DNA of 59,765 bases, the filler included, from Moniliella sp. 'wahieum' (taxonomy: Eukaryota), in the NCBI GenBank assembly GCA_003971905.1. It is 2 parts of 2 records of this genome, joined end to end, with 100 filler letters (N's around TTAATTAATTAA, not from the genome) between each part and the next. Parts side by side here need not be neighbours in the genome. Positions count along the whole stretch, not along the records: positions 1 to 29,876 come from RSEE01000179.1; positions 29,977 to 59,765 come from RSEE01000180.1. One strand, given 5' to 3'. This document shows, one piece after another, positions 1 to 59,765 of this stretch. The notes beneath the pieces were generated by a model. The model was not told where the DNA came from and searched no databases. It saw only the letters and a program-made list of their open reading frames with translations. The position numbers were made by a program, and so were the translations under genes. The number at the start of each line of letters is the position of its first letter. The first letter of the stretch is position 1.

Positions 1-1198
1 GATTTGGTGGAGCGTAAGCCAGGCGTAAGGATCATGGTGACGGGGAACCCATCCGCCCACATCGCATAGTACAGCCACTCCGGGAGCGCCGTCCATGGGG
101 AGAGTTGCGAGAGTCGCGCTCGTACAGATACTCTTGGTGAATGCATGACGAACCCAATCGCCGCGCCGGCCACAATGCCGACCAGACAAGTTACATTGCA
201 AGGGGGTGAAGTTGTGTGCGTAGCTGAACGCGGCGGGGACACTGGTAAAGGAGAGAAAGACGATGCCCCAGCAAAACGCGACCCAGAGAGAAAAACTCAT
301 GGTAATCGGCTCGGTAAACAGGATCTTGAAGGGACGCACGACGGCTTGACGAATCAACTCACTTAGCGGCGCACGGTTCTCTTCTTCCTTGTGGTGTACA
401 CCACGTTGCGACCTTCGCTTGGGCTTGCTTGGGAGACGACGAGCACGTTGCATTAGGATCACGTTCGAAACGTGACTCAACCACGGTGGCCGTCATGATC
501 ATTGCCATCACGCCCCCGGCATCGCTTGAAACCCAAACACCCACCGCCAGGTAGCCCCGCTCGTCACGATCGCCGAGGCGAACAGACCGCCCAAACGACT
601 GGCCCCCAAAGTTGAACAAGACAAACACGGCAAAGGGCAGGCCGCGTACGGAGGCAGGCCACATATCGGCCAAGCTGCCTCCACCATCGAGTTTCCACTG
701 CGGTCACGATGCCGAGGAAGAAGCGCGGGATGATGAGGCCTTCCACATTGTAGCACAACGCCAGGGGAATGAACATGATGGCGTACAGCCACGAAGAAAC
801 GAGGTACAGGTACCGACGTCCAATCAGTTCCGAGATGGGACTAATGGCCATGGGCGCCCGCAGACGCCCTGCATCAGGCTCAGTGTTCCGATCAAAAAGA
901 CGATATGGCCAATGTGGAACTTTCCTCAACTTGACTTCCGATGGGCTGTATGCCGATCCGCCAAGCCACATACAAACGCATAAGTCGAGAAGACAATCGT
1001 GTGAACCAGCGTCTTATGGGACCAGTTCTGCGGATTCGCCTTGTCGTCCTCATCAAAGTCAATGTAAATCGTCGTGGGTGTGCCGGATTGCGAAGCGACA
1101 GTGACCTCGCTTTCGGTGCTGGTATGATCGCCATCCTCATTGTTGGATTTCTGGGGATCACCCTTATAGCTTTGGGTAATCGAGGGGGCGGACGACAT
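1..1198 (-). CDS. MFS multidrug transporter, DHA1-like (partial, runs off window start; frameshifted)
   Basis: ATG at 1198 (MSSAPSITQ); N-terminal IDFDEDDKANPQNWS motif typical of fungal DHA1 transporters; AISPISELIGRRYLYLVS (MFS motif A region), LIIPRFFLGI, ADMW and several hydrophobic helices spread across ORFs 926-1429, 564-971 and 359-673. Confidence 0.85.
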
Positions 1199-2353
1199 GG
1201 TGGCGAGACGTCCCAGCGGAGAAGGCGGCAAGGCTGTGGTCGAGGCAGCAGGACGGACGAAAGAGCACACAAATGGGCTAAGGACGAGACGACAAGCGAC
1301 GGACGAGGAGAGGTTGGGTCGATGGTGGATACTAGGTTGGGGGGGGGAGGGAAAAGAAGGGAAAGAAGAAAGGGAGTGGGCTGGGTAAGCTGGCACAGCA
1401 GTCGGCGCCGGCTTTGTATATATACCCACACCGACTGAATCGCCGCCGATCCAAACCTTGGCACGGCGGGCTCCAGGCGGCTACCGGCGGCACTGGGTGG
1501 TGACGCGTTGACACACTCCGTGCTCGCACTCAGTTGCTCAACGTTCAACACCAGTCTGAGTACTGCGTTGGGTTGTTGAGTGCCCACGCACTCGAACACG
1601 CAGCACTCGCCCTCCCCATCGGCCAGGGCAGGCGAGGCAGGAGAGGGCGAGGCGCAGTGGGTGACGCGTGACGCTGGTACAACCAGGCGTGGGGACAGGT
1701 GACTGTGATGGCCGGTGCCCAAATTTGGGTGCGGGACACTGGCAACACGCGCGCTGGCGGCGGCTGCCTAGCCGCGTAGGCTGTGTGCCGCCGCCTGCCG
1801 CTGCCCACCGGCCACCCAACACCGGCACCAGGTCATCTGGGCATCCAGATGGAAACAGGCGCGCTGCCCAGACTGGATGGTGCTCGATGGCGACCAGTGC
1901 CGTGCGTTTGCGAGTAGCGGATCTCGACCATCGATCAAGCTTCAAGCTTCAAGCTCAAGCTTCAAAAGGTGGAACCCTGGAAGGCACAACGTCCTGCCTG
2001 GCGGCACCCGTTTTTACCCGGTAATAGTAGAAGCGCTAAACATTGTGTGGTCAGTACTCAGTACTCAGTACCAGTCATACTGACTACTGTTGAGCCCTGC
2101 TGAGCATCGGGCCCTCACAATCCTCAGGGCTTCAACAGTCCACAGTTCCGCGAGCCTCTCTATCTGACGCTGAGGCTTATAGCTACTGTCCTAGGGCTAG
2201 TAACCTCTCAGGCACTCAGGCTGATCCCTCTAATGATTAATGAGCGATGATCGCAGGAACAGTGGAGAACGTGGTGGGTGGATACGTTGAGTCGGATCTG
2301 CGCAACTCCTGGAGACGAGTACCACAAACGCGCTTTCAAGCTTCGAATGCATA

Positions 2354-2883
2354 TGTCCAGACATCAAGACTCTCAAAAGGGTTTAAGCAACCCTGATTAG
2401 CTGTGCCCCATGGGGTACTACCACGCTCGGGCCGAACCGAACCCGCTATACTATCACGTCGAACTTATGATCCATCGAGAGTCACTGTCACCATCCACCC
2501 CTCGCTTTTCGCAGAGTAGTAAAGCCCGATTATCTCTGCTAAGCGCTAAATGTGATAGGAAAAGCCGCGTATACAACGAGCGGCCGTTCCCTTCGTTCCC
2601 ACTGACCCGCGATGGAGAGGGCTTCTGCAACTGTAAAGCAGACCAAGGGATGATGGAAGGGCGAGAATAGTGGACAAGGTATAGGATATGAAGACCGAGC
2701 CTTTCATGTGGCCTTCTTCCGTTATACCACGGCGTTTGTTACAAATATGACCAATTTATGGCTTCCTGTATAGCCCTAGCAGGCCCCACCGTCTACCAGT
2801 AATCGAGACTAGGCAGAGTCACTAGCCACTAGTCAACAATAAAAACGTCAAACCATCACCTCTTGATGCTCTCTCCGCGGACA
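2354..2883 (-). mobile_element. possible degenerate solo LTR
   Basis: Bounded by TGTCC...GGACA; the reverse complement near the left end (tcagggttgcttaaaccc) loosely resembles the subterminal aagggattgtacccttaaac of the other LTRs; no TSD found. Confidence 0.25.
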
Positions 2884-4103
2884 CTCCTTGGCCACATGGA
2901 GCGGCCTGGAGCGGCCAAGGGCGGCCATGTATAACTGGGTAAATGTAGGTACACACACTGGGCGCGTTAAGCGTTTAAGGGAACTCCAAACGTCCTCGGG
3001 GCGGCGGGTGTCTGAGGCTCGGTGCTGACTATGTCTCTGACTCTCCGCATCTCACACACCTACTATCTCGCAAGGGAAACACCCAGCAGCGGCACTGGCC
3101 CAGTGCTGCGGCATGCCGGTTGAACGTTACGTTGAACGTTGAATATTGGACGTGCCTAGAGATTTGACGCGTTGATCGATGAGCGCTGAGCCTGAGCGCT
3201 CACATGTCACAGAGCGGCCAGCGAGCGCTCGCTGAGCCCAACGTAGCCCAACGCGGTCAGAAGATCTGAATGCATTGGCAGGATCCGATGTGTGTACAGC
3301 TTTAGTTGGGACCGCAGTTTGCTGCGGGGGCGCGATCATCGATCAGCGAGCAGCGCGCAAGCGCTCCGCGCCCTAGCAATGCCACTTGTCACTTCCTTGT
3401 GGACGCCCCCGCCGCCTGTCCCTGTTGTCGATTATCTCAGAAGCAGTATATCCTAGCCACCACATGAGGTACACCAGGGCACACACCCTGGTGCGCCCCA
3501 ACAGTGGAGTGCGCCCGGCCAGGCACACAAATGGGGCCCACACCGACCCGGCGCAGAGGGTGATGCAGACACGTGGATACTTCAGCATATTGGGTTGCAC
3601 CACAGCTTGCACCTTGCGTGTCTTTGCTTACCGTTAGCCGCTTAGCGCTTAGCCGCTTAGCATCCATCAGCTCTCGATGCGGCCGGCTGCTCTCTGCCCT
3701 CTTGATCTTACATGTTACTTCTGTTACTTCTTACGTTACATGCACACAACACTGCTGTAGTTTCTCGCTCCGTTGTAAATATATCGCCGATTGCATCATC
3801 ATGTGATGTATGGCGCCCCCGTTGGGACGGGGGGTCTTCTCGCGTTTTCCGGACGTAGGCATGACACGGAACACATGACATTTACTCTAGAAAATGGTAT
3901 ATTCTGCTACTCTTTCCCAATATCCCCCGGGGAGGTGGGGGTTTGTATAAGAGACTAACAGTCATTCGCTCGTGTAATGAAAAGCAAACGAAAGATTCAA
4001 CTGTTTGACTTGTTCGTGTCTCGAATTGACCGTGGTGATCCCGCGGACTCTTGGTTTCGACGTCTAGAGCCTCACTTCATGATTGAGTCCTCTGCTCTCC
4101 TTT

Positions 4104-4109
<6 letters not shown>

Positions 4110-4143
<34 letters not shown>
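4110..4143. repeat. (CT)n microsatellite
   Basis: Direct reading of an uninterrupted CT run. Confidence 0.95.
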
Positions 4144-4146
<3 letters not shown>

Positions 4147-4734
4147 GTTTTCTGCTGGACTTATAGTCCCACCTCCTGTCTTCGAAATACCATCGCATTC
4201 AGCTCTGCTGTACAACAGGTTTGAAGGGAGGCATAGGCCAACATCTGAGGGAAAGAAGGCTATTATTGCTGTGCTCGTTCTGGCGCATACCCAACCTCGC
4301 CACATTATGCTGTGGCGTCCCAATTAAGAGGTAATACCTCAGTCTCTATTACCTTCGGTCAAATCTGCCAATAATGTTCAGGCTCGATCAATCATGGATC
4401 GTCTGTCCTCTCTCCTCTGAGGGAACACACCCCTATGCTACTATAGGTGGATCCTCAGTCCGGGTGTTTTTCTTACTCCCTTGCACTTCCCCCTCTCTCT
4501 GCGATACTATATACTCGCTATGCCGTTTCTTCCACAGCAAACACCCCCCTTCGATCATCTGACTTATCTGAGCACACCGGCGGTGCCAATAGCCTTTTAT
4601 CCACAAAACACTGAGTCTGTCCTATGGACCTGGAGGCTACGACTTTTCTCGTTGTACACGAATGTTAAGCACGCACAGAGCAAAATGGTTTAGAGAAAAA
4701 GCATGTGGAACAAGGGCTGATTCGGCTATACAAG

Positions 4735-4828
4735 TCCTCGATGGTCCAACGGCTATGATGTGACGCTCTCACTGCGACGAATTGCAGGGAATACCGTCAA
4801 GACCCGGGTTCGACTCCCGGTCGGGGAA
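4735..4828 (+). tRNA. tRNA-Glu(CTC) with 22-nt intron (4772-4793)
   Basis: Acceptor stem TCCTCGA/TCGGGGA; anticodon stem TGACG/CGTCA with loop CT-CTC-A; intron at the canonical 37/38 position; T arm CCGGG-TTCGACT-CCCGG; poly-T follows. Confidence 0.95.
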
Positions 4829-4835
4829 TTTTTTT
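4829..4835 (+). terminator. RNA polymerase III terminator (T7)
   Basis: T run immediately after the tRNA-Glu discriminator base. Confidence 0.85.
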
Positions 4836-5003
4836 GGTGCCGAGATGCATGTGGTGGAACGGAAGGCGGAATGAAGGCCGCCTGGTCCACAACATTTCAG
4901 ACCAGCTGGGAGGATCGGTGCTGAAGCTGTGATGTGATGGGCAGGCCCGCATAAGGCCGACCTTCTTGGGCGAGCGGCCGGCGGTTGCTCACCGCCCAGC
5001 AAC

Positions 5004-5480
5004 ATGGCGTCGATGCTGCGCAAGATGGCCTCGGCCCTGGGCGGCGGCGGGCACAAGCTTGCGCTAGTGGTGCGGCAGGACCTGAAGATGGACAAGGCAA
5101 GACGGCCGCGCAGTGCTCGCATGCCACCCTGGTGCTACAAGGCTGCCCTCAAGCGCAACCAGTCGGCCGTGCATGCGTGGGAAGCGTCGGGCCAGGCCAA
5201 GGTGGTGCTCAAGTGCAAGGACGAGGTGGAGATGGTGGCTCTGGAGCGCAAGGCCAGGGAACGCGGCTTGGTCGCACAGAGCATCCATGATGCGTACGTA
5301 TTATCATCTCGTCTTGCGCTGGCGTCCGACCGCCGTCCGAGAAGCCAGTACTGATGCACACCCGCGCCGTCTCGCAGCGGCCGTACCCAGGTCGCGGCGG
5401 GCTCCCGTACCGTTCTGGGAATAGGTCCTGGCCCGATTGGCCAGATCGATATGGTTACGGGAAAGCTGGGGTTGCTCTAA
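5004..5480 (+). CDS. PTH2: peptidyl-tRNA hydrolase 2 (intron 5294-5377; frameshift near 5095-5135)
   Basis: [36 protein letters not shown], then after a GTACGT...CAG intron [38 protein letters not shown]2 family signature motifs. Confidence 0.95.
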
Positions 5481-5639
5481 ACGTCCTGCCTATCGATGGT
5501 CACGGTGATACCCAACCTGTCGCTTCCGCAAAAAAAATAGTAGGACCAATCGTGCGCATCTATTACCGCTAAGCTTTCCTTGCCATCGGGGCCAACTACG
5601 GACTAGATGAAGCTGGCAGTGCGAAGCGCCAAAGACGTC

Positions 5640-8600
5640 TAAAATTCATCGGGCCATATGGGGCGTGAAAAGGCGGCTGGGGATTCGTAAATCTGCTACA
5701 AGAAGGGGGGTAGGTGGTGCGGACCGCCGGAAAACAAGGACGTTGAGTCGGAGTGCGAGGGCGGGGGGAAGGGGGGCAAGAGGTGAGGTGCTGCCTGAGG
5801 GACACCTTGGCCATCCTGGTCGTTGAGCAGCGTCAGGGGGAGGTAGCAAACCGAAGATGGTTGAGCTGGTGTACCCTGTGCGACGGGGCCGGGCACCCGC
5901 GCGACAGGCACGACAGGTAAGACCGGCGCAAGAGGTGCGACTCGCGATTGGACAGAAGTGACCGGAAGGACGGATGGGATCGAGGAGGCACGGGATAAGG
6001 CGCTCCTACGCTCGGTGAAAGCTGGCGAACCTGAAGCCGGGCGACCGTACATTGATGGCGAGGGACTAAAACCAGGTGGGAGAAAAGAGGTCCACTGCTG
6101 TCCGTCCAGGTCGTCGAGGGAGAGGGTATGGTGCGGAGGCGAGAGTGCTTGGGGCCCCTTGTCTCTAGGAGCCATCACACCGCCCTCCACCGTGTTGGCT
6201 AGAGTGCCGTCCTGCTGGAATTGGAGGTGAGGTCGGATAGGTTTTCTGTTTGCGAACGCAATCGAGTTGGCATGGATCTGGTTGGAAGCCGTGGGCGACA
6301 TAGGCGGGATGGGGATGGAGACTGAAGCAAAGCTCTGCAAGTCCATCCCATCCAACCCAGGGACGAGACGTGATTTGTCGGGCCTAAAAGCGAGGGCCCT
6401 ACTCCTCGAGGGCGGGGGGAAGTACAGGCCATCCAGCATTCCATCGGGATGGAACGGGGTGGAAGAGCCATCGGGAGCGAACCCATCCTCGATGGGAGTA
6501 CCGTCCGCTTCTCCTGTCTCCCCAGCCACAGGACGGGAGGATGATTCGGAAGCGGAACGGACATGTGGGTGCGGACCAATTTGCTGAGAAACCTAGCATG
6601 CAGCGCCGAGAGGTGAGTGGGGTAAGCTGCCATCACCTCCAAATGGTCGGCCGTGGAAGAGACCAGTTGAAGAATGTTCTCTTGTGGCATTAATGCGGTC
6701 AACTCGGACCTATTGAGTTTGAGAAGAAAGACGCAGGCGTAGGAGATTTGGACAAACTGAACGTCTGGTGCATAGCGAAGATGCCATCCCAAGGTGAGGG
6801 AGGAGAAATGATGCTCTTGGCCGCTTGAACGCAGCGAAGGTAGTCTGGGCAAATCAGAGGGGTGTCAGGCCTCAGGCGAAAAATATCGAGAGGGTAGGAT
6901 ACGTACAAGTGGTCCAATCGTGCGTATCACTCGGGTGGTCGAGACAATGCTGAAGCGCGAAAGAATGAAGAAGGAGAAGAGCATAACTTCCAATCATGGG
7001 CAAGCGCCGAACCATGCAGTACGCTTCCCGCCAAGTCCGTTCCGGGTCGGCATTTGCACCTTGTGTTGAAGTAAAAGGTGCTGCACCAGAGCGTGAATCG
7101 CCACAGCTGCCGCCCCGTCTTGCCCCCCTCCCCTGCTCATGATAGATGACTGCATGTCTTGATCAGGGTAGCAGGTCTTACTTTGGGCAAGGATGAGAGG
7201 GTCAGGCGGAGGAAACGGTGGGTCCCCACCAATGTATTGGCAGCTGCACTGATGGCATCCGGGGCGGAAGTGAGAGGGAGAACGGTGCCGATGTCCTCGG
7301 TGCGGTCCACGCATTCGGTTGCTGTGGACGGTGCGCGTGAGGCGATTGAAGCGGAAACCTGGGCTGTGAGCGGAGGGGCGTTTGGATCCCTTGGAGTCGG
7401 GAACCCGCCCGGGTGAATATCCTGCCACCGGTCCCACAGTGTTGCTGCCATGTGATGCGCCAGTCATCTAGTTGTTGGCCAAATAGCCCAAACACAGTGG
7501 TGAGATTGCCCGAGGGAACCTCACCGGATTCGCCAACCACATTTCCGGCAGAGCGCATGACCTCAAGGTAGCCCATTTGGCGAGTGAGGATGCGAAGTAA
7601 CTCCACCGTCGCCACCACACCCAACGTCCATGGGCGACGCGTCCGGGGCTGAAAGCCATTCGGATGCTGCTCTCGAATCACCTCGTCTTCTTGGATCATG
7701 CCGGGTTTGCCCATTACAGAGACAGCCAACGGTCCAAACAGTAACAATACAGCCAAGTGCGTTCACGATTGCGCACCTCCCAAGCCAAAGTAGGCCCACC
7801 GCGCCCCTTGTTCGGGTCTTTTCCTCTTCGGAGAGGCGAACCTTGCGATGTAAATTAAGGTCGATCCCCATCCGGAACGCGATACCTGAGAAACAGCATA
7901 TCATGTTGAAACGTTTTTGACGGCTGCCGCCAAAAGGAAAGCAAAGAAGCGCTTGTACACCTCCACTGACTTGACCCATCATGAAGAACGGTGAAGTGAG
8001 TTGGCGTGCATGAGCGTCGCACACAGGGTACCACTCGGGGCCACGGCGATGGAACTTGGATGCGACGGTGCAAATCGCTGCGTAGAGTAAGGGCGAGGCG
8101 CTGCTGAGGTACGCGGGAGTATGATACTCGTACGACAGAAAGGGGATGGGGGGCCAACGGGTAAAGTAAATCTGAAACACTCCTTAGCTTCCTCCATTGT
8201 CAAAAGGTTGCCATGGCTTGAATATGTTGCGCTTGCTCATCCCCCACATGCACCTCACGTAGGGAGATGGCGGCCATGTCGTTGAAAGAAAAGTAGGTTG
8301 GTCCTGCAACGCCTTGCGGGGGAGGAGTGCTTGAGCCGGTTGTTGTTGGGTACTTTCTCAGATGCCAGCATCTCCGTCGACTGCACCGAGTCAGATTTCT
8401 GTGATGGTTGAGCAAGGCAACGATCAGTAGGTCCCTCCTTAGAGCCAGAGGTCGCGGGAATGACCTGCCTGGTCGATCGGCACTGTGGCTGCAGACCAGC
8501 CTCGGCCAACAACCCGAATGGATCCAGCCTACCATCAGGGGCAGTGAGGGAGCGTCGGAGATGGGACGCTGGCTCATGGCAGGAGGGTACGGGACATTAA

Positions 8601-9747
8601 GAGCGACCCATCCAGCACAGACTCATAGGAATGATGGACTGGTACCCGTGGACGTGGGCGGTCTCCCGACGGATTGGAGCTAGAGCCGGAAATGCCGGCG
8701 GGAGATGCGATAGTAGGCACAGTGGGAGCCAACATGTCTGCATTTTTCGGCGAGCTCGTGGCCTGGTCCGAACGTGTACTCGACTTGCGCGGTACTTTCC
8801 CGCGGTTTGACGGCTCAAAAATGCACTCGTGGCCCACCAAACGACACCGTTTGCATGGTGGGCCCTGCTCTGCACCGACACAACGCATCTTGAGTTTGCG
8901 ACATGCAGACCGCCCGGTTTCCCCGGTGGCTTCGGAGGCGGGAGCCTGCGGCGCCCTTGTCGAAGTTGAGCGGTGAAGAGATTTGAGCAGGCTTAGAAAA
9001 CAGAGTCTGGATGCATGCTGACCAAGAGCCCACTGAGGCACGATGGGGGAAGAGCTGTTGTGAGGAGGTTGGGCCCGAGATAACAGAAGAGCGAGTGCGC
9101 GGGCGCTTGCGCATCGAGTCGTCATCGAAAAAAGACGAGCGGGGCTAGCGGGCTCGCTGGGAGGGGATCTTCAGGCAGAGCATCGGCTCGCAAAGTGCTC
9201 CACTCCACCCATCTTCCTGGGCTGGGGGAAGAGGTGTTGGGGGCGGACGGGGGGCGCAACCCTGGGGAGGAGGGAAGGGCCATGCGCTGGAAAGGGACCA
9301 GTTTCGGCTGGTTGTACGACAGGCCGGTATATGTAAGAGGGGTGACGCATTGTATGTTTTAGGTTCGGGCGGTGGGGGGAGGGCCGAGGCTGGGACTGAG
9401 ACGGTTGGGACTGGGGTGGGTTGGGACTACTGGGTGCGAGGAATGGGATTGGGATTGGGAGTGGGATTGGGGTCGGGGTTGGGATTCGGGTTGGGATTGA
9501 GATTGGGATTGGGATTGGGGCGGCGCGGAAGACGTCGAGGGGTCGACGTAGAAAGAAGGGACGGTCGTGGAGGCATGCACTGATGCCGAGGCAGCCGTGG
9601 CCGCGTCGAGCTCGTGTGCGAGTGCCAGTGAGGATGCCGGCAGCTGCAGGGACGCCGATATCTCGTTGGTGTCAAGCGGCGATGTCGTCGTAGCCAGGGG
9701 GGGCCTGCGCGATGTGCCGTCGGGTCGAAGGGGCTGTTGCTGGGCAT
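5640..9747 (-). CDS. Zn(II)2Cys6 transcription factor with fungal-specific TF middle domain (PriB-like); multi-exon, frameshifted, ends approximate
   Basis: Zinc cluster ACRKLKMRCVGAEQGPPCKRCRLVGHECIFEPSNRGK (about 8790-8910); middle region SPLLYAAICTVASKF...GIAFRMGIDLNLHRK; C-terminal RYAPDVQFVQISYACVFLLKL. Start may be 9747, or 9953 with a short intron. Confidence 0.88.
9444..9520. repeat. imperfect (GGGATT)n hexamer repeat inside the TF N-terminus
   Basis: gggattgggattgggagtgggatt... encodes (SQ)n or (NP)n on the minus strand. Confidence 0.85.
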
Positions 9748-12700
9748 GGATAGCCAGCACGTGGGTTGGGCGTGTCGGGGATGGGGTGGTGGGGAGGGGC
9801 GAGAGGATGGGGGGAAGGGGGGGGGAGCAGAAGAAGAAATGGCTGCGGTGCGACCGACGCTGGTCAAGCGGGGACAGGCAGCACTCAGCCGATCGGCCAG
9901 GCACCTGCACATACACAGCAGCGTCTGTCTCACGTCTCCGACATACATACCATCGCCGGGACCGGTGGCCGCTGGGGGAGCAGGGCCCTGGGCCCTGGGC
10001 TGGCCAGTGCTGTGGCGCAGCCACCGCCTGCCCAGGCTGAGTGTTGGTGCCCGCTGGCGCCTCGGACGCTGAGGCGCTGAGGCCGAGGTCTGAGTGATCG
10101 ATGATCTGAGTCCGGGTCTGCGTCTGAGGGATCGGAATCTGAGGCCTTCTGGGGTCTCTGAGGTCTGAGATCTGGGCCGGAGGCTGCCAGAGTTTGGCGT
10201 GGGCCTCACGGCCCAGCAACCGGATGGACTCCCCAAACATGTAATCGATCTCGCTTCAAGCTTCACCGATCATCACCCATCCACTGCGCCTTTCTAGACG
10301 TAACCGCACGAGGGACTGACTATCGACGAGTTGCATGTTACACGTTAGGAGTTATTGGTTTTGCTACTGCTTGCTGGTGAACTGCAGTCTGGAGGTGCTT
10401 GGCCTTGGCCTCCGCGGTGAGGCTCAGCGCCAAGTTAATACGCCCGTCACCGCCTCACCGCCCCACTGCCTCATCCGTCCGCGGTAACGTTTACCCATCA
10501 AGCTTGAAGCTCGAAGAATAAGTCAGCTAAGCTAGCTAAGCTGCTGCTATACGCCATAGCTACGCTTCATCAACGTTCAGCGTTCATGCAACAACATCCA
10601 TCGTTCCACATTCAATATTCAACCACCGTCTCTTCAGCTACAATTATGTGCCCCATCAACGAAATATCGTGGGATGTAGCTGTTGTAGCACGCAACCCGA
10701 ACCAACGATTCAGAGTAAAGGTTGACACAACATAGTCACCCGGCCTTGATCTTCCCTCCTCTCTCGTCAGGCCTGAGGCGTGCACGTTCAGTACGATGTG
10801 TTTGGTAGACACGCCATTCATCATGTCCACAAGCCCTGTGGCGTATGATGTGGCAGATATAGATACGTCTGTTTCAATGTTCGGCCTCTAACCGTCCGGT
10901 CTGGGGCGGAAGGCAAAGGGCGGACGAAGTTCCACGTTCAGGGCGATGGGGTCGACAGCTGGCGCTGAAACCGTGATGCGGCGTGTGAGCGTGCGGGCGA
11001 AGAGCCCGGCTCACGTTGGTGTCCGAAGTAGAACCGACCAACGAGGAGCTCTTTCAGCTACTCCTAGTCAAGCCTGAGGCCTGAGCCTAAGCCCTGAACC
11101 TCAGAACTCGTCTGGACTCGGTCTGAGTCCTCAGTCTCAGTTGCACCTGTCGTTACATGTGACATGCAACCACTGCGACGCAAGGGGATGTCACCGGCAT
11201 GGCGGCGAAGGTTCAGTCTTAGTACGTCCGGGTCCCCCGGTACGTTGGGGAAGGGATGTAGTGGGGTCTTCTGTAGTACGGTCGCCCTGCCCCAACTGCA
11301 GAGAGGACACTCGCACGTGGAAAAGCCCATGAGCCATGTCACATGTCAACTGCCGCATGGTGTGGACGCGGTAGATTACTGCGACGGGAGTGGCCGGGAT
11401 GATTTGGCCGGCCAGTCGCGCCAGCTGCCCCGGATGCGACGGGTGAGCTCACCCGTGACCGCTGCGCCCAGAGACCGGCCGGTTGTCGGAGAGTCAGTCT
11501 AAAGCTAGCCGCGCAGGAGGATGGGAGGGAAGTGAGGGGACCAGCGTGTTGGGCAGCGGCAAGGTGCAGGATATGCCTACGGCCGCAGCGGAACAACCGT
11601 TGGGACACAGCGACGCCGTGGACGTGAAGCTTGAAGGCGCACATGGAACAAACGATGATCTCCTGTGGTAAGTTCTGCGCTGAGCGCTGACGCGCTGACG
11701 GGGCTCAGCCTGTCAGAGCCCGGGGTGCGTCTGCCCGGCGTTTTCTCGGGAAACGGGCGGCTGAGACATTTGGCCGATCGAGCACCCACCTAGTGCTGAC
11801 CTGCTCGCTCCCACAACACTATCGTATATCAATGGTACAGGAGGGAGTGCCAGGCTGTAGTGGGCTTGTTGTGCCATTACCCTGCGGACCCGGCGTATAC
11901 ATATCGTGCCAACCCGTCCATAGTAGTTCAAAGTTGTGAGGGCCCATGCACATGGCGCTCAAGCCACGCATGCCATGCAATCAACGTTCAACAGCATATT
12001 AACAGAACGCACCCTACCCTGCAGAGTACCCTCCGGCTTCGATCAGCCAGCTGTCGTATCCACTGAGACAGGGGATGGCTGGGATGGTCTTCTGATGGGC
12101 ACAACAACGACCACCCCCCTCCGTCCTCCCTCTTTACATCAATCTGCAACGGTGCAACCTTCCATGACAATGAGCCCCGGCGCTTGACCCGCTCTCAGGC
12201 TTACCGTCCGCATACCGGTGCGCTCTTATAGACTGCTCTCTTGCCAGAGAGGCTGTACCCTTCTCTCCGAAACCTGGCTGTAAGAACCAAACCCAGAAAC
12301 TGGGCCGCGGAGCTTCAGAAACAGATTCTTTTGATAATCGATAACCGGTAACCGGCCGGTTATCACGCGTATAGAAGTTTATCTCGTCAAACCTCAGGCC
12401 TCAGGTGGATACTAGTAGCCGGGGGAGAAGCAAACACCCGTGGATGCGTTCGGGCCAAGGTACGTGAGTAAAAACTAAAGAGAAACGCTAACGTGCTGTA
12501 CTATAATGCCATCAATGCATGCCAAGTTTTTCAGTGCAAGTCGCCGGTAGGCTCAGCTCTTTGTTGGCATGTGAGAGGCAAATGTGGCTAGTTTCACATG
12601 CCACATGGCCGGCAGCCTGTTGAAAAACGTGCAATCTGTTGAAAAAACCACAAGTGATGAACGCTGACATGGACATCAGCTTCTCTCCTACATCAGCACA

Positions 12701-13303
12701 GGAATGCGCCCTCTTGTCTCTCGCGTATACCCTTTCAGAGCTATTTCAGCAAGTCGTTGAGGCCCGGCGTTCAATCGTGCAAGAGTCGCAGCACCTAATA
12801 CAGACGGATTGTTTGCAGGAACGTGAACGGTTGGAAGGACAATCAGAGTCGCGTGAAAATGCGACTTTTGTTGAGCGCACCTCGCTATGCCACATGCCCG
12901 GAACAAGGGAGAATGTATCGGAATAATACTGGAGGTGGGGGCAGGAAAAAGTACTATAGTGGGTTCTTGTTGAGTGTTCGATCTGCCGTTGCCAGTCGAA
13001 GACATAAATGTTTACTGTGCGGCTGCGCTGCATAACATATCACACCATGAAGAAGATGTGTCGGAAGAGTTGATGGAAAGAAAGATCGAGTGGCTCCGTC
13101 CATGTTGAAAGGAAGGAAGGAGTGTCAGTCTCATTACGCCAACGGAAGGGTATATATAACGACAGGACATAGATCCCCTTTGACGAAAGGCAAGTCTCTG
13201 TGGTAACACCCATCTTCAGGTGTATTATATATCAACAAGGAGTGGCAGCCCTCTCATCACCAACCCCCGGAACCCAGGCGGATTGACAATTATGCAGTCA
13301 CAG

Positions 13304-14148
13304 TGTCACGGGCTGCGGACCCAAGATGGTCCGACCTAAGCTAAGGCCCGCCTGCTCCGCACATGCCAAGTAGAGCGTGCACCGCAGGCCAATCAAGTGT
13401 GATGACGGTTGGCTAAATTAAGTACCGTGGCCCGAAGGGTCATGCTCCGTGCGACAATAGTCGCCCCCCGCCCAAGTCCAAGTCGGCCGGCCTAAATAAG
13501 GCCACCGAGCTTCCAGTGCCGTGGCGACGACTGTCGCCCCGTCCCCGTTTCCTTTTCCTTTCTCGGTCGCGCCTGCGGCGACCAACCCCGCTTTTGACAT
13601 GTCTTCCTTTCTACACACCCCTCTTGTATCCGTTTCCCTTTTTGATCCTGCCTGTACCCCTGGTTGATGGGGATCTTTTCCCCCACCTTCCATTCTCGTC
13701 ATCTCTCGTCTCCACCTTCGTCCCTTTCCCGCCTATCCTGTCCGACTCCTGCCCGTTTCCAGCCAATTGATCCAGTACAGGCAGCTCCTCTTGTTAGCGT
13801 CCGACATCTCCTCCGACTTCGTCCTCCAGCCCATCGCAGTCCAATCGCGCGAGCCCTCCTTCGGTCGCGGCGATTCCCAGTCCCAGTTAAGGCAGTGTTT
13901 GTCCGCCGCTGCCTCCTCCCGTCCCTAAGTCCCGGAGGCTTCAGACACGTTACTACGGCCCAAGCCGGTGCAGACGCAGCCTTGCCACACGTGCAGCCGC
14001 CCCATCAAAGGCCTCTCCTCGTCCCTAGCTCCGCTCGGACACACCAACCAGCCTAAGCCCAAAACTACCGTGAGTCGACCTACCGTCGCCTAAGGGATTG
14101 TACCCCAAAAACCCCAGGGCGGGCCCCTGGCGGCGCCCGCCCATGACA
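13304..14148 (+). mobile_element. solo LTR (about 845 bp), copy 1 of a dispersed retrotransposon family
   Basis: Termini TGTCACGGGC...GCCCATGACA (TG...CA with 9/10 inverted repeat); internal and 3' sequence aligns by eye with 45673-46195 (reverse complement) and 53240-53870; no matching TSD seen. Confidence 0.8.
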
Positions 14149-16433
14149 GCGGGCGGCTATTCCAGACTAACCCTTTCGAAGCTGTGGTACATGGATCCAA
14201 AGCTCTGGAACAGCCAACGCTACTCTACAGTTAGAGCTGCCAAGAACAGGGTACAGATTTCCTCCTACGCAGCCATCTCGGAAGTATTTTAAGTTCAGCG
14301 ACTGTGATTTGATGCATGCTTTTGTGGGGTGTGGCCTGGTGTGGTTCATCGATCCTGATCAAAAGCTCTTCGTGGTGTGTGAGGTGTATATGAGGCTGCA
14401 ACACATACTCGCACAATAAGGTGGGACACGTGCCTACTAGACATCGTATCACATCCACTCTCTCCGCACCATATTTTCCGTACTGCAGAGAGAAGAACGA
14501 GAACCTGGTGCTGAACCCCCGAGGCCGACTCGAAGCCCCTCTGTTTCTCAGCGCCCTGCAGGATGGGACGTCCCTGGCGGAAGGGGCTGTAGGGGCAATC
14601 GTAGATCACATCATAGGGTGTATAGGGGCGGGGTTGGTGCAGTTTTTGCGGCACAACCTTATACGTAGGACAGCGATACGCTCGATCGTGAGGACCCGAG
14701 CAAGTGCGACATGCGACATGCGAACGCCCTCCAGAGGCCCTTCAGAGGCCCTCCAGAGGCCCTAGCCTGCCCCAGCCTGAGAGACTCGGGCGCTCACATG
14801 TCACAGACAGGCCTAGAGGGAGAGAATAGGATCCATTGCTTCATAATCAAGGGTAGCCGGTAGGGCGCCAAAATATAGAGTCAGCGCAGTCAACAGCACA
14901 TCACACAAAGGCGGTTAGACAAAAACAAACATAAAAACGCCACTGCAACCTATACTGTCGTAGGGTTGGATCGTACTATAGCTAATCATTAACGTTTAAT
15001 CCAGTACACTGATGCGCCTCTCGTTGCAACATCTGTTGGCGCCGTAAGGGCAAGTAGGGCGGGTTCCGACCGGCTACGATGACTCTCTTCTGCGGTATGG
15101 GCGCACAGCTTAGATGCCCAGAAGCTCAGATGAGAATGTCGTACCGCGCAGCTATTACTACCGCGCGGCGACGCACCCTGCACGGCGTGCGTGGCGTGTT
15201 GGCTGTTTTTCCCGCTGGGGGGCGGGGCGCCAGGCGCCCCGCGCGCCCCTGCCCCACAACCAGCCTCCACCGTGGGGGCATCGAGGGTGCTGCGACAGGG
15301 AAAGGCAACCGTAAAGCTTACCGTCCGAAGCTCAGGCTGAGACGCTGAGAGGCCTGAGGCCCTGAGGTCTGATGCAGCTGATGCGGGTGGGCGGCATCTG
15401 AAGCTCTGTGGGGCGCGCTGAGGGAGAAGGGCACAGAGCACAGATCTGGGCTGATCGAAGGGATCTAGATCTCATGCGATGAGACACTGGTCTAACCAGT
15501 ACGATCGGGTTGATCATTGGGCTCTTGAAGTGAAAAAAGTTGATCCTTTTACTGGCTTCTGTAGCACGTGACATGTGTGGTGTGTGACACCCATGATGCA
15601 TGATGCATCATCCACATCGACATCATCTGCATCATCAACATCATCTGCATAATATCATCAACATCATCTGCATCGTCGACATGTACCGTATCATACGCGG
15701 CACAGAGTGACTCAGGACTCAGTTACTCAGCATACTCCATTACCCAGGACCCAGCACCTCAATACCGGGCCTGCGCCCACATGTCTGGCGTGACGCGCAG
15801 TCCAGTGCTGTGTTAGACGGATCAGAGAGTGCCCGTTTTTTGCTGGTCTCAATCATCGAAATCAACATCCCTACCATTAACAAGGCAATCAAAGCGGTGG
15901 CTTATTCCACCCACATCATCTCCGCGCGCCATTTATACACGCCGTGCCCCACGCCCACCATTACTTCCCATAAGAACACGCCTCCGAGCCCCATATTGTT
16001 TCCTTAGTTTGTCCATATGAAGCTGAAGCAGAGGACGTGATGCATGTAATGGATTTCCGAGTGCGCTGTTGGGAGGTGTTGCATAGTCCAAAAAGAAAGG
16101 GAAACAATGAGGGGCCGTCTGGATGTGTGTGTGTATATAGAGGAAGGTTACCGTCAAAATACCCGTAATACTAGCATTGTGAGGCTTGGACCCATGCTTC
16201 TACCGTCGCTTCAACATGTCATCATGTTATCCTCCTACCAACAGCTGCTTTCTCAAATGGTTTCCCCACCAGAGGGCGGCCTTTTGCAGCCCCAAAGGTG
16301 GATCTGGCAAAAGTGTACGACAGCTACAACCTACCCACGCCACGTGTATAACGCACAAAGATGCCAGAACAAAACATGGGGGCAAGCAAGCAAACATTCC
16401 ATAAGAGGGGGCGCATGGAGCATACCCCGGTCG

Positions 16434-19400
16434 TTAAGCCAAAGCAGGGAGCGTAGCAGTCGTAAGTGGTGCGTGGGATTTGGGGAACCAAGACAGTTGG
16501 TCCGAGGGGGAATGTGTGACGCAGGGGCCAAGGGGTGGGGTGGATACTTCCTGGCCATCCCACACGTCCAACACAGACGAGCAGGAAGAATCTTCGTCGA
16601 GCATGTCGCCTTCAGCGGGGACAGCGTCGCACCCCAGTGCGTCGTGTGTCGAGCCAGGCGCAGCCGACCAGAGGTAACACAAGTGAGTGAGAATGTCGAT
16701 GGCCGTATCGCGGACGGGGAGGAATGTGGGTAGGGTGGGCGAGGTGGGCGTGCGCGCCAATACGCGCCGCAGCTCCAGTGCCGGGAGGAGGAGGTGAGGT
16801 GCAGATTGATGCGGGGGGAAGAGGACGTCATCAGCGCGTCCGCGGGTAGTCGCGAGCTCGGTGGCAAGACGACGCAAGAACCACCCCAGCCCAATGTGGC
16901 ACAGATCAGGGAGAACGTCCCCGTTGCATCGTCCGAGTGAGCAGCTTCGTCCAAGGGAACACCATGGGACTCAAGTAAGATTCCTTCTGCCTCTTGTCCC
17001 GCTGCGTCGCCCAAGACCAGTCGGACGCACGCCACTACCGCCGCTGCGGCCAAGGGGCCAAAGGCGTGGAACACATCGAGATGCGAAATCAGGTCGAGCG
17101 TCTCCTCTTGTGCCACAGCCACGCGGTCGGCAGAAGCGAAAAAGTTCCAAGTGATCCGGGTGAGGCGGGCTGCAAAGTGGGCTGGTGTTCCCGGGGCACA
17201 GGTCTCGTTCGTCTCGGCTACCAAGTCTTCCATCTCTTCTCCGCCCGCCTCATCTTGGAGCACAGACAGACGCAGCGGGCGCAGAAACGCACCCAAATCC
17301 GTCTGCTCGGCCGCGTCAAGGTCGGGGCGTGGCACCCACCATCGTTCCGTACTCGGCCAAGAAGGCCAAGAGCGACACACCACCCTCTGTGTCCCACCCA
17401 TCCTCGCCTTCCTCCGACAGCGTATCCACCTCGTGCAATCCGCTTCCTGCCCACTCGGTCCGCCACGCCAAGGTCCGAGGTGCGGTAGCGTGCACCAGCG
17501 AGGTGAACAACAGCATCCAGCCACGGCCCAGCTCAGCCATGTGCATCCGACTGGAGAGGACCAAGAGGGGGGTAGACAGGTACGCGTTCCCCCCCGCTGT
17601 GGAGCAGGCGGCGGCAGCGGCCAAGGTCGTGCGTGGGGGCAACATCGCAAGTGCCGCGTCAAGGTCGAGGGCGAGAACGGGTTGGAGCCAGAGCGGGAGG
17701 GAAGAGGAGGTATGGGACGAAGAGGCAGTTTCGCGTTCCATCTGCTCTCTCACCGTTTTCCACTGCCACGACGCGACCCGACGGAGCAAGCGACCAAACG
17801 TGTGTTCCGTCTTGGCCATCCGACCCAGCGCAAGGGCAGCGGTAGCGTCAATGCGCAGGTTGCCTACATTGTTGTGAGCGAGGCGGTGCAGACGGATCGA
17901 CGCAAGGTAGAGAGGAGCGTGTGGGCTCGCAAACTCGGTGCTGGCTCGGCAAAGGGACCGAGGGACGTCTCCAATTCCAACAGACGAAACCATGCGTGGG
18001 CAGGCTGGTTAAACTCCGTGCCATTGCTTGTCTCGTCATCTTCGTTGTCCTCACTGTCGGCATCGTCCGAGGGGGCGGTAGCCAAAGCAGGGAAAACGGC
18101 GGCCAGCCAACGGTCCGGAAGAAGCAAGAGGAGAAGCTCGTACGCAATGCCTCCCATCGCCACCCAACCAGAACGTGGTGCGTTCAAGTACACCCGGAAA
18201 GCAGCGTCCGTGTCGACGGGAGCAGCGCGCGGCGTGGACAGTTGGGCCATGAGGCGAGCTCGGGCACGGATCTCAGCTTGGACGGGAGACGAAGTGGGCT
18301 TGGCAGGACTTGCGAACCGGGGCAAAACGCGCGTCCACAGCGGGGCCAACAGGACGAGCAAGCATGCGATACCGAGCCAGAACCGTAGAGAGGAAATAAT
18401 GGTCTGCACGGTGGACCCGATGGGATCGTTCAGATTCTGAATCGATCCCTTGGCGGAAGTTTGTTGGTCCACCCATGTAACTCCCAAGAAAGCAGCCATC
18501 ATATACACCCCACCCGATACGGCCGGGTTGGGCGAGCCAGACGTGCCAGAGCCAGCTTCATACCCGTGCGGAGAGGAGGTGTCGCTCATCGTGTCCTCAT
18601 CCATGCTTTCGCGAAGAGGGTTCAGGTCTTGGGTTCCGTCGGCGCTGACATAGGCGCTCAAGCTATCACTCTTGTTGGTCTGGGGGGTAATAGCCGCCTT
18701 CTCAGCTTGCCGTTCACGCTTGATGCACTCCATCTCCTTGAGCCACGCGTCGAGCAACTCCTCACCTCCACAGAAGGAGCGGAGGAGTTCTTTGAATCCT
18801 TCAATTTCCATCATCAGGTCCGACTCGCGACGCTTGAGATAGTAAATGTACTCGGTGGATTTGGCAAGGATGGCCTTGTTGAGCTTGGTTGCCAAGCTGA
18901 TCCCATCCACCACCTGCTCAGGCTTCTTGGACCGACTACTGCGTTTCTTCGTCCGCCTTCCTCTTCCTCGGTCGGACGAAAGTCACGCAGGGCCGGCACG
19001 GCGTTACGCAGAACGGCAATACGGTCGTTGATGTTGTTGCGGTACCTGCGCTCGATCGCATTGTGAGGTTCCTTGGACCGTGTCCCATCCATGTCAATAT
19101 CGTCCATATCCATCGACCGTTTGCGGTTCCGGCCGTTGGACCTCTTCCGTTCTTCCTCCCGTGCCTGTTCCACTTTCGAGCCGGGCGCGGGTAAAGGATG
19201 CTGGGCCCAACGAGCTTCCCGCTCGGCGGTGATCTGTTGGACTTGCTTGAGAGCGGATTGGATCCCATCAAAGCCTAACAAGGAAGAAAAAGGGAGACAA
19301 GGTTAGTCACAGAAGGAACAGCAAGAAGGGAAGCAAAAAGCCACTTGAACACGTACTTTCCGGTTCGAGGACACCCCACTCGGTAGGCTTGCTCTCCTTT

Positions 19401-20566
19401 TCGTTGGAAGCCGTGCCGGAAGCGGAAGTGACACGGAGTTTGTGTGCCAGACTGGTCTCGGACATGATCTTCTTATTGAAAGGAATGGTGGCATCCGCCA
19501 TGCCCGTGGGCACGACCCCAGGTGCGGCAAAAGGGGCAAGAAGCGAAGGAGGCATTTCCTGCGTATCTGTGCCGGCCCGTTGCCGATTGAGCCGGTTCTT
19601 GACAGCCGTCGCAAATACGCCCCCGGCCGCCTGCTGGGTTGCTGAACTACCATGGCTGACGGTGTGGGAACGGCCGGTGCGCACACGCGCGGAACGGACG
19701 CCACTCATATCGGAGGCAGCGGGGCTGTAGCCAAAGGGGCTGGAAGTGGCGGAGGGGTTGTGGGGGACGCCGCCCATCTGGAGAAGATGGGTGAGTTGGG
19801 GGTGGGAAAGCGTGGTGGGATCGGTGCTGAGAGCAGGCATCGGGGAGACAAAGGGATGCTCGGTAGTAGTGGAGGAAGAGACGTCGCCCCAGGTGGGCGT
19901 GAAACTAGGAGTAGAACCCCCAGAGACAACAGTAGAGGTGGGCTTGCCAGTTTGTTGATACTGTTGGTACATCATGGCCTGAAGCCAGGCGGCCGCGGCG
20001 GGCCCACCAGGCAGAGGGTTGGGGTAGGGCGAAGCAGTGCGGTCTTCCTGCATCTGCAGCGCAGTCTGGACAGCGGAGAAGTTGTTGAGGGGAGAAGGGA
20101 CAGCGAGATGGGGGTCGGCCGGGCGGTCGCCCGCGCTGGAGGAGGCAGGAGACGTGTCCTTGGGCATGTAGATCGACTGCTGGGCAGCGTAATTGGGATT
20201 CGATGGCGACGACTCGGACGGGCCGTCGGCAGAAGAGCGGCTGGGCTGAGTGTCCATGCTGGTCGCCTGGTGGTAGGCGGGTTGGGAGAAGTGGGGCTGG
20301 TGAGGGAGAGAAAAGAGGTTCTGTTGGTCGTGGTAGGCCTGCGGCTGCGGCTGCGCACCGTTCCAAGGTGGTTGGGCATTGTGCACGCCGGAACCCATAG
20401 AGAGGAGGTACATGGCCATGGCCTGGTCCATGTCACCGTTGGGGGGCGGGTGGTTCGGGTCGCGGGGCGCGCCGAGGGATGGGAGGGAGGAGGCCGGCCG
20501 TGGGGCCGAGTTGGCGCGGGCCCGGCCGCGCTGCGCAGCGTCGGAGGCAGCGGCAGCAGAGTGCAT
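16434..20566 (-). CDS. SRE1: SREBP-type membrane-bound bHLH transcription factor (intron 19275-19356; frameshifted)
   Basis: bHLH basic region HNAIERRYRNNINDRIAVLRNAVPAL with the SREBP-diagnostic Tyr; helix 2 KLNKAILAKSTEYIYYLKRRE; two hydrophobic segments (VYMMAAFLGVTWV; FWLGIACLLVLLAPLW); long C-terminal region. Start at 20566 or 20431. Confidence 0.88.
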
Positions 20567-21473
20567 GGGGAGGATGGCGGTGGCGGCGGCGACGGTGGCG
20601 ACGGTGGTGGTCGAGACGCGAGAGATGGGACGAGGCGAGGCAGCTATGAGCACGCGGGCGCCAGCTTGGAGCACACGGTGGAGGAGGATGCGCCAAGGGC
20701 GGCAGTTGGCACGAGTGGCGCGGATGCTGTCGCCGCAACACTCGGCCCGTGCCCACGAGCGCGCTCCCACAGGCTATTTCAGCAGCAATCGCACCGCCCA
20801 GCCTCTCGGATCTCATCGGCTCTCAGCGCCAAGCAGCCAAGCGTCGCTGGCGCAGCTGCCTCGCCCCGGCGTCTGCTCGCTCAGGCTCAGCGCCCACACC
20901 GAGCTAGCTCGCCCCCAAACCGTTCCATGCTTCGCTGGGCACTCCCCCCGTTTGACGCCGCTCGGCCCAAGTGGTCTTACTTTTTATAACTGCCGTTTGG
21001 CGGGCAACATGTAAGCCAGGTGATAGACTCACCCCATTGCCCCCCCGAGAGCCACACGCCTCGGGCATCGGGCCCGCACGCCTCCGGCCGCCTCACGCGA
21101 CGCCCATCCCCTGTCTCCCATCCCACTGCCCCTGCTCTCGCCCTTCCCGCCCTTGTGCGGAATGAGCCAGAATGGGCCCATCGCTTTCGTGAAATGCACA
21201 CCCTGACTAGCCGCGAGCACGATCGCAAGCACAGCGTTTGGGCATTCCATTCCATGTTGTGACTCCCGCCATGGCAGCATTGGCGGCGTCAATGTGTCCT
21301 GAGAGGAACGAAGGCACTGTGGACGCCAACAGGGAGCACGCTGGGGGCCGAGAGACCGGGTATCGTATCTATTGGAAGGGTCGAGGTGCAAGCAAATTGA
21401 TCGATGATCTCACTGTTGCCACATCTGCTCTGGTTCCATTTCAAGTATTCCAAACAACGCTGGGTATTCAACA

Positions 21474-21559
21474 TCTCCGATAGTTTAGTGGCTATGACAC
21501 GTCCCTGTCATGTTCTTGGACGTTCGGACGAGACCCGGGTTCGATTCCCGGTCGGAGAG
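21474..21559 (+). tRNA. tRNA-Asp(GTC) with 14-nt intron (21511-21524)
   Basis: Acceptor TCTCCGA/TCGGAGA; anticodon stem CGTCC/GGACG with loop CT-GTC-A; T arm CCGGG-TTCGATT-CCCGG; discriminator G; poly-T follows. Confidence 0.95.
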
Positions 21560-21567
21560 TTTTTTTT
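21560..21567 (+). terminator. RNA polymerase III terminator (T8)
   Basis: T run directly after tRNA-Asp. Confidence 0.85.
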
Positions 21568-23810
21568 GTTTCGCTTCCAGTCGCCACGCCACTTCTTGTG
21601 GTTGGACAACTCCCGTCTGCTGTCCATCGCAAGTATAATCATCGATCATCATCGCATCGGTCTTGGGACGTCGAAGTAGTACGCCCCATTCCATTGCAGC
21701 CCATAACCTTCCCCCACCCCCCACGCCCAACCTACCCCAAACCTCAGGCCTCAGCGGCTTCAGCGGCCTCCGCGGCCTCAGCTTTTCTCAGCCGCTCGTA
21801 ATCGACCGCGCAGTCGTCCCACCTTAACAGCTAACCCACAAAGCTCGCCAGCCACCAGTCGACGCAATAGGTTCATCTGACCTGCGTTGGTCCAAGCGGC
21901 TGTAAAATCGATCTAAAGTTTGATGTCACTGATTGCTGTTTCGGTGCGGAGTTTGTAGCCTAAAGCCCACACGAAGAAAGCCTCGAGTCACATGTCACAG
22001 GCTGCCACGGGTTGGTCGGTCAGTCACAGCGGCCCCGGACGTGCCAGGACGAAGGTCGTGTACCCCAAGCCAAGGTGCCCTGGTACACGGTAAACCTGGC
22101 CTGCCTCGGCCCGGTCCCCTCAACGCCTCAACGCCTCAACGTTCAACAGCACACATGATCTTATCACGCCCACCTTATGGTGGTCTGGGTCAAACGGAGT
22201 ACCCCAGAGTACCTCTTAGCTCTCCCCCGCTTTGGCTATGGTCAGTACACAACAACTCCCAGCCCAAAGTATTCACCACCCGCACTGGCCACAGCCTCGC
22301 CCACCTCACCCCACCGAGCCAAGCACTCTGGCCCACGTGTATGAACGAGGAAGCCAAGCGAATAAGAACGATGAACTCCACCCTTCTTTTTCTTGAGGCT
22401 TGAGACGAGGCCGAGCGATGGTGTCCGAGAGGCCATCCCGAACACGTCCGAGCCCGTCCGAACAAGCCCGACCCCAACACGAGCTGGTCCCTCGTCCTTG
22501 GCATCCTGTTTGAGGCGGGGAGGCAATGCTGGCCCGAGGCCGAGCCGGCGAGTGGGATGGTGCACGTCGCCAATGGGTACCGGTTAGCGCAGATGAGCGA
22601 GGGCGTGAGCTGGTCCAGTTCGAAAGAGGCAGCTGCTGCAGGAGGCGGAGAGGAGTGAGGCTGCGTATGTAATCCATGCGGTTGCCGGTTAGGGTTACTG
22701 ATACTGGCGGTCCTTACCGAGGTTACTGCATGGGTGATCGATGGGCCCGTGACGCGTGAGGCCCCTGAGGCTGACCTGAGGCTGAGGCTGAGGCGCTGAG
22801 GCTGATCCAAGCATCATGCACCAACGTCATCAACACTCAAATATGCAACGTTCAGGTTACGCACTTCTCGGGGCCTTCGCGAGCTCCAAAGTTCGCGAGC
22901 GGGGCCCTAAGGGGCTGCGGCCGAAAATGGAGGCTGAAGCTGGAAGGTGGGCCGGATAGGACAGGACTAGGGCCGACTGACCGATGGACGACCACTTTAG
23001 TCCGCCTCTTGTTTCACAGTGCACCATGGGCCTCCGTGCGCAGAGTGCTGCTCTGCCCTGGTAAGGTTGGAGCTCGACGGCCGAGGGGCCGAGCGACTAG
23101 TGAAGTAACCCTGACGCTAGAGACTAGACTAGTGCCCAGGGGCCGAGTCAAGTAGGACGCGTGACGCATGCGGAGGAAGACCAAGTGGCTGCTGCACAGC
23201 TCTCTGCGCCGCGTGCATCTCGGCAACAGCATCTGGTGTGGCGTGGGTTGCGTCTGCGGGGCGCCGTTGGGCCAGGGCTGCGCGCCTTATTGCTCCGGCC
23301 GATTTGAGGGTTTTTCACGGCTTTCGGCAGTGGCGGTGTGGCGTCGCAGAGCAGCTCAGCGTTGTTCTGATCCTACGCCAGTGATGTCCATGATGCACCA
23401 CTAGCCACGCTCTTGCTTATTCCACTGTACGCCTTACGCCTTAAACGGATCGTATGACAGCCCCTCCCCCCGTTGCCCGAACTCCGAGATCGAACGGCGG
23501 AGGCCCAGCGCCTCGGCCTGCCTCAGCGCGGAGCTTGTGGGCCTTGGACAGAGTATTGATCCTAGTTAGACGGCAAACACGGCCTTGCGCCTTTTGTTTC
23601 TGCTGCGGACTATACTCACCATGCTCTGCTGACACTGCGCCGCCGAAAGGGCTGGTCCCCTTCCCATCTCCCTCTTTTGCGTCTCACGGCCCTGGCTCGT
23701 ACTGCGCTTGCACCATATACCCCACCCACCGCCCCTCTGCCAGCCTTCTTCTCTGCCCCACCACCATCTCCTTCTCCTTCTTCTCCCCCGCTCTCCCCTT
23801 CTCCTTCGCC

Positions 23811-24640
23811 ATGCTCTCCCGCACGTTCCTCGCCGTCTCGGCCCTGCTTGCTACCGCCGTGGCCGCTGCCCCCGCCAACCCCCTCGCCGCTCGCAGCCAA
23901 GTCCAAACCCTCGTCATTGGCCATCCTGGCCAACTCAACTACACCGACCACTCCAACCAGGTCAGCCTTCCCCTCTCTTTCACCAGCACAGACGTCGGTA
24001 CCAAGGCTGTCGTTTCCACCAGCGTACGTCCCCTTCCATTCCCTCTTCTCTCTTCTCTCTCTCCTCTCTCCTCTCCTCTCCTCTTCTCTCCTCTCCTCTC
24101 CTCTTCTCTCCTCTCCTCTCCTCTTCTCTCCTCTCCTCTCCTCCCTCTCCTCTCTCCATCTGTTATGACGCCCCCCTCCACAATCCACCTACCTGTTGCT
24201 GTGCGCTCACCCCCATTGTACGTCGCTGCCGTTCCACAGAACCCGTCCAACTTCACCTTTGTCTCCGTTGGCTCCAAGTACCCTCGGCACGCACACTGTC
24301 AACCCCGACGAAGGCGGAACCTACTCGGGCATCTTCCCCTCCAAGCCGACGAAAGCAAGTGCCTCGCCGTGCCGTATCTGCCTAACCTCAATTCGACTGG
24401 GGCTACCGTCGCGCTCCAACTGTCGGCTTGCACGTACGAGGACTCGGCGGTCCAGAGGAACCAGACGTTCGAGGCTGAGGAGAACTCGATTAGTTTCTCT
24501 CCGCCGGCGAACAGGGCGATGTGAGCACGAACGGGTACTTCCCCGTCCTGTCGGGCGAGTCGGTCCTGCTCAAGGTGGCTAGTTACAGCGCTAGCACAGG
24601 TTTCTGGTCTGGGAGCGATATCCAGCCTGTTTCGTCATGA
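23811..24640 (+). CDS. small secreted protein, possibly ricin-B/beta-trefoil-like (intron 24024-24239; frameshifted)
   Basis: Signal peptide MLSRTFLAVSALLATAVAA followed by APANPLAAR propeptide; several N-glycosylation sequons; SKCLAV...LQLSAC...QRNQTF pattern reminiscent of ricin-B repeats; GTACGT...CAG intron. Confidence 0.7.
24043..24155. repeat. (CTCCT/CTCTT)n pyrimidine repeat inside the intron
   Basis: Direct reading; pure C/T tract of about 110 bp. Confidence 0.9.
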
Positions 24641-26546
24641 GTTGTGTCGTTTTTATGCAGCGTCCGCGCTGAGGCTCGTTGGCGCACTGATGGGCTTCGT
24701 CAGCGCCCTGGCTTCAACAAGGCTTGAGGCTCAGGCTTTAGGACGTAGACTGAATTTGATTCGTTTTTATGGACCGTATACTTACCATTGCCCAAGGACG
24801 ATGGCCCTCTCCACCCTCTCTTTGCATCGAAACGCTCTTTCGTAGCGTCTTCCTTTTTCTTCTCTTTGGGCTGGGATACTCCCTTAAGGAGTAAGATGCA
24901 CGTCTGGCTCATCAGGTTCAATGTACAGACCCAGTGTACACTAGACAGACAATTGGACCCGTTCGGGATGCTATACTATACCCATAGGTTCTTTCCCTTG
25001 GTTCAAACACGTTCTTGGTCGGTCCCGATGACCCAGTCGTTATAAACCTTACCATGGAGATAGGAGCGATGATGCGTTCGGACCATCGATCGGGGTCCCA
25101 GGTTCCTGCCTGGTAACCCACCTAGACTACTGCCATGCAGCTCAAGTGGGTTACCTTTCTTCCTTCGGTCCCTCCGCCCACCATGCACAGTGAGGTTCGC
25201 ACTAGTTAGTAATAATAGCCCACCGTCAAAGAGACCTTGACCGACATTGCAGTTACCAGTGTGGCCAAACTAAGTGGAGATACTGGTTGGCTCACGACCC
25301 ATACGCTCCGTGTCTACCAACGGTCTACTTCCCTCTCTAGTTACCTTTGACTGCCTACCTCACCCACTGCACTATGCTCCCCCCCCTAACCCCCCTTCTG
25401 CTCAACCCTGGCAGGAACTTACATGGTACACCTCGAACGGGACGGGGCTGTCTGCCGATTTGGCTATAGACTAGGCTCTCGTCACCACCTACCAAGTTGG
25501 CTCGTACAGGCTCCCACGTGGTCAGTCAAGGTATGACCGCTGCCGCCGTGTGGAGAGCGGGACGGACCCCCCCGGGGCTGGACCTCTAAAGCAAACCGAC
25601 ACTATAAACGGCGATGAAGAACGGACAACATCTGGGTGCACGGTTGGAACCTGTCGGATACCATTAACACCTCTACCAATCCATCTCCCTCTGACCGTCC
25701 CTAGTGGCGTACTAACAGACAAATGGCACCTCTCTCGTAGGCGATCTGGGGACAATGGTCTTAGTTGGGTTCAACCAACGTCGAAGGTGGGTGGGAGGTT
25801 GAAACTGCTAGGTGCAGCACGGACAGGCACAGTCGCTAGACCGAATCTTACCCCCCGGGACAGAGGCGAGAGTGTGGCCGGCCAAAGCGGAGAGAGGGTA
25901 GGAAGATGAGCATGAGGAACTAACTACGGACAACTAGTATCACGCGAACTCGTGCAAGTACGCCCACACGTGCGCTACCTGCCGGTGAACTGGGCGGGAA
26001 AACGTTGGGGCAGTAGGTACTCATCTGACCGATCAACGTAACGGACGAACCAATTGATCGGGCCACCGTCGTATGCGACATCCCTCTCTACCAGTGGCCT
26101 CTTCGCCGCGAAACAGGTCCTCTGGGGCGCAATCTGAGAGGCAGGGCACGTCAAGAGTGAGAAGGCGTAATGGGATCTGGGTGTGCGGATGAGCTATGAC
26201 TTCTGAGCCCTCGGGGCCACTGACTGTCTGCGCTGCTGAGCTGCATCTGGACCCCCGCCCAATTTGTCGTGGTACCCCTCGTGTGTGAGGGCCGCGGGAA
26301 GCTATAGTGCAGAGGTGAGGGGTCAATAGCATAAGACGATTCATATACACTGTTGCATTTTTCTGTGGCCGGTGGGTTGTGTTTTTTTTTCTTCTTGAGC
26401 ATTGCTAACCTGGCAGGCAAGTGGAAGGAATGGGGGCACAGTTGCGTTCTGTTTTCTACGCCCCCTTTAACCCCCTTTCCCGTACACATACACGCCCCCC
26501 CCCCCTCTGCGTGTCTGTCCCCATCTCATTCGCTTCTCCTCGGCGG

Positions 26547-27612
26547 TCAAACGATGCCCCATGCATCCTCGATCGCGCACGTAAACTGGAACCGGGAAAC
26601 GAGGTCAGAATCAAGTGTCGCAACTGACAAGCCTAGCCAGGGGGGGGGGGGGGGGAAGTCAACGTACCTTGCCACACGCCACCGAGGCACTGAGGGTACT
26701 CGGAGATGGAGATCTTCTCATCAACAATCGTATCGGCAAAGTTATCCTGACCATGGGCCATCGCGCCGACAAACACGGCGAGCGAGTGGTCCTTGGGGAT
26801 GGTGGGGATGTACTGGGACAAGCGCTGGACGGGGCATTGTGACTGAGGGTGATTTTGTGCGTGTTGGGAGGCAAGTGGTCGTTGATGGGGTTCTTGATCA
26901 CTGTCAGCAACCGTTCGTTGCCCTGAACGGAACGGATACTAAGTTTGAGCAAGAGCTGGACCATGAGGCCAGAGAAGCGCTTGAACGTGCGCGGAATGCG
27001 TACACGCGGGTTCACTTCAATCAACACCCCCTTGGCCGTGTGGATGTAAACCTGCAGCAAGCCAGCCTTGTTGAGCGGCGAGTCGAGCAAAGTCAAAAGA
27101 CATTGGTGCGTAATGTCCGGCCTGGCATCCGCAATGTCCCGCCCCATCTTGGCCAGCACGCTCTGGTGATCATCGCAGTTGAGCAACGCCAACTTGCCCC
27201 CGGCACCATCCTTGGCGCGCTTCCCGCCTGCGCCACCCGCAGGACCGTAGCCACGGTAGGCACTGCCGCTGCTCGTGGGCATCTGGTACGTCTCGAGACA
27301 CGCCTGCTCCAGGATGACAATCAGACGGGGGTGTTGGCCTTTTCGGCCTCGGTCTTGGGCACCTTGGGCGCAGTAGGCACCAGCTGGGGCTCGGCACGCG
27401 CACGCTTCGTGCTGCCCGTCTCGTCGGGCTGCGAGGCAGGCGGCTTGGGCGGCAGGCGCGGCGCGGGGTGAACTCCTTGGCGTCGGCGCGGATGCGGGGC
27501 TCGGAGGGCTTGGCCGCCGCGCGGGCGCAGCACTGAGGTCGGGCACGCGGTACGCAGTCGAGGGCGGCGCGGCCATCTCGGCGTCGCTGGCAGAGTGCTC
27601 GCTGTCGGACAT
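26547..27612 (-). CDS. EMG1: 18S rRNA pseudouridine N1-methyltransferase Nep1/Emg1 (intron 26586-26667)
   Basis: [72 protein letters not shown], and last exon [12 protein letters not shown]. Confidence 0.97.
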
Positions 27613-27885
27613 GGCGGCGGTGGTGGGCGGGACGGAGGAGCAGCGGCGCGGGCGGAAAAAAAAAGGCCAGCCAGCCGCTGGGCCGGGAAGAGTCTGCGCC
27701 GGGAAGCGGGGGCGCCGGTCACGTGACCCCGCCGCCCTCTCCGCTGGTAGCCGGCCCAGGAGAAGTGTTTCTCTTCGAGTGGGGTATATCGACGATCGAC
27801 TATCGACTGTCGGCTATCCGATCCATTCATGGGGATATGGAATTCGAGCATTGGTTCTCCAGGTAGGCGCGGCCACGTGGACGCC

Positions 27886-29851
27886 CTAACCGCTAGTCGG
27901 CCGCCCGGAGCAGCGCGTCGTCGAGGCGGACAGAGGCGGTGACGCGTGGGCTGGGCGCCAACCCCAGCGCGCCCCGTCCGCCGCGTCCGCCTCGGCCGCC
28001 GGCAGCGCGTCCCGCACCATCACCTCCACCTCCCCTGCCTTCTCCCCCCCACCCCGCCCCCACCAGCACCACGGCGACCCCATCAGTTCCGCGTCCACCA
28101 GCCGCGCGGCACCGACGCCGCCCGGTCATCCAGCACCACATCCTCCAGCGCCACGGGCGCGGGTAGGAAGGTAGCCTTGCGCGCGCCGTACGTGTCCTGC
28201 GCGGCATCGAGCGCGGCCTGCACCGTGCGCCGCGCCGCCTCTGCATCGGGCGCAGACGAGGTGAGTAGCCGTAGTACCCGTTCCACTGCTTCGCGCGTGC
28301 CTTTGCCCTCGCTCGCCTCGTCCACCGGCGGCGCAATCACATACGCCACGTAGGGCGCTACTGCGCGCGGCCACACTAGACTCTTCTCCCCGCCTCGCGC
28401 GGCGGCACGTTGGGCCAACGCCCCAATCAGGCGCGAAATCCCACGCCATAGCATCCCATTTGGAACGGCGCTTGGCCCATGTAGCGGTGGTCGGGCAAGC
28501 CCAGCGCATCTGCTTCCATCGCACTCACCTCATCTGCGCCGGCAGGTGTCGGATGGCGGCTTCGGCATTGGCATTGGCATTGGCATCTGCGTCTGGCGAG
28601 CGTTGCGCCGTGTCGCGCTCGGCCGCAATTTGCGCCGCGGGCGAGTGGGGCGCCGGGACAAAGCCTACGTTGAGCGCGTCCGAGTACCGTGTGCCCAAGA
28701 GAAACGCGTGAGCGACTTCGATCGATTTGGTCGCTTGTAACGGGCTAGTGATGCCCTTGGCACTGCACTGTCCACATGCGTCGCCGACCTCGGGTTGGGA
28801 ATAGGCGCCAACGTGGCTCGTGATCGAATGCAGCGTGCGCAGTCCGCCCGGTTCGGCCACCGTCAGGGGCGGGAACAGTTCATACAGCGACGGAGGCGGC
28901 GCTTCCAGCCCCCCTGGGTCTGAGTTTGGGCTTGGGCTTGGGCTGCGCGCCGGTCCACGGCGGCCAAGACGGCGTGCGAGACGGCTTCCATCATTTCGCT
29001 CGGGTCCATCAGTGTGCACTCGCGATCGACATGCAGCTCGAGCCGATCAAAAACGACGGCAGTCCACCGGCCCAATCTCGGGCTGGCCCAGACTCACGGG
29101 CTGGAGAGCAACACCCTTACTGGCGCGCACGACGGCTGCGTCATTCAGCGTGCGGGTGCGCGGGACGACAAGGCGTGCAAGGCGGAGGGCGTGGCAGGTG
29201 TGCGGCCGGTCTCCTCCGTGCCGGCAAAGAGGAAAGTTGGTGGTCGAGTTGGAACGCCTCCGAGGCGCAAATAGGCGTACTTCCACATCCCCTGCTTCCA
29301 TCGGTAGCGGTACCTCACTGTTCATCGTCCGTGGTGCAGCGGGAGCCAGCTCTTGGTTCCACACACCATGACATGTCCCACACGATAACAACGTATCTTC
29401 CCCCAAAGGATCGGGAAATGGTACTCGTGACTCAGTTCGCCCCCGATTGCCCCGGTATCGGCCACAGCCGAGATCCACTGGCCATGCCGCGACCCGAGAA
29501 TGCGATCCAAGATGCGTGTATACGCCTGGCGAACCGCTTGGTACGCATCTCGTGCCGCGGTAGGATCCGCATCAAACGTGTACAGGTCCTTCATTAGGAA
29601 CTCGCGCGTGCGCAGCAACCCTGCCCGCGGCCGCAGCTCGTTACGGAACTTGGTGTGATCTGGAAGACGCGAACTGGGAGCTGACGATACGAATGTACAT
29701 CCTGTGCCACCAGGCGTGTCACTTCTTCTTCGTGCGTCGGGCCTAGGAGATATTCCGTCCCACTGCGCGAGGTAAGCGTCATCAGTTCCCCCTCCATTGT
29801 CTTCCACCGCCCGCTCGTCCGCCACAACGCAGAGGGAAGTAACACGGGCAT
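27886..29851 (-). CDS. prolyl-tRNA synthetase, bacterial/mitochondrial type (5' partial, frameshifted)
   Basis: [104 protein letters not shown]-terminus missing at the contig end. Confidence 0.93.
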
Positions 29852-29856
29852 GGCAA

Positions 29857-29876
29857 TAGGGTTAGGGTTAGGGTTA
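29857..29876 (+). repeat. telomere-type (TTAGGG)n repeat at contig end
   Basis: tagggttagggttagggtta immediately before the N gap, G-rich strand pointing outward. Confidence 0.8.
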
Positions 29877-29976
29877 NNNNNNNNNNNNNNNNNNNNNNNN
29901 NNNNNNNNNNNNNNNNNNNNTTAATTAATTAANNNNNNNNNNNNNNNNNNNNNNNNNNNNNNNNNNNNNNNNNNNN
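29877..29976. other. artificial contig-joining linker
   Basis: 44 N + TTAATTAATTAA (stops in all six frames) + 44 N = 100 bp. Confidence 0.97.
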
Positions 29977-30202
29977 TTCAGCGCAAGCCATCATATTTTC
30001 CACCGTGATGGCGGCATTGATGTGTTGCTCGGCCTGGCAAGGAGGCGCTTTTCCAAGAGGAGATGATACGGATCGGCTGCTCAAAGCCATCAAGGCAGCC
30101 CAGGCAGCCAGCGCCCCTCCACACGACAAGACACAACTTCCCGAATTGGACTACCTTCAAACGGCGCGATGGTGTTCGCTCCTGAAACTCTCCTTTATCT
30201 GA
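29977..30202 (+). CDS. possible 3' end of an unidentified protein (partial)
   Basis: Open frame from the contig start to TGA at 30202 with protein-like composition; no recognisable motif. Confidence 0.25.
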
Positions 30203-31249
30203 CACATGTGTCCTCTGGCCTTCTTCGCTGTTTTTTTGAGTTCTACACCTTCGTTTTCCCCTTATGGATGCCAACGGACCTGATCCACGCATGTTGACGT
30301 TGTGCACAACGAATATGTAGGTTGATCAACGTACCTCCCCCATTCGCGATTCCACAGCTGATAGTGGCCTAACTGAGTGGACAACTTTCATGATCCATAT
30401 ACAGGGAAAGTGAGTGGATGTGATGGGCCCTGCAATCGTTTCCCGTATCGCTGGCACAACACAACGTCGGCATATGATCCTTCCCCACACACTAAACGCT
30501 AGTAGGCACCATGACCAGCCATGGCTGGCAGGGGTGAGGCCTCAGCCTGGGGGAAAGTGAATATGGCTTCGAAACCAGAAGAGTTGGTCGGCTGTTTGAG
30601 GTCCGTGGCGGATACCGGGGGGAAAATGGCAGGTCAGAGTCGCATGCAAGAAGTTGATCGAACTTAACTAGCAACTCTAGTAAAGCTAGTAACGAGTAAC
30701 TGACGATCTAGAAGGTAACGCCGCCGTCTTGTCGTGCTGCGGCGTACTGCATCAAAAGGCTATCTATATGTGGGAGGGAGCTGTTGATATGGTGGGGTGT
30801 TTGACCACGTCTGCCAGCCACCGTTGAGTTCAACGATGAAAATCAGCCTTGAATCCTCAGTCCTATGGCTCGTCAGGGTGTAGCGTATTAGGAGGTGCAC
30901 CAGCTATGGCGTATGGGATCTGTGAGGTGGCAGCGCACAGCATGGTGGCTGCAAATAGTGATGGATGGTGGTGAGTACTGAGTAGAAAGGTGCGCGTGAC
31001 GGATGCGCGGCCTCCCCATGTTGAAAGTATCAACTGTGCGACATAGCATGCATGAGGTTCACGATGCATGACTGGGTGATATGGTGATAATCGATGAACG
31101 TGCTATCTCGCGCATCCTCCGCCCATCACGCATCATGCATCGTGCATCGATGCTCGGGTAGGTAAAATCAGGTTCGCTCCACCCTCGGCCGCCACCCCCA
31201 TCGCCACCGCCACCGCCTGCACCCTGCCACCCCCCTCTCTCCTCCTTCC

Positions 31250-32310
31250 ATGTCTGAAACAGGATCCATACTCCCATCCGCGGAGAATCGCACTTCCCCT
31301 TCCACAGTGGAGACCTCTTCCTGACTCTCTGTCGCCTGGCAACTGGCCAGGACGATGGCCTCCTCCCCGCATCCTCATCAGGCGCCGCAGCGCAACGTTT
31401 TGTGCTCGAGGTCAAGTATGGTGGTGCCATGCACCAAATTCGCCTGAGCGCAGACGACAGTGTAGGAGTTCTGAAGCAATCGCTCGCGCGTCACATCCGT
31501 CCCGCCCGATCGGCAGAAGCTTTGGGCTTGGTGCGTGGCCAGTTGCCGGACGACTCCACCCCCATTCCCAATCTGCCTTTCCTTCGAGCGAAAACTTCCC
31601 CTATTCTCTCGTGGCCGACTCTGATGCACCTGAATCGGATTCACATTTCCATGGCGAAACAAAGATGTGATGGGCATCACCCTCTTGGGCACACCATTGC
31701 CCTCTATTTCGCCCCCTGTGCCTGAGGTTGCAAATCAGACGAGCAGTGTCATGCGGCGCTCATTTGACGAATCTGTGATGAATCCGAGCGCAAAATCAAG
31801 CACAGCGCAAGGTGGCTGCATGTACCTCGAGGTGCAACGGCGCTTGGACGTCGTTTGCGAGCGCACAGCAGATTTCGCTGTTCTTCATCCTCCACGGCCG
31901 GTAAGCGATTGCTTGTGCTTGATCTGATTACACATTGGTCGACACCGAGGCTCTATTGAGGGGAGAGAGTGTTTCATCCGTACGCCCCTACCTGAGCGAA
32001 GTAAGTATCTTCGTTCATCACGAGCAGCGGCGGAAAGCTGACCAGGACGCTTGCCCAGATGCTGGCCAATCTGTATCCCTACTACGACATCTGCATTTGG
32101 TCCCAAACCCACTGGCGCTGGGTAGAAGCCAAACTGACCGAACTGCACCTCCTTTCCGACCCCCGTTCCAGATCTCATTGTTCTGGATCGCACAGCCATG
32201 CCCAACGTACGCCTCCCTGGACCTTGGCCTGCTCCCCAACAGATGATGGAAGAGTTTATGGCCCACAAGCTGTTCGACCTTCGCACGTCGATCGGCACAG
32301 CCAAAAAGAC
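31250..32310 (+). CDS. UBLCP1: ubiquitin-like domain-containing CTD phosphatase (HAD IIID); C-terminus not recognisable
   Basis: UBL domain FVLEVKYGG...DDSVGVLKQ...KLLGLVRGQLPDD; HAD motif region LHPPRP...LLVLDL/DYTLVD; RPYL; YPYYDICIWSQTHWRWVEAKLTEL; VLDRTAM. Confidence 0.85.
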
Positions 32311-32331
32311 TAAAGCCAAACTATTCCGTTT

Positions 32332-33882
32332 TTGCGGGATATGTTGCCGGAAGTTGAGCTTCCTACGAGCTCGGAGACCTCCAAGAGCAAGAAGGAAAAC
32401 ACATTGTCGCACTTGGCGTCACTATACGACAAGATCGTCTACTCGGCGCACCATCATGCTGAGGTGCTTTGCATATCACATTCGCCTAACCCGCCCGTCC
32501 AAGTCCCATCGTCTTCTATTGTACTCGACGATCTGGACCAAATCGACGCCGGTGCTCGGGAGCTGTTTGCTAGCTTTTGGGATGCGGTTAGTTCCCGGGC
32601 CTCCTTAACCCAACGAACCAGCATGACCCAAATGCATCCCCGGCGAGCAAGGAAACGTTCATTATCCAGGCGATGGATCTCTATGGTGCTCTCATTCATG
32701 AACTCAGCCTGGTGATCCAAGGCGAGAACTTGGAAGAGGCATCTGAGCGACCTGAAGCCACCCTTCCATTCATCCTTTGGAGCAGGCTGTGCCTCAAAAG
32801 AGACGGCCCAAAACGTCGGAGGCGACTCGCACCGGATATGGAGATGGTGAATTCGAGTCCACCTCCTCCCATTCTCCCCGTCCGAGGCCAGTACCCCAGT
32901 GCCCGCGTTACCAAGCGTAAGAGGCAAGCCAAGGAAGGGGAGTCTGATCTAAGCCCATGATGGCAGCCAAAGCGCCTCCTCTCCCTCTCTCCCCCCTCTC
33001 CCCCTCTCCCATTAGCACCAGCATCTGACTGGCAAGCTCATCGTCAGCTCCCGAGACTTGGGGGAGAGATGCATATTTCCAAGCACGACTCCTTCAGGGG
33101 TTTTATTGCTCAAGAACTTGGACAAGCTTGCCGATGCCTTTGAGCATGCTATGCAGGCTGGCAAGTTAGACCCTTCCCCCAGCAAAATGCCTATTATTAC
33201 AAGTCCCTTTGACGGTCAGGCGATGAACGTTGACGACACGCCTGCCTCAGAGGGCCTCGCCGATCCGGAAGCACCCGGTTCGACCTCCTCGGCCCTTGTC
33301 GACTCAAACGCCTGCTTCGACGTTTGCCCCAGAGTCCCTCCCCTTTCCCTTGACGGCGAAGCCCTGGGGCTTAGCAATGGCCTACCACGGGTCATCATCC
33401 CCCCCTTCATGGGGAATTCACAGGAGGGAGCGTGTTTCACAGGAAAAAAGGGAAGCGACCCTACCCTGGTCCCGCCCAGGCCAATTGGCTATGCCAAGCC
33501 TATCCACCGGAGATGCATTGCGTCGTCGCATTCTGCCTCGCCCCCTCTTCCTAGGCTCAGTCGCACTTCCCCTTCAGGTGCTACTCAAACTTCAAGCACC
33601 CACCTTGGTCGCAAGGCTCGCTCCAGTGAAAAGGCCACTCCAGCCGCGTCCCCATTGGTACCATCCACATCCACATTCTCTCGACGGAAAAGGCAAAGTA
33701 TTCTACATCTTCGGGACGTCCGAGATCCAACCGAAAAAAAATCTCGGTCAAACCCCTGGAGGTCATCTGGCGTCGGTTTGGTGAAGAGCAATATTCTGCG
33801 CGCAACACAATCCATGTTGACGACATTGCTCGCAACTTTGCTCTTAATCCTGGCAACGGCGTGCTTGTTCATGGTACGTTGA
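32332..33882 (+). CDS. hypothetical protein (frameshifted ORF chain), possibly fused to UBLCP1
   Basis: Consecutive plus-strand ORFs 32332-32715, 32673-32960 and 33058-33882 with protein-like composition; no family recognised. Confidence 0.35.
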
Positions 33883-35755
33883 CTACAGCCTTGTATGACG
33901 CTTGGAGCTTAATGCTTGAAGCTTGAAGCTCGATAAGCGTGACCCTTGTGTTGAAATTGAACGAACGTTAGTCCGTGTACTAACCTAACCAACACTAACT
34001 TAACCTGTCCTAAACTTGCTTTTGATCTTTGAACTCCTCGCTTTTCGGTCCCTTCGACGCTGCACTTGCGGTTGCGCTTAGGCTATCACGTAGGTAACCT
34101 CTCCTCATCCCAACTTGGGACAACTCGGAAGCAGAAAACTCAAAAGTACTGATCCATTCTGTTTGCACAGCACTCGCCACATTTTGATACGGCTGAACGC
34201 TCTCGAGCGCTATTGTCTCCAACTCGCCCATCCCTCGGTGGAAGATATCAGCGCGTTGGACCATACGCACTGGCGCTCCTACCGCGGGCCATCGGTAGGC
34301 AAGTAAGCGGTCAACAATGCGTCAAACCAGAGGGTGTGGCGCAGCAACCGGGCATGCATTAGATTGCATGCATAGCAGTAACTTAACCTACTGTGTGTTT
34401 TGCTAGGGCCCCTAGGGAACAGCAAAGCATCCATAAGACTGCAGGTTTTTTTAACGTTTACCACTATCCGGGCACCGTAACGCGTAACCAGATACCGCGC
34501 GTCTGGCTTCGAACTGGCTATGGGGAGTCGCTTCTAGGTGATTTGGAGGAGCTTGAGCAATAGATACACCCAAGAGACCAGACATACAGGATGCATGATT
34601 GGCTCTTATTTACTCCGGGTATGCCATGATGCGCTTGATATGACCATCGGGAATGTTACTAGTGACTATTTGCGTTGGTGGTTATATGGGACGCATGGAA
34701 CCTTGGACATGTTGAGCGCTAGCAGCACATTTTTACCATCTTTACCCTTCACACACTGCGGGCCCATGCGTGCCTGATATGTGCTTCAGAAGCAGGATTG
34801 GTACTAGTTCTACCTCAGGAACTGCAGAGCTAAATCCTCATAGTCTGAGCGCTCACTGAGTATAGTAAAGTGCTCGCAGTTCATGCTGCACATGTGTGGT
34901 TCACAGCTCCCATACGAACAACTCTGTGGCCCTGGTGATGCATCGAACACAGCCGTTGTCTCAAGAGATATACTCTCCAAAGTGATTCTGATTGAAAAGC
35001 TTGTACGAGCGCTCGAGAAGCTCGGAGCTTGAGGCTGAGCTCAAGCGCGAGGCTCTGAAGCTTGAAGTTTGGCATTGTCGTCACACGGCTCGCCCTATCC
35101 TATGGAACTCAATCCCGCTGGATGGAGGTGCTCACTGGATGGAGAGATTGTGACATGTGTGTGTCACATGCTTGGCGCCTGTTCGCGCCTGCTATTCCGC
35201 GGTGCGCTGCAGGCGCACGCTCCGGTGGAGTCGAACGATTGGCGAGCGGCGTGCTGCACATTTGAACAAACGAGGGCTGGCGCTGGGAAAGGAAAAAAAG
35301 GCGAGGCGAAACAGGAGGCGTTTTCAATATTGAAGTGTCACATGGCGAGCGGGCAGGCGCAGTGCAAGAGGAGCTGACACTGGCTCGGAGCGAACCCGCC
35401 GTCAGAGGCGTGGCGGCTGCTGCGCTCAGGCGCCGACTCAGACGCGCCCTCCGGCGCTCAGGCGCTCAGACCTCCTCGGGTGCCAGCCCCAGCGCCGCAG
35501 GCTGCCAGCCGAGGCCGAGTGTGGGACACTGCCTTCCAGGGCAGGTACCCTCCTGCTTTTTCCCGCCACTGCCTCGCGGCAGCCATCGCCATCTGACCAT
35601 ACGCCATCGCCATCACCACCACCATCGCCATCGCCCCCACGTCCATCCCCCACCGCCGCTTCCTACTCAGCCGCCTCCTCAACTGCCCCCGCCTTGGCGA
35701 AGCTCCAACTCTGCCGTCCTTGGCCTGATCTTTCCCCCTGAGGTCTTACCCCCCG

Positions 35756-38700
35756 ATGGCGTCGGTATCTGCCCCCCCTCCCGGGCCCGCCCTGCCCGGC
35801 CTGAGGCCTCCGTCGCTAATGCCTTCATCGATCATCTTGTCCACCTCACCACAGCCCTCTCTCCTCGCTTGTCTTCTATATCGAAGGCTGCAGACACCGA
35901 CAACGCTCTGCCCCACCCTTCCGTCTCCCTCTACCATACCCCTCTCCCGAGCTGCCTCCCAAGCTCGATGAACTGCCACCGCCCTTTGTCACCTTCCATT
36001 CCACTGACGATGCTCGCATCCCTCTAATTGAGAGTGCCCTGCGTGATCTCTACCAGCGCCTAATGGTTCTCGAGGGAGATCAGGCTTCGCACCCCTCATC
36101 TCAAGCTTACACGTCCCGCAGTGCTGGACCATCGACGCTCCCCCCGTCCTCACCTTCCACCACCCCCGCCCATGTCTTTCAGATCTTCCACCTTGGCGGC
36201 CGCTACACCGTCCGCTGCCGTGACAGCACTCACCCGATGTCGCCGAACGCCGCCACGCGCTGCAAGTCCTGTGGTCGTCGCATGTCGACTGTGGTGCCCT
36301 ATACGGTTCGCGCGCCCCTCCCCAGAGCGAGGAGTTCCCTCTTTCTTACCCTCTCGGAATGGGCCCGGATGGGACCCCAGTTTTGTTAGCTGGTGGGGCA
36401 CGGCGACGCAAGAAGCGCACTCGTTCTAGCGCCACCCATGATTGCGACCCACAGGCTGATCCCAGCGTCAGCGGCGCGGGAGATGATGATGGTTCACATG
36501 AATATGAGTGGGAGTATGGTCAACGCCGCCCCTCCTCATCTCACTCGAATAACCAATCCCAATCGTCTGCGATGCGAGAAAACGGCTGTCCAATACTTGG
36601 TCGGGGGCGGTTCCTCCGCGCTCAATCCGAGTGTCTCTGGCCTGCGTACGGCTACTCCAAGTTCGGTACGGACTGGAGGCGATATACCCGATGAGCTGTC
36701 TGAGACAGGTTCCCGCTCTTCCCTTGCCAGCTCAGATGACGACAGTGATCTCGTTGCTGATCCTATCGAGGCTTTTGGTGCGTTTGAGCGCTATTCGGAC
36801 GAGTCAGGGTTGTCTGCCCAGGAGGAGCTGCGGCTCTCAAAGCTCAAGTGCAGGACATTGCACGTGTGTGCAAGGTGCGTTGCTGTAAACCCCCAAATTG
36901 AGACGAGTTACTGACTCTGTGATTCAATAGGCTGTTGCATTTGGTGACCTATCGCAGCACATTACCATCCCGGTTCAAGGACATGTGATGGTCGAGCTCA
37001 AAGACATCATCAATCAGATGGTCGACACGCTCTCTGAATTTACCACCGATGTTATCCGTGTCTCGCTGAGGTCGGTACCGAGGGCAAACTTGGTGGGCAA
37101 GTTCAGACCCAGGGGGTGCAGGCCGTTGGAAAGAACTCAAGGAGGTGGTAAACAAGTTAGCCATGAACCTCACCGAACAAGTACGAGGTGTCGCCACTGT
37201 CACCAAGGCTGTCGCTCGAGGCGACTTGTCGGAGAAGATTCACGTCGAGGCGATGGAGAGATCCTCGAGTTAAAGGTAACAATAACGTTATGGTCGAGCA
37301 ATTACGCCATTTTGCCAACGAGGTTACCCGTGTTTCGCGCGAGTTGGGGTGCGGGGTCAGCTGGGTGGACAAGGTTGTTCCAGGCGTGAAGGGTGTATGG
37401 AAGAGTTTGACCATCAACGTGAACCGGATGTGCTACAACTTGACTGAGCAAGTGCGTTCAATTGGTATGGTCACCACTGCCGTCGCTAATGGCGACCTGA
37501 CCCGTATCATCGACATCGAAGCGGAGGGAGAGATGTTGACGCTGAAGGAGACCGTCAACTCTATGGTGGCTCAGCTGCGAGTCTTGCTTCGGAGGTGGTG
37601 CGCATGTCGATGGAAGGGGACGTATGGAAAACTCGGGGGGCAAGCCATGTGCCGAATGCAGAGGGAACATGGAAAGATCTGACCCAAGTGTCAACAAGAT
37701 GGCTGATAACTTGACGTCTCAAGTGCGAGAGATCGCGCGTGTCACCAAGTGTGTCGCCGAAGGTGTTTTGACCGAGTACATCAACGTTGACGCCAAAGGT
37801 GAAATCCTTGACCTCAAACTTACGGTCAACAATATGGTGCGCCAGCTGAACACTTTGTCGGACGAGATTATCCGCGTCTCGGTCGAGGTGGTACAGAAGG
37901 TCAGCTCGGTGGCCAAGCCCACATCATGGGCGCTAAAGGCCAATGGCAAGTCCTATCCGATGCTGTCAACGTAATGGCATTCAACCTTACGACGCAGGTG
38001 CGGTCCATTGCGGAAGTCACTACAGCTGTTGCCCGGGGTGACCTGAGCAAGACCATCTCGGTCGACGTGCGCGGGGAGATCCGCGATCTTAAACTCACTG
38101 TCAACGCCATGGTCAAATTCTTACGCACCTTCTCTACCGAAGTGATTCGGGTCGCCCGGGAGGTGGGCACGAGGGCCGTTTAGGTGGCTATGCTACAGTT
38201 TCGGGCGTGGGCGGAACATGGAAGGACCTGACCGAGTCAGTCAACACGATGGCAGGCAATTTGACCCTGCAAGTACGACCATTGCCCATGCTACTACAGC
38301 TGTGGCTCGCGGCGACCTTTCACAGAAGGTCACCCTCGGTGTCAGGAGAGATGTTGGATTTGGTTAACACAATCAACAACATGATCGACCAATTGTCCTT
38401 CTTTGCATCAGAGGTCACCCGTGTCGCACGCGAGGTGGGCACCGAGGGACGGCTGGGTGGACGCGCACAAAAGAAGGACGCCAAGGGCAAGTGGGCAGAG
38501 ATTACAGACAATGTTAACCAGATGGCTTCCAACTTGACGTCTCAAGTGCGTGCGTTTGCCCAAATCACAGCCGCTGCGACCGATGGAGACTTCTCTCGCT
38601 TCGTCACTGTCGAGGCGTCCGGGGAGATGGATTCGCTCAAGACTAAAATCAACCAATGGTGTTTGGTCTTCGCGACTCCATTCAAAAGAACACGGCGGCC

Positions 38701-41003
38701 AGGGAGGCGGCTGAATTGGCCAATCGATCCAAGTCAGAATTCCTTGCCAACATGTCACACGAGATCCGCACCCCGATGAACGGCATCATTGGCATGACGG
38801 CTTTAACCCTTGAAACGGAGCTGACTCGAAGTCAGAGGGAAAACTTGCTGACCGTGTCAAGTTTGGCAGGCAACCTGCTGGCCATCATTGATGACATTCT
38901 CGACATCTCTAAGATCGAAGCGGGCCGAATGACTGTAGAAGAGGTCCCATTCTCGTTACGTGGAATCGTTTTCACCATCCTCAAGACGTTGTCGGTTCGT
39001 GCGACTCAGAAGAAGCTCAATCTACTGTACGAGGTGAACCCAGATTGCCCTGATGCACTCATCGGGGATGCACTCCGTCTCAAACAGATTATCACCAACT
39101 TGATTGGCAATGCCGTGAAGTTCACCGAAGCGGGGGGGCACGTTCGCTCAAGTGTCGACTGGCGGAAGTGCTGAACGAGAACGAGCTTAAGCTCGAGTTC
39201 TGCGCCTCCGACTCGGGGATTGGCATTAAAGCAGAGAAGCTCGACTTGATCTTTGACACATTTTGTCAAGCAGACGGCTCTACAACGCGCAAGTATGGTG
39301 GCACTGGGCTGGGCCTAAGTATTTCCCGCCGGCTTGCCAACCTATGGGCGGGTGGTGATTTGTGGGTCGAGTCCCAATATGGCCATGGCTCAGACTTCTA
39401 CTTCACCATGGTGGTTAAGCTGGACCAACAACTGCTCAACCCGGCCGTGCTGGCGGAAAAGGTTAAGCCTTACCGTGGGCGGCACGTCCTTTTCCTCGAT
39501 ACGCTGCACGATACAACTGGAATCCACTCTATGCTGACCGACTTGGGCTTTAAAGCCACTATATGCCACTCGATCGAAGACGCACGCACACTGGTGCACG
39601 CGGGACCCTGGCCTCGTCGTCGCATCAGCATGGTGGGGGGGTCCGGTTCGGCCGCCCGATCAGGTCTCGCAAGGATTCGGACCCAATCGAGGGAAGGAGG
39701 GTTTTCCAACGGCAGGTACCCAGCTCGATATGATTCTCAATTGCCCTACTCGTCTACCCTGGATTGTCCTCCCGGATACGACGTTTCGGACTATGGCTCG
39801 ATGGACCCGTGGCAGGTGTCCGGCGCTCGAGCCGCGGAGCAACCTCGTATCTTAGCCTCCTCGCCTACTTCGGCGTCGCCCGTTACCCCTGTATCTCCCA
39901 CAACCCCAGCACGCTCAACCGATCAACGGAGGGAACTCCCTCCACTGCTGTTCGGCACATCGCAGGACTTCAAGCCGCAACAATACGGATGACTACCCCG
40001 CATCGAGGCCATCTTAGTTGACTCTGTCGCGGCGGTGGTGGAAGAGTTGAGATCGGTGGAGCACTTGCGCTACATCTCCGTCAACCTCATCATTCCTCAA
40101 GGAGAGGAGCTCAACATGACCTATGCTCTTGATCATGGGATTGTCTCGTGCACACCAAACCAATGGCACCTGTCGATCTGTATAACGCGTTGCTCCCCTC
40201 ACTCGAATCGTCCACCATGGCGCCCGGAGAAGGAGAGTCAGAGGCAACATACGACATTTTGCTTGCCGAGGACAACGAAGTCAACCAGAAACTGGCGTGC
40301 AAGATGCTGGAGAATAAGGGTCATCGATCGAGGTAGTATCCAACGGTGCTGAGGCTGTTCTTGCCGTCAAGGGGCCAAGCCGTTTGATGTGATCTTGATG
40401 GACGTTTCGATGCCAGTGATGGGGGGCATTGATGCCACTGTTGCAATCCGCGCATGGGAAGCCGAGATGGACCGAGAGCCAGTACCCATTGTGGCTCTCA
40501 CAGCTCATGCCATGTTGGGTGACAAAGGTAGGTGCCTACTCGCTCATTTTCATGATTATGTACTAACAATGCGTTATGCTTCAGAAAAATGCCTCGAAGC
40601 CGGCATGAATGGCTACGTTTCCAAGCCAATTCGTCGCAACGAGTTGATGAGCACCCTGCGCAATCTGTTGGCTAACAAGCAGACGGCCGCTTCCCGAGCC
40701 GAGAAGGCTCGCGGGAGAGTTGGAGGGGGATCGGCTCGCTCTGTCTCGGCAGCGCTATCACAAGCTTTATCGTCCCAAGCGTTTCAGAAGCTGTCGCGAT
40801 CGCCGCCACCACATCCACCTCTTCCAATCCGTCCGTCTTGTAATAAACGCTTCAGTCATTGGTTACTAGACGTTCAAGCTCAACCCATAACCACACCGCA
40901 TGTCCTTTCGGACGCAAAGGAGAGAATTGGTGTGGGCCCCTGCCAACATGGCTCTCAGCTTTCTTCGTCTTATCATCATTGTCATCGATTCCACCCTCGC
41001 TAG
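35756..41003 (+). CDS. NIK1: group III hybrid histidine kinase (Nik1/Os-1/Tco1-like): HAMP repeats, HisKA, HATPase, receiver
   Basis: About seven GDL/GDF...GE..LK.T(V/I)N.M HAMP units (36945-38670); H-box [28 protein letters not shown] box [38 protein letters not shown]; receiver [43 protein letters not shown]. Both ends approximate. Confidence 0.95.
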
Positions 41004-42725
41004 CCACTGTCGCAGGGTTGCTACCCCGTCTGCCATCCTGCTTACCTTGTCTAAGATTTTAGACCTTTACGGCCACCGCACGCGGTGCATATGTTCAAAA
41101 CATTCCCATCACAGTTGCACTGTACTGTACCCCTGATGAAGGGACGGGTGTACTAATTATTCCTCATCTTGTCTCTACCTCCTGTCCTCGGTCCAAACTT
41201 ACGTGTGTATGTCGGTCTCCGTCCTGGCTGCTCTACCCCTATCCGCGTTTCCTCTGCCTCTGTATCTTTTCGCCTGCTATGATCGCTTGGACATCATCGA
41301 TCATCGTGCTACGGGCTGATGGTTGATAACCGTACCTGTACTCTACCCGCTTTCGACACTGTCATTTTTTGATCCCAAAGGCTGTGGCAAGTGGCAAGGA
41401 TTGAACTTTGACTACTGCGCGGCGCTGTACGTCGTTTCCTGGTAGTCTCATCAGTCCCACAACTGTCCTCAAGCTTTGCGGCCCCTCACGCTGGGCCTTA
41501 GGGGTCCGACGTCTTGGTAATGACCAGCTGAATATGACCCGTTATAGGTGTTTGCATTACGAGGAAGTGCTATTTGAGTTTTTTTAGAGTCAAGGTTCGC
41601 ACTCTCCATGGTGATGAACAAGGGTGAGAGAATTAGTTTGGTGGGGAGGAATTACAAAACACCATCTTCATCTCTTTCTTCGATGACGCTGCGAATATAA
41701 CAGAGAGAAGAGAGTCTCATAAGCAAGCGCCGGCGCCCTCCATAATACGAGTCTCAACACAGGCATACTTAGTACGGTGCGACTGCCTAGCAATGGCATC
41801 GCATTCTACTCAGTGGTATACCTCTCTCTGCCTGTCTTTCCCCACATTCTGTCGGCCCTACAAGGACTGCTCCGTCTCAAAAAACCACCATCTCATTGTT
41901 CCTTTTTTCTCATGTTGTAGTGGAAGCAGCACCAAGCCTCATCTTCCCACCCACCCACATCCTCGCGGCGGGCCCATGCCCAGACGGAAAGCATGGCATA
42001 GCATTTCCTTTCAAACTGGCTTACGCGCGTTGTGCTGCCGCTTCCCGCTTCAGCGCATGTACTAGGCCAACACCGCCTTGAGGCAGCAACGCTCGGTTCA
42101 TGCCTCGCCAACAAGGTCTCCATCTCACGCTCTTCCCACCGCCCGCCCGAGTGACCCCCTGAGGAGGGGGGAGGCCGTCTTTGAAGATGTTTACAATCTC
42201 AGCTCGACGACCTTCATCCTGCGTCCACGCCTCTTCTCCACAGGAGTCTAGTGGGCTGTTCGACCACGGCACTTCTGCCGCGCCCGTTCTTCATTGCCTC
42301 GTCCGCAACCGGTCGGGGGGGTTGTTGGGCAATGCCCCAATCACGCCATCCTGCGTAACATAATCACCCCTCTTATCCGCCCGGACGCCCTCTGCTCCGC
42401 GGTACGCTCGGCTATTAAGGCCCTACACTTCTCATAGCCTCCTGTACCTCTCCTCTGGCCTCAGAACCACATCCTCCATTCTCCGATCTTCAGACGCCGT
42501 ACGCCCGACCGCTCTCCGGACCCTTTCTCGAACGCATATCGTGACGCGCGTGACGCGAAGGAAGTTGGAACTGACGCGTGAAGACGACGGAATGCCATTG
42601 TTCTGTGCGACGCTGGGAGCAACTTAATAGCGCTGAGCAGAGGCAGGAGCCACGACGGGCTGCCTATGAGAGACTGTAGGGTGCAGTGGCGCATCGGCCT
42701 GCATCGCTGCTTCGTCGGGCGGCGG

Positions 42726-43165
42726 GTTTAACGTTTAACGTTTAGCGTTTAACGCGACGTTTAAACGCCTAAGATGGACAATTGTAGGACGGCCGTGCAC
42801 CATCGACCATGCATCATGCATCATGCATGATGGTAGCAGCCCGGGACGCGTGACGTGTGACGAATGACGCGTTGCATGACGCATGTCACATGTCACAATC
42901 ATACACTTGTCACACTTGTCACACTTGTCACACTTGCCTACGGGTGCGGTCCATGGCCTTGAATGGCCTGAGAGACGCAGGACTTATTGGGTCGATCATC
43001 TCGATCATCATGACATCATCGACATCATCGCTGGGCCGAGGGCGCTGAGCGCGCTGAGCGGTTGAGCCGTCGAGAGTCGAGAACGCAAAAGCTGAGGCAC
43101 CGAGTCACCGGTCATGCATCATGCACCTCATGCTTCTCGGCTGACCGGTGACCGGTGACACCTCA
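42726..43165. repeat. dense cluster of nnTNAnn 7-bp duplication arrays
   Basis: (GTTTAAC)n at 42726, (CATCATG)2-CATGATG at 42812, TCA-CATG-TCA, GATCATC-TC-GATCATC at 42994, CATCATC-GA-CATCATC at 43014, TGA-CCGG-TGA-CCGG-TGA at 43142. Confidence 0.85.
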
Positions 43166-43217
43166 GTTCGGTTCGCAAGTCGTCGGGATTCTCCCGCATC
43201 GTCGATCTCAAGGAACG

Positions 43218-43227
43218 CATATAAAAC
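43218..43227 (+). promoter_or_regulatory. TATA box upstream of the peroxiredoxin
   Basis: CATATAAAA about 100 bp before ATG 43323, followed by a pyrimidine-rich 5' UTR. Confidence 0.5.
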
Positions 43228-43322
43228 CGTTGTCGTCCGTCTGTCGGCCCCCGCTGCTTGCACCCCCCCTCCCTCCCGTCCCAAGCACCGACCGCTCGCT
43301 TGTGCTTTATCCCTCATCCACC

Positions 43323-44145
43323 ATGCATCAACTTCTGCCCAAGCCCCAAGAAGGGTCAGATCTTCAAAAACAGGCAACATGCGCTTGAAGGAGAACCCCA
43401 GAAGTTGCCACCATCAATCTTGAGGGTCTCCCTGGCAAAGTGCTTGTCCTAGGTGTTCCCGGCGCATTCACTCCTCCCTGTTCAGAGGAGGTCCACAACT
43501 TCATTGCCCGCAAGGCTGAATTTGCCTCCGCTGGTATCACAGGCATTTGTGAGTCTCCTGTTGCGAATTATTCGTTCGCTCACTTCAGGTGTGTGCTCCG
43601 TTAATCGGAACGGGCTGACTTTCGCCTTCCCAATTATACCAGACGTGGTATCTGTAAACGATGCCTTCATTATGAGCGCCTGGAAGAAGGCTCTTTGCCG
43701 CGATCGAAGCGACCAGTAGTAGCCCCTCCTCGGCGGAAGGGGACGAATCATAACTGGTGGCAGCCTTCCCGCCTTCCATTTCCTCGCTGATGACACTGGC
43801 AAGTTCACCAGCGAGATTGGGATGGAGTTCAACGCCGAGAAGTTGCTGGGCAGCAAACGCAGCAAGCGCTACGTTCTCTTCCTCGAAGATGGGCTCGTGC
43901 GTGAGATCTTTGTTGAGAACGACCCGACTATTGTGGCTGTCACCGCAGCGGACAACGTTCTCACTGCCGTGATGCAGGCACCTGCGATGCCTCAACACAC
44001 GTACCACACGGGCCTCGAAAGTAGAGGTCCCTCGCTTGTGTATGAGCGCAACACAGCGATTGTGCTATATGCCGTCCTCACGGGGTCACCCCTAACCTTC
44101 CTGTGTTCCGCCTTTTCGCTACTGGACTCTTCAGACTGCCTATGA
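43323..44145 (+). CDS. peroxiredoxin, Prx5/Ahp1/Pmp20 (Redoxin) family; one intron near 43549-43641; conserved part ends near 43975
   Basis: VLVLGVPGAFTPPCS peroxidatic motif, VVSVNDAFIMSAW, FLADDTGKFT, LLGSKRSKRYVLFLEDG.V...VENDP...TAADNVL. Confidence 0.92.
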
Positions 44146-44709
44146 TGTGAGGTTGCTGCGCGGGGGATCAGAAAAGCAGACAAAGCCTAGAACTGTCGGG
44201 GGCAGTGGACCATATAGTAGGACGCCTACACATTAACCCACCCACATTGTGGCATCTTTTGACACTCACAACTGCTTGATGTGGGTTTTGTTGAAGAAAA
44301 TGTCAAATAAGTGCACTGGTCTTTCATCGGCAGCGTGAAAAATGTGGGCTCGCTGGTGCAGATGGGAGACGGAGACATCAGTAAAGTCTCTCTGCTGGGC
44401 TCTCTTGCCCAGGGAAAGAGTGTGTGATGAGCACGCAACTGAGAGTCCATATTAACTGATGTTTGGTGTGCAGTATATATGAGACGTTCTCACAGATGCT
44501 GATGTGTGTGAAGACACACCGCCGTATACAAATAGGGGTGCGGTGAATAGTATACGTCTGGGTCTGATAGGCGGCTTAAGCTCCAAGCCCCACAGCGTCA
44601 AGCGCCCACACATGCTGCGGCGCATGCAGATGGTCCCGAAAGTCGGAAGGGAAAACAACAGGGAAACTACCTGTCTAGCAGCTCTTCTATTCCAGTGGAG
44701 AGGGGGGGG

Positions 44710-45554
44710 TGTTACGGGGCGCTCCGGTTATCTCCGGTCGCTGAGCCCCGCATGTCGTAGACATCTCAGCCCTACACGCGTCAGCCGGTTAGACTAGCGA
44801 GAGAGAGCCAGTCGACACCTTATCCTTGCTGCGGATATCATCCGCAGCCCGCCATGGTCGCATGGCTTATCGGTACGATGCTTTGTGCCCATTGCGTCCA
44901 GTCTTGTCAGAACCCTTCCTGCTGCGCCCGACTGAGCAGCGTCAGCGCCTTGGAGAGTAAGGGCTGTGCATTAGTCTTTACCTTTCTGGGAAGTGCCCCG
45001 CATTCTGTCTATACCTGTCATGAGGCACTTGAGGCCTGGTTCCTTCTGCTGTATATAAGCAGCCATGTCTAAGGCTTGCTAGCTGTGGTCCTTGTCGACA
45101 TCCTGTCTATTACCGTTGGTCCCCCGACTACCAATTCCTCTCTCCCCTTCCCACCTTCTACCACCCTTACGCTTACGAATTTACGACTTACGTCGAGTAC
45201 ACTGCAAGCCGCGGTTACTCCATCAGTAGCGCTTGCTCTTCTTTAGGACTCTGTCTGTTCCCGCCAGCTACAGCGTACCGAGTGTGGTAACGCGGGGAGG
45301 AACGGAGTAACGCCGGAGCTCCGGACCCCTTCAGCTGGTCTAACGACCTACGTACGCGGCTCCTACCTCGGAGGGTCTGGACGGCGGCCTTTGCATGCAG
45401 GCAGCCACCCAAACTAGAGGGTCTCTCCCTAGCCTCTACACCCGCTCGGTTCAACCAGGATCTGGAGCAGGACCACGTACGAGCCACCGATTGATCTGTC
45501 CAAGGGTTAAACTACAGAGGGGTTTTCCAACCTCGGGACCCCCCCCCCATGACG
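44710..45554 (+). mobile_element. probable solo LTR (about 845 bp) of a related family
   Basis: TGTTACGGGG...CCCCATGAC(G) imperfect inverted termini; GGGGG on both sides (possible 5-bp TSD); internal TATATAAG at 45052; subterminal caagggtt at a similar offset as in the other LTRs; same length as copy 1. Confidence 0.5.
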
Positions 45555-45672
45555 GGGGGTAGCAAAGGCGGAGAGCCGGAACCGGAGCAGTTGCACCCAA
45601 CCCCATATAGTAAACGGTAACCGGTGAACGGGTTTATCCCTTCTCCTGCTGAGAGACTGAATTACGACGACC

Positions 45673-46195
45673 TGTCACAGGGGGGACCTGCCAGGGGCTC
45701 ACCCAGGTTGGTGGGGTACAATTCCTTAGATGAAGGACGACTCAGTCACGGTACTTTCGGGCTTGGGCTATTTGGTGGATCCGAGCCGAGGAGAAGCCTT
45801 TGGGCATGAAGCCGAGGCGGCCGCACCCTTGGCAAGGCTGCGTATGCGCCGGCTTGGGGTAGTAACGTGTCTGAGGTCTCCGGGGCTTAGGGACGGGTAG
45901 ATGCAGTGGAGGGAAAACACTGCCAGAGCTGAGGCAGGGTAGTGGCTGTGGAAGAAACCCACGCGATATGTTTCTGTGGTACGCGGAACCGAGGCCGCTG
46001 AAGGAAGGCTCGCGCGACTGAGCGGATGGAAAGCTGGATGGAGGACGAGGGTGGATGGTGAAGTGATGAGGCAGCTAAGTGGAGCCGAGAGGTTGCCTGT
46101 ATTACTCAATCAATTGGCTGGAAACAGTCAGGAGTTGGCCAAGAAAGGTGGGAAGGGACGAGAATGGAAGGTGTTATAAAGGATTCCCACTGATC
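45673..46195 (-). mobile_element. truncated LTR, reverse-orientation copy of the 13304-14148 family
   Basis: Reverse complement reads cccgtccctaagccccggagacctcagacacgttactac...cgcagccttgcca...taaggaattgtacccc...tgtgaca and tttccagccaattgat, matching 13684-14148. Confidence 0.85.
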
Positions 46196-46767
46196 GAGGA
46201 TGCTGGTTGGTTGACCCCTTTTTGGTAAAAACCCCCTCCTATCTAAGCCCCATCGCACACTGGCATAGATGCTAACAGAGCGAAGCAGACGAAGCTGCTA
46301 GAGTGCGACTTGGGAGCACTCGCGATCCTATGGATCAGCTGCAAAGCAGCCGTCAGACAAGGCGCGAAGACAAAGTAGTGATGGGCCTCAAATCTTAAGC
46401 AACGTCTGAAGGGAAGAGATAGGAAACAGAGAAGGGAGCCTGAGCGAGCACAGAGGATGAGCACTCTCTCCCTGATGAGCGGGCGCCATCAATCAACGTT
46501 CGATCAAGTTGTGGGCGGCGCACAGGAACCCTAGCACTACCCCTCGCAACGTAGTCACCGATCGAATCTCAACAGAAAGTTAACGTGTGACATGTGACGC
46601 GTGACGCGTGACGACTGAATTCACACTTTGAGCACGGTCGATTCAATATTCAGGTAGGATTCAGATATTGAGGCTTGGTCAGGCTCCTGGCTCAGCCAGC
46701 TTGACTGAGTAATAGACTGAACTGGCCAGCAGATCCACCAGGCGACCTCTGGTTGCAGCCAGACACC

Positions 46768-47672
46768 ATGCCTACCACCAGCGAGGGCATTGTTGTTTGC
46801 GGCGGCGAAATTACGTCCAAATCCCAGTTGCCTCCGACAATAAGCTGCGCCCCACTTACGAGGATATCCACCAACTCATTGGCAATGCTGCGTCGAGGAT
46901 CAAGGAAGATTTTGGCTTCCCCGACATCCTCATCATGATTGCTGGTGGTGGCCTGATCCCCGGCCGTATCATGCGCCTCCTTCTCAAGCGTCCCGTCCCA
47001 GGCAAGCCGGGCAAACTGCGTAATATTCCTACGCAAGCTATTGGCTTGTCCCTGTATGAGGAAGTCGCTGGTTCCAACGAGGGCCAATTGGGCCGTGAGG
47101 TGGTGCGTACCCAATGGCTTGAACGAGAAGACCGTTTTAGGCCACAGGGGTGGCGCGGGACTCCCAAGCTCGAGGAGGGCAAAGACGCTGGGGGCCTGGT
47201 TGGAAAACGCATCCTCGTTGTCGACGAGCTTGACGACAGCCGGACGACTCTGCAATATGCTTACCAAGAGCTGCGCAAGGACGGCGCGCTGCTCTGGATA
47301 CCTGACTCCCGAAGAGCGCGCCTCTCTCCCTCCTACTCAGTTTGCCCTGTTTGTCGCCACAACAAGCGCAACAACAAGAAGGGAAGCCTTCCCATTCTTC
47401 ACCCGGCTCCAACCCACCCCGCTCCCGTTGACGGTCTGATAGAGGGTGTCCGCTATTATGCTGGTGCCGAGACGGAGAATGTTTGGATGTGCGTATCGCC
47501 GTCTGTGCATGGAATCCCTTTTCTGACCATTCTTGCTCTTCCTAGTGTCTATCCCGGGAACAGCAGGACATCATCGAACAAACCGTCTTGCTGCCAAGGC
47601 GAAGCTGATGCCGCCGCCAAGACCAAATCAGATGTTGCTGCCAGTCGTCTTGAACGGGTTCGTACGCAGATG
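46768..47672 (+). CDS. HPT1: purine phosphoribosyltransferase, yeast HPT1/XPT1 type (intron near 47489-47545)
   Basis: TYEDIHQLI, IAGGGLIPGRIMR, NIPTQAIGLSLYEE, VVRTQWL, PRPP-binding motif GKRILVVDELDDSRTTL, HNK...KKGSLP, YYAG.ETENVW. Confidence 0.9.
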
Positions 47673-47992
47673 AAGTTTATCTTCTCTTGTTCCGGCTTCT
47701 ACAGTAGGTATTTTTGCACCTATGACCCTTCGCATGCTTTCCCAGCTCTCCCTATCAATGATACATTGGTGAACTACAATTGCATCGTGACACCTTGGGG
47801 GTTGCAGTGATTCAATGCGGGGTAGTAGATAGACAAGGGGGGGCCAAGGAGGGAGGCAAAGTGAGTACACATCGGAAATCACAACGCTGGATTGGGTGCC
47901 AAAGGATACTTCACTGGTGCCCAACAATACAACAAGTCCAGCACCTGTCGATTAGGTCCCATGAGTACAAAGCATGCCCGAGGCTACGATGC

Positions 47993-48641
47993 CTACACGG
48001 GGTAGCTGGTGACGAAGCCCTTGCCCTTGTAGTCTTCGGCCGAGACACCAGTGATAGGGTCGTTTTTTCGTACCGTGCCTTGGCATTCATGGCCTGCTGC
48101 CACTCGGTGTTCCATGTTTATGGGGCGGTCCTTGGCACCTAGTGGACGCGGCAACAAGTGTTAGCAACACGCGCGGGGTAAACTTGAGGAATGCATACAT
48201 ACCACCCAAATGTCGGATCCCGGTGGTCAGCAGCACGCCCAGTGCGCAAGACACAACCACTCCCAAAAATACCTTGGCCTGGGTATGGGGGGCTCAGGCT
48301 TACGGGGCCATAGGGCCATAGGAAATGTAGTAGGCGGCGCGCTTCTCGTTGGCAGTGAGATCATTCCAGTCCTTCCTCATAATGTCCTCGAGCATAACCC
48401 AGGTGCCAATCTGCTCCGGCTTGCTCAGGTACTTCCACTTGCCCTCAATGTCGGGAATGTTGTGGGAAAGGTCAATTTTGCCAGCCTTAACCAGGGTGGT
48501 GGCCTGGTGCCAGTCGTCCTCGTTCCAGCGCTCGGCAGCCGAAACCATGCCGCGGCGGGCAATGGTGGGAGAGGCCAGGCGGAGGGAAGACGCGGCCCGT
48601 ACGGATGGGCGCACGGCAGCGGCTGAGCGGAGGGCGAGCAT
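47993..48641 (-). CDS. COX5: cytochrome c oxidase subunit V (COX4 family), one intron near 48140-48200
   Basis: Arg/Ala/Ser-rich mitochondrial presequence; IEGKW...EQ; KDWNDLTANEKRAAYYISYGP; TM segment KVFLGVVVSCALGVLL; EWQQAMN; PITGVSAEDYKGKGFV. Confidence 0.95.
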
Positions 48642-50409
48642 GGCGGGGAAACAGCACACCGGGCTGGGGTGAAGGAAGAAACGCGGTGATGCAGCTCCGC
48701 AGGGACGGACGCCGCTGGCTGGGCCAAGCGGAGCGGATTTGTCCAGGCGCGAAGACGGCAGAGGGGCAGTGGCGGGGCTCTTGAGCCCGCACGGCGCCTC
48801 AGCGCGCTGCTCAGCCAGAGCGCTGCCCGCCTGCCCTGGCTGACAAACCCAGAGCACTCGGTGCAACTGAACGTGTTGCAACATTTCGCCGTCCCCTGCC
48901 GCCCACAGCCCATGCGACACCTGAGGCTCACGTGTTTGCGGGGAACGGGGCTTGTGCATGTGATACCACGCCGTGCCCCGCCGCCCTTTCTCCACCACAA
49001 AAGTCCCGCTCCAAGCACGAGCGCTGCGACTCTGTCCTCACCGTCGAATGCATTCCCCTCATTGTCCAGGATGGGGACGCTGACCTAGCCGCAAGAGCCG
49101 GTGGAGGCGTAAGGCGTTAATAGGCTCTCCTCGATCCTTTTTGGGTGTTTACACCCCTATACCAATACTGCAAAAGCACATAGACGGCGCAGGACGGCGC
49201 TCTGCAGTGTGCCATCAATGATATCGATTGAGAGGCGAGGGGTTCATCCTGTCCGTCACGTGTAAAGTGCGAAGTGTGAAGCAGGTCAAAGACGATTTTT
49301 GGCCGTCGGGATAGCATAGTGACGAGGAGACCACCGGCCTACAGCCCCGACGGTCAACTGGGGCTTCGCCCCAGCTTGGTGCTTCGTCGCCACCTTAAGG
49401 GTTCGCATGTTCCCAATCAGAGCGGGAGGGACGGATGGTAGGACAAGCGATTATCGATTATCGGCGAGTAGTCTAGTCAAGTGACTCAAGCGTCACTAGT
49501 CACTAGCACTACTCGTCTTCCAATAGTAAATGCGGGTCCACCCATCCCATGCATCATCCACCAAAAAACAGCGCACGCACTGCCCCCCTGCGGCCCTCCG
49601 CTTTCCCAACTGCCCCCATGGCGTCACTGTGTGCGCGTAAAGTACGCCTCTGGCGACGCACAGGCCGCGGTCTCGATACAGGTCGCAGGTGAGACAACAC
49701 TGGCGCGTGCGGCGGGCCGGGAACCAGCATGCTGCTTGGGAATGAGCACTCTTGTCTCATTCAACCGCGACCTCTCCCTGACCCCATAAAAGCCTGCACG
49801 ACTCCATCTGGTCCTCTCTTTGCATCCCTGCGACGCCTGCCAACGACACACAGCCCCTGCAATGACCCCGCTCGAGCTGTCTGCCTTCTCTCGCCCCCGC
49901 CCGTCGGCCAGGTTGGCCCGCGCCTCGAACAGGCCCTGCCGCACATGGGCAAAGCCGGCAGCCTCCCCCGTCCTTGCCTTATCCCTCCAGCCCTACCGGC
50001 GCCTCCGGAGCTGTTGCGTCCCACTCCACTTCCTGCGCTAGCCCCGCTTCCGATGCCCCCCGGCCGATTTGCAATCTCTGCCACGCCGGCGCCATGCCAC
50101 CGGCGCTATTCCTCGGACGCCTGGCGACGCAGCCGCCCCACTTGCCCCATCGCCACCGCTGCCAGGGTGGTACCTATCACTATGCCCCCTCCTGTGCTGG
50201 GCAAGAGCGCGAATAAGAACGTCTTTACCACTTTTGGTGCACGGGCACCCAAAAGTCACCAAGTGAAGCATGCTCGCATGGCTAAAACCTTAACACCATC
50301 CTTTATTTCTCACCCTATCCCATGAAAATGCAGGCGCTCCCCTCTTCCCTCTATGCACCCACAACTGGGAAGCTACCCTGATCTTTAGTCCAGCCTTCTG
50401 AGGCCGACG

Positions 50410-51810
50410 AGATGCAAGCCTGCTCAGTGCAACTGGACTATCTCGCCAGCATTGGTGGCACCCAGGTCATTGGCCCGTCCTCCACTTTTCCACGAGTGAC
50501 AACTACTAACGCCTATCACTTCTGTGAGGCGGTACACATTACGGGCGACCGTGGCAAGACCTCCGATTGACATGCAATGCTGGCCCATGACATGGTCACA
50601 ACCAGAGGTAGTGATCAATGTCAGCGACACCGCTGCGGAGACATGCGTGCCCCGCGAGCATGCTTCAGGCCCGATCCTGCAGAGGTCCCATGCAGCCGGA
50701 CGTCTTGGCTGTGTCAGAATCACACCGTGCTAGGGGCCCTTGCCCACTAGGCCCGTATGGGCACTATGGCGTGATTCCTATCAGTTGGGAGATCCTGTGC
50801 CCACCTCTCGACTGTGCCCCTTCCTGAGGAGGTCATATACCTCCTCTGCGTCCATAGATGTATGCAATCCATCGGCACCCTTTCCCCCATCTCCGTCTCT
50901 GACAGGCTGGGTGTACTTGCGCGAGGTGTTATTTCTCTACAGCCACGACCGCTTTTTGCATCGTGTTTCACAGAGGCTTCCACACTGGGCCGTTTTATCA
51001 AGCAATGGCCTCCATGGCCGTGGGCTCCCACTGGGGCACACCCAGTCCATCATGAAGCAACTCGTTCTCTTTCTCGCCCCCCTTCATGACCAGGGCATCG
51101 TCCATTGCAACCTCACTGGCGAGCACATCCGGTTGGACAGCACCCCTCTTCGATCTAATTCCCGATAACCCTTCCAAGAACGGCGAGGTGATGATTCCCT
51201 TCCTTTACTCGACGATGGTCCATGTCGGGTGCGAGCCACGTCCGCATGCGTCCCAGCACCAGCCGAGTGCGCTTCCCAAGGCCTACCGTCGTCCACCCGA
51301 GGCGCTGCTTGGCACCCACGCCTGGTCAGCTCCCTCGACCTGTGGGCAGCTGGGTGTGTGGTTCTGTAGCTTATGACGGGCAAGCTGTCATTTGGACCCC
51401 ATGAGCCTGATGGCTGGCCACGCAGCAGGCGTACAACGGCAGTACGAGGCGAGAAACAGGCCTTTGAGGCCAGCGACACGCCCCTCTTGGCCCAGCTGCA
51501 GAGCGCGCTGGATGTCATGCCCAACAGCTTGCTGGCCCAAATTCCATCCGACAAACGTTAGCAGCTCTTCTTCCCCGATGGCACTCTGCGCACCAACAAG
51601 CCGATCCCCTCCACCTCACTTTCTCGGTGCCATCAGCACACCACCAGAAGCGAAGTACATGAGCTATACGACGTTTGCTTCCGGGATGTTTCGATCAACT
51701 TCTCGAGCCTAACCCCAGCCTGCGCATCTCGGCTCAGAAAAGGCCTTGCAGCACCGCTTACTTGCCCACCACACAACACGGACTACCCACACATTCACCT
51801 GCCGCAGTAA
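50410..51810 (+). pseudogene. degenerate CMGC (SRPK/CLK-like) protein kinase, pseudokinase or pseudogene
   Basis: SIMKQLVLFLAPLHDQGIVHCNLTGEHIRL (subdomain VI lacking the catalytic D and K); YRRPPEALLG..WS; DLWAAGC; LMTGKL; LAQLQSALDVMP; RISAQK; in-frame TAG codons near 51367 and 51559; no DFG seen. Confidence 0.7.
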
Positions 51811-53239
51811 CCACCACACCTCCGGACTATACCTCTACTTGAACTTTTTTTGATTTGTATCCGGTGATGGAGAGCTAGCTCCAAAAAGAAGCATACATTC
51901 TCTTCCTCGTCACCTTTCTCCCCCCTCTTCTCCTTCCCTTAGTCGCTGGCACCAAAAACGAGACGATTATAGCCCCACGATTCCAGCTCCTGCATCCCTG
52001 TTGTGGCCGTCATTTTCACACATGATTTGTAGATATATCTCCCCTGCCATCGATGGGGTTTATATATTTGGGCAAAACCACAAAGACGCTCGGGAGAGTG
52101 AAGCACGACGTTTGGTGAATGCGAGGGGGGCCATTTTCTGGTCGCATGCTAAGCAAGTGTCAAAGATCAATTTTGGGTTTTGGTATAGCATGCTGGAGGA
52201 AGGATATGGATAAAAATGACTTCGCCCGGCTCGAACCGGGGACCTTATCCGTTATCAAGCGCACTGTGCCCTTGTTAATATACGTGATAAACCAACTACA
52301 CCACGATGCCATGTGTTGGTCCTTTTGGGCCGCTTCTTCCAGCAGCATATATCCTCGCCATGAGCTTCTTTCTGTGCTGGTGCCCCTTCTGCTGCTTCGG
52401 AACGCTATCAGTGACAATAGAGCCATTCCTGCTCAAGTTGAAGTAGCAGCGAGTACTGGCGAGTGGATAGGAGGGGGCTCTTCCTTGCTGTTGGCTCCGC
52501 ACGGGGTACGGGAAGGGGGAAGGGACTGCGGCAGATGGACGAGCGGACCGCACTACCGTTTCCCGTCATTTCGCCTATTGGGGGGAAAGACCGGTGATGT
52601 CCTTCAAAGAAGAATGTTGTGGCTCAGTGGGAGCGAGATGCGTGCTGAAGGGGGCGAATCGGCAGGGGAAATCTGGTTGTCGTCTGCGTCGGCATATATG
52701 GTCCATCAATACCGTCTGCCCACTCTCACGGGACGAAATCTGCTTTATCTATACAGCATCTGCTCTTGCCTTGGCCGCCTCCGTGCCTACGGTTTTGCGC
52801 TATGATAGACGAAGTAGGGCCCCAGTCGGACAGACTTGCGGTGACGCTGTGCGTGTCTTCCCCTGGGTGCTCCGTGGAGGCCTGAAAACTGGGCGGATCC
52901 TTTGGGTATGGGTAGCATCTTCCGACCGGGTGGGGGAGCGTAGAAGAATACTCAAGCCACAATAAGACGCATCCTTGTCTTGGTCCGTCTGAAATTGGGG
53001 GCCCGACGTAGGCGGGTCAAATTCGACTTGGCGTTCACAGCATGGATTGATGCTGAACAAAGTCAAGGGACTGTCTTAGTATGTGTCGCATGGCGTGTTG
53101 AGCATCCAGCACCTCCTTGTCGGTGACGTGGGAACTGGAGGGGGGCATGGGGGAGGACCTCGTGTTGTCCCCTTTACCAGTTCTCCGTATCAGCGCGTTG
53201 GTGGCCACGCATGGCCACCCAATTGTGAGTATTTTCCTT

Positions 53240-53870
53240 TGCGACATTAGTCCCCCCGTGCCAGTTTACCGTACCTTTGTAGGTTGCCCATGCGGCAACC
53301 GCCCCCTTGTTTTCCTTGTCCCCCGTTCTTCCTCTGTTGCGCTGTTTCCCTTTTAATCCTGTCTGTTAGCAATGGTTCGTGGTTTCCCCCCAGGCCCATG
53401 GCGTCTGCCCTACTCTCCTCGTCAATTGTGATCAACCCAGTACTGCAGGTTACTCCTGCTATTAGTTTCTCCTCCAGCTCCGTCTTCAATTCTCCGTTCC
53501 TCAGTCCACCCAGTCCGCATGCGTCTCCCACGTGCCACGTCGAAGTCCAGCTCAGTTCAGCCGCCGCCCCGCCCCGCCCCCAGTCTCTTAGTCCAGCCCC
53601 AGTCCAGCAGTGTGAGTCCTCCGCTGTGCCTCCTCCAAGTCCCTGAGCCGAAGGCTTCAGACACGGTACTGCCGCTGAAGTCGATGTTACGCATCAGCCG
53701 TATTGCCACACTTGCAACTGCAGTCGCCTCTGCATACGCAGAGAGGCCTCTCGCTCTCGGGCCCGCCAATCAGCCCAAGCGCGTAACTACAGTGAGTCGA
53801 CCTCAGGATCTCCAAGGGATTGTACCCTTAAACTCCCTGGGGCAGGCCCTCTAGCAACCCGCCCGTGACA
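53240..53870 (+). mobile_element. diverged LTR copy of the 13304-14148 family (left end uncertain)
   Basis: gcgacattagtcccccc, tttcccttttaatcctg, ggcttcagacacggtact, gtgagtcgacct...aagggattgtaccc...gcccgtgaca align with copy 1; the end is the exact reverse complement of the copy 1 start (TGTCACGGGC). Confidence 0.8.
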
Positions 53871-54041
53871 GAACAGGGCTTCCTTTTCGCAGCAATATTC
53901 TCTAACCTCAGCCTCAGCGCTCATCCCGAGCCAAAATTGCTGTCGTTCTCTCCACCTTTGAGAAGGGCAATCAGAATCCTCGATCAGGCCTCAGGTTATT
54001 CAGGACTCACTGAGACCATTGAGTAACAATGAAGTTGCTCA

Positions 54042-54111
54042 TGAAGCTCTTGAAGCTCTGAAGCTCCTTGAAGCTGAAGCTTGTGAAGCTCTTGAAGCTT
54101 GAAGCTTGAAG
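54042..54111. repeat. imperfect (CTTGAAG)n array
   Basis: Nine TGAAGC cores with variable spacers (AGCT, AGC, AGCTC, AGCTCT, AGCTCCT). Confidence 0.9.
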
Positions 54112-55597
54112 CGCACTGAGTAACAAGTTTGAGTTAGGCGACGCTACAACACGCAAGCAGGAGTCCGTCACAGAGTCACATGCCATGATATGTGTTAAAC
54201 GAGAGCCCACGGATGGCATAGTCACACATCGTATGCATCATGCATCTGCATCTGGTATTTCCACGGGTGTTCTCGCGTGCCCCATACACCACAGCCTCCT
54301 TTCGGCGGGTCACATTTTCACAACGTTGCGATACGTGGAGGCTATAGTATGGGTGAGTGGTTTGTTATCCTCTTCGTGTATCAACTAGGCAGCATCAATC
54401 ATCCGATTCTCTTCGGACTATGGGGCAGCGATGCATGATGCATGATGATATTGCATTTTGACTTCGTACTTGGCACTTTGCGCTGATTAATGATTGCGCG
54501 TATTGCTCTCTGCCACCAGCAAAACTCTCTCCCTTTCAGTTTCCTCGCAAGTCTTGTTTTGCACGCTGTGCTAGATGCCACACACGGCACGGCCACCAGC
54601 GTCTCGTTGAATGTCAGACCAGACTTGAGGCCGGCCTAAGGCCTAAGGCCTAAGGTCGGTTGTGATCGCATGAGTAAGGATGAGTGAGTTGCAGCGAAGT
54701 GGACGCGTTGGTGTTGTGGTCGCGACCCAGGAGGGGAAGGACAGCAAGGGGGGCAGCAGGCCACAAGAAAAACTGGAACGTGCTATTCCCCGCGCCTGCG
54801 GCTGCCGGCGCTCGGCGGGCAGTGTGGAAGGGTTGATCGTCCGGCAGGTGCGACATGTGACATCCATTGCACCCTGTCGATCCTCCCCCTTGCTGCGCTC
54901 GCACTCGCTGGGGCTCCGGAACACTGGCATGCCGAGCTGTGGAATGCGGGGTTGACTGGCGGGGGGCGGTGAGCCCCACACACTGGCCGTTTGCGGCACC
55001 TCTGCGACGCGGGTAAGGCCTACGGCGGCTCAGAAGCGCTGAGCAGCTCAGGTTTGTAGTGGGCTAGGCGCTACCGTTTGCCTGGACGTGCTACGGACGT
55101 TCAGCTTATAGCGCGGCTGAGCTCAGCCTGAGCACGCAGCAGGCCGCCGCACGGGGTAGCTGCTGCTGCGGAATGGCGGGGGGTATAGAGATGGATGTCC
55201 ATTGGGCACACAACCCCCGTGCCAACCTCCCTGCGCACCCAATCACAGCCAGCATTTGCGGTTGCGGCAGCTGTGGGGCTACAGAGACCAACTGGCAGCC
55301 GGGAATGCAGACAGCCTGTACCCAGACAGTAGTGGCACCATGCATGCATGATGCACCACGGACGATCGATGATCCAGTGGGCCACATGTCAGATGTCACA
55401 GGCCATACAGCACCCCCCCGTTCCAGCCTGCAGCTCTTGGCCCCGCTCTCTCCCCTTCTTTTCTTTTCTTCTCTTCCACCACCACCCCCATCGTCCCCTC
55501 CCCCCGCTCGCACACCTCGCTATAAGAGACGTGCTCCTTTTCCCGTCTGTCTCCAACACACACCATCTTTTAACAACCTTCTTTTCTCCAATCTCCA

Positions 55598-56785
55598 ATG
55601 AAGCTTGGTGCCCTCAGCGTTGCAGCTGCCGCTGCCACCCTGGTTGTGGCTGGCGGCGTGCGTGATGCCAAGCGGGCATGCGCCGCCACCATGGCATGGT
55701 CAAGCAAGTCCGCTCGAGTTCTTCCGACTCGTCCGATTCCGGCTCTTACTCTATTCTGGCTTACTCCGACTCCATCCGCTCTTCCTCCGGATGACTACTG
55801 TGCCTAAGAACGGTCTGGCCTGGCCCAACGGCCCTTGGCTCAACATCCAGCAGTACAAGAAGACCATGGGCTGGATGTACTCATGGGACGCCACACCCGC
55901 CACGGGCCAGCCCAGCGGCGAACTTTGTTCCTGAGTCGATTCAGTTCTACCCTATGCTCTGGGGAGGCTCATCAGACCGAATTGCCAACTGGAAGAAGCA
56001 CGTGCTGAACAACCGCAATGCGTCTCAGAACAGTGCCAAGGTAGCCATGGGCCCCAACGAGGTGAACCAGCAGGGCCAATCCGACATGAGCGTTCCGGAT
56101 GCTTGCGACCTAATGCGTCAGTACATTGTGCCCCTGCACGACCAGGATGGCTGGACCATCATCGGCCCCTCTACGAATGGCGCCCCCAATGGAATTGACT
56201 GGATGAAGGAATTCCAGACCGAGTGTGCTGACGTTGGAACAAGGTACGCCTTCTTCTAGCCTTGAAATACACTTATTGCCGTTGAGTTTGACACTGACTT
56301 GAATGCCCCCTTCTCAGATTTCTTCTGATTCGCTCCACTACTACGGTACGGATCCGGAGAAGGCCATGAATACTTCAAGCTGTGGCACCACACTTCGGTA
56401 AGCCCGTTTACATTACCGAGACGGCCTGCATGAATTACGACGACGGTCGGCGCCTAGCCTCAGACGCGTACAACTACGTTGAGAAAGTTAACCAGTTTGC
56501 CCAACAGACCGATTGGGTCAAGGGTATTGCATTCTACGGAACTATGAGAACCTCAACATCAACCATGTCAACCGTCTCTCTACCAACAACGGAAGCCCCA
56601 CCGACCTATTCAACTTTTGGATCGCCCACACCCATCAACAGCAACGTCGTGAACAAGGGTTCCGCCCTGTCGTACGCCGCCCCTCTTACATCTGCTCTCT
56701 GCGCTGGACGCCGACTCTCTTTTCTTTCTTATTGTCGCCTGCCCCCCGCGTTTTTCAGAGAGAGGCGCATCGGATCTCAGGCTGA
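55598..56785 (+). CDS. secreted glycoside hydrolase family 128 (Asl1-like beta-1,3-glucanase); introns; 3' end approximate
   Basis: Signal peptide; KNGLAWPN, WMYSW, FYPMLWG, MGPNEVNQQGQSDMS, DWMKEF, LHYYG, FGKPVYITETAC, WVKGIAFYG. Confidence 0.9.
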
Positions 56786-57798
56786 TGGATCTCATATTTT
56801 CCTTTTAGTATCTGTTGCTGTAACTATCATTGGGCAGGCTGTACTCAAATATGTTGTTCACCGTCGTCCCGTAAGAGCTTCTTACCAAAAAACATCTGCT
56901 AGGTTTTAGCATTACTTCTTTTTTTTGCTGTGGCAATAGAAAAAAGAGAGGCACAAGAAGGGGAGTTGCGCGCTCTATATGAACTTGCGGGAAACGCAAC
57001 AGGAACCGTATCTCCAACTTCACGTAATGGCCTCTTGGCGCAGCGGTAGCGCGTGAGATTCCAGTAACAGGTATCCTCAAGGTCATCCGTTCAAATCGGG
57101 TAGGGGTCATCTTTTTTTCGTTCATCGATGACTTAAGCCTGATGACAACTATAGCTGGAATCGTATGCATCTCGTGCGCCACTGCTACGCCAAGACGAGC
57201 CCGCCAACTGTACAACGTCTGGAAAATCCACACATATAGGGCCCTCCCATGCGGAGACAAGGCAATACTTCTAGCTCACATGCACAGTGAGCACCTAATG
57301 TCGATCTGTGGGATTCAGATATTCAGTACTCGCAACATCATGCATCACTGTACTCAGTCAGGGGGGGTGAGATGATCATCGTCATCATCTGCATCATCGG
57401 CAGGTGGAACCCGAAAACCTACTATCGAGATGGTCTCCATGGCTGCCGGCCATGTTGTGGATCAAACGATGGGAGAATTGGATGCGGGACTGGGAACCGA
57501 GGCGATGCAAGCCCCTCCTGGACGGAGATGCCGGAGGGCATGCTACGCAAACGCCCCTACTGTGGCCAGGGGTCAGGGGTCAGGATGCAGCACGGGGGGA
57601 GTGCTACGGCCCCCCTGCGCGTTTCTGCTTGGCACGGACCACACCGCCGCAAGCAATCTTCAGCCATACCAGGGTCGTGTGTGGGTGGGCAGCATCGCCC
57701 CCCCCCCCCTCGCCTCCTGGCCTCAGGCCCCTCGTCCCGTAGCTGCCCGCCCCCAGAGATAGCCCCCGTGCGTTTTTGCTCTCTGTGGTTTTTGTGTT

Positions 57799-57807
57799 TA
57801 TATAAAA
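57799..57807 (+). promoter_or_regulatory. TATA box of PCK1
   Basis: TATATAAAA followed by a pyrimidine-rich leader and a 5' UTR intron. Confidence 0.6.
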
Positions 57808-57929
57808 CCCGCCTTTCTCCACACCTACCCCGCCGTCTCTTCTTCCCTCATCGCCATCCCGGGAGTGCCTTGCCATCCACCGCTTCCACCTCTTCTCCAT
57901 CCGCATCCTTCTTGTGCCCGTCGCTCTTG

Positions 57930-58228
57930 GTGAGTCCTGCCCCGATGACGACAGCGCTGTTAGTGTAAACAAAAAGGGGTTTACATAACATCAAACTTGG
58001 TGGCACGTTTACCCCCAACGACCGCCTGCTCCCCCAACGGTGCGGCTGCGTGCTGCCCCGGCTGTGCGGCGCAGAGATAGCTCTCTTTGCCCCACCACGA
58101 TATGATCCAGTGGACTAACTCCCTCTTGTCTCCTTTTCTCGTTGCTCTACGGGTCTGCGCCGATGTTGCTACTCGTCCTTCTCGCCCGTCCCTCGCATCC
58201 CTCGTAACCCTCGTATCCCACCGCGCAG
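57930..58228 (+). other. probable 5' UTR intron of PCK1
   Basis: GTGAGT donor, CGCAG acceptor 13 nt before the ATG, polypyrimidine tract and branch-like sequences. Confidence 0.6.
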
Positions 58229-58241
58229 TCTACTGTCCACC

Positions 58242-59765
58242 ATGACATCTCCCGGGAACCACCACGATGATCTGCCCACCAACCCCGACTACAAACTGCT
58301 GGGCAAGGATCTCTCCCTCTTTTCCCAGGCGAATCTCGATATGAACAAGGTCAACATTAAGCGCAATGCCTCGCCTGCCGAGCTGTACGAGGAAGCCATT
58401 ATCAAGGAGAGTGCCGTCATTGCCTCCAATGGTGCGCTGATTAATTTTTCGGGAAAGAAGACGGGCCGTTCGCCCAAGGATAAGCGCATCGTCTTTGAGG
58501 AGACGTCGAAGAACGATGTCTGGGTATGTCATATTTCCCCTCTACCCCCCAGCCCAGCTGACCCATTCAATCCTCTATTTTCCCAGTGGGGCCCAGTCAA
58601 CATCAAGATGGACGAGCATACGTTTGAGATCAACCGCGAACGTGCGATTGACTACCTCAACACACCGCGAGGACGTCTATGTATTTGATGGGTATGCTGG
58701 GTGGGATCCCAAGTACCGTATCAAGGTGCGGGTCATCTGTGCGCGTGCCTACCATGCCCTGTTTATGCACAACATGCTCATCCGTCCCACACGCGAGGAG
58801 TTGGAGAACTGGGGCGAGCCAGACCTGACCATCTTTAATGCGGGCCAGTTCCCGGCCAACCGCTTTACGGCGGGAATGACCTCGCCCACGTCGGTCGAGG
58901 TGAATTTCAAGCGCCGCGAGATGGTCATTCTCGGTACTGAATATGCCGGTGAGATGAAAGGGTGTGTTTACCTACATGCACCTTCAGCCGGTCAAGTTTG
59001 GACAGCTTTCGCTTCACTCGTCGGCGAACGAAGGCCCCAAGGCGATGTTACCCTTTTCTTTGGGCTTTCAGGCACGGGAAAGACAACGCTATCGGCGGAC
59101 GTGAACCGCCTTTTGATTGGGGATGATGAGCACGTCTGGTCGGATACGGGCGTGTTTAACATTGAGGGCGGGTGCTACGCCAAGTTGCATTGGCCTGACC
59201 GAGGAGAAGGAACCGCTGCTGTACCGGGCCATCCGTTTTGGTCGATTCTCGAGAATGTGGTGTACGACAAGACACGCGAGAGCCCGACTACAACGATGTT
59301 TCCATTACCGAGAACACGCGCTGCGCCTACCCATCGACTTTATCCCCAACGCCAAAATCCCGTGCCGTCCACCAACCAGCCGAGCAACATTGTTATGCTC
59401 ACCTGCGACGCATACGTGTGCTACCTCCCGTGTCCAAGCTCACCCCCGAGCAGGCGCAATACCACTTTATTGCTGGCTACACATCCAGACTCCTGGCACC
59501 GAGGACGGCATCTCTGAGCCGTCGCCCACTTTCTCGACGTGCTACGGACAGCCGTTCATCGTTCTCCACCCGGGTCGCTATGCGGCCATTCTGGCTGAGC
59601 GCATGGCCAAACACAATGTCAACTGCTGGCTGGTCAACACTGGCTGGACGGCGGCAAGTTTGGGATTGGGAAACGGTGCCCGCTCAAGTCACCGCGCGAT
59701 CATTGATGCCATCCACGATGGTTCCCTCTCCCGGGTCGAGTACGAGAACTTTGAGTGTTCAACTT
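58242..59765 (+). CDS. PCK1: phosphoenolpyruvate carboxykinase (ATP), 3' partial
   Basis: SGKKTGRSPKDKRIV, WGPVNIKM, RAYHALFMHNMLIRP, ILGTEYAGEMK, FFGLSGTGKTTLSAD, LIGDDEHVWSDTGVFNIEGGCYAK, WLVNTGW. Confidence 0.98.

Follow-up and report, generated by a model that had tools for sequence, protein, structure and literature searches.

The window analysed here (59,765 nt, including filler) joins two contigs of the basidiomycete Moniliella sp. 'wahieum', RSEE01000179.1 on the left and RSEE01000180.1 on the right, and its genes include a minus-strand HLH gene block and those coding for a hybrid histidine kinase, redoxin, COX4 and PEPCK. We identified short arrays in which the triplet TNA recurs at a period of 7 bp, with a 4-nt palindrome as spacer (Table 1). 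These palindromic-spacer TNA-N4-TNA 10-mers number 70 and fall in 58 loci (33 in the left contig and 25 in the right), that is, about one locus per kb over about 60 kb, and only 2.4 ± 1.5 such 10-mers are found in 100 dinucleotide shuffles. The duplicated T-N-A with palindromic spacer put forward in the original prediction is, therefore, strongly enriched within the window relative to dinucleotide-shuffled controls, and the 13 positions cited there were all recovered within 2 nt (3640 was found at 3642 and 49494 at 49493).

Table 1. Loci, arrays and exceptions in the window; "scar" denotes a candidate excision scar.
Feature	Position	Strand	Context
12-locus cluster	1538..3717		gene-free block
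Single clean scar TCAAC-GT-TCAAC	1538..1549	+	putative pre-insertion site gcTCAACacc; worked example of the hairpin model
Array (TCAAGCT)4.6	1935-1965		in 1538..3717 cluster
Array (TCAGTAC)3.7	2051-2075		in 1538..3717 cluster
Mixed chain TGA-TCGA-TGA-GCGC-TGA...TCA-CATG-TCA	3173-3215		in 1538..3717 cluster
Array (GCTTAGC)5	3626-3661		in 1538..3717 cluster
Isolated scar TCA-GGCC-TCA	6865..6874		
Exception (GGGCCCT)2.6	9983..10000		same construction around a C-N-G core
11-locus cluster	10095..12405		
TAA-TCGA-TAA-CCGG-TAA-CCGG, then inverted copy CCGGTTA	12335-12362		in 10095..12405 cluster
Three loci: TCA-CATG-TCA, TTA-ACGT-TTA, (CATGATG) array	14794..15608		
6-locus cluster	21398..22759		upstream of minus-strand HLH gene block
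Isolated scar TGA-GTAC-TGA	30972..30981		first on right-hand contig
Six loci	33224..35834		upstream of and at start of hybrid histidine kinase gene
Array (TGAAGCT)5	33896-33930		in 33224..35834 group
Seven loci	41294..43159		between histidine kinase and redoxin genes
Array (GTTTAAC)4.1	42726-42754		in 41294..43159 group
Array (CATGCAT)3.6	42808-42832		in 41294..43159 group
Array (CATGTCA)2.3	42882-42897		in 41294..43159 group
Array (TGACCGG)2.6	43142-43159		in 41294..43159 group
Array (ACGCGTG)4.4 headed by TGA-CATG-TGA, plus TCA-ATAT-TCA	46583..46652		
Arrays (CGATTAT)2.3 and (GTCACTA)3	49448..49511		between COX4 (minus strand) and plus-strand ORF
Six loci	53914..54655		
Long imperfect CTTGAAG array	54037-54112		in 53914..54655 group
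Array (GATGCAT)2.6	54430-54447		in 53914..54655 group
Array (GGCCTAA)3.3	54633-54655		in 53914..54655 group
Isolated scar TCA-TGCA-TCA	57338..57347		about 900 nt upstream of PEPCK start
Exception (CAGGGGT)2.6	57567..57584		plain 7-bp duplication of ggTCAgg, joint not palindromic

Among all TNA-N4-TNA 10-mers, 70 of 125 carry a palindromic spacer, where a chance rate of 1/16 would give about 8. The 15 other aNb cores, ANT, CNG and GNC included, have no matching enrichment (2–11 palindromic spacers for 1.8–6.2 expected), and 4 nt is the sole enriched spacer length tested, with 5, 3 and 0 palindromes for spacers of 2, 6 and 8 nt, respectively, versus 7.5, 0.4 and 0.2 expected. All four bases are represented at the centre of TNA, and 13 different spacers out of a possible 16 are in use (AATT, TATA and GATC being absent), in agreement with the original prediction, which noted at least a dozen and one construction rule with many sequences instead of one motif. 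Perfect tandem duplications of period 7 are 12-fold in excess (41 versus 3.4 ± 2.4 in 30 dinucleotide shuffles). An ordinary microsatellite, produced by slippage only, was ruled out, since in 27 of these 41 the unit is made up of a 6-bp palindrome and one extra base, the palindrome reading A-NNNN-T in 26 of the 27.

The spacer was proposed to derive from the flanks, and, in fact, 60 of the 70 palindromes contain, as one half, an inverted copy of a dinucleotide adjoining TNA: the one after it only (xy, 26 cases), the one before it only (y'x', 18 cases) or both (16 cases), leaving 10 with neither. An event thus converts pqTNAxy into pqTNAxy-y'x'-TNAxy, or into the mirror form pq-TNA-q'p'-pq-TNA-xy, and the net gain is always 7 nt. 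The two mirror forms are about equally frequent (26 and 18), as a symmetric site predicts, and among these 44 one-sided cases the bases on either side of TNA are complementary in 13, about the chance level, so that no constraint on the flanks is apparent. In an unbiased scan for W5 + rc(W4W5) + W5, 76 of 111 matches start with TNA; these 12-mers, TNAxy + y'x' + TNAxy, with the two TNAxy copies starting exactly 7 nt apart, compare with 0.3 in shuffled sequence. Two further points of the original prediction are not supported. A 9-bp target duplication is disfavoured by the low count of 6-nt palindromic spacers and by the absence of +9 products, and repeated insertion at the same sites finds no support as a general rule, given that most of the flank-templated cases (44 of 60) are one-sided and that, tallied on both strands, 60 of 68 chains contain a single inserted unit; longer arrays could alternatively arise by slippage.

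Other products are rare. Gains of 5 nt were found three times, for 4.5 expected, and gains of 8, 9 or 11 nt not at all, and a 3-bp duplication was ruled out, as TNATNA (+3) occurs 47 times versus 36.9 in shuffles. Net gains of 6 nt form two classes, with 8 and 15 matches, some common to both, and may partly reflect sequencing errors in an assembly with many single-base indels. The variant TNAxy-y'x'-TN'A-xy, still +7, occurs five times versus 0.3 expected and fits deeper nicks, placed 4–5 nt from a hairpin tip. Enrichment is confined to the diagonal in which as many P nucleotides are gained on one side as are lost on the opposite side. This matched gain and loss, with its net +7, is a signature of hairpin nicking, which shifts bases between strands. 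The variable joint spectrum expected of end joining, in P length and nibbling, was not observed and one product dominates with 76 matches, a comparison biased by the fact that scars breaking the rule cannot be recognised.

The predicted intergenic location agrees with our data: none of the 58 loci lies inside Pfam-supported ORFs, which make up 14.5% of the window and contain 13.6% of its TNA triplets (binomial P = 2e-4), and 8 of 58 lie in stretches under ORFs of at least 200 aa, which cover 36% of the window. On a rough gene map, the loci are grouped in 5' intergenic blocks. The numerous single-base indels of the assembly make these ORF-based masks approximate; a self-trained codon model drifted, probably because of these indels, lost the PEPCK ORF and was discarded. 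Allowing 0, 1 or 2 violations of the rule gave 76, 112 and 270 matches, respectively, versus 0.2, 10.7 and 145 in shuffles. These observations support that the loci avoid coding DNA and decay as neutral sequence would.

As the original prediction had stated, no transposase is visible in the window, and we found no transposase domain there in a Pfam scan of 120 ORFs of at least 130 aa and 196 ORFs of 85–129 aa. A search of the window for terminal inverted repeats with target duplications returned five pairs at chance level, none with a TNA-type duplication, and we found in it no CTCACTG, CACTG or CACTA end motif matched by its reverse complement and by 7–8 bp duplications. The sole repeated family in the window (about 13.7–14.15 kb, 45.7–46.16 kb and 53.6–53.87 kb) cannot be used for dating the scars, since its copies are about 70–81% identical and bear ORFs.

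Read directly from the sequence, the construction rule, its TNA and 7-nt specificity, the flank templating, the absence from coding DNA and the decay are best understood as the marks of mutational scars rather than of motifs. We give slightly better than an even chance to the arrays having arisen as scars when a cut-and-paste element, whose target duplication was 7 bp long and centred on TNA, excised; the flank hairpins would have been opened 2–3 nt off the tip and the two palindromic overhangs joined in register. A DNA transposon of this type would insert at nnTNAnn and duplicate these 7 bp; at excision, the transposase would leave flush hairpins on both flanks, and a host nuclease would nick each of them 2–3 nt beyond the tip. 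The products would be palindromic 3' overhangs of equal length, A-x-y-y'-x'-T and A-q'-p'-p-q-T, with equally recessed 5' ends, and these could overlie in register through terminal A:T and T:A pairs contributed by the T and the A of TNA, both nicks being then sealed. The two strands of such a heteroduplex would segregate into the two mirror scars, and each scar would bear two TNA sites, so that re-insertion or slippage there would extend growing 7-bp arrays. The joining in register is our own proposal, and the hairpins and the element are likewise inferred. TNAxy is present twice at the joint, compatible with retained copies of a 7-bp target duplication, pqTNAxy, and flank-templated P nucleotides are present in the 60 spacers described above; the exception (CAGGGGT)2.6 is what a flush-opened hairpin would give. 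The hairpin model of the original prediction is thus retained with its rule, templating, period of 7 and TNA core, which fit within the window, and without the 9-bp duplication and the generally repeated insertion. A hairpin of the Hermes type, with its one-base offset, was rejected, since on paper it yields +6 and a non-palindromic joint.

Canonical hAT elements, which duplicate 8 bp with the consensus nTnnnnAn, were also rejected, since the period here is 7 and T and A stand two positions apart. Flush hairpins with off-tip nicking characterise the RAG-type and Transib mechanism, and Transib inserts at GC-rich targets with a 5-bp duplication. V(D)J recombination and Transib resemble the proposed process in the flush hairpins on flanking DNA and in the palindromic additions resulting from off-tip nicking (compared in PMC5499845), whereas nibbling and N addition make RAG joints diverse and the joints described here are undiversified and have a TNA core. 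Excision of hAT, Transib and MULE elements is documented to proceed through hairpins on the flanks, with P nucleotides and end joining (PMC5499845, PMC5873905). In Ac/Ds, a hAT system studied in plants, S. cerevisiae and Candida albicans, the duplication is likewise kept at the empty site, inverted flank copies stand at the joint, and ends are joined after a host nuclease opens the hairpins (PMC5873905). Unlike our arrays, with their period of 7, hAT duplicates 8 bp; its palindrome is centred on the complement of the element-adjacent base, whereas here the centre lies exactly at the end of the 7-mer, as for a flush hairpin; and its footprints are heterogeneous, with 28 different ones in 128 Ds revertants of Candida albicans (PMC5873905), whereas here one product prevails at about one fixed scar per kb. 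Closer in target length are hAT7 of Pucciniales and Kyakuja (KDZ) of Agaricomycotina, cut-and-paste elements of the same phylum with 7-bp duplications (PMC12730594); the passages of that source on these elements do not describe excision scars, and the window contains no such element. PIF/Harbinger and IS5-type elements share the T-N-A target (3-bp TNA/TWA duplications), but duplicate only these 3 bp and excise mostly precisely (PMC4561436), and TNATNA is unenriched here. Mobile T1, KDZ and CMC elements of Cryptococcus are described without excision scars in passages of PMC9942834 and PMC12810828, and the palindromes of PMC7218506 are mitochondrial and unrelated. Our literature search, with most subscription journals outside its scope, found no account of such a genome-wide heptamer grammar.

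Against the reading as excision scars stand the lack of an element, of a TNA-type inverted-repeat pair and of a transposase domain in the window, and the dominance of one product (76 matches, versus 8 and 15 in the +6 classes and 5 N' variants); in addition, we know of no transposon-footprint density that approaches 58 loci in about 60 kb. These points bear on a transposon-independent or domesticated hairpin-forming nuclease that acts as Kat1 or RAG does, or on another break-repair activity at TNA in open promoter DNA, for which no mobile element is required: the window without an element, the very high density, the clustering in 5' intergenic blocks and a product more uniform than known transposon footprints are all in its favour, and fungi can reportedly domesticate a hairpin-making hAT transposase, as in Kat1 (PMC4763223). 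Nevertheless, we consider it unlikely, since a break in an unduplicated site would by itself give no duplication of 5–7 nt, for which a prior target duplication is a simple source of the repeated TNAxy, and since, to our knowledge, no enzyme of this type cuts at TNA. A further difficulty is that a 5-bp duplication with one-sided P nucleotides yields the identical product. An element with the target TNAxy, hAT5- or Transib-like, would suffice if two P nucleotides always came from the xy-ending flank and none from the TNA-starting flank; taken literally, the product consists of a direct repeat of 5 nt and two inverted bases, and Transib makes both 5-bp duplications and flush flank hairpins. Families of hAT5 with 5-bp duplications are cited as well (PMC12730594). 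This would demand an asymmetric target and one-sided hairpin processing, yet the complementary class TNAxy-N'A-TNAxy is absent from the unbiased table, the other P lengths (+5, +8 and +9) are unenriched and both mirror forms occur at a symmetric TNA, for which a symmetric 7-bp duplication needs no extra assumptions, and we regard it as rather unlikely.

Replication errors, in which template switching or fold-back synthesis at TNA and re-priming are followed by slippage of quasi-palindromic units, would account for units able to fold, for arrays of 3–6 units and for the excess of period-7 repeats. They appear distinctly unlikely: two template switches with 0–1 nt of homology would be needed, yet the product is exact; ANT, CNG and GNC cores would fold equally, yet are unenriched; most flank-templated cases are one-sided, with the palindrome of one flank only; and an inverted copy is beyond the reach of slippage alone. 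Selection of the TNA core by repair only was rejected, as the same three cores would serve equally. Promoter arrays selected as binding sites for dimeric transcription factors would explain why the arrays lie mostly in 5' intergenic DNA, and some units contain what we take to be bZIP- or E-box-like half sites. However, instead of one conserved recognition motif there are 13 different cores with nothing fixed beyond T-N-A, the palindrome copies whichever two bases flank TNA, and the decay series is graded, all of which makes this origin very improbable.

Returning to excision scars, we hold it possible, at somewhat less than an even chance, that one cut-and-paste system, either a 7-bp TNA-centred element or a domesticated transposase, visited about one promoter-proximal TNA per kb, and that two palindromic overhangs, both derived from hairpins, were each time ligated in register, with a +7 scar as the deterministic outcome. 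The footprints that transposons leave on excision are mostly investigated at single reporter loci and are regarded as rare and untidy; in this window, a single, exact type of footprint seems to have become fixed at 58 sites within 60 kb. If the scar reading is true, thousands of hairpin-repair joints would be available in this genome as a natural data set, joining would follow a deterministic mode (always +7), and the process would generate new microsatellites and turn over promoter sequence; one would also expect the transposase of this poorly sampled lineage of basidiomycetes to be domesticated or unusually active. If a single cut-and-paste system is responsible, this would be a previously undescribed route of genome-wide DNA writing, which seeds promoters with heptamer microsatellites and leaves a readable fossil record of hairpin processing.

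All 13 positions at which the original prediction had placed a duplicated TNA heptamer with a palindromic junction carry one, at most 2 nt off. Perfect tandem duplications of period 7 occur 41 times, against 3.4 ± 2.4 in 30 dinucleotide shuffles, and 27 of these repeats have a unit made up of a 6-bp palindrome and a single extra base; the palindrome is A-NNNN-T in 26 of the 27, which is the predicted "TNA plus 4-nt palindrome" in a shifted register. We were able to identify 125 TNA-N4-TNA 10-mers, of which 70 (hereafter, scars) contain a palindrome as spacer, compared with 2.4 ± 1.5 in 100 shuffles; comparison with other triplets and with shuffled sequence, as had been proposed, clearly favours TNA, the 15 other aNb cores having 2–11 palindromic spacers against 1.8–6.2 expected. 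For the other spacer lengths counted, there is no enrichment of palindromes (2 nt, 5 vs 7.5; 6 nt, 3 vs 0.4; 8 nt, 0 vs 0.2), and 13 of the 16 possible 4-nt cores are present, in agreement with the predicted dozen or more. In 57 of the 70 scars the middle position of TNA is C or G, a mild preference, given that this holds for 69% of background TNA triplets.

The spacer had been proposed to derive from its flank and, in fact, the half-palindrome is an inverted copy of the two adjoining bases in 60 of the 70 scars. With p, q, x and y as flank bases and a prime denoting the complement, xy follows only in 26 cases, y'x' precedes only in 18, and both occur in 16, which are the arrays; the product is thus pq-TNA-xy-y'x'-TNA-xy or its opposite-strand mirror. 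An unbiased scan of both strands for any 5-mer repeated after an inverted copy of its two final bases gave 111 matches, 76 of them starting with TNA. In the 4+3 register, A occupies the second place in 87 of 97 matches and T directly precedes the first unit in 65 of 75, and therefore T and A are part of the site itself, rather than being simply generated by the process. No site requirement beyond T-N-A was observed, the bases on either side of TNA being complementary to each other in 13 of 44 one-sided scars, a chance-level proportion.

Joints were tabulated relative to TNAxy, by the number k of palindromic bases gained and the number j of bases absent from the second copy. The product with a net insertion of 7 nt (+7) has 76 matches against 0.3 in shuffles; the +5 product has 3, and there are none for +8 or +9. 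Two +6 classes have 8 and 15 matches against 1.2, some matches being common to both, and a +7 variant whose second centre base is complementary to the first (N') has 5 against 0.3. Neither the simple 3-bp duplication TNATNA (47 vs 36.9) nor the +11 product (0 matches) is enriched. In a two-sided table, in which a and b are the bases gained or lost on the left and right flanks, enrichment is present only on the diagonal a + b = 0: palindromic gain at one flank is offset by loss at the opposite flank.

On balance, we lean towards reading these 10-mers as excision scars of a cut-and-paste element with a 7-bp TNA-centred target duplication, whose flanks formed hairpins. The palindrome is centred exactly after y (in the mirror, before p), which suggests that a DNA end stopped there and folded back; the 7-mer pqTNAxy has these two possible centres as its borders, and the simplest source of two flanks bearing this 7-mer would be a target-site duplication around an inserted element. 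Excision would leave both flanks as flush hairpins, as documented for hAT, Transib, RAG and a MULE (PMC5499845). Each hairpin would be nicked three bases beyond its tip, giving 3' overhangs A-x-y-y'-x'-T (left flank) and A-q'-p'-p-q-T (right flank), with the neighbouring 5' end in each case recessed as far as the centre base. We infer that the overhangs would then be superposed in full register, filling the gap exactly, with terminal A:T and T:A pairs adjoining both nicks, so that both strands could be sealed without trimming or synthesis. The top strand would read TNA-xy-y'x'-TNA and the bottom strand the mirror scar, the two being separated by replication. Worked through on paper for the scar at 1538 (gc-TCAAC-GT-TCAAC-acc), the model reproduces the observed sequence. 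A nick at 2 nt would give the same sequence, but no paired base at the nick; the N' variants would involve nicks 4–5 bases from the tip. Such a mechanism would account for a net insertion that is constantly +7, for the symmetry of the core, for the comparable numbers of the two mirror forms and for the N' variants, as well as for other joints being rare. It leaves the exclusive use of T..A unexplained, since ANT, CNG and GNC would pair equally well, and this must reflect which targets the enzyme prefers.

Nothing in the window qualifies as the agent, whose existence we infer. As predicted, no transposase is visible (Pfam, 120 ORFs of at least 130 aa and 196 ORFs of 85–129 aa), and neither a TIR pair with a TNA-type duplication nor a paired candidate end motif (CTCACTG) was found in the window. 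A CTCACTG directly follows the scar TGA-TCGA-TGA-TC, with no partner end found, and may be a coincidence. Basidiomycete elements that duplicate 7 bp include Kyakuja, from Agaricomycotina, and hAT7, from rust fungi (PMC12730594). A nuclease acting without any element would explain both the missing elements and the scar density, but it leaves the duplication unexplained, and we regard it as unlikely. A 5-bp duplication with one-sided P nucleotides, although yielding an identical product, requires an asymmetric target and one-sided processing, which makes it improbable.

Template switching, for which two precise switches would be needed and TNA specificity would not be expected, seems rather improbable, and arrays of binding sites, contradicted by the number of different cores, the flank templating and the decay of the pattern, very improbable indeed. 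The uniform joint type and the extraordinary scar density count against hairpin excision as well. Ds in Candida albicans left heterogeneous footprints (28 types in 128 events) and the palindrome arms of hairpin footprints in budding yeast reached up to 20 nt (PMC5873905), whereas one type dominates here, in a count in which rule-breaking scars are unrecognisable.

The 70 scars group into 58 loci, of which the left contig carries 33 and the right 25. None lies inside an ORF with a Pfam match (P = 2e-4), such ORFs taking up 14.5% of the window and containing 13.6% of its TNA triplets, and 8 lie under ORFs of at least 200 aa, which make up 36% of the window. On a rough map, scar loci are clustered, sharing blocks with gene 5' ends, and the two longest apparent 3'-3' spacers hold none (see table). 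The rule is obeyed exactly by 76 matches (0.2 in shuffles), with one departure by 112 (10.7) and with two by 270 (145). Such a graded series of decay is what unselected scars of widely differing ages would be expected to give, and several one-base departures resemble CpG to TpG changes.

In PEPCK, which is conserved and single-copy, the reading frame changes about ten times with amino-acid similarity kept, which points to abundant single-base indel errors in this part of the assembly; a very young pseudogene is the less likely explanation. The histidine kinase gene is likewise split across many overlapping ORFs. Indel errors cannot create the TNA grammar; they make ORF-based masks less reliable, could underlie part of the +6 variants and will have concealed some scars.

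The window is eukaryotic DNA with 57% G+C and a gene set typical of a fungus. The PEPCK fragment is 62–68% identical to sequences from Malassezia, Tilletia, Ceraceosorus, Tilletiaria, Violaceomyces and other basidiomycetes, with no closer match found in the sequence collection compared. Because of these values, the sequence places the organism among the basidiomycetes, probably near Ustilaginomycotina, with no sequenced close relative in that collection. The left contig ends at a telomere, and the N-flanked TTAATTAATTAA that follows is an artificial six-frame-stop linker, of the type used for stringing contigs; the window is therefore two unrelated contigs joined. Three ORF-bearing copies of a sequence, 70–81% identical and with no Pfam match, probably represent a small paralogous gene family.

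Coordinates of features in the window (positions in nt unless kb is given)
Feature	Position	Strand	Remarks
PTH2, HLH factor, EMG1/NEP1, HAMP-repeat hybrid histidine kinase, redoxin, COX4, glycosyl hydrolase, PEPCK			window genes (Pfam)
Scar loci with gene 5' ends	1.5-3.7, 10.1-12.4, 21.4-22.8, 33.2-35.8 kb		rough map
Scar loci with gene 5' ends	42.6-43.2, 46.6, 49.5, 53.9-54.7 kb		rough map, unreliable gene models
Longest apparent 3'-3' spacers	24.5-26.7, 44.1-45.7 kb		rough map
Scar TGA-TCGA-TGA-TC and the CTCACTG after it	21398-21415
Simple repeat (CT)17	4110-4144		outside the TNA rule
Simple repeat (GGATTG)13	9440-9519		outside the TNA rule
Simple repeat (CCTCT)22	24042-24154		outside the TNA rule
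Three-copy family	13719-14150
Three-copy family	45672-46161	minus
Three-copy family	53593-53871
Class II tRNA synthetase fragment	29325-29861	minus	directly adjoins the telomere
Telomere (TTAGGG)3.3	29857-29876		left contig terminus
Linker	to 29976		44 N, TTAATTAATTAA, 44 N
Histidine kinase gene	about 35.3-41.0 kb
PEPCK, near start	58490-58590		insertion of 21 residues absent from homologues; resembles a short in-frame intron that was read through
PEPCK, frame switches	58.95-59.7 kb

Excision footprints with P nucleotides are an already known class of mechanism, and no account of a genome-wide heptamer scar grammar was found in full-text searches, most subscription journals lying outside their scope. 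The TNA-centred 7-bp form, its uniformity and density, and the seeding of heptamer arrays appear to be new, and to these the window contributes confirmation, the core, spacer and shuffle controls, and a model of in-register joining.

Follow-up and report, generated by a model that had tools for sequence, protein, structure and literature searches.

A heptamer array in Moniliella sp. 'wahieum' as the probable record of stacked excision footprints of an EnSpm/CACTA-related transposon

In the genome of Moniliella sp. 'wahieum' (GCA_003971905.1), an array of CATCATC heptamers joined by TG, GA or AA raises the question of how bases that are the reverse complement of an adjacent heptamer end came to lie between direct repeats. 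The window (the whole stretch of DNA that was analysed, 59,765 nt) consists of two contigs joined by an N linker (29877-29976), and positions 1-29876 are contig C179 of a 69.5-Mb assembly. Its genes are fungal (EMG1, a HAMP histidine kinase, PEPCK, and COX4), and the best named matches of EMG1 are found in smut-related basidiomycetes at 60-65% identity, which points to thin sampling of the lineage. None of the stop-to-stop frames of at least 150 aa overlaps the array. As in a hybrid or dikaryon, long regions are present in the assembly in two diverged copies (85-95%): window positions 1-29857 align to contig C64 (334623-365492) at 90-95% identity, and contig C17 aligns to C62, while no homeolog of the second contig of the window was found among 38 scored candidates. 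C179 ends (29857-29876) in three TTAGGG-type repeats within a tRNA-synthetase-like frame region, and the homeologous C64 continues for at least 14 kb beyond the point that matches this end; C179 stops either at a chromosome break that was healed or where the assembly ended. The surroundings also contain a solo LTR (TG..CA) at 13304-14148, which has about 600 genomic candidates, most of the aligned copies with 5-bp duplications, and which is unmatched at the corresponding place in the homeolog; another multi-copy LTR-like family of about 840 bp at 44710-45550; and, at window position 16078, a 185-bp insertion in the homeolog.

An earlier note on this DNA had described a CATCATC array with TG, GA, and AA joints and had attributed the joining bases to hairpin opening. 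The array is real and is read at 15592-15686 as CATGATG CATGATG CATCATC CA CATC GA CATCATC TG CATCATC AA CATCATC TG CATAAT ATCATC AA CATCATC TG CATCGTC GA CATGTAC. Its parts are as follows.

15592-15605, unstranded: two CATGATG units, a palindromic TNA heptamer with a 7-bp period, of the commoner 7-nt scar class.
15606-15620, unstranded: CATCATC-CA-CATC-GA, decayed units; the homeolog has GA at the CA joint.
15621-15636, unstranded: CATCATC-TG-CATCATC, a full 7-bp duplication plus two P nucleotides derived from the right end; the match is exactly 7 bp.
15621-15679, unstranded: an 18-bp unit (CATCATC TG CATCRTC GA/AA), in about three copies in the window and two in the homeolog on C64.

The homeologous array reads CATCATC GA CCTC GA CATCATC TG CATCGTC AAAA CATCATC TG CATCGTC GA and is 21 bases shorter. 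This comparison indicates that a block of two neighboring scars, the 18-bp unit, was duplicated in tandem secondarily, and that the TG joints go back to a single event. Thus, the three TG joints of 15621-15677 are present as described, but as copies of one unit they lose their independence. The CA joint was probably once GA. The AA joint, which had been explained as GA altered by CpG deamination, probably does derive from GA, the dinucleotide that the last 18-bp unit carries at this place; the CpG route itself is weakly supported, with CpG transitions in 4 of 12 one-mismatch joints and a mildly raised CpG divergence between homeologs (4.0% vs. 2.9-3.4% for control dinucleotides; CpG o/e, 0.88).

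Further joints in the window were examined in the same manner.

42908-42932, unstranded: a TGTCACA-CT array, an exception in which the spacer differs by one base from the CA that the rule predicts; the element described below likewise begins with CT.
42994-43009, unstranded: GATCATC-TC-GATCATC, which fits the rule and is also a direct copy.
43014-43029, unstranded: CATCATC-GA-CATCATC, with P nucleotides derived from the left end and a period-9 match extending 3 bases past the heptamer.
43044-43059, unstranded: GCTGAGC-GC-GCTGAGC, which fits the rule at a palindromic site.
57383-57398, unstranded: CATCATC-TG-CATCATC, a clean and independent second TG joint.

Three of these joints (43014, 57383, and 42994) had been cited as recurrences of the junction types of the array, and all three exist; clean independent support comes from 57383 only, because the extended period-9 match at 43014 could be accounted for by slippage, and because at 42994 a direct copy would give TC just as the reverse complement of GA does, which makes this joint uninformative. 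Joints in which the match is exactly 7 bp are those at 15621 and 57383. Overall, 6 of the 11 TNA-centered heptamer pairs with a 2-nt spacer in the window fit the rule (15621, 42540, 42994, 43014, 43044, and 57383); the non-fitting rows are TGTTACT-TC (3713), GCTAAGC-TA (10526), the AA joint (15630), and TGTCACA-CT (42908 and 42917, one array). All nine TNA-centered pairs with a 1-nt spacer fit. A sequence of 81-89 bp, seen in stretch L073 of contig C34 (4880-4968), has hundreds of near-identical genomic copies, and CATCATC-TG-CATCATC precedes the copy here.

The rule, that the spacer reads as the reverse complement of the heptamer end next to it, was assessed for TNA-centered heptamers with a 2-nt spacer against heptamers with other centers. 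In a spread sample of forty 10-kb stretches from 40 places on larger contigs (400 kb), 27 of 35 TNA events fit, as against 4.8 expected, and all other centers were at expectation. In a 713-kb set, the window and further, non-randomly chosen stretches were added to this sample; with pure 1-3-bp repeats excluded and array members within 60 bases counted as one event, the rule was met in 56/76 TNA events and in 70/707 events with other centers (Fisher p ~2e-33). The comparison of short-spaced heptamer repeats with chance that the earlier note had proposed thus came out in its favor: the inserted bases equal the reverse complement beyond chance, at TNA centers only. At the 49 sites where a reverse complement and a direct copy differ, the former was found 34 times and the latter twice. 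The fitting events comprise 41 different heptamers and derive from the left end in 21 cases, from the right end in 33, and ambiguously in 2; both bases are wrong in 8 of the 20 non-fitting events (20/76).

For the unit of the array itself, CATCATCTGCATCATC occurs 50 times genome-wide and its reversed control not at all. A hand count of the first 100 of 503 rows of CATCATC-NN-CATCATC gave GA in 31, TG in 14, and AT, the product of pure CAT runs, in 28, with the remaining 27 spread among 11 other dinucleotides; spacers differing by a single change make up 15 of the same 100 rows. Decay of (CAT)n was rejected as the source of GA and TG, which differ from AT at both positions. CATCATC is the most frequent unit of both scar classes (6/56 for 9 nt, 10/379 for 7 nt), and about 17% of 7-nt scars have TTA or TAA centers. 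The 9-nt and 7-nt classes number 14 and about 146 at palindromic sites and 42 and 379 elsewhere; the similar ratio suggests that repair is not obviously guided by cohesive ends. The 9-nt joints show no excess of microhomology in their 2-base overlap (none in 34/56; background, 55%), and triples of GA and TG joints numbered five, too few to show a preferred order. The density of 7-nt scars is about 0.74 per kb, a figure that includes chance matches and array overlaps, and that of 9-nt scars is 56 per 713 kb; by extrapolation, the genome would hold tens of thousands of the former and a few thousand of the latter.

With the site written as XY-TNA-ZW, 22 junction templates were counted for all 16 centers in 460 kb. 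Unambiguous TNA junctions numbered 91+73 (7 nt), 6+6 (8 nt), 9+17 (9 nt), 0+2 (10 nt), and 2 (11 nt), against 0-12, 0-2, 0-6, 0-1, and 0-1, respectively, for the other 15 centers. Only TNA is enriched, and only in joints that contain one intact 4-nt word, ZW+rc(ZW) or rc(XY)+XY (rc, reverse complement), together with 0-4 bases of the other. In the same 460 kb, one-base P joints (6, 4, 2, and 2) at TNA did not exceed the controls, nor did plain duplication (19) or the 9-nt joint of mixed type (0). The joints are even palindromes of the TGCA or TCGA type, with both heptamers undamaged and no flank base lost. It is the 9-nt class, in which both heptamers are whole and TG or GA is added, that fixes the geometry. 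Such a spectrum is what two flush hairpins, each opened at +2 to leave a 4-nt 3′ overhang, would be expected to produce.

The homeologous copies provide empty and filled states of the same sites. In 115 kb of homeolog alignment, there are 1840 indels, 1014 of which are of 1 nt, a frequency so high that some frameshifts may be assembly errors. Clean indels show a local peak at 7 nt (35 vs. 26 at 6 nt and 9 at 8 nt). With at most one mismatch, TNA templates fit 18/57 of the 7-nt and 6/23 of the 9-nt indels (best control center, 5 and 1), and none of the 44 indels of 8, 10, or 11 nt; strictly, they fit 8/35 and 2/8 of the 7-nt and 9-nt indels. The clearest case lies 175 bases off the array.

15860-15866, unstranded: AATCAAC, an empty site; the homeolog on C64 has AATCAAC-TT-AATCAAC, in which TT is the reverse complement of AA.

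Empty and filled alleles thus exist at homeologs as unpolarized pairs, and deletion between the 7-bp repeats would also yield an empty allele. Thirty aligned copies of the solo LTR were uninformative, there being no 7- or 9-nt TNA insertion among their 12 insertions of at least 3 nt.

A transposon with the same duplication and target is present in the genome. Its copies are 4849-4968 bp long and 96-98% identical to one another, with terminal repeats of about 78 bp (88-94%) and subterminal repeats. A genome search free of any TNA constraint gave 12 ends, and 2 more lie inside those loci; all 14 start with CTCACTG, and the number is a lower bound, as the search pattern left out sites with A ten bases out. 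The first two ends came from the sampled stretches, and two of the approximately nine independent sites that the ends represent were located with a TNA-biased motif; the sites are all TCA or TGA and mostly CATCA-like. NN-TNA-NN directly adjoins 13/14 ends (background, 3.8% per position), and the fourteenth has GATGAAG plus CT. Four of the five end pairs, those on C20, C23, C34, and C35, show an exact 7-bp duplication, the units being GATCATG, GTTGATG, CATCAAC, and GATGATG; the last of these units flanks a 378-bp derivative on C20 and is CATCATC on the other strand. The fifth pair, on C11, lacks a duplication: this full-length element (stretches L118 and L123) is flanked by two different TNA heptamers, possibly as a result of rearrangement between two insertions. 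In one case, a scar already present (GATGATC-GATGAAG) has an end in its second heptamer. A common flank is seen on C8 (L126, 1499-1517) and C23 (L124, 450-468), where GATGAAG is followed by the end, in one instance with an extra CT; this CT, the reverse complement of AG, represents either P nucleotides added where an element end closed again or slippage of the element's own initial dinucleotide. The terminus CTCACTGAG (e.g., L128, 1511-1520) forms a palindrome centered on C and consists of CT and CACTG, the start of CNIRT6.

The affiliation of this element was sought in its frame remnants. Nine proteins related to a Tnp2-like protein encoded on C34, seven of them with PF02992, gave a profile that matched all four full-length copies in a search among 547 fragments (E 9e-11 to 5e-10). 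[quoted passage not shown] A direct Pfam scan of two element fragments, whose frames are broken, gave no match; a homolog search with its 159-aa fragment gave none among 132 candidates; and a metagenome scan with the terminal motif gave none. In sampled DNA, no CACGGGCG termini adjoin TNA. A de novo search of 944 kb for inverted ends with a 7-bp duplication yielded 11 weak candidates, none of them real, and missed the element because its ends lie in separate stretches. Relatedness to Tnp2 was thus found, whereas CA..TG termini and a 2-5-bp duplication are both absent, so that the element is not classed as a canonical EnSpm.

Two Tnp2-like (PF02992) genes, on C34 (L073, 5259-8872) and C17 (L071, 6181-8828; homeolog on C62), have no detected terminal repeats and for this reason were rejected as the mobile element. 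The gene on C34 is single-copy with long open frames, and the copy on C62 is split across several frames; these genes are candidate domesticated or helper transposases. A multi-copy sequence of about 1 kb near the C34 gene was also rejected as a transposon, since by eye it resembles a host gene family.

Taken together, the array is probably a pile of footprints left by repeated excision of a cut-and-paste transposon with affinity to EnSpm/CACTA (CMCT clade). As its flanks show, this element targets XY-TNA-ZW and duplicates the whole of these seven bases. Upon excision, each flank would form a hairpin sealed exactly at the boundary, as in RAG and Transib; the intact heptamers, the even-length palindromes, and the 7-bp duplication of the element indirectly suggest this flush sealing. 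A host nuclease, perhaps of the Artemis/Pso2 type, would then cut each hairpin 2 bases past the tip, leaving 4-nt 3′ overhangs, ZW+rc(ZW) and rc(XY)+XY, and end joining would keep one overhang whole while the other loses 4, 3, 2, 1, or 0 bases, giving +7, +8, +9, +10, or +11 nt. Since one overhang is always whole, mismatched overhangs may be ligated first, with one strand then favored by repair or the two strands segregating. Each scar offers two fresh targets, so repeated visits would stack scars, and ordinary tandem duplication then copies whole blocks, such as the 18-bp unit. At the loci examined, none was found both occupied by the element and scarred, and the link between element and scar is thus a geometric match and not an observed event. 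As the heptamers of the scars are diverse and the element sites narrow (TCA/TGA), other families may contribute to the scars.

Among the alternatives, it is unlikely that an element-free nuclease makes the scars, either a domesticated Tnp2-like protein (by cutting, transfer, and reversal at TNA) or another hairpin-forming enzyme, with the transposon merely sharing its preference. Such an activity would agree with the number of scars, which exceeds that of the ends found (14, a lower bound) by thousands to one, and with the two PF02992 frames without terminal repeats, one of which (C17) is retained in C62, albeit broken there. However, a 7-bp duplication needs a 7-nt staggered cut and fill-in before any hairpin, both of which integration supplies, and an element with exactly this duplication and target exists in the genome.

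Slippage on small pre-existing palindromes, in which a palindrome half and a heptamer are duplicated as 9 bp with no hairpin, is very improbable. It would suit the 19 of 56 fitting events in which the period-9 match extends by 2 bases or more, and the 18-bp unit is itself such a secondary duplication, but the match stops at the heptamer in 26 of the 56 and runs a single base past it in 11, the empty allele at 15860 has no neighboring TT, and the specificity for TNA is left unexplained. Among repeats of exactly 7 bp, 26/34 with a TNA center fit the rule, as against 26/145 with other centers, and a match of exactly 7 bp is not makeable by one slippage step, since a 9-bp slip would lengthen it. 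These events refute slippage as the sole cause, in line with the earlier contention that it does not predict the inserted bases; it remains a secondary amplifier.

Replication template switching yields short inverted copies of adjacent bases, and quasi-palindrome correction of this kind could add two reverse-complement bases beside a slipped heptamer. This origin is scarcely credible, as the fixed 2 nt, the fixed 7 bp, the TNA center, the left-right symmetry, and the lack of mixed joints would be unexpected, and a transposon matches the 7-bp unit. Equally hard to credit are footprints of hAT7, a hAT element that duplicates 7 bp. Such families are described in rust fungi (PMC12730594), and hAT excision generates P nucleotides (PMC5873905); according to the latter source, however, the palindromes of Ac/Ds are odd-length, with the complement of the final flank base at their center, whereas the joints here are even with both heptamers whole. 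Moreover, the element found resembles Tnp2 proteins. In Tc1/mariner footprints, constant element-end bases stay between the duplications, and PIF/Harbinger elements make a 3-bp TNA/TWA duplication; the former type was rejected because the spacers track the flank and not the element ends (CT or AG in 2 of 20 non-fitting events), and the latter because scars and element ends alike show duplications of 7 bp.

For the excision footprints of the EnSpm/CACTA relative, it is tempting to speculate further, albeit doubtfully, that a CMCT lineage not described so far, whose ends are CT-extended and whose duplication is 7 bp long and TNA-centered, has by re-landing on its own scars become the chief source of short tandem repeats in the non-coding DNA of this fungus; that the scars record EnSpm-like transposases cutting like RAG, with one fixed hairpin-opening position and joining of mismatched 4-nt overhangs; and that Tnp2-like genes without terminal repeats may keep the activity alive, in a RAG-like domestication. 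On the main reading, the scars would offer a fossil read-out, at base resolution, of target length, cut position, hairpin-opening site, and joining rule from genome sequence, as well as a route to tandem repeats other than slippage. Since the parent site can be predicted from each scar, transposition in the past could be dated and mapped in a genome that has lost almost all of the elements.

Fungal CMCT elements (CNIRT6, CNEST, Plavaka, and ESTA) share with the present element a Tnp2-like transposase remnant with an apparent H(3)H, terminal inverted repeats with subterminal repeats, and CACTG just inside the end: CNIRT6 starts with CACTG and has a 3-bp duplication, and the duplication of CNEST is TA (PMC12810828). 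The clade as described has 2-5-bp duplications and, in most members, CA..TG termini (PMC12730594, section 3.1.6), whereas the ends here are CT-CACTG and the duplication is 7 bp and TNA-centered. hAT elements (Ac/Ds, hAT7) share short palindromic insertions, putatively the flank hairpins and, in hAT7, the 7-bp duplication, but differ in the odd-centered palindromes of Ac/Ds and in the transposase family; hAT footprints in Candida albicans are shorter and more uniform (PMC5873905). In the literature searched, mainly open and, apart from the papers cited here, at the level of abstracts, no account was found of genome-wide arrays of palindromic footprints in basidiomycetes, of repeats derived from footprints, of hairpin footprints of CACTA elements, or of EnSpm elements that duplicate 7 bp. 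What comes closest is a set of 10-bp repeats in Ustilago maydis, for which an origin as transposon footprints has been suggested (PMC4081816); compared by description only, these too are numerous short repeats, in that case of a smut, interpreted as remnants of earlier transposition, but the passages compared give no palindromic rule, hairpin geometry, or matching element. The closest mechanistic parallel is with V(D)J coding joints and Transib, in which the flank forms a hairpin and the cut falls at the boundary (PMC12337333; PMC5499845), and with Artemis, which opens the RAG hairpins and whose main product is opening at +2 with 4-nt 3′ overhangs (PMC2175297); the array shares the 2-base even palindromes and, putatively, the flank hairpin, the boundary cut, and the +2 opening. 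This cutting geometry of RAG and Transib would thus be extended to an EnSpm-like element, for which the literature searched held no direct demonstration. Unlike V(D)J joints, however, the ends joined here are two copies of a 7-bp target duplication, and the scars pile up in a heritable genome; and whereas opening by Artemis ranges from +1 to +4, opening here is apparently fixed at +2, with one overhang whole.
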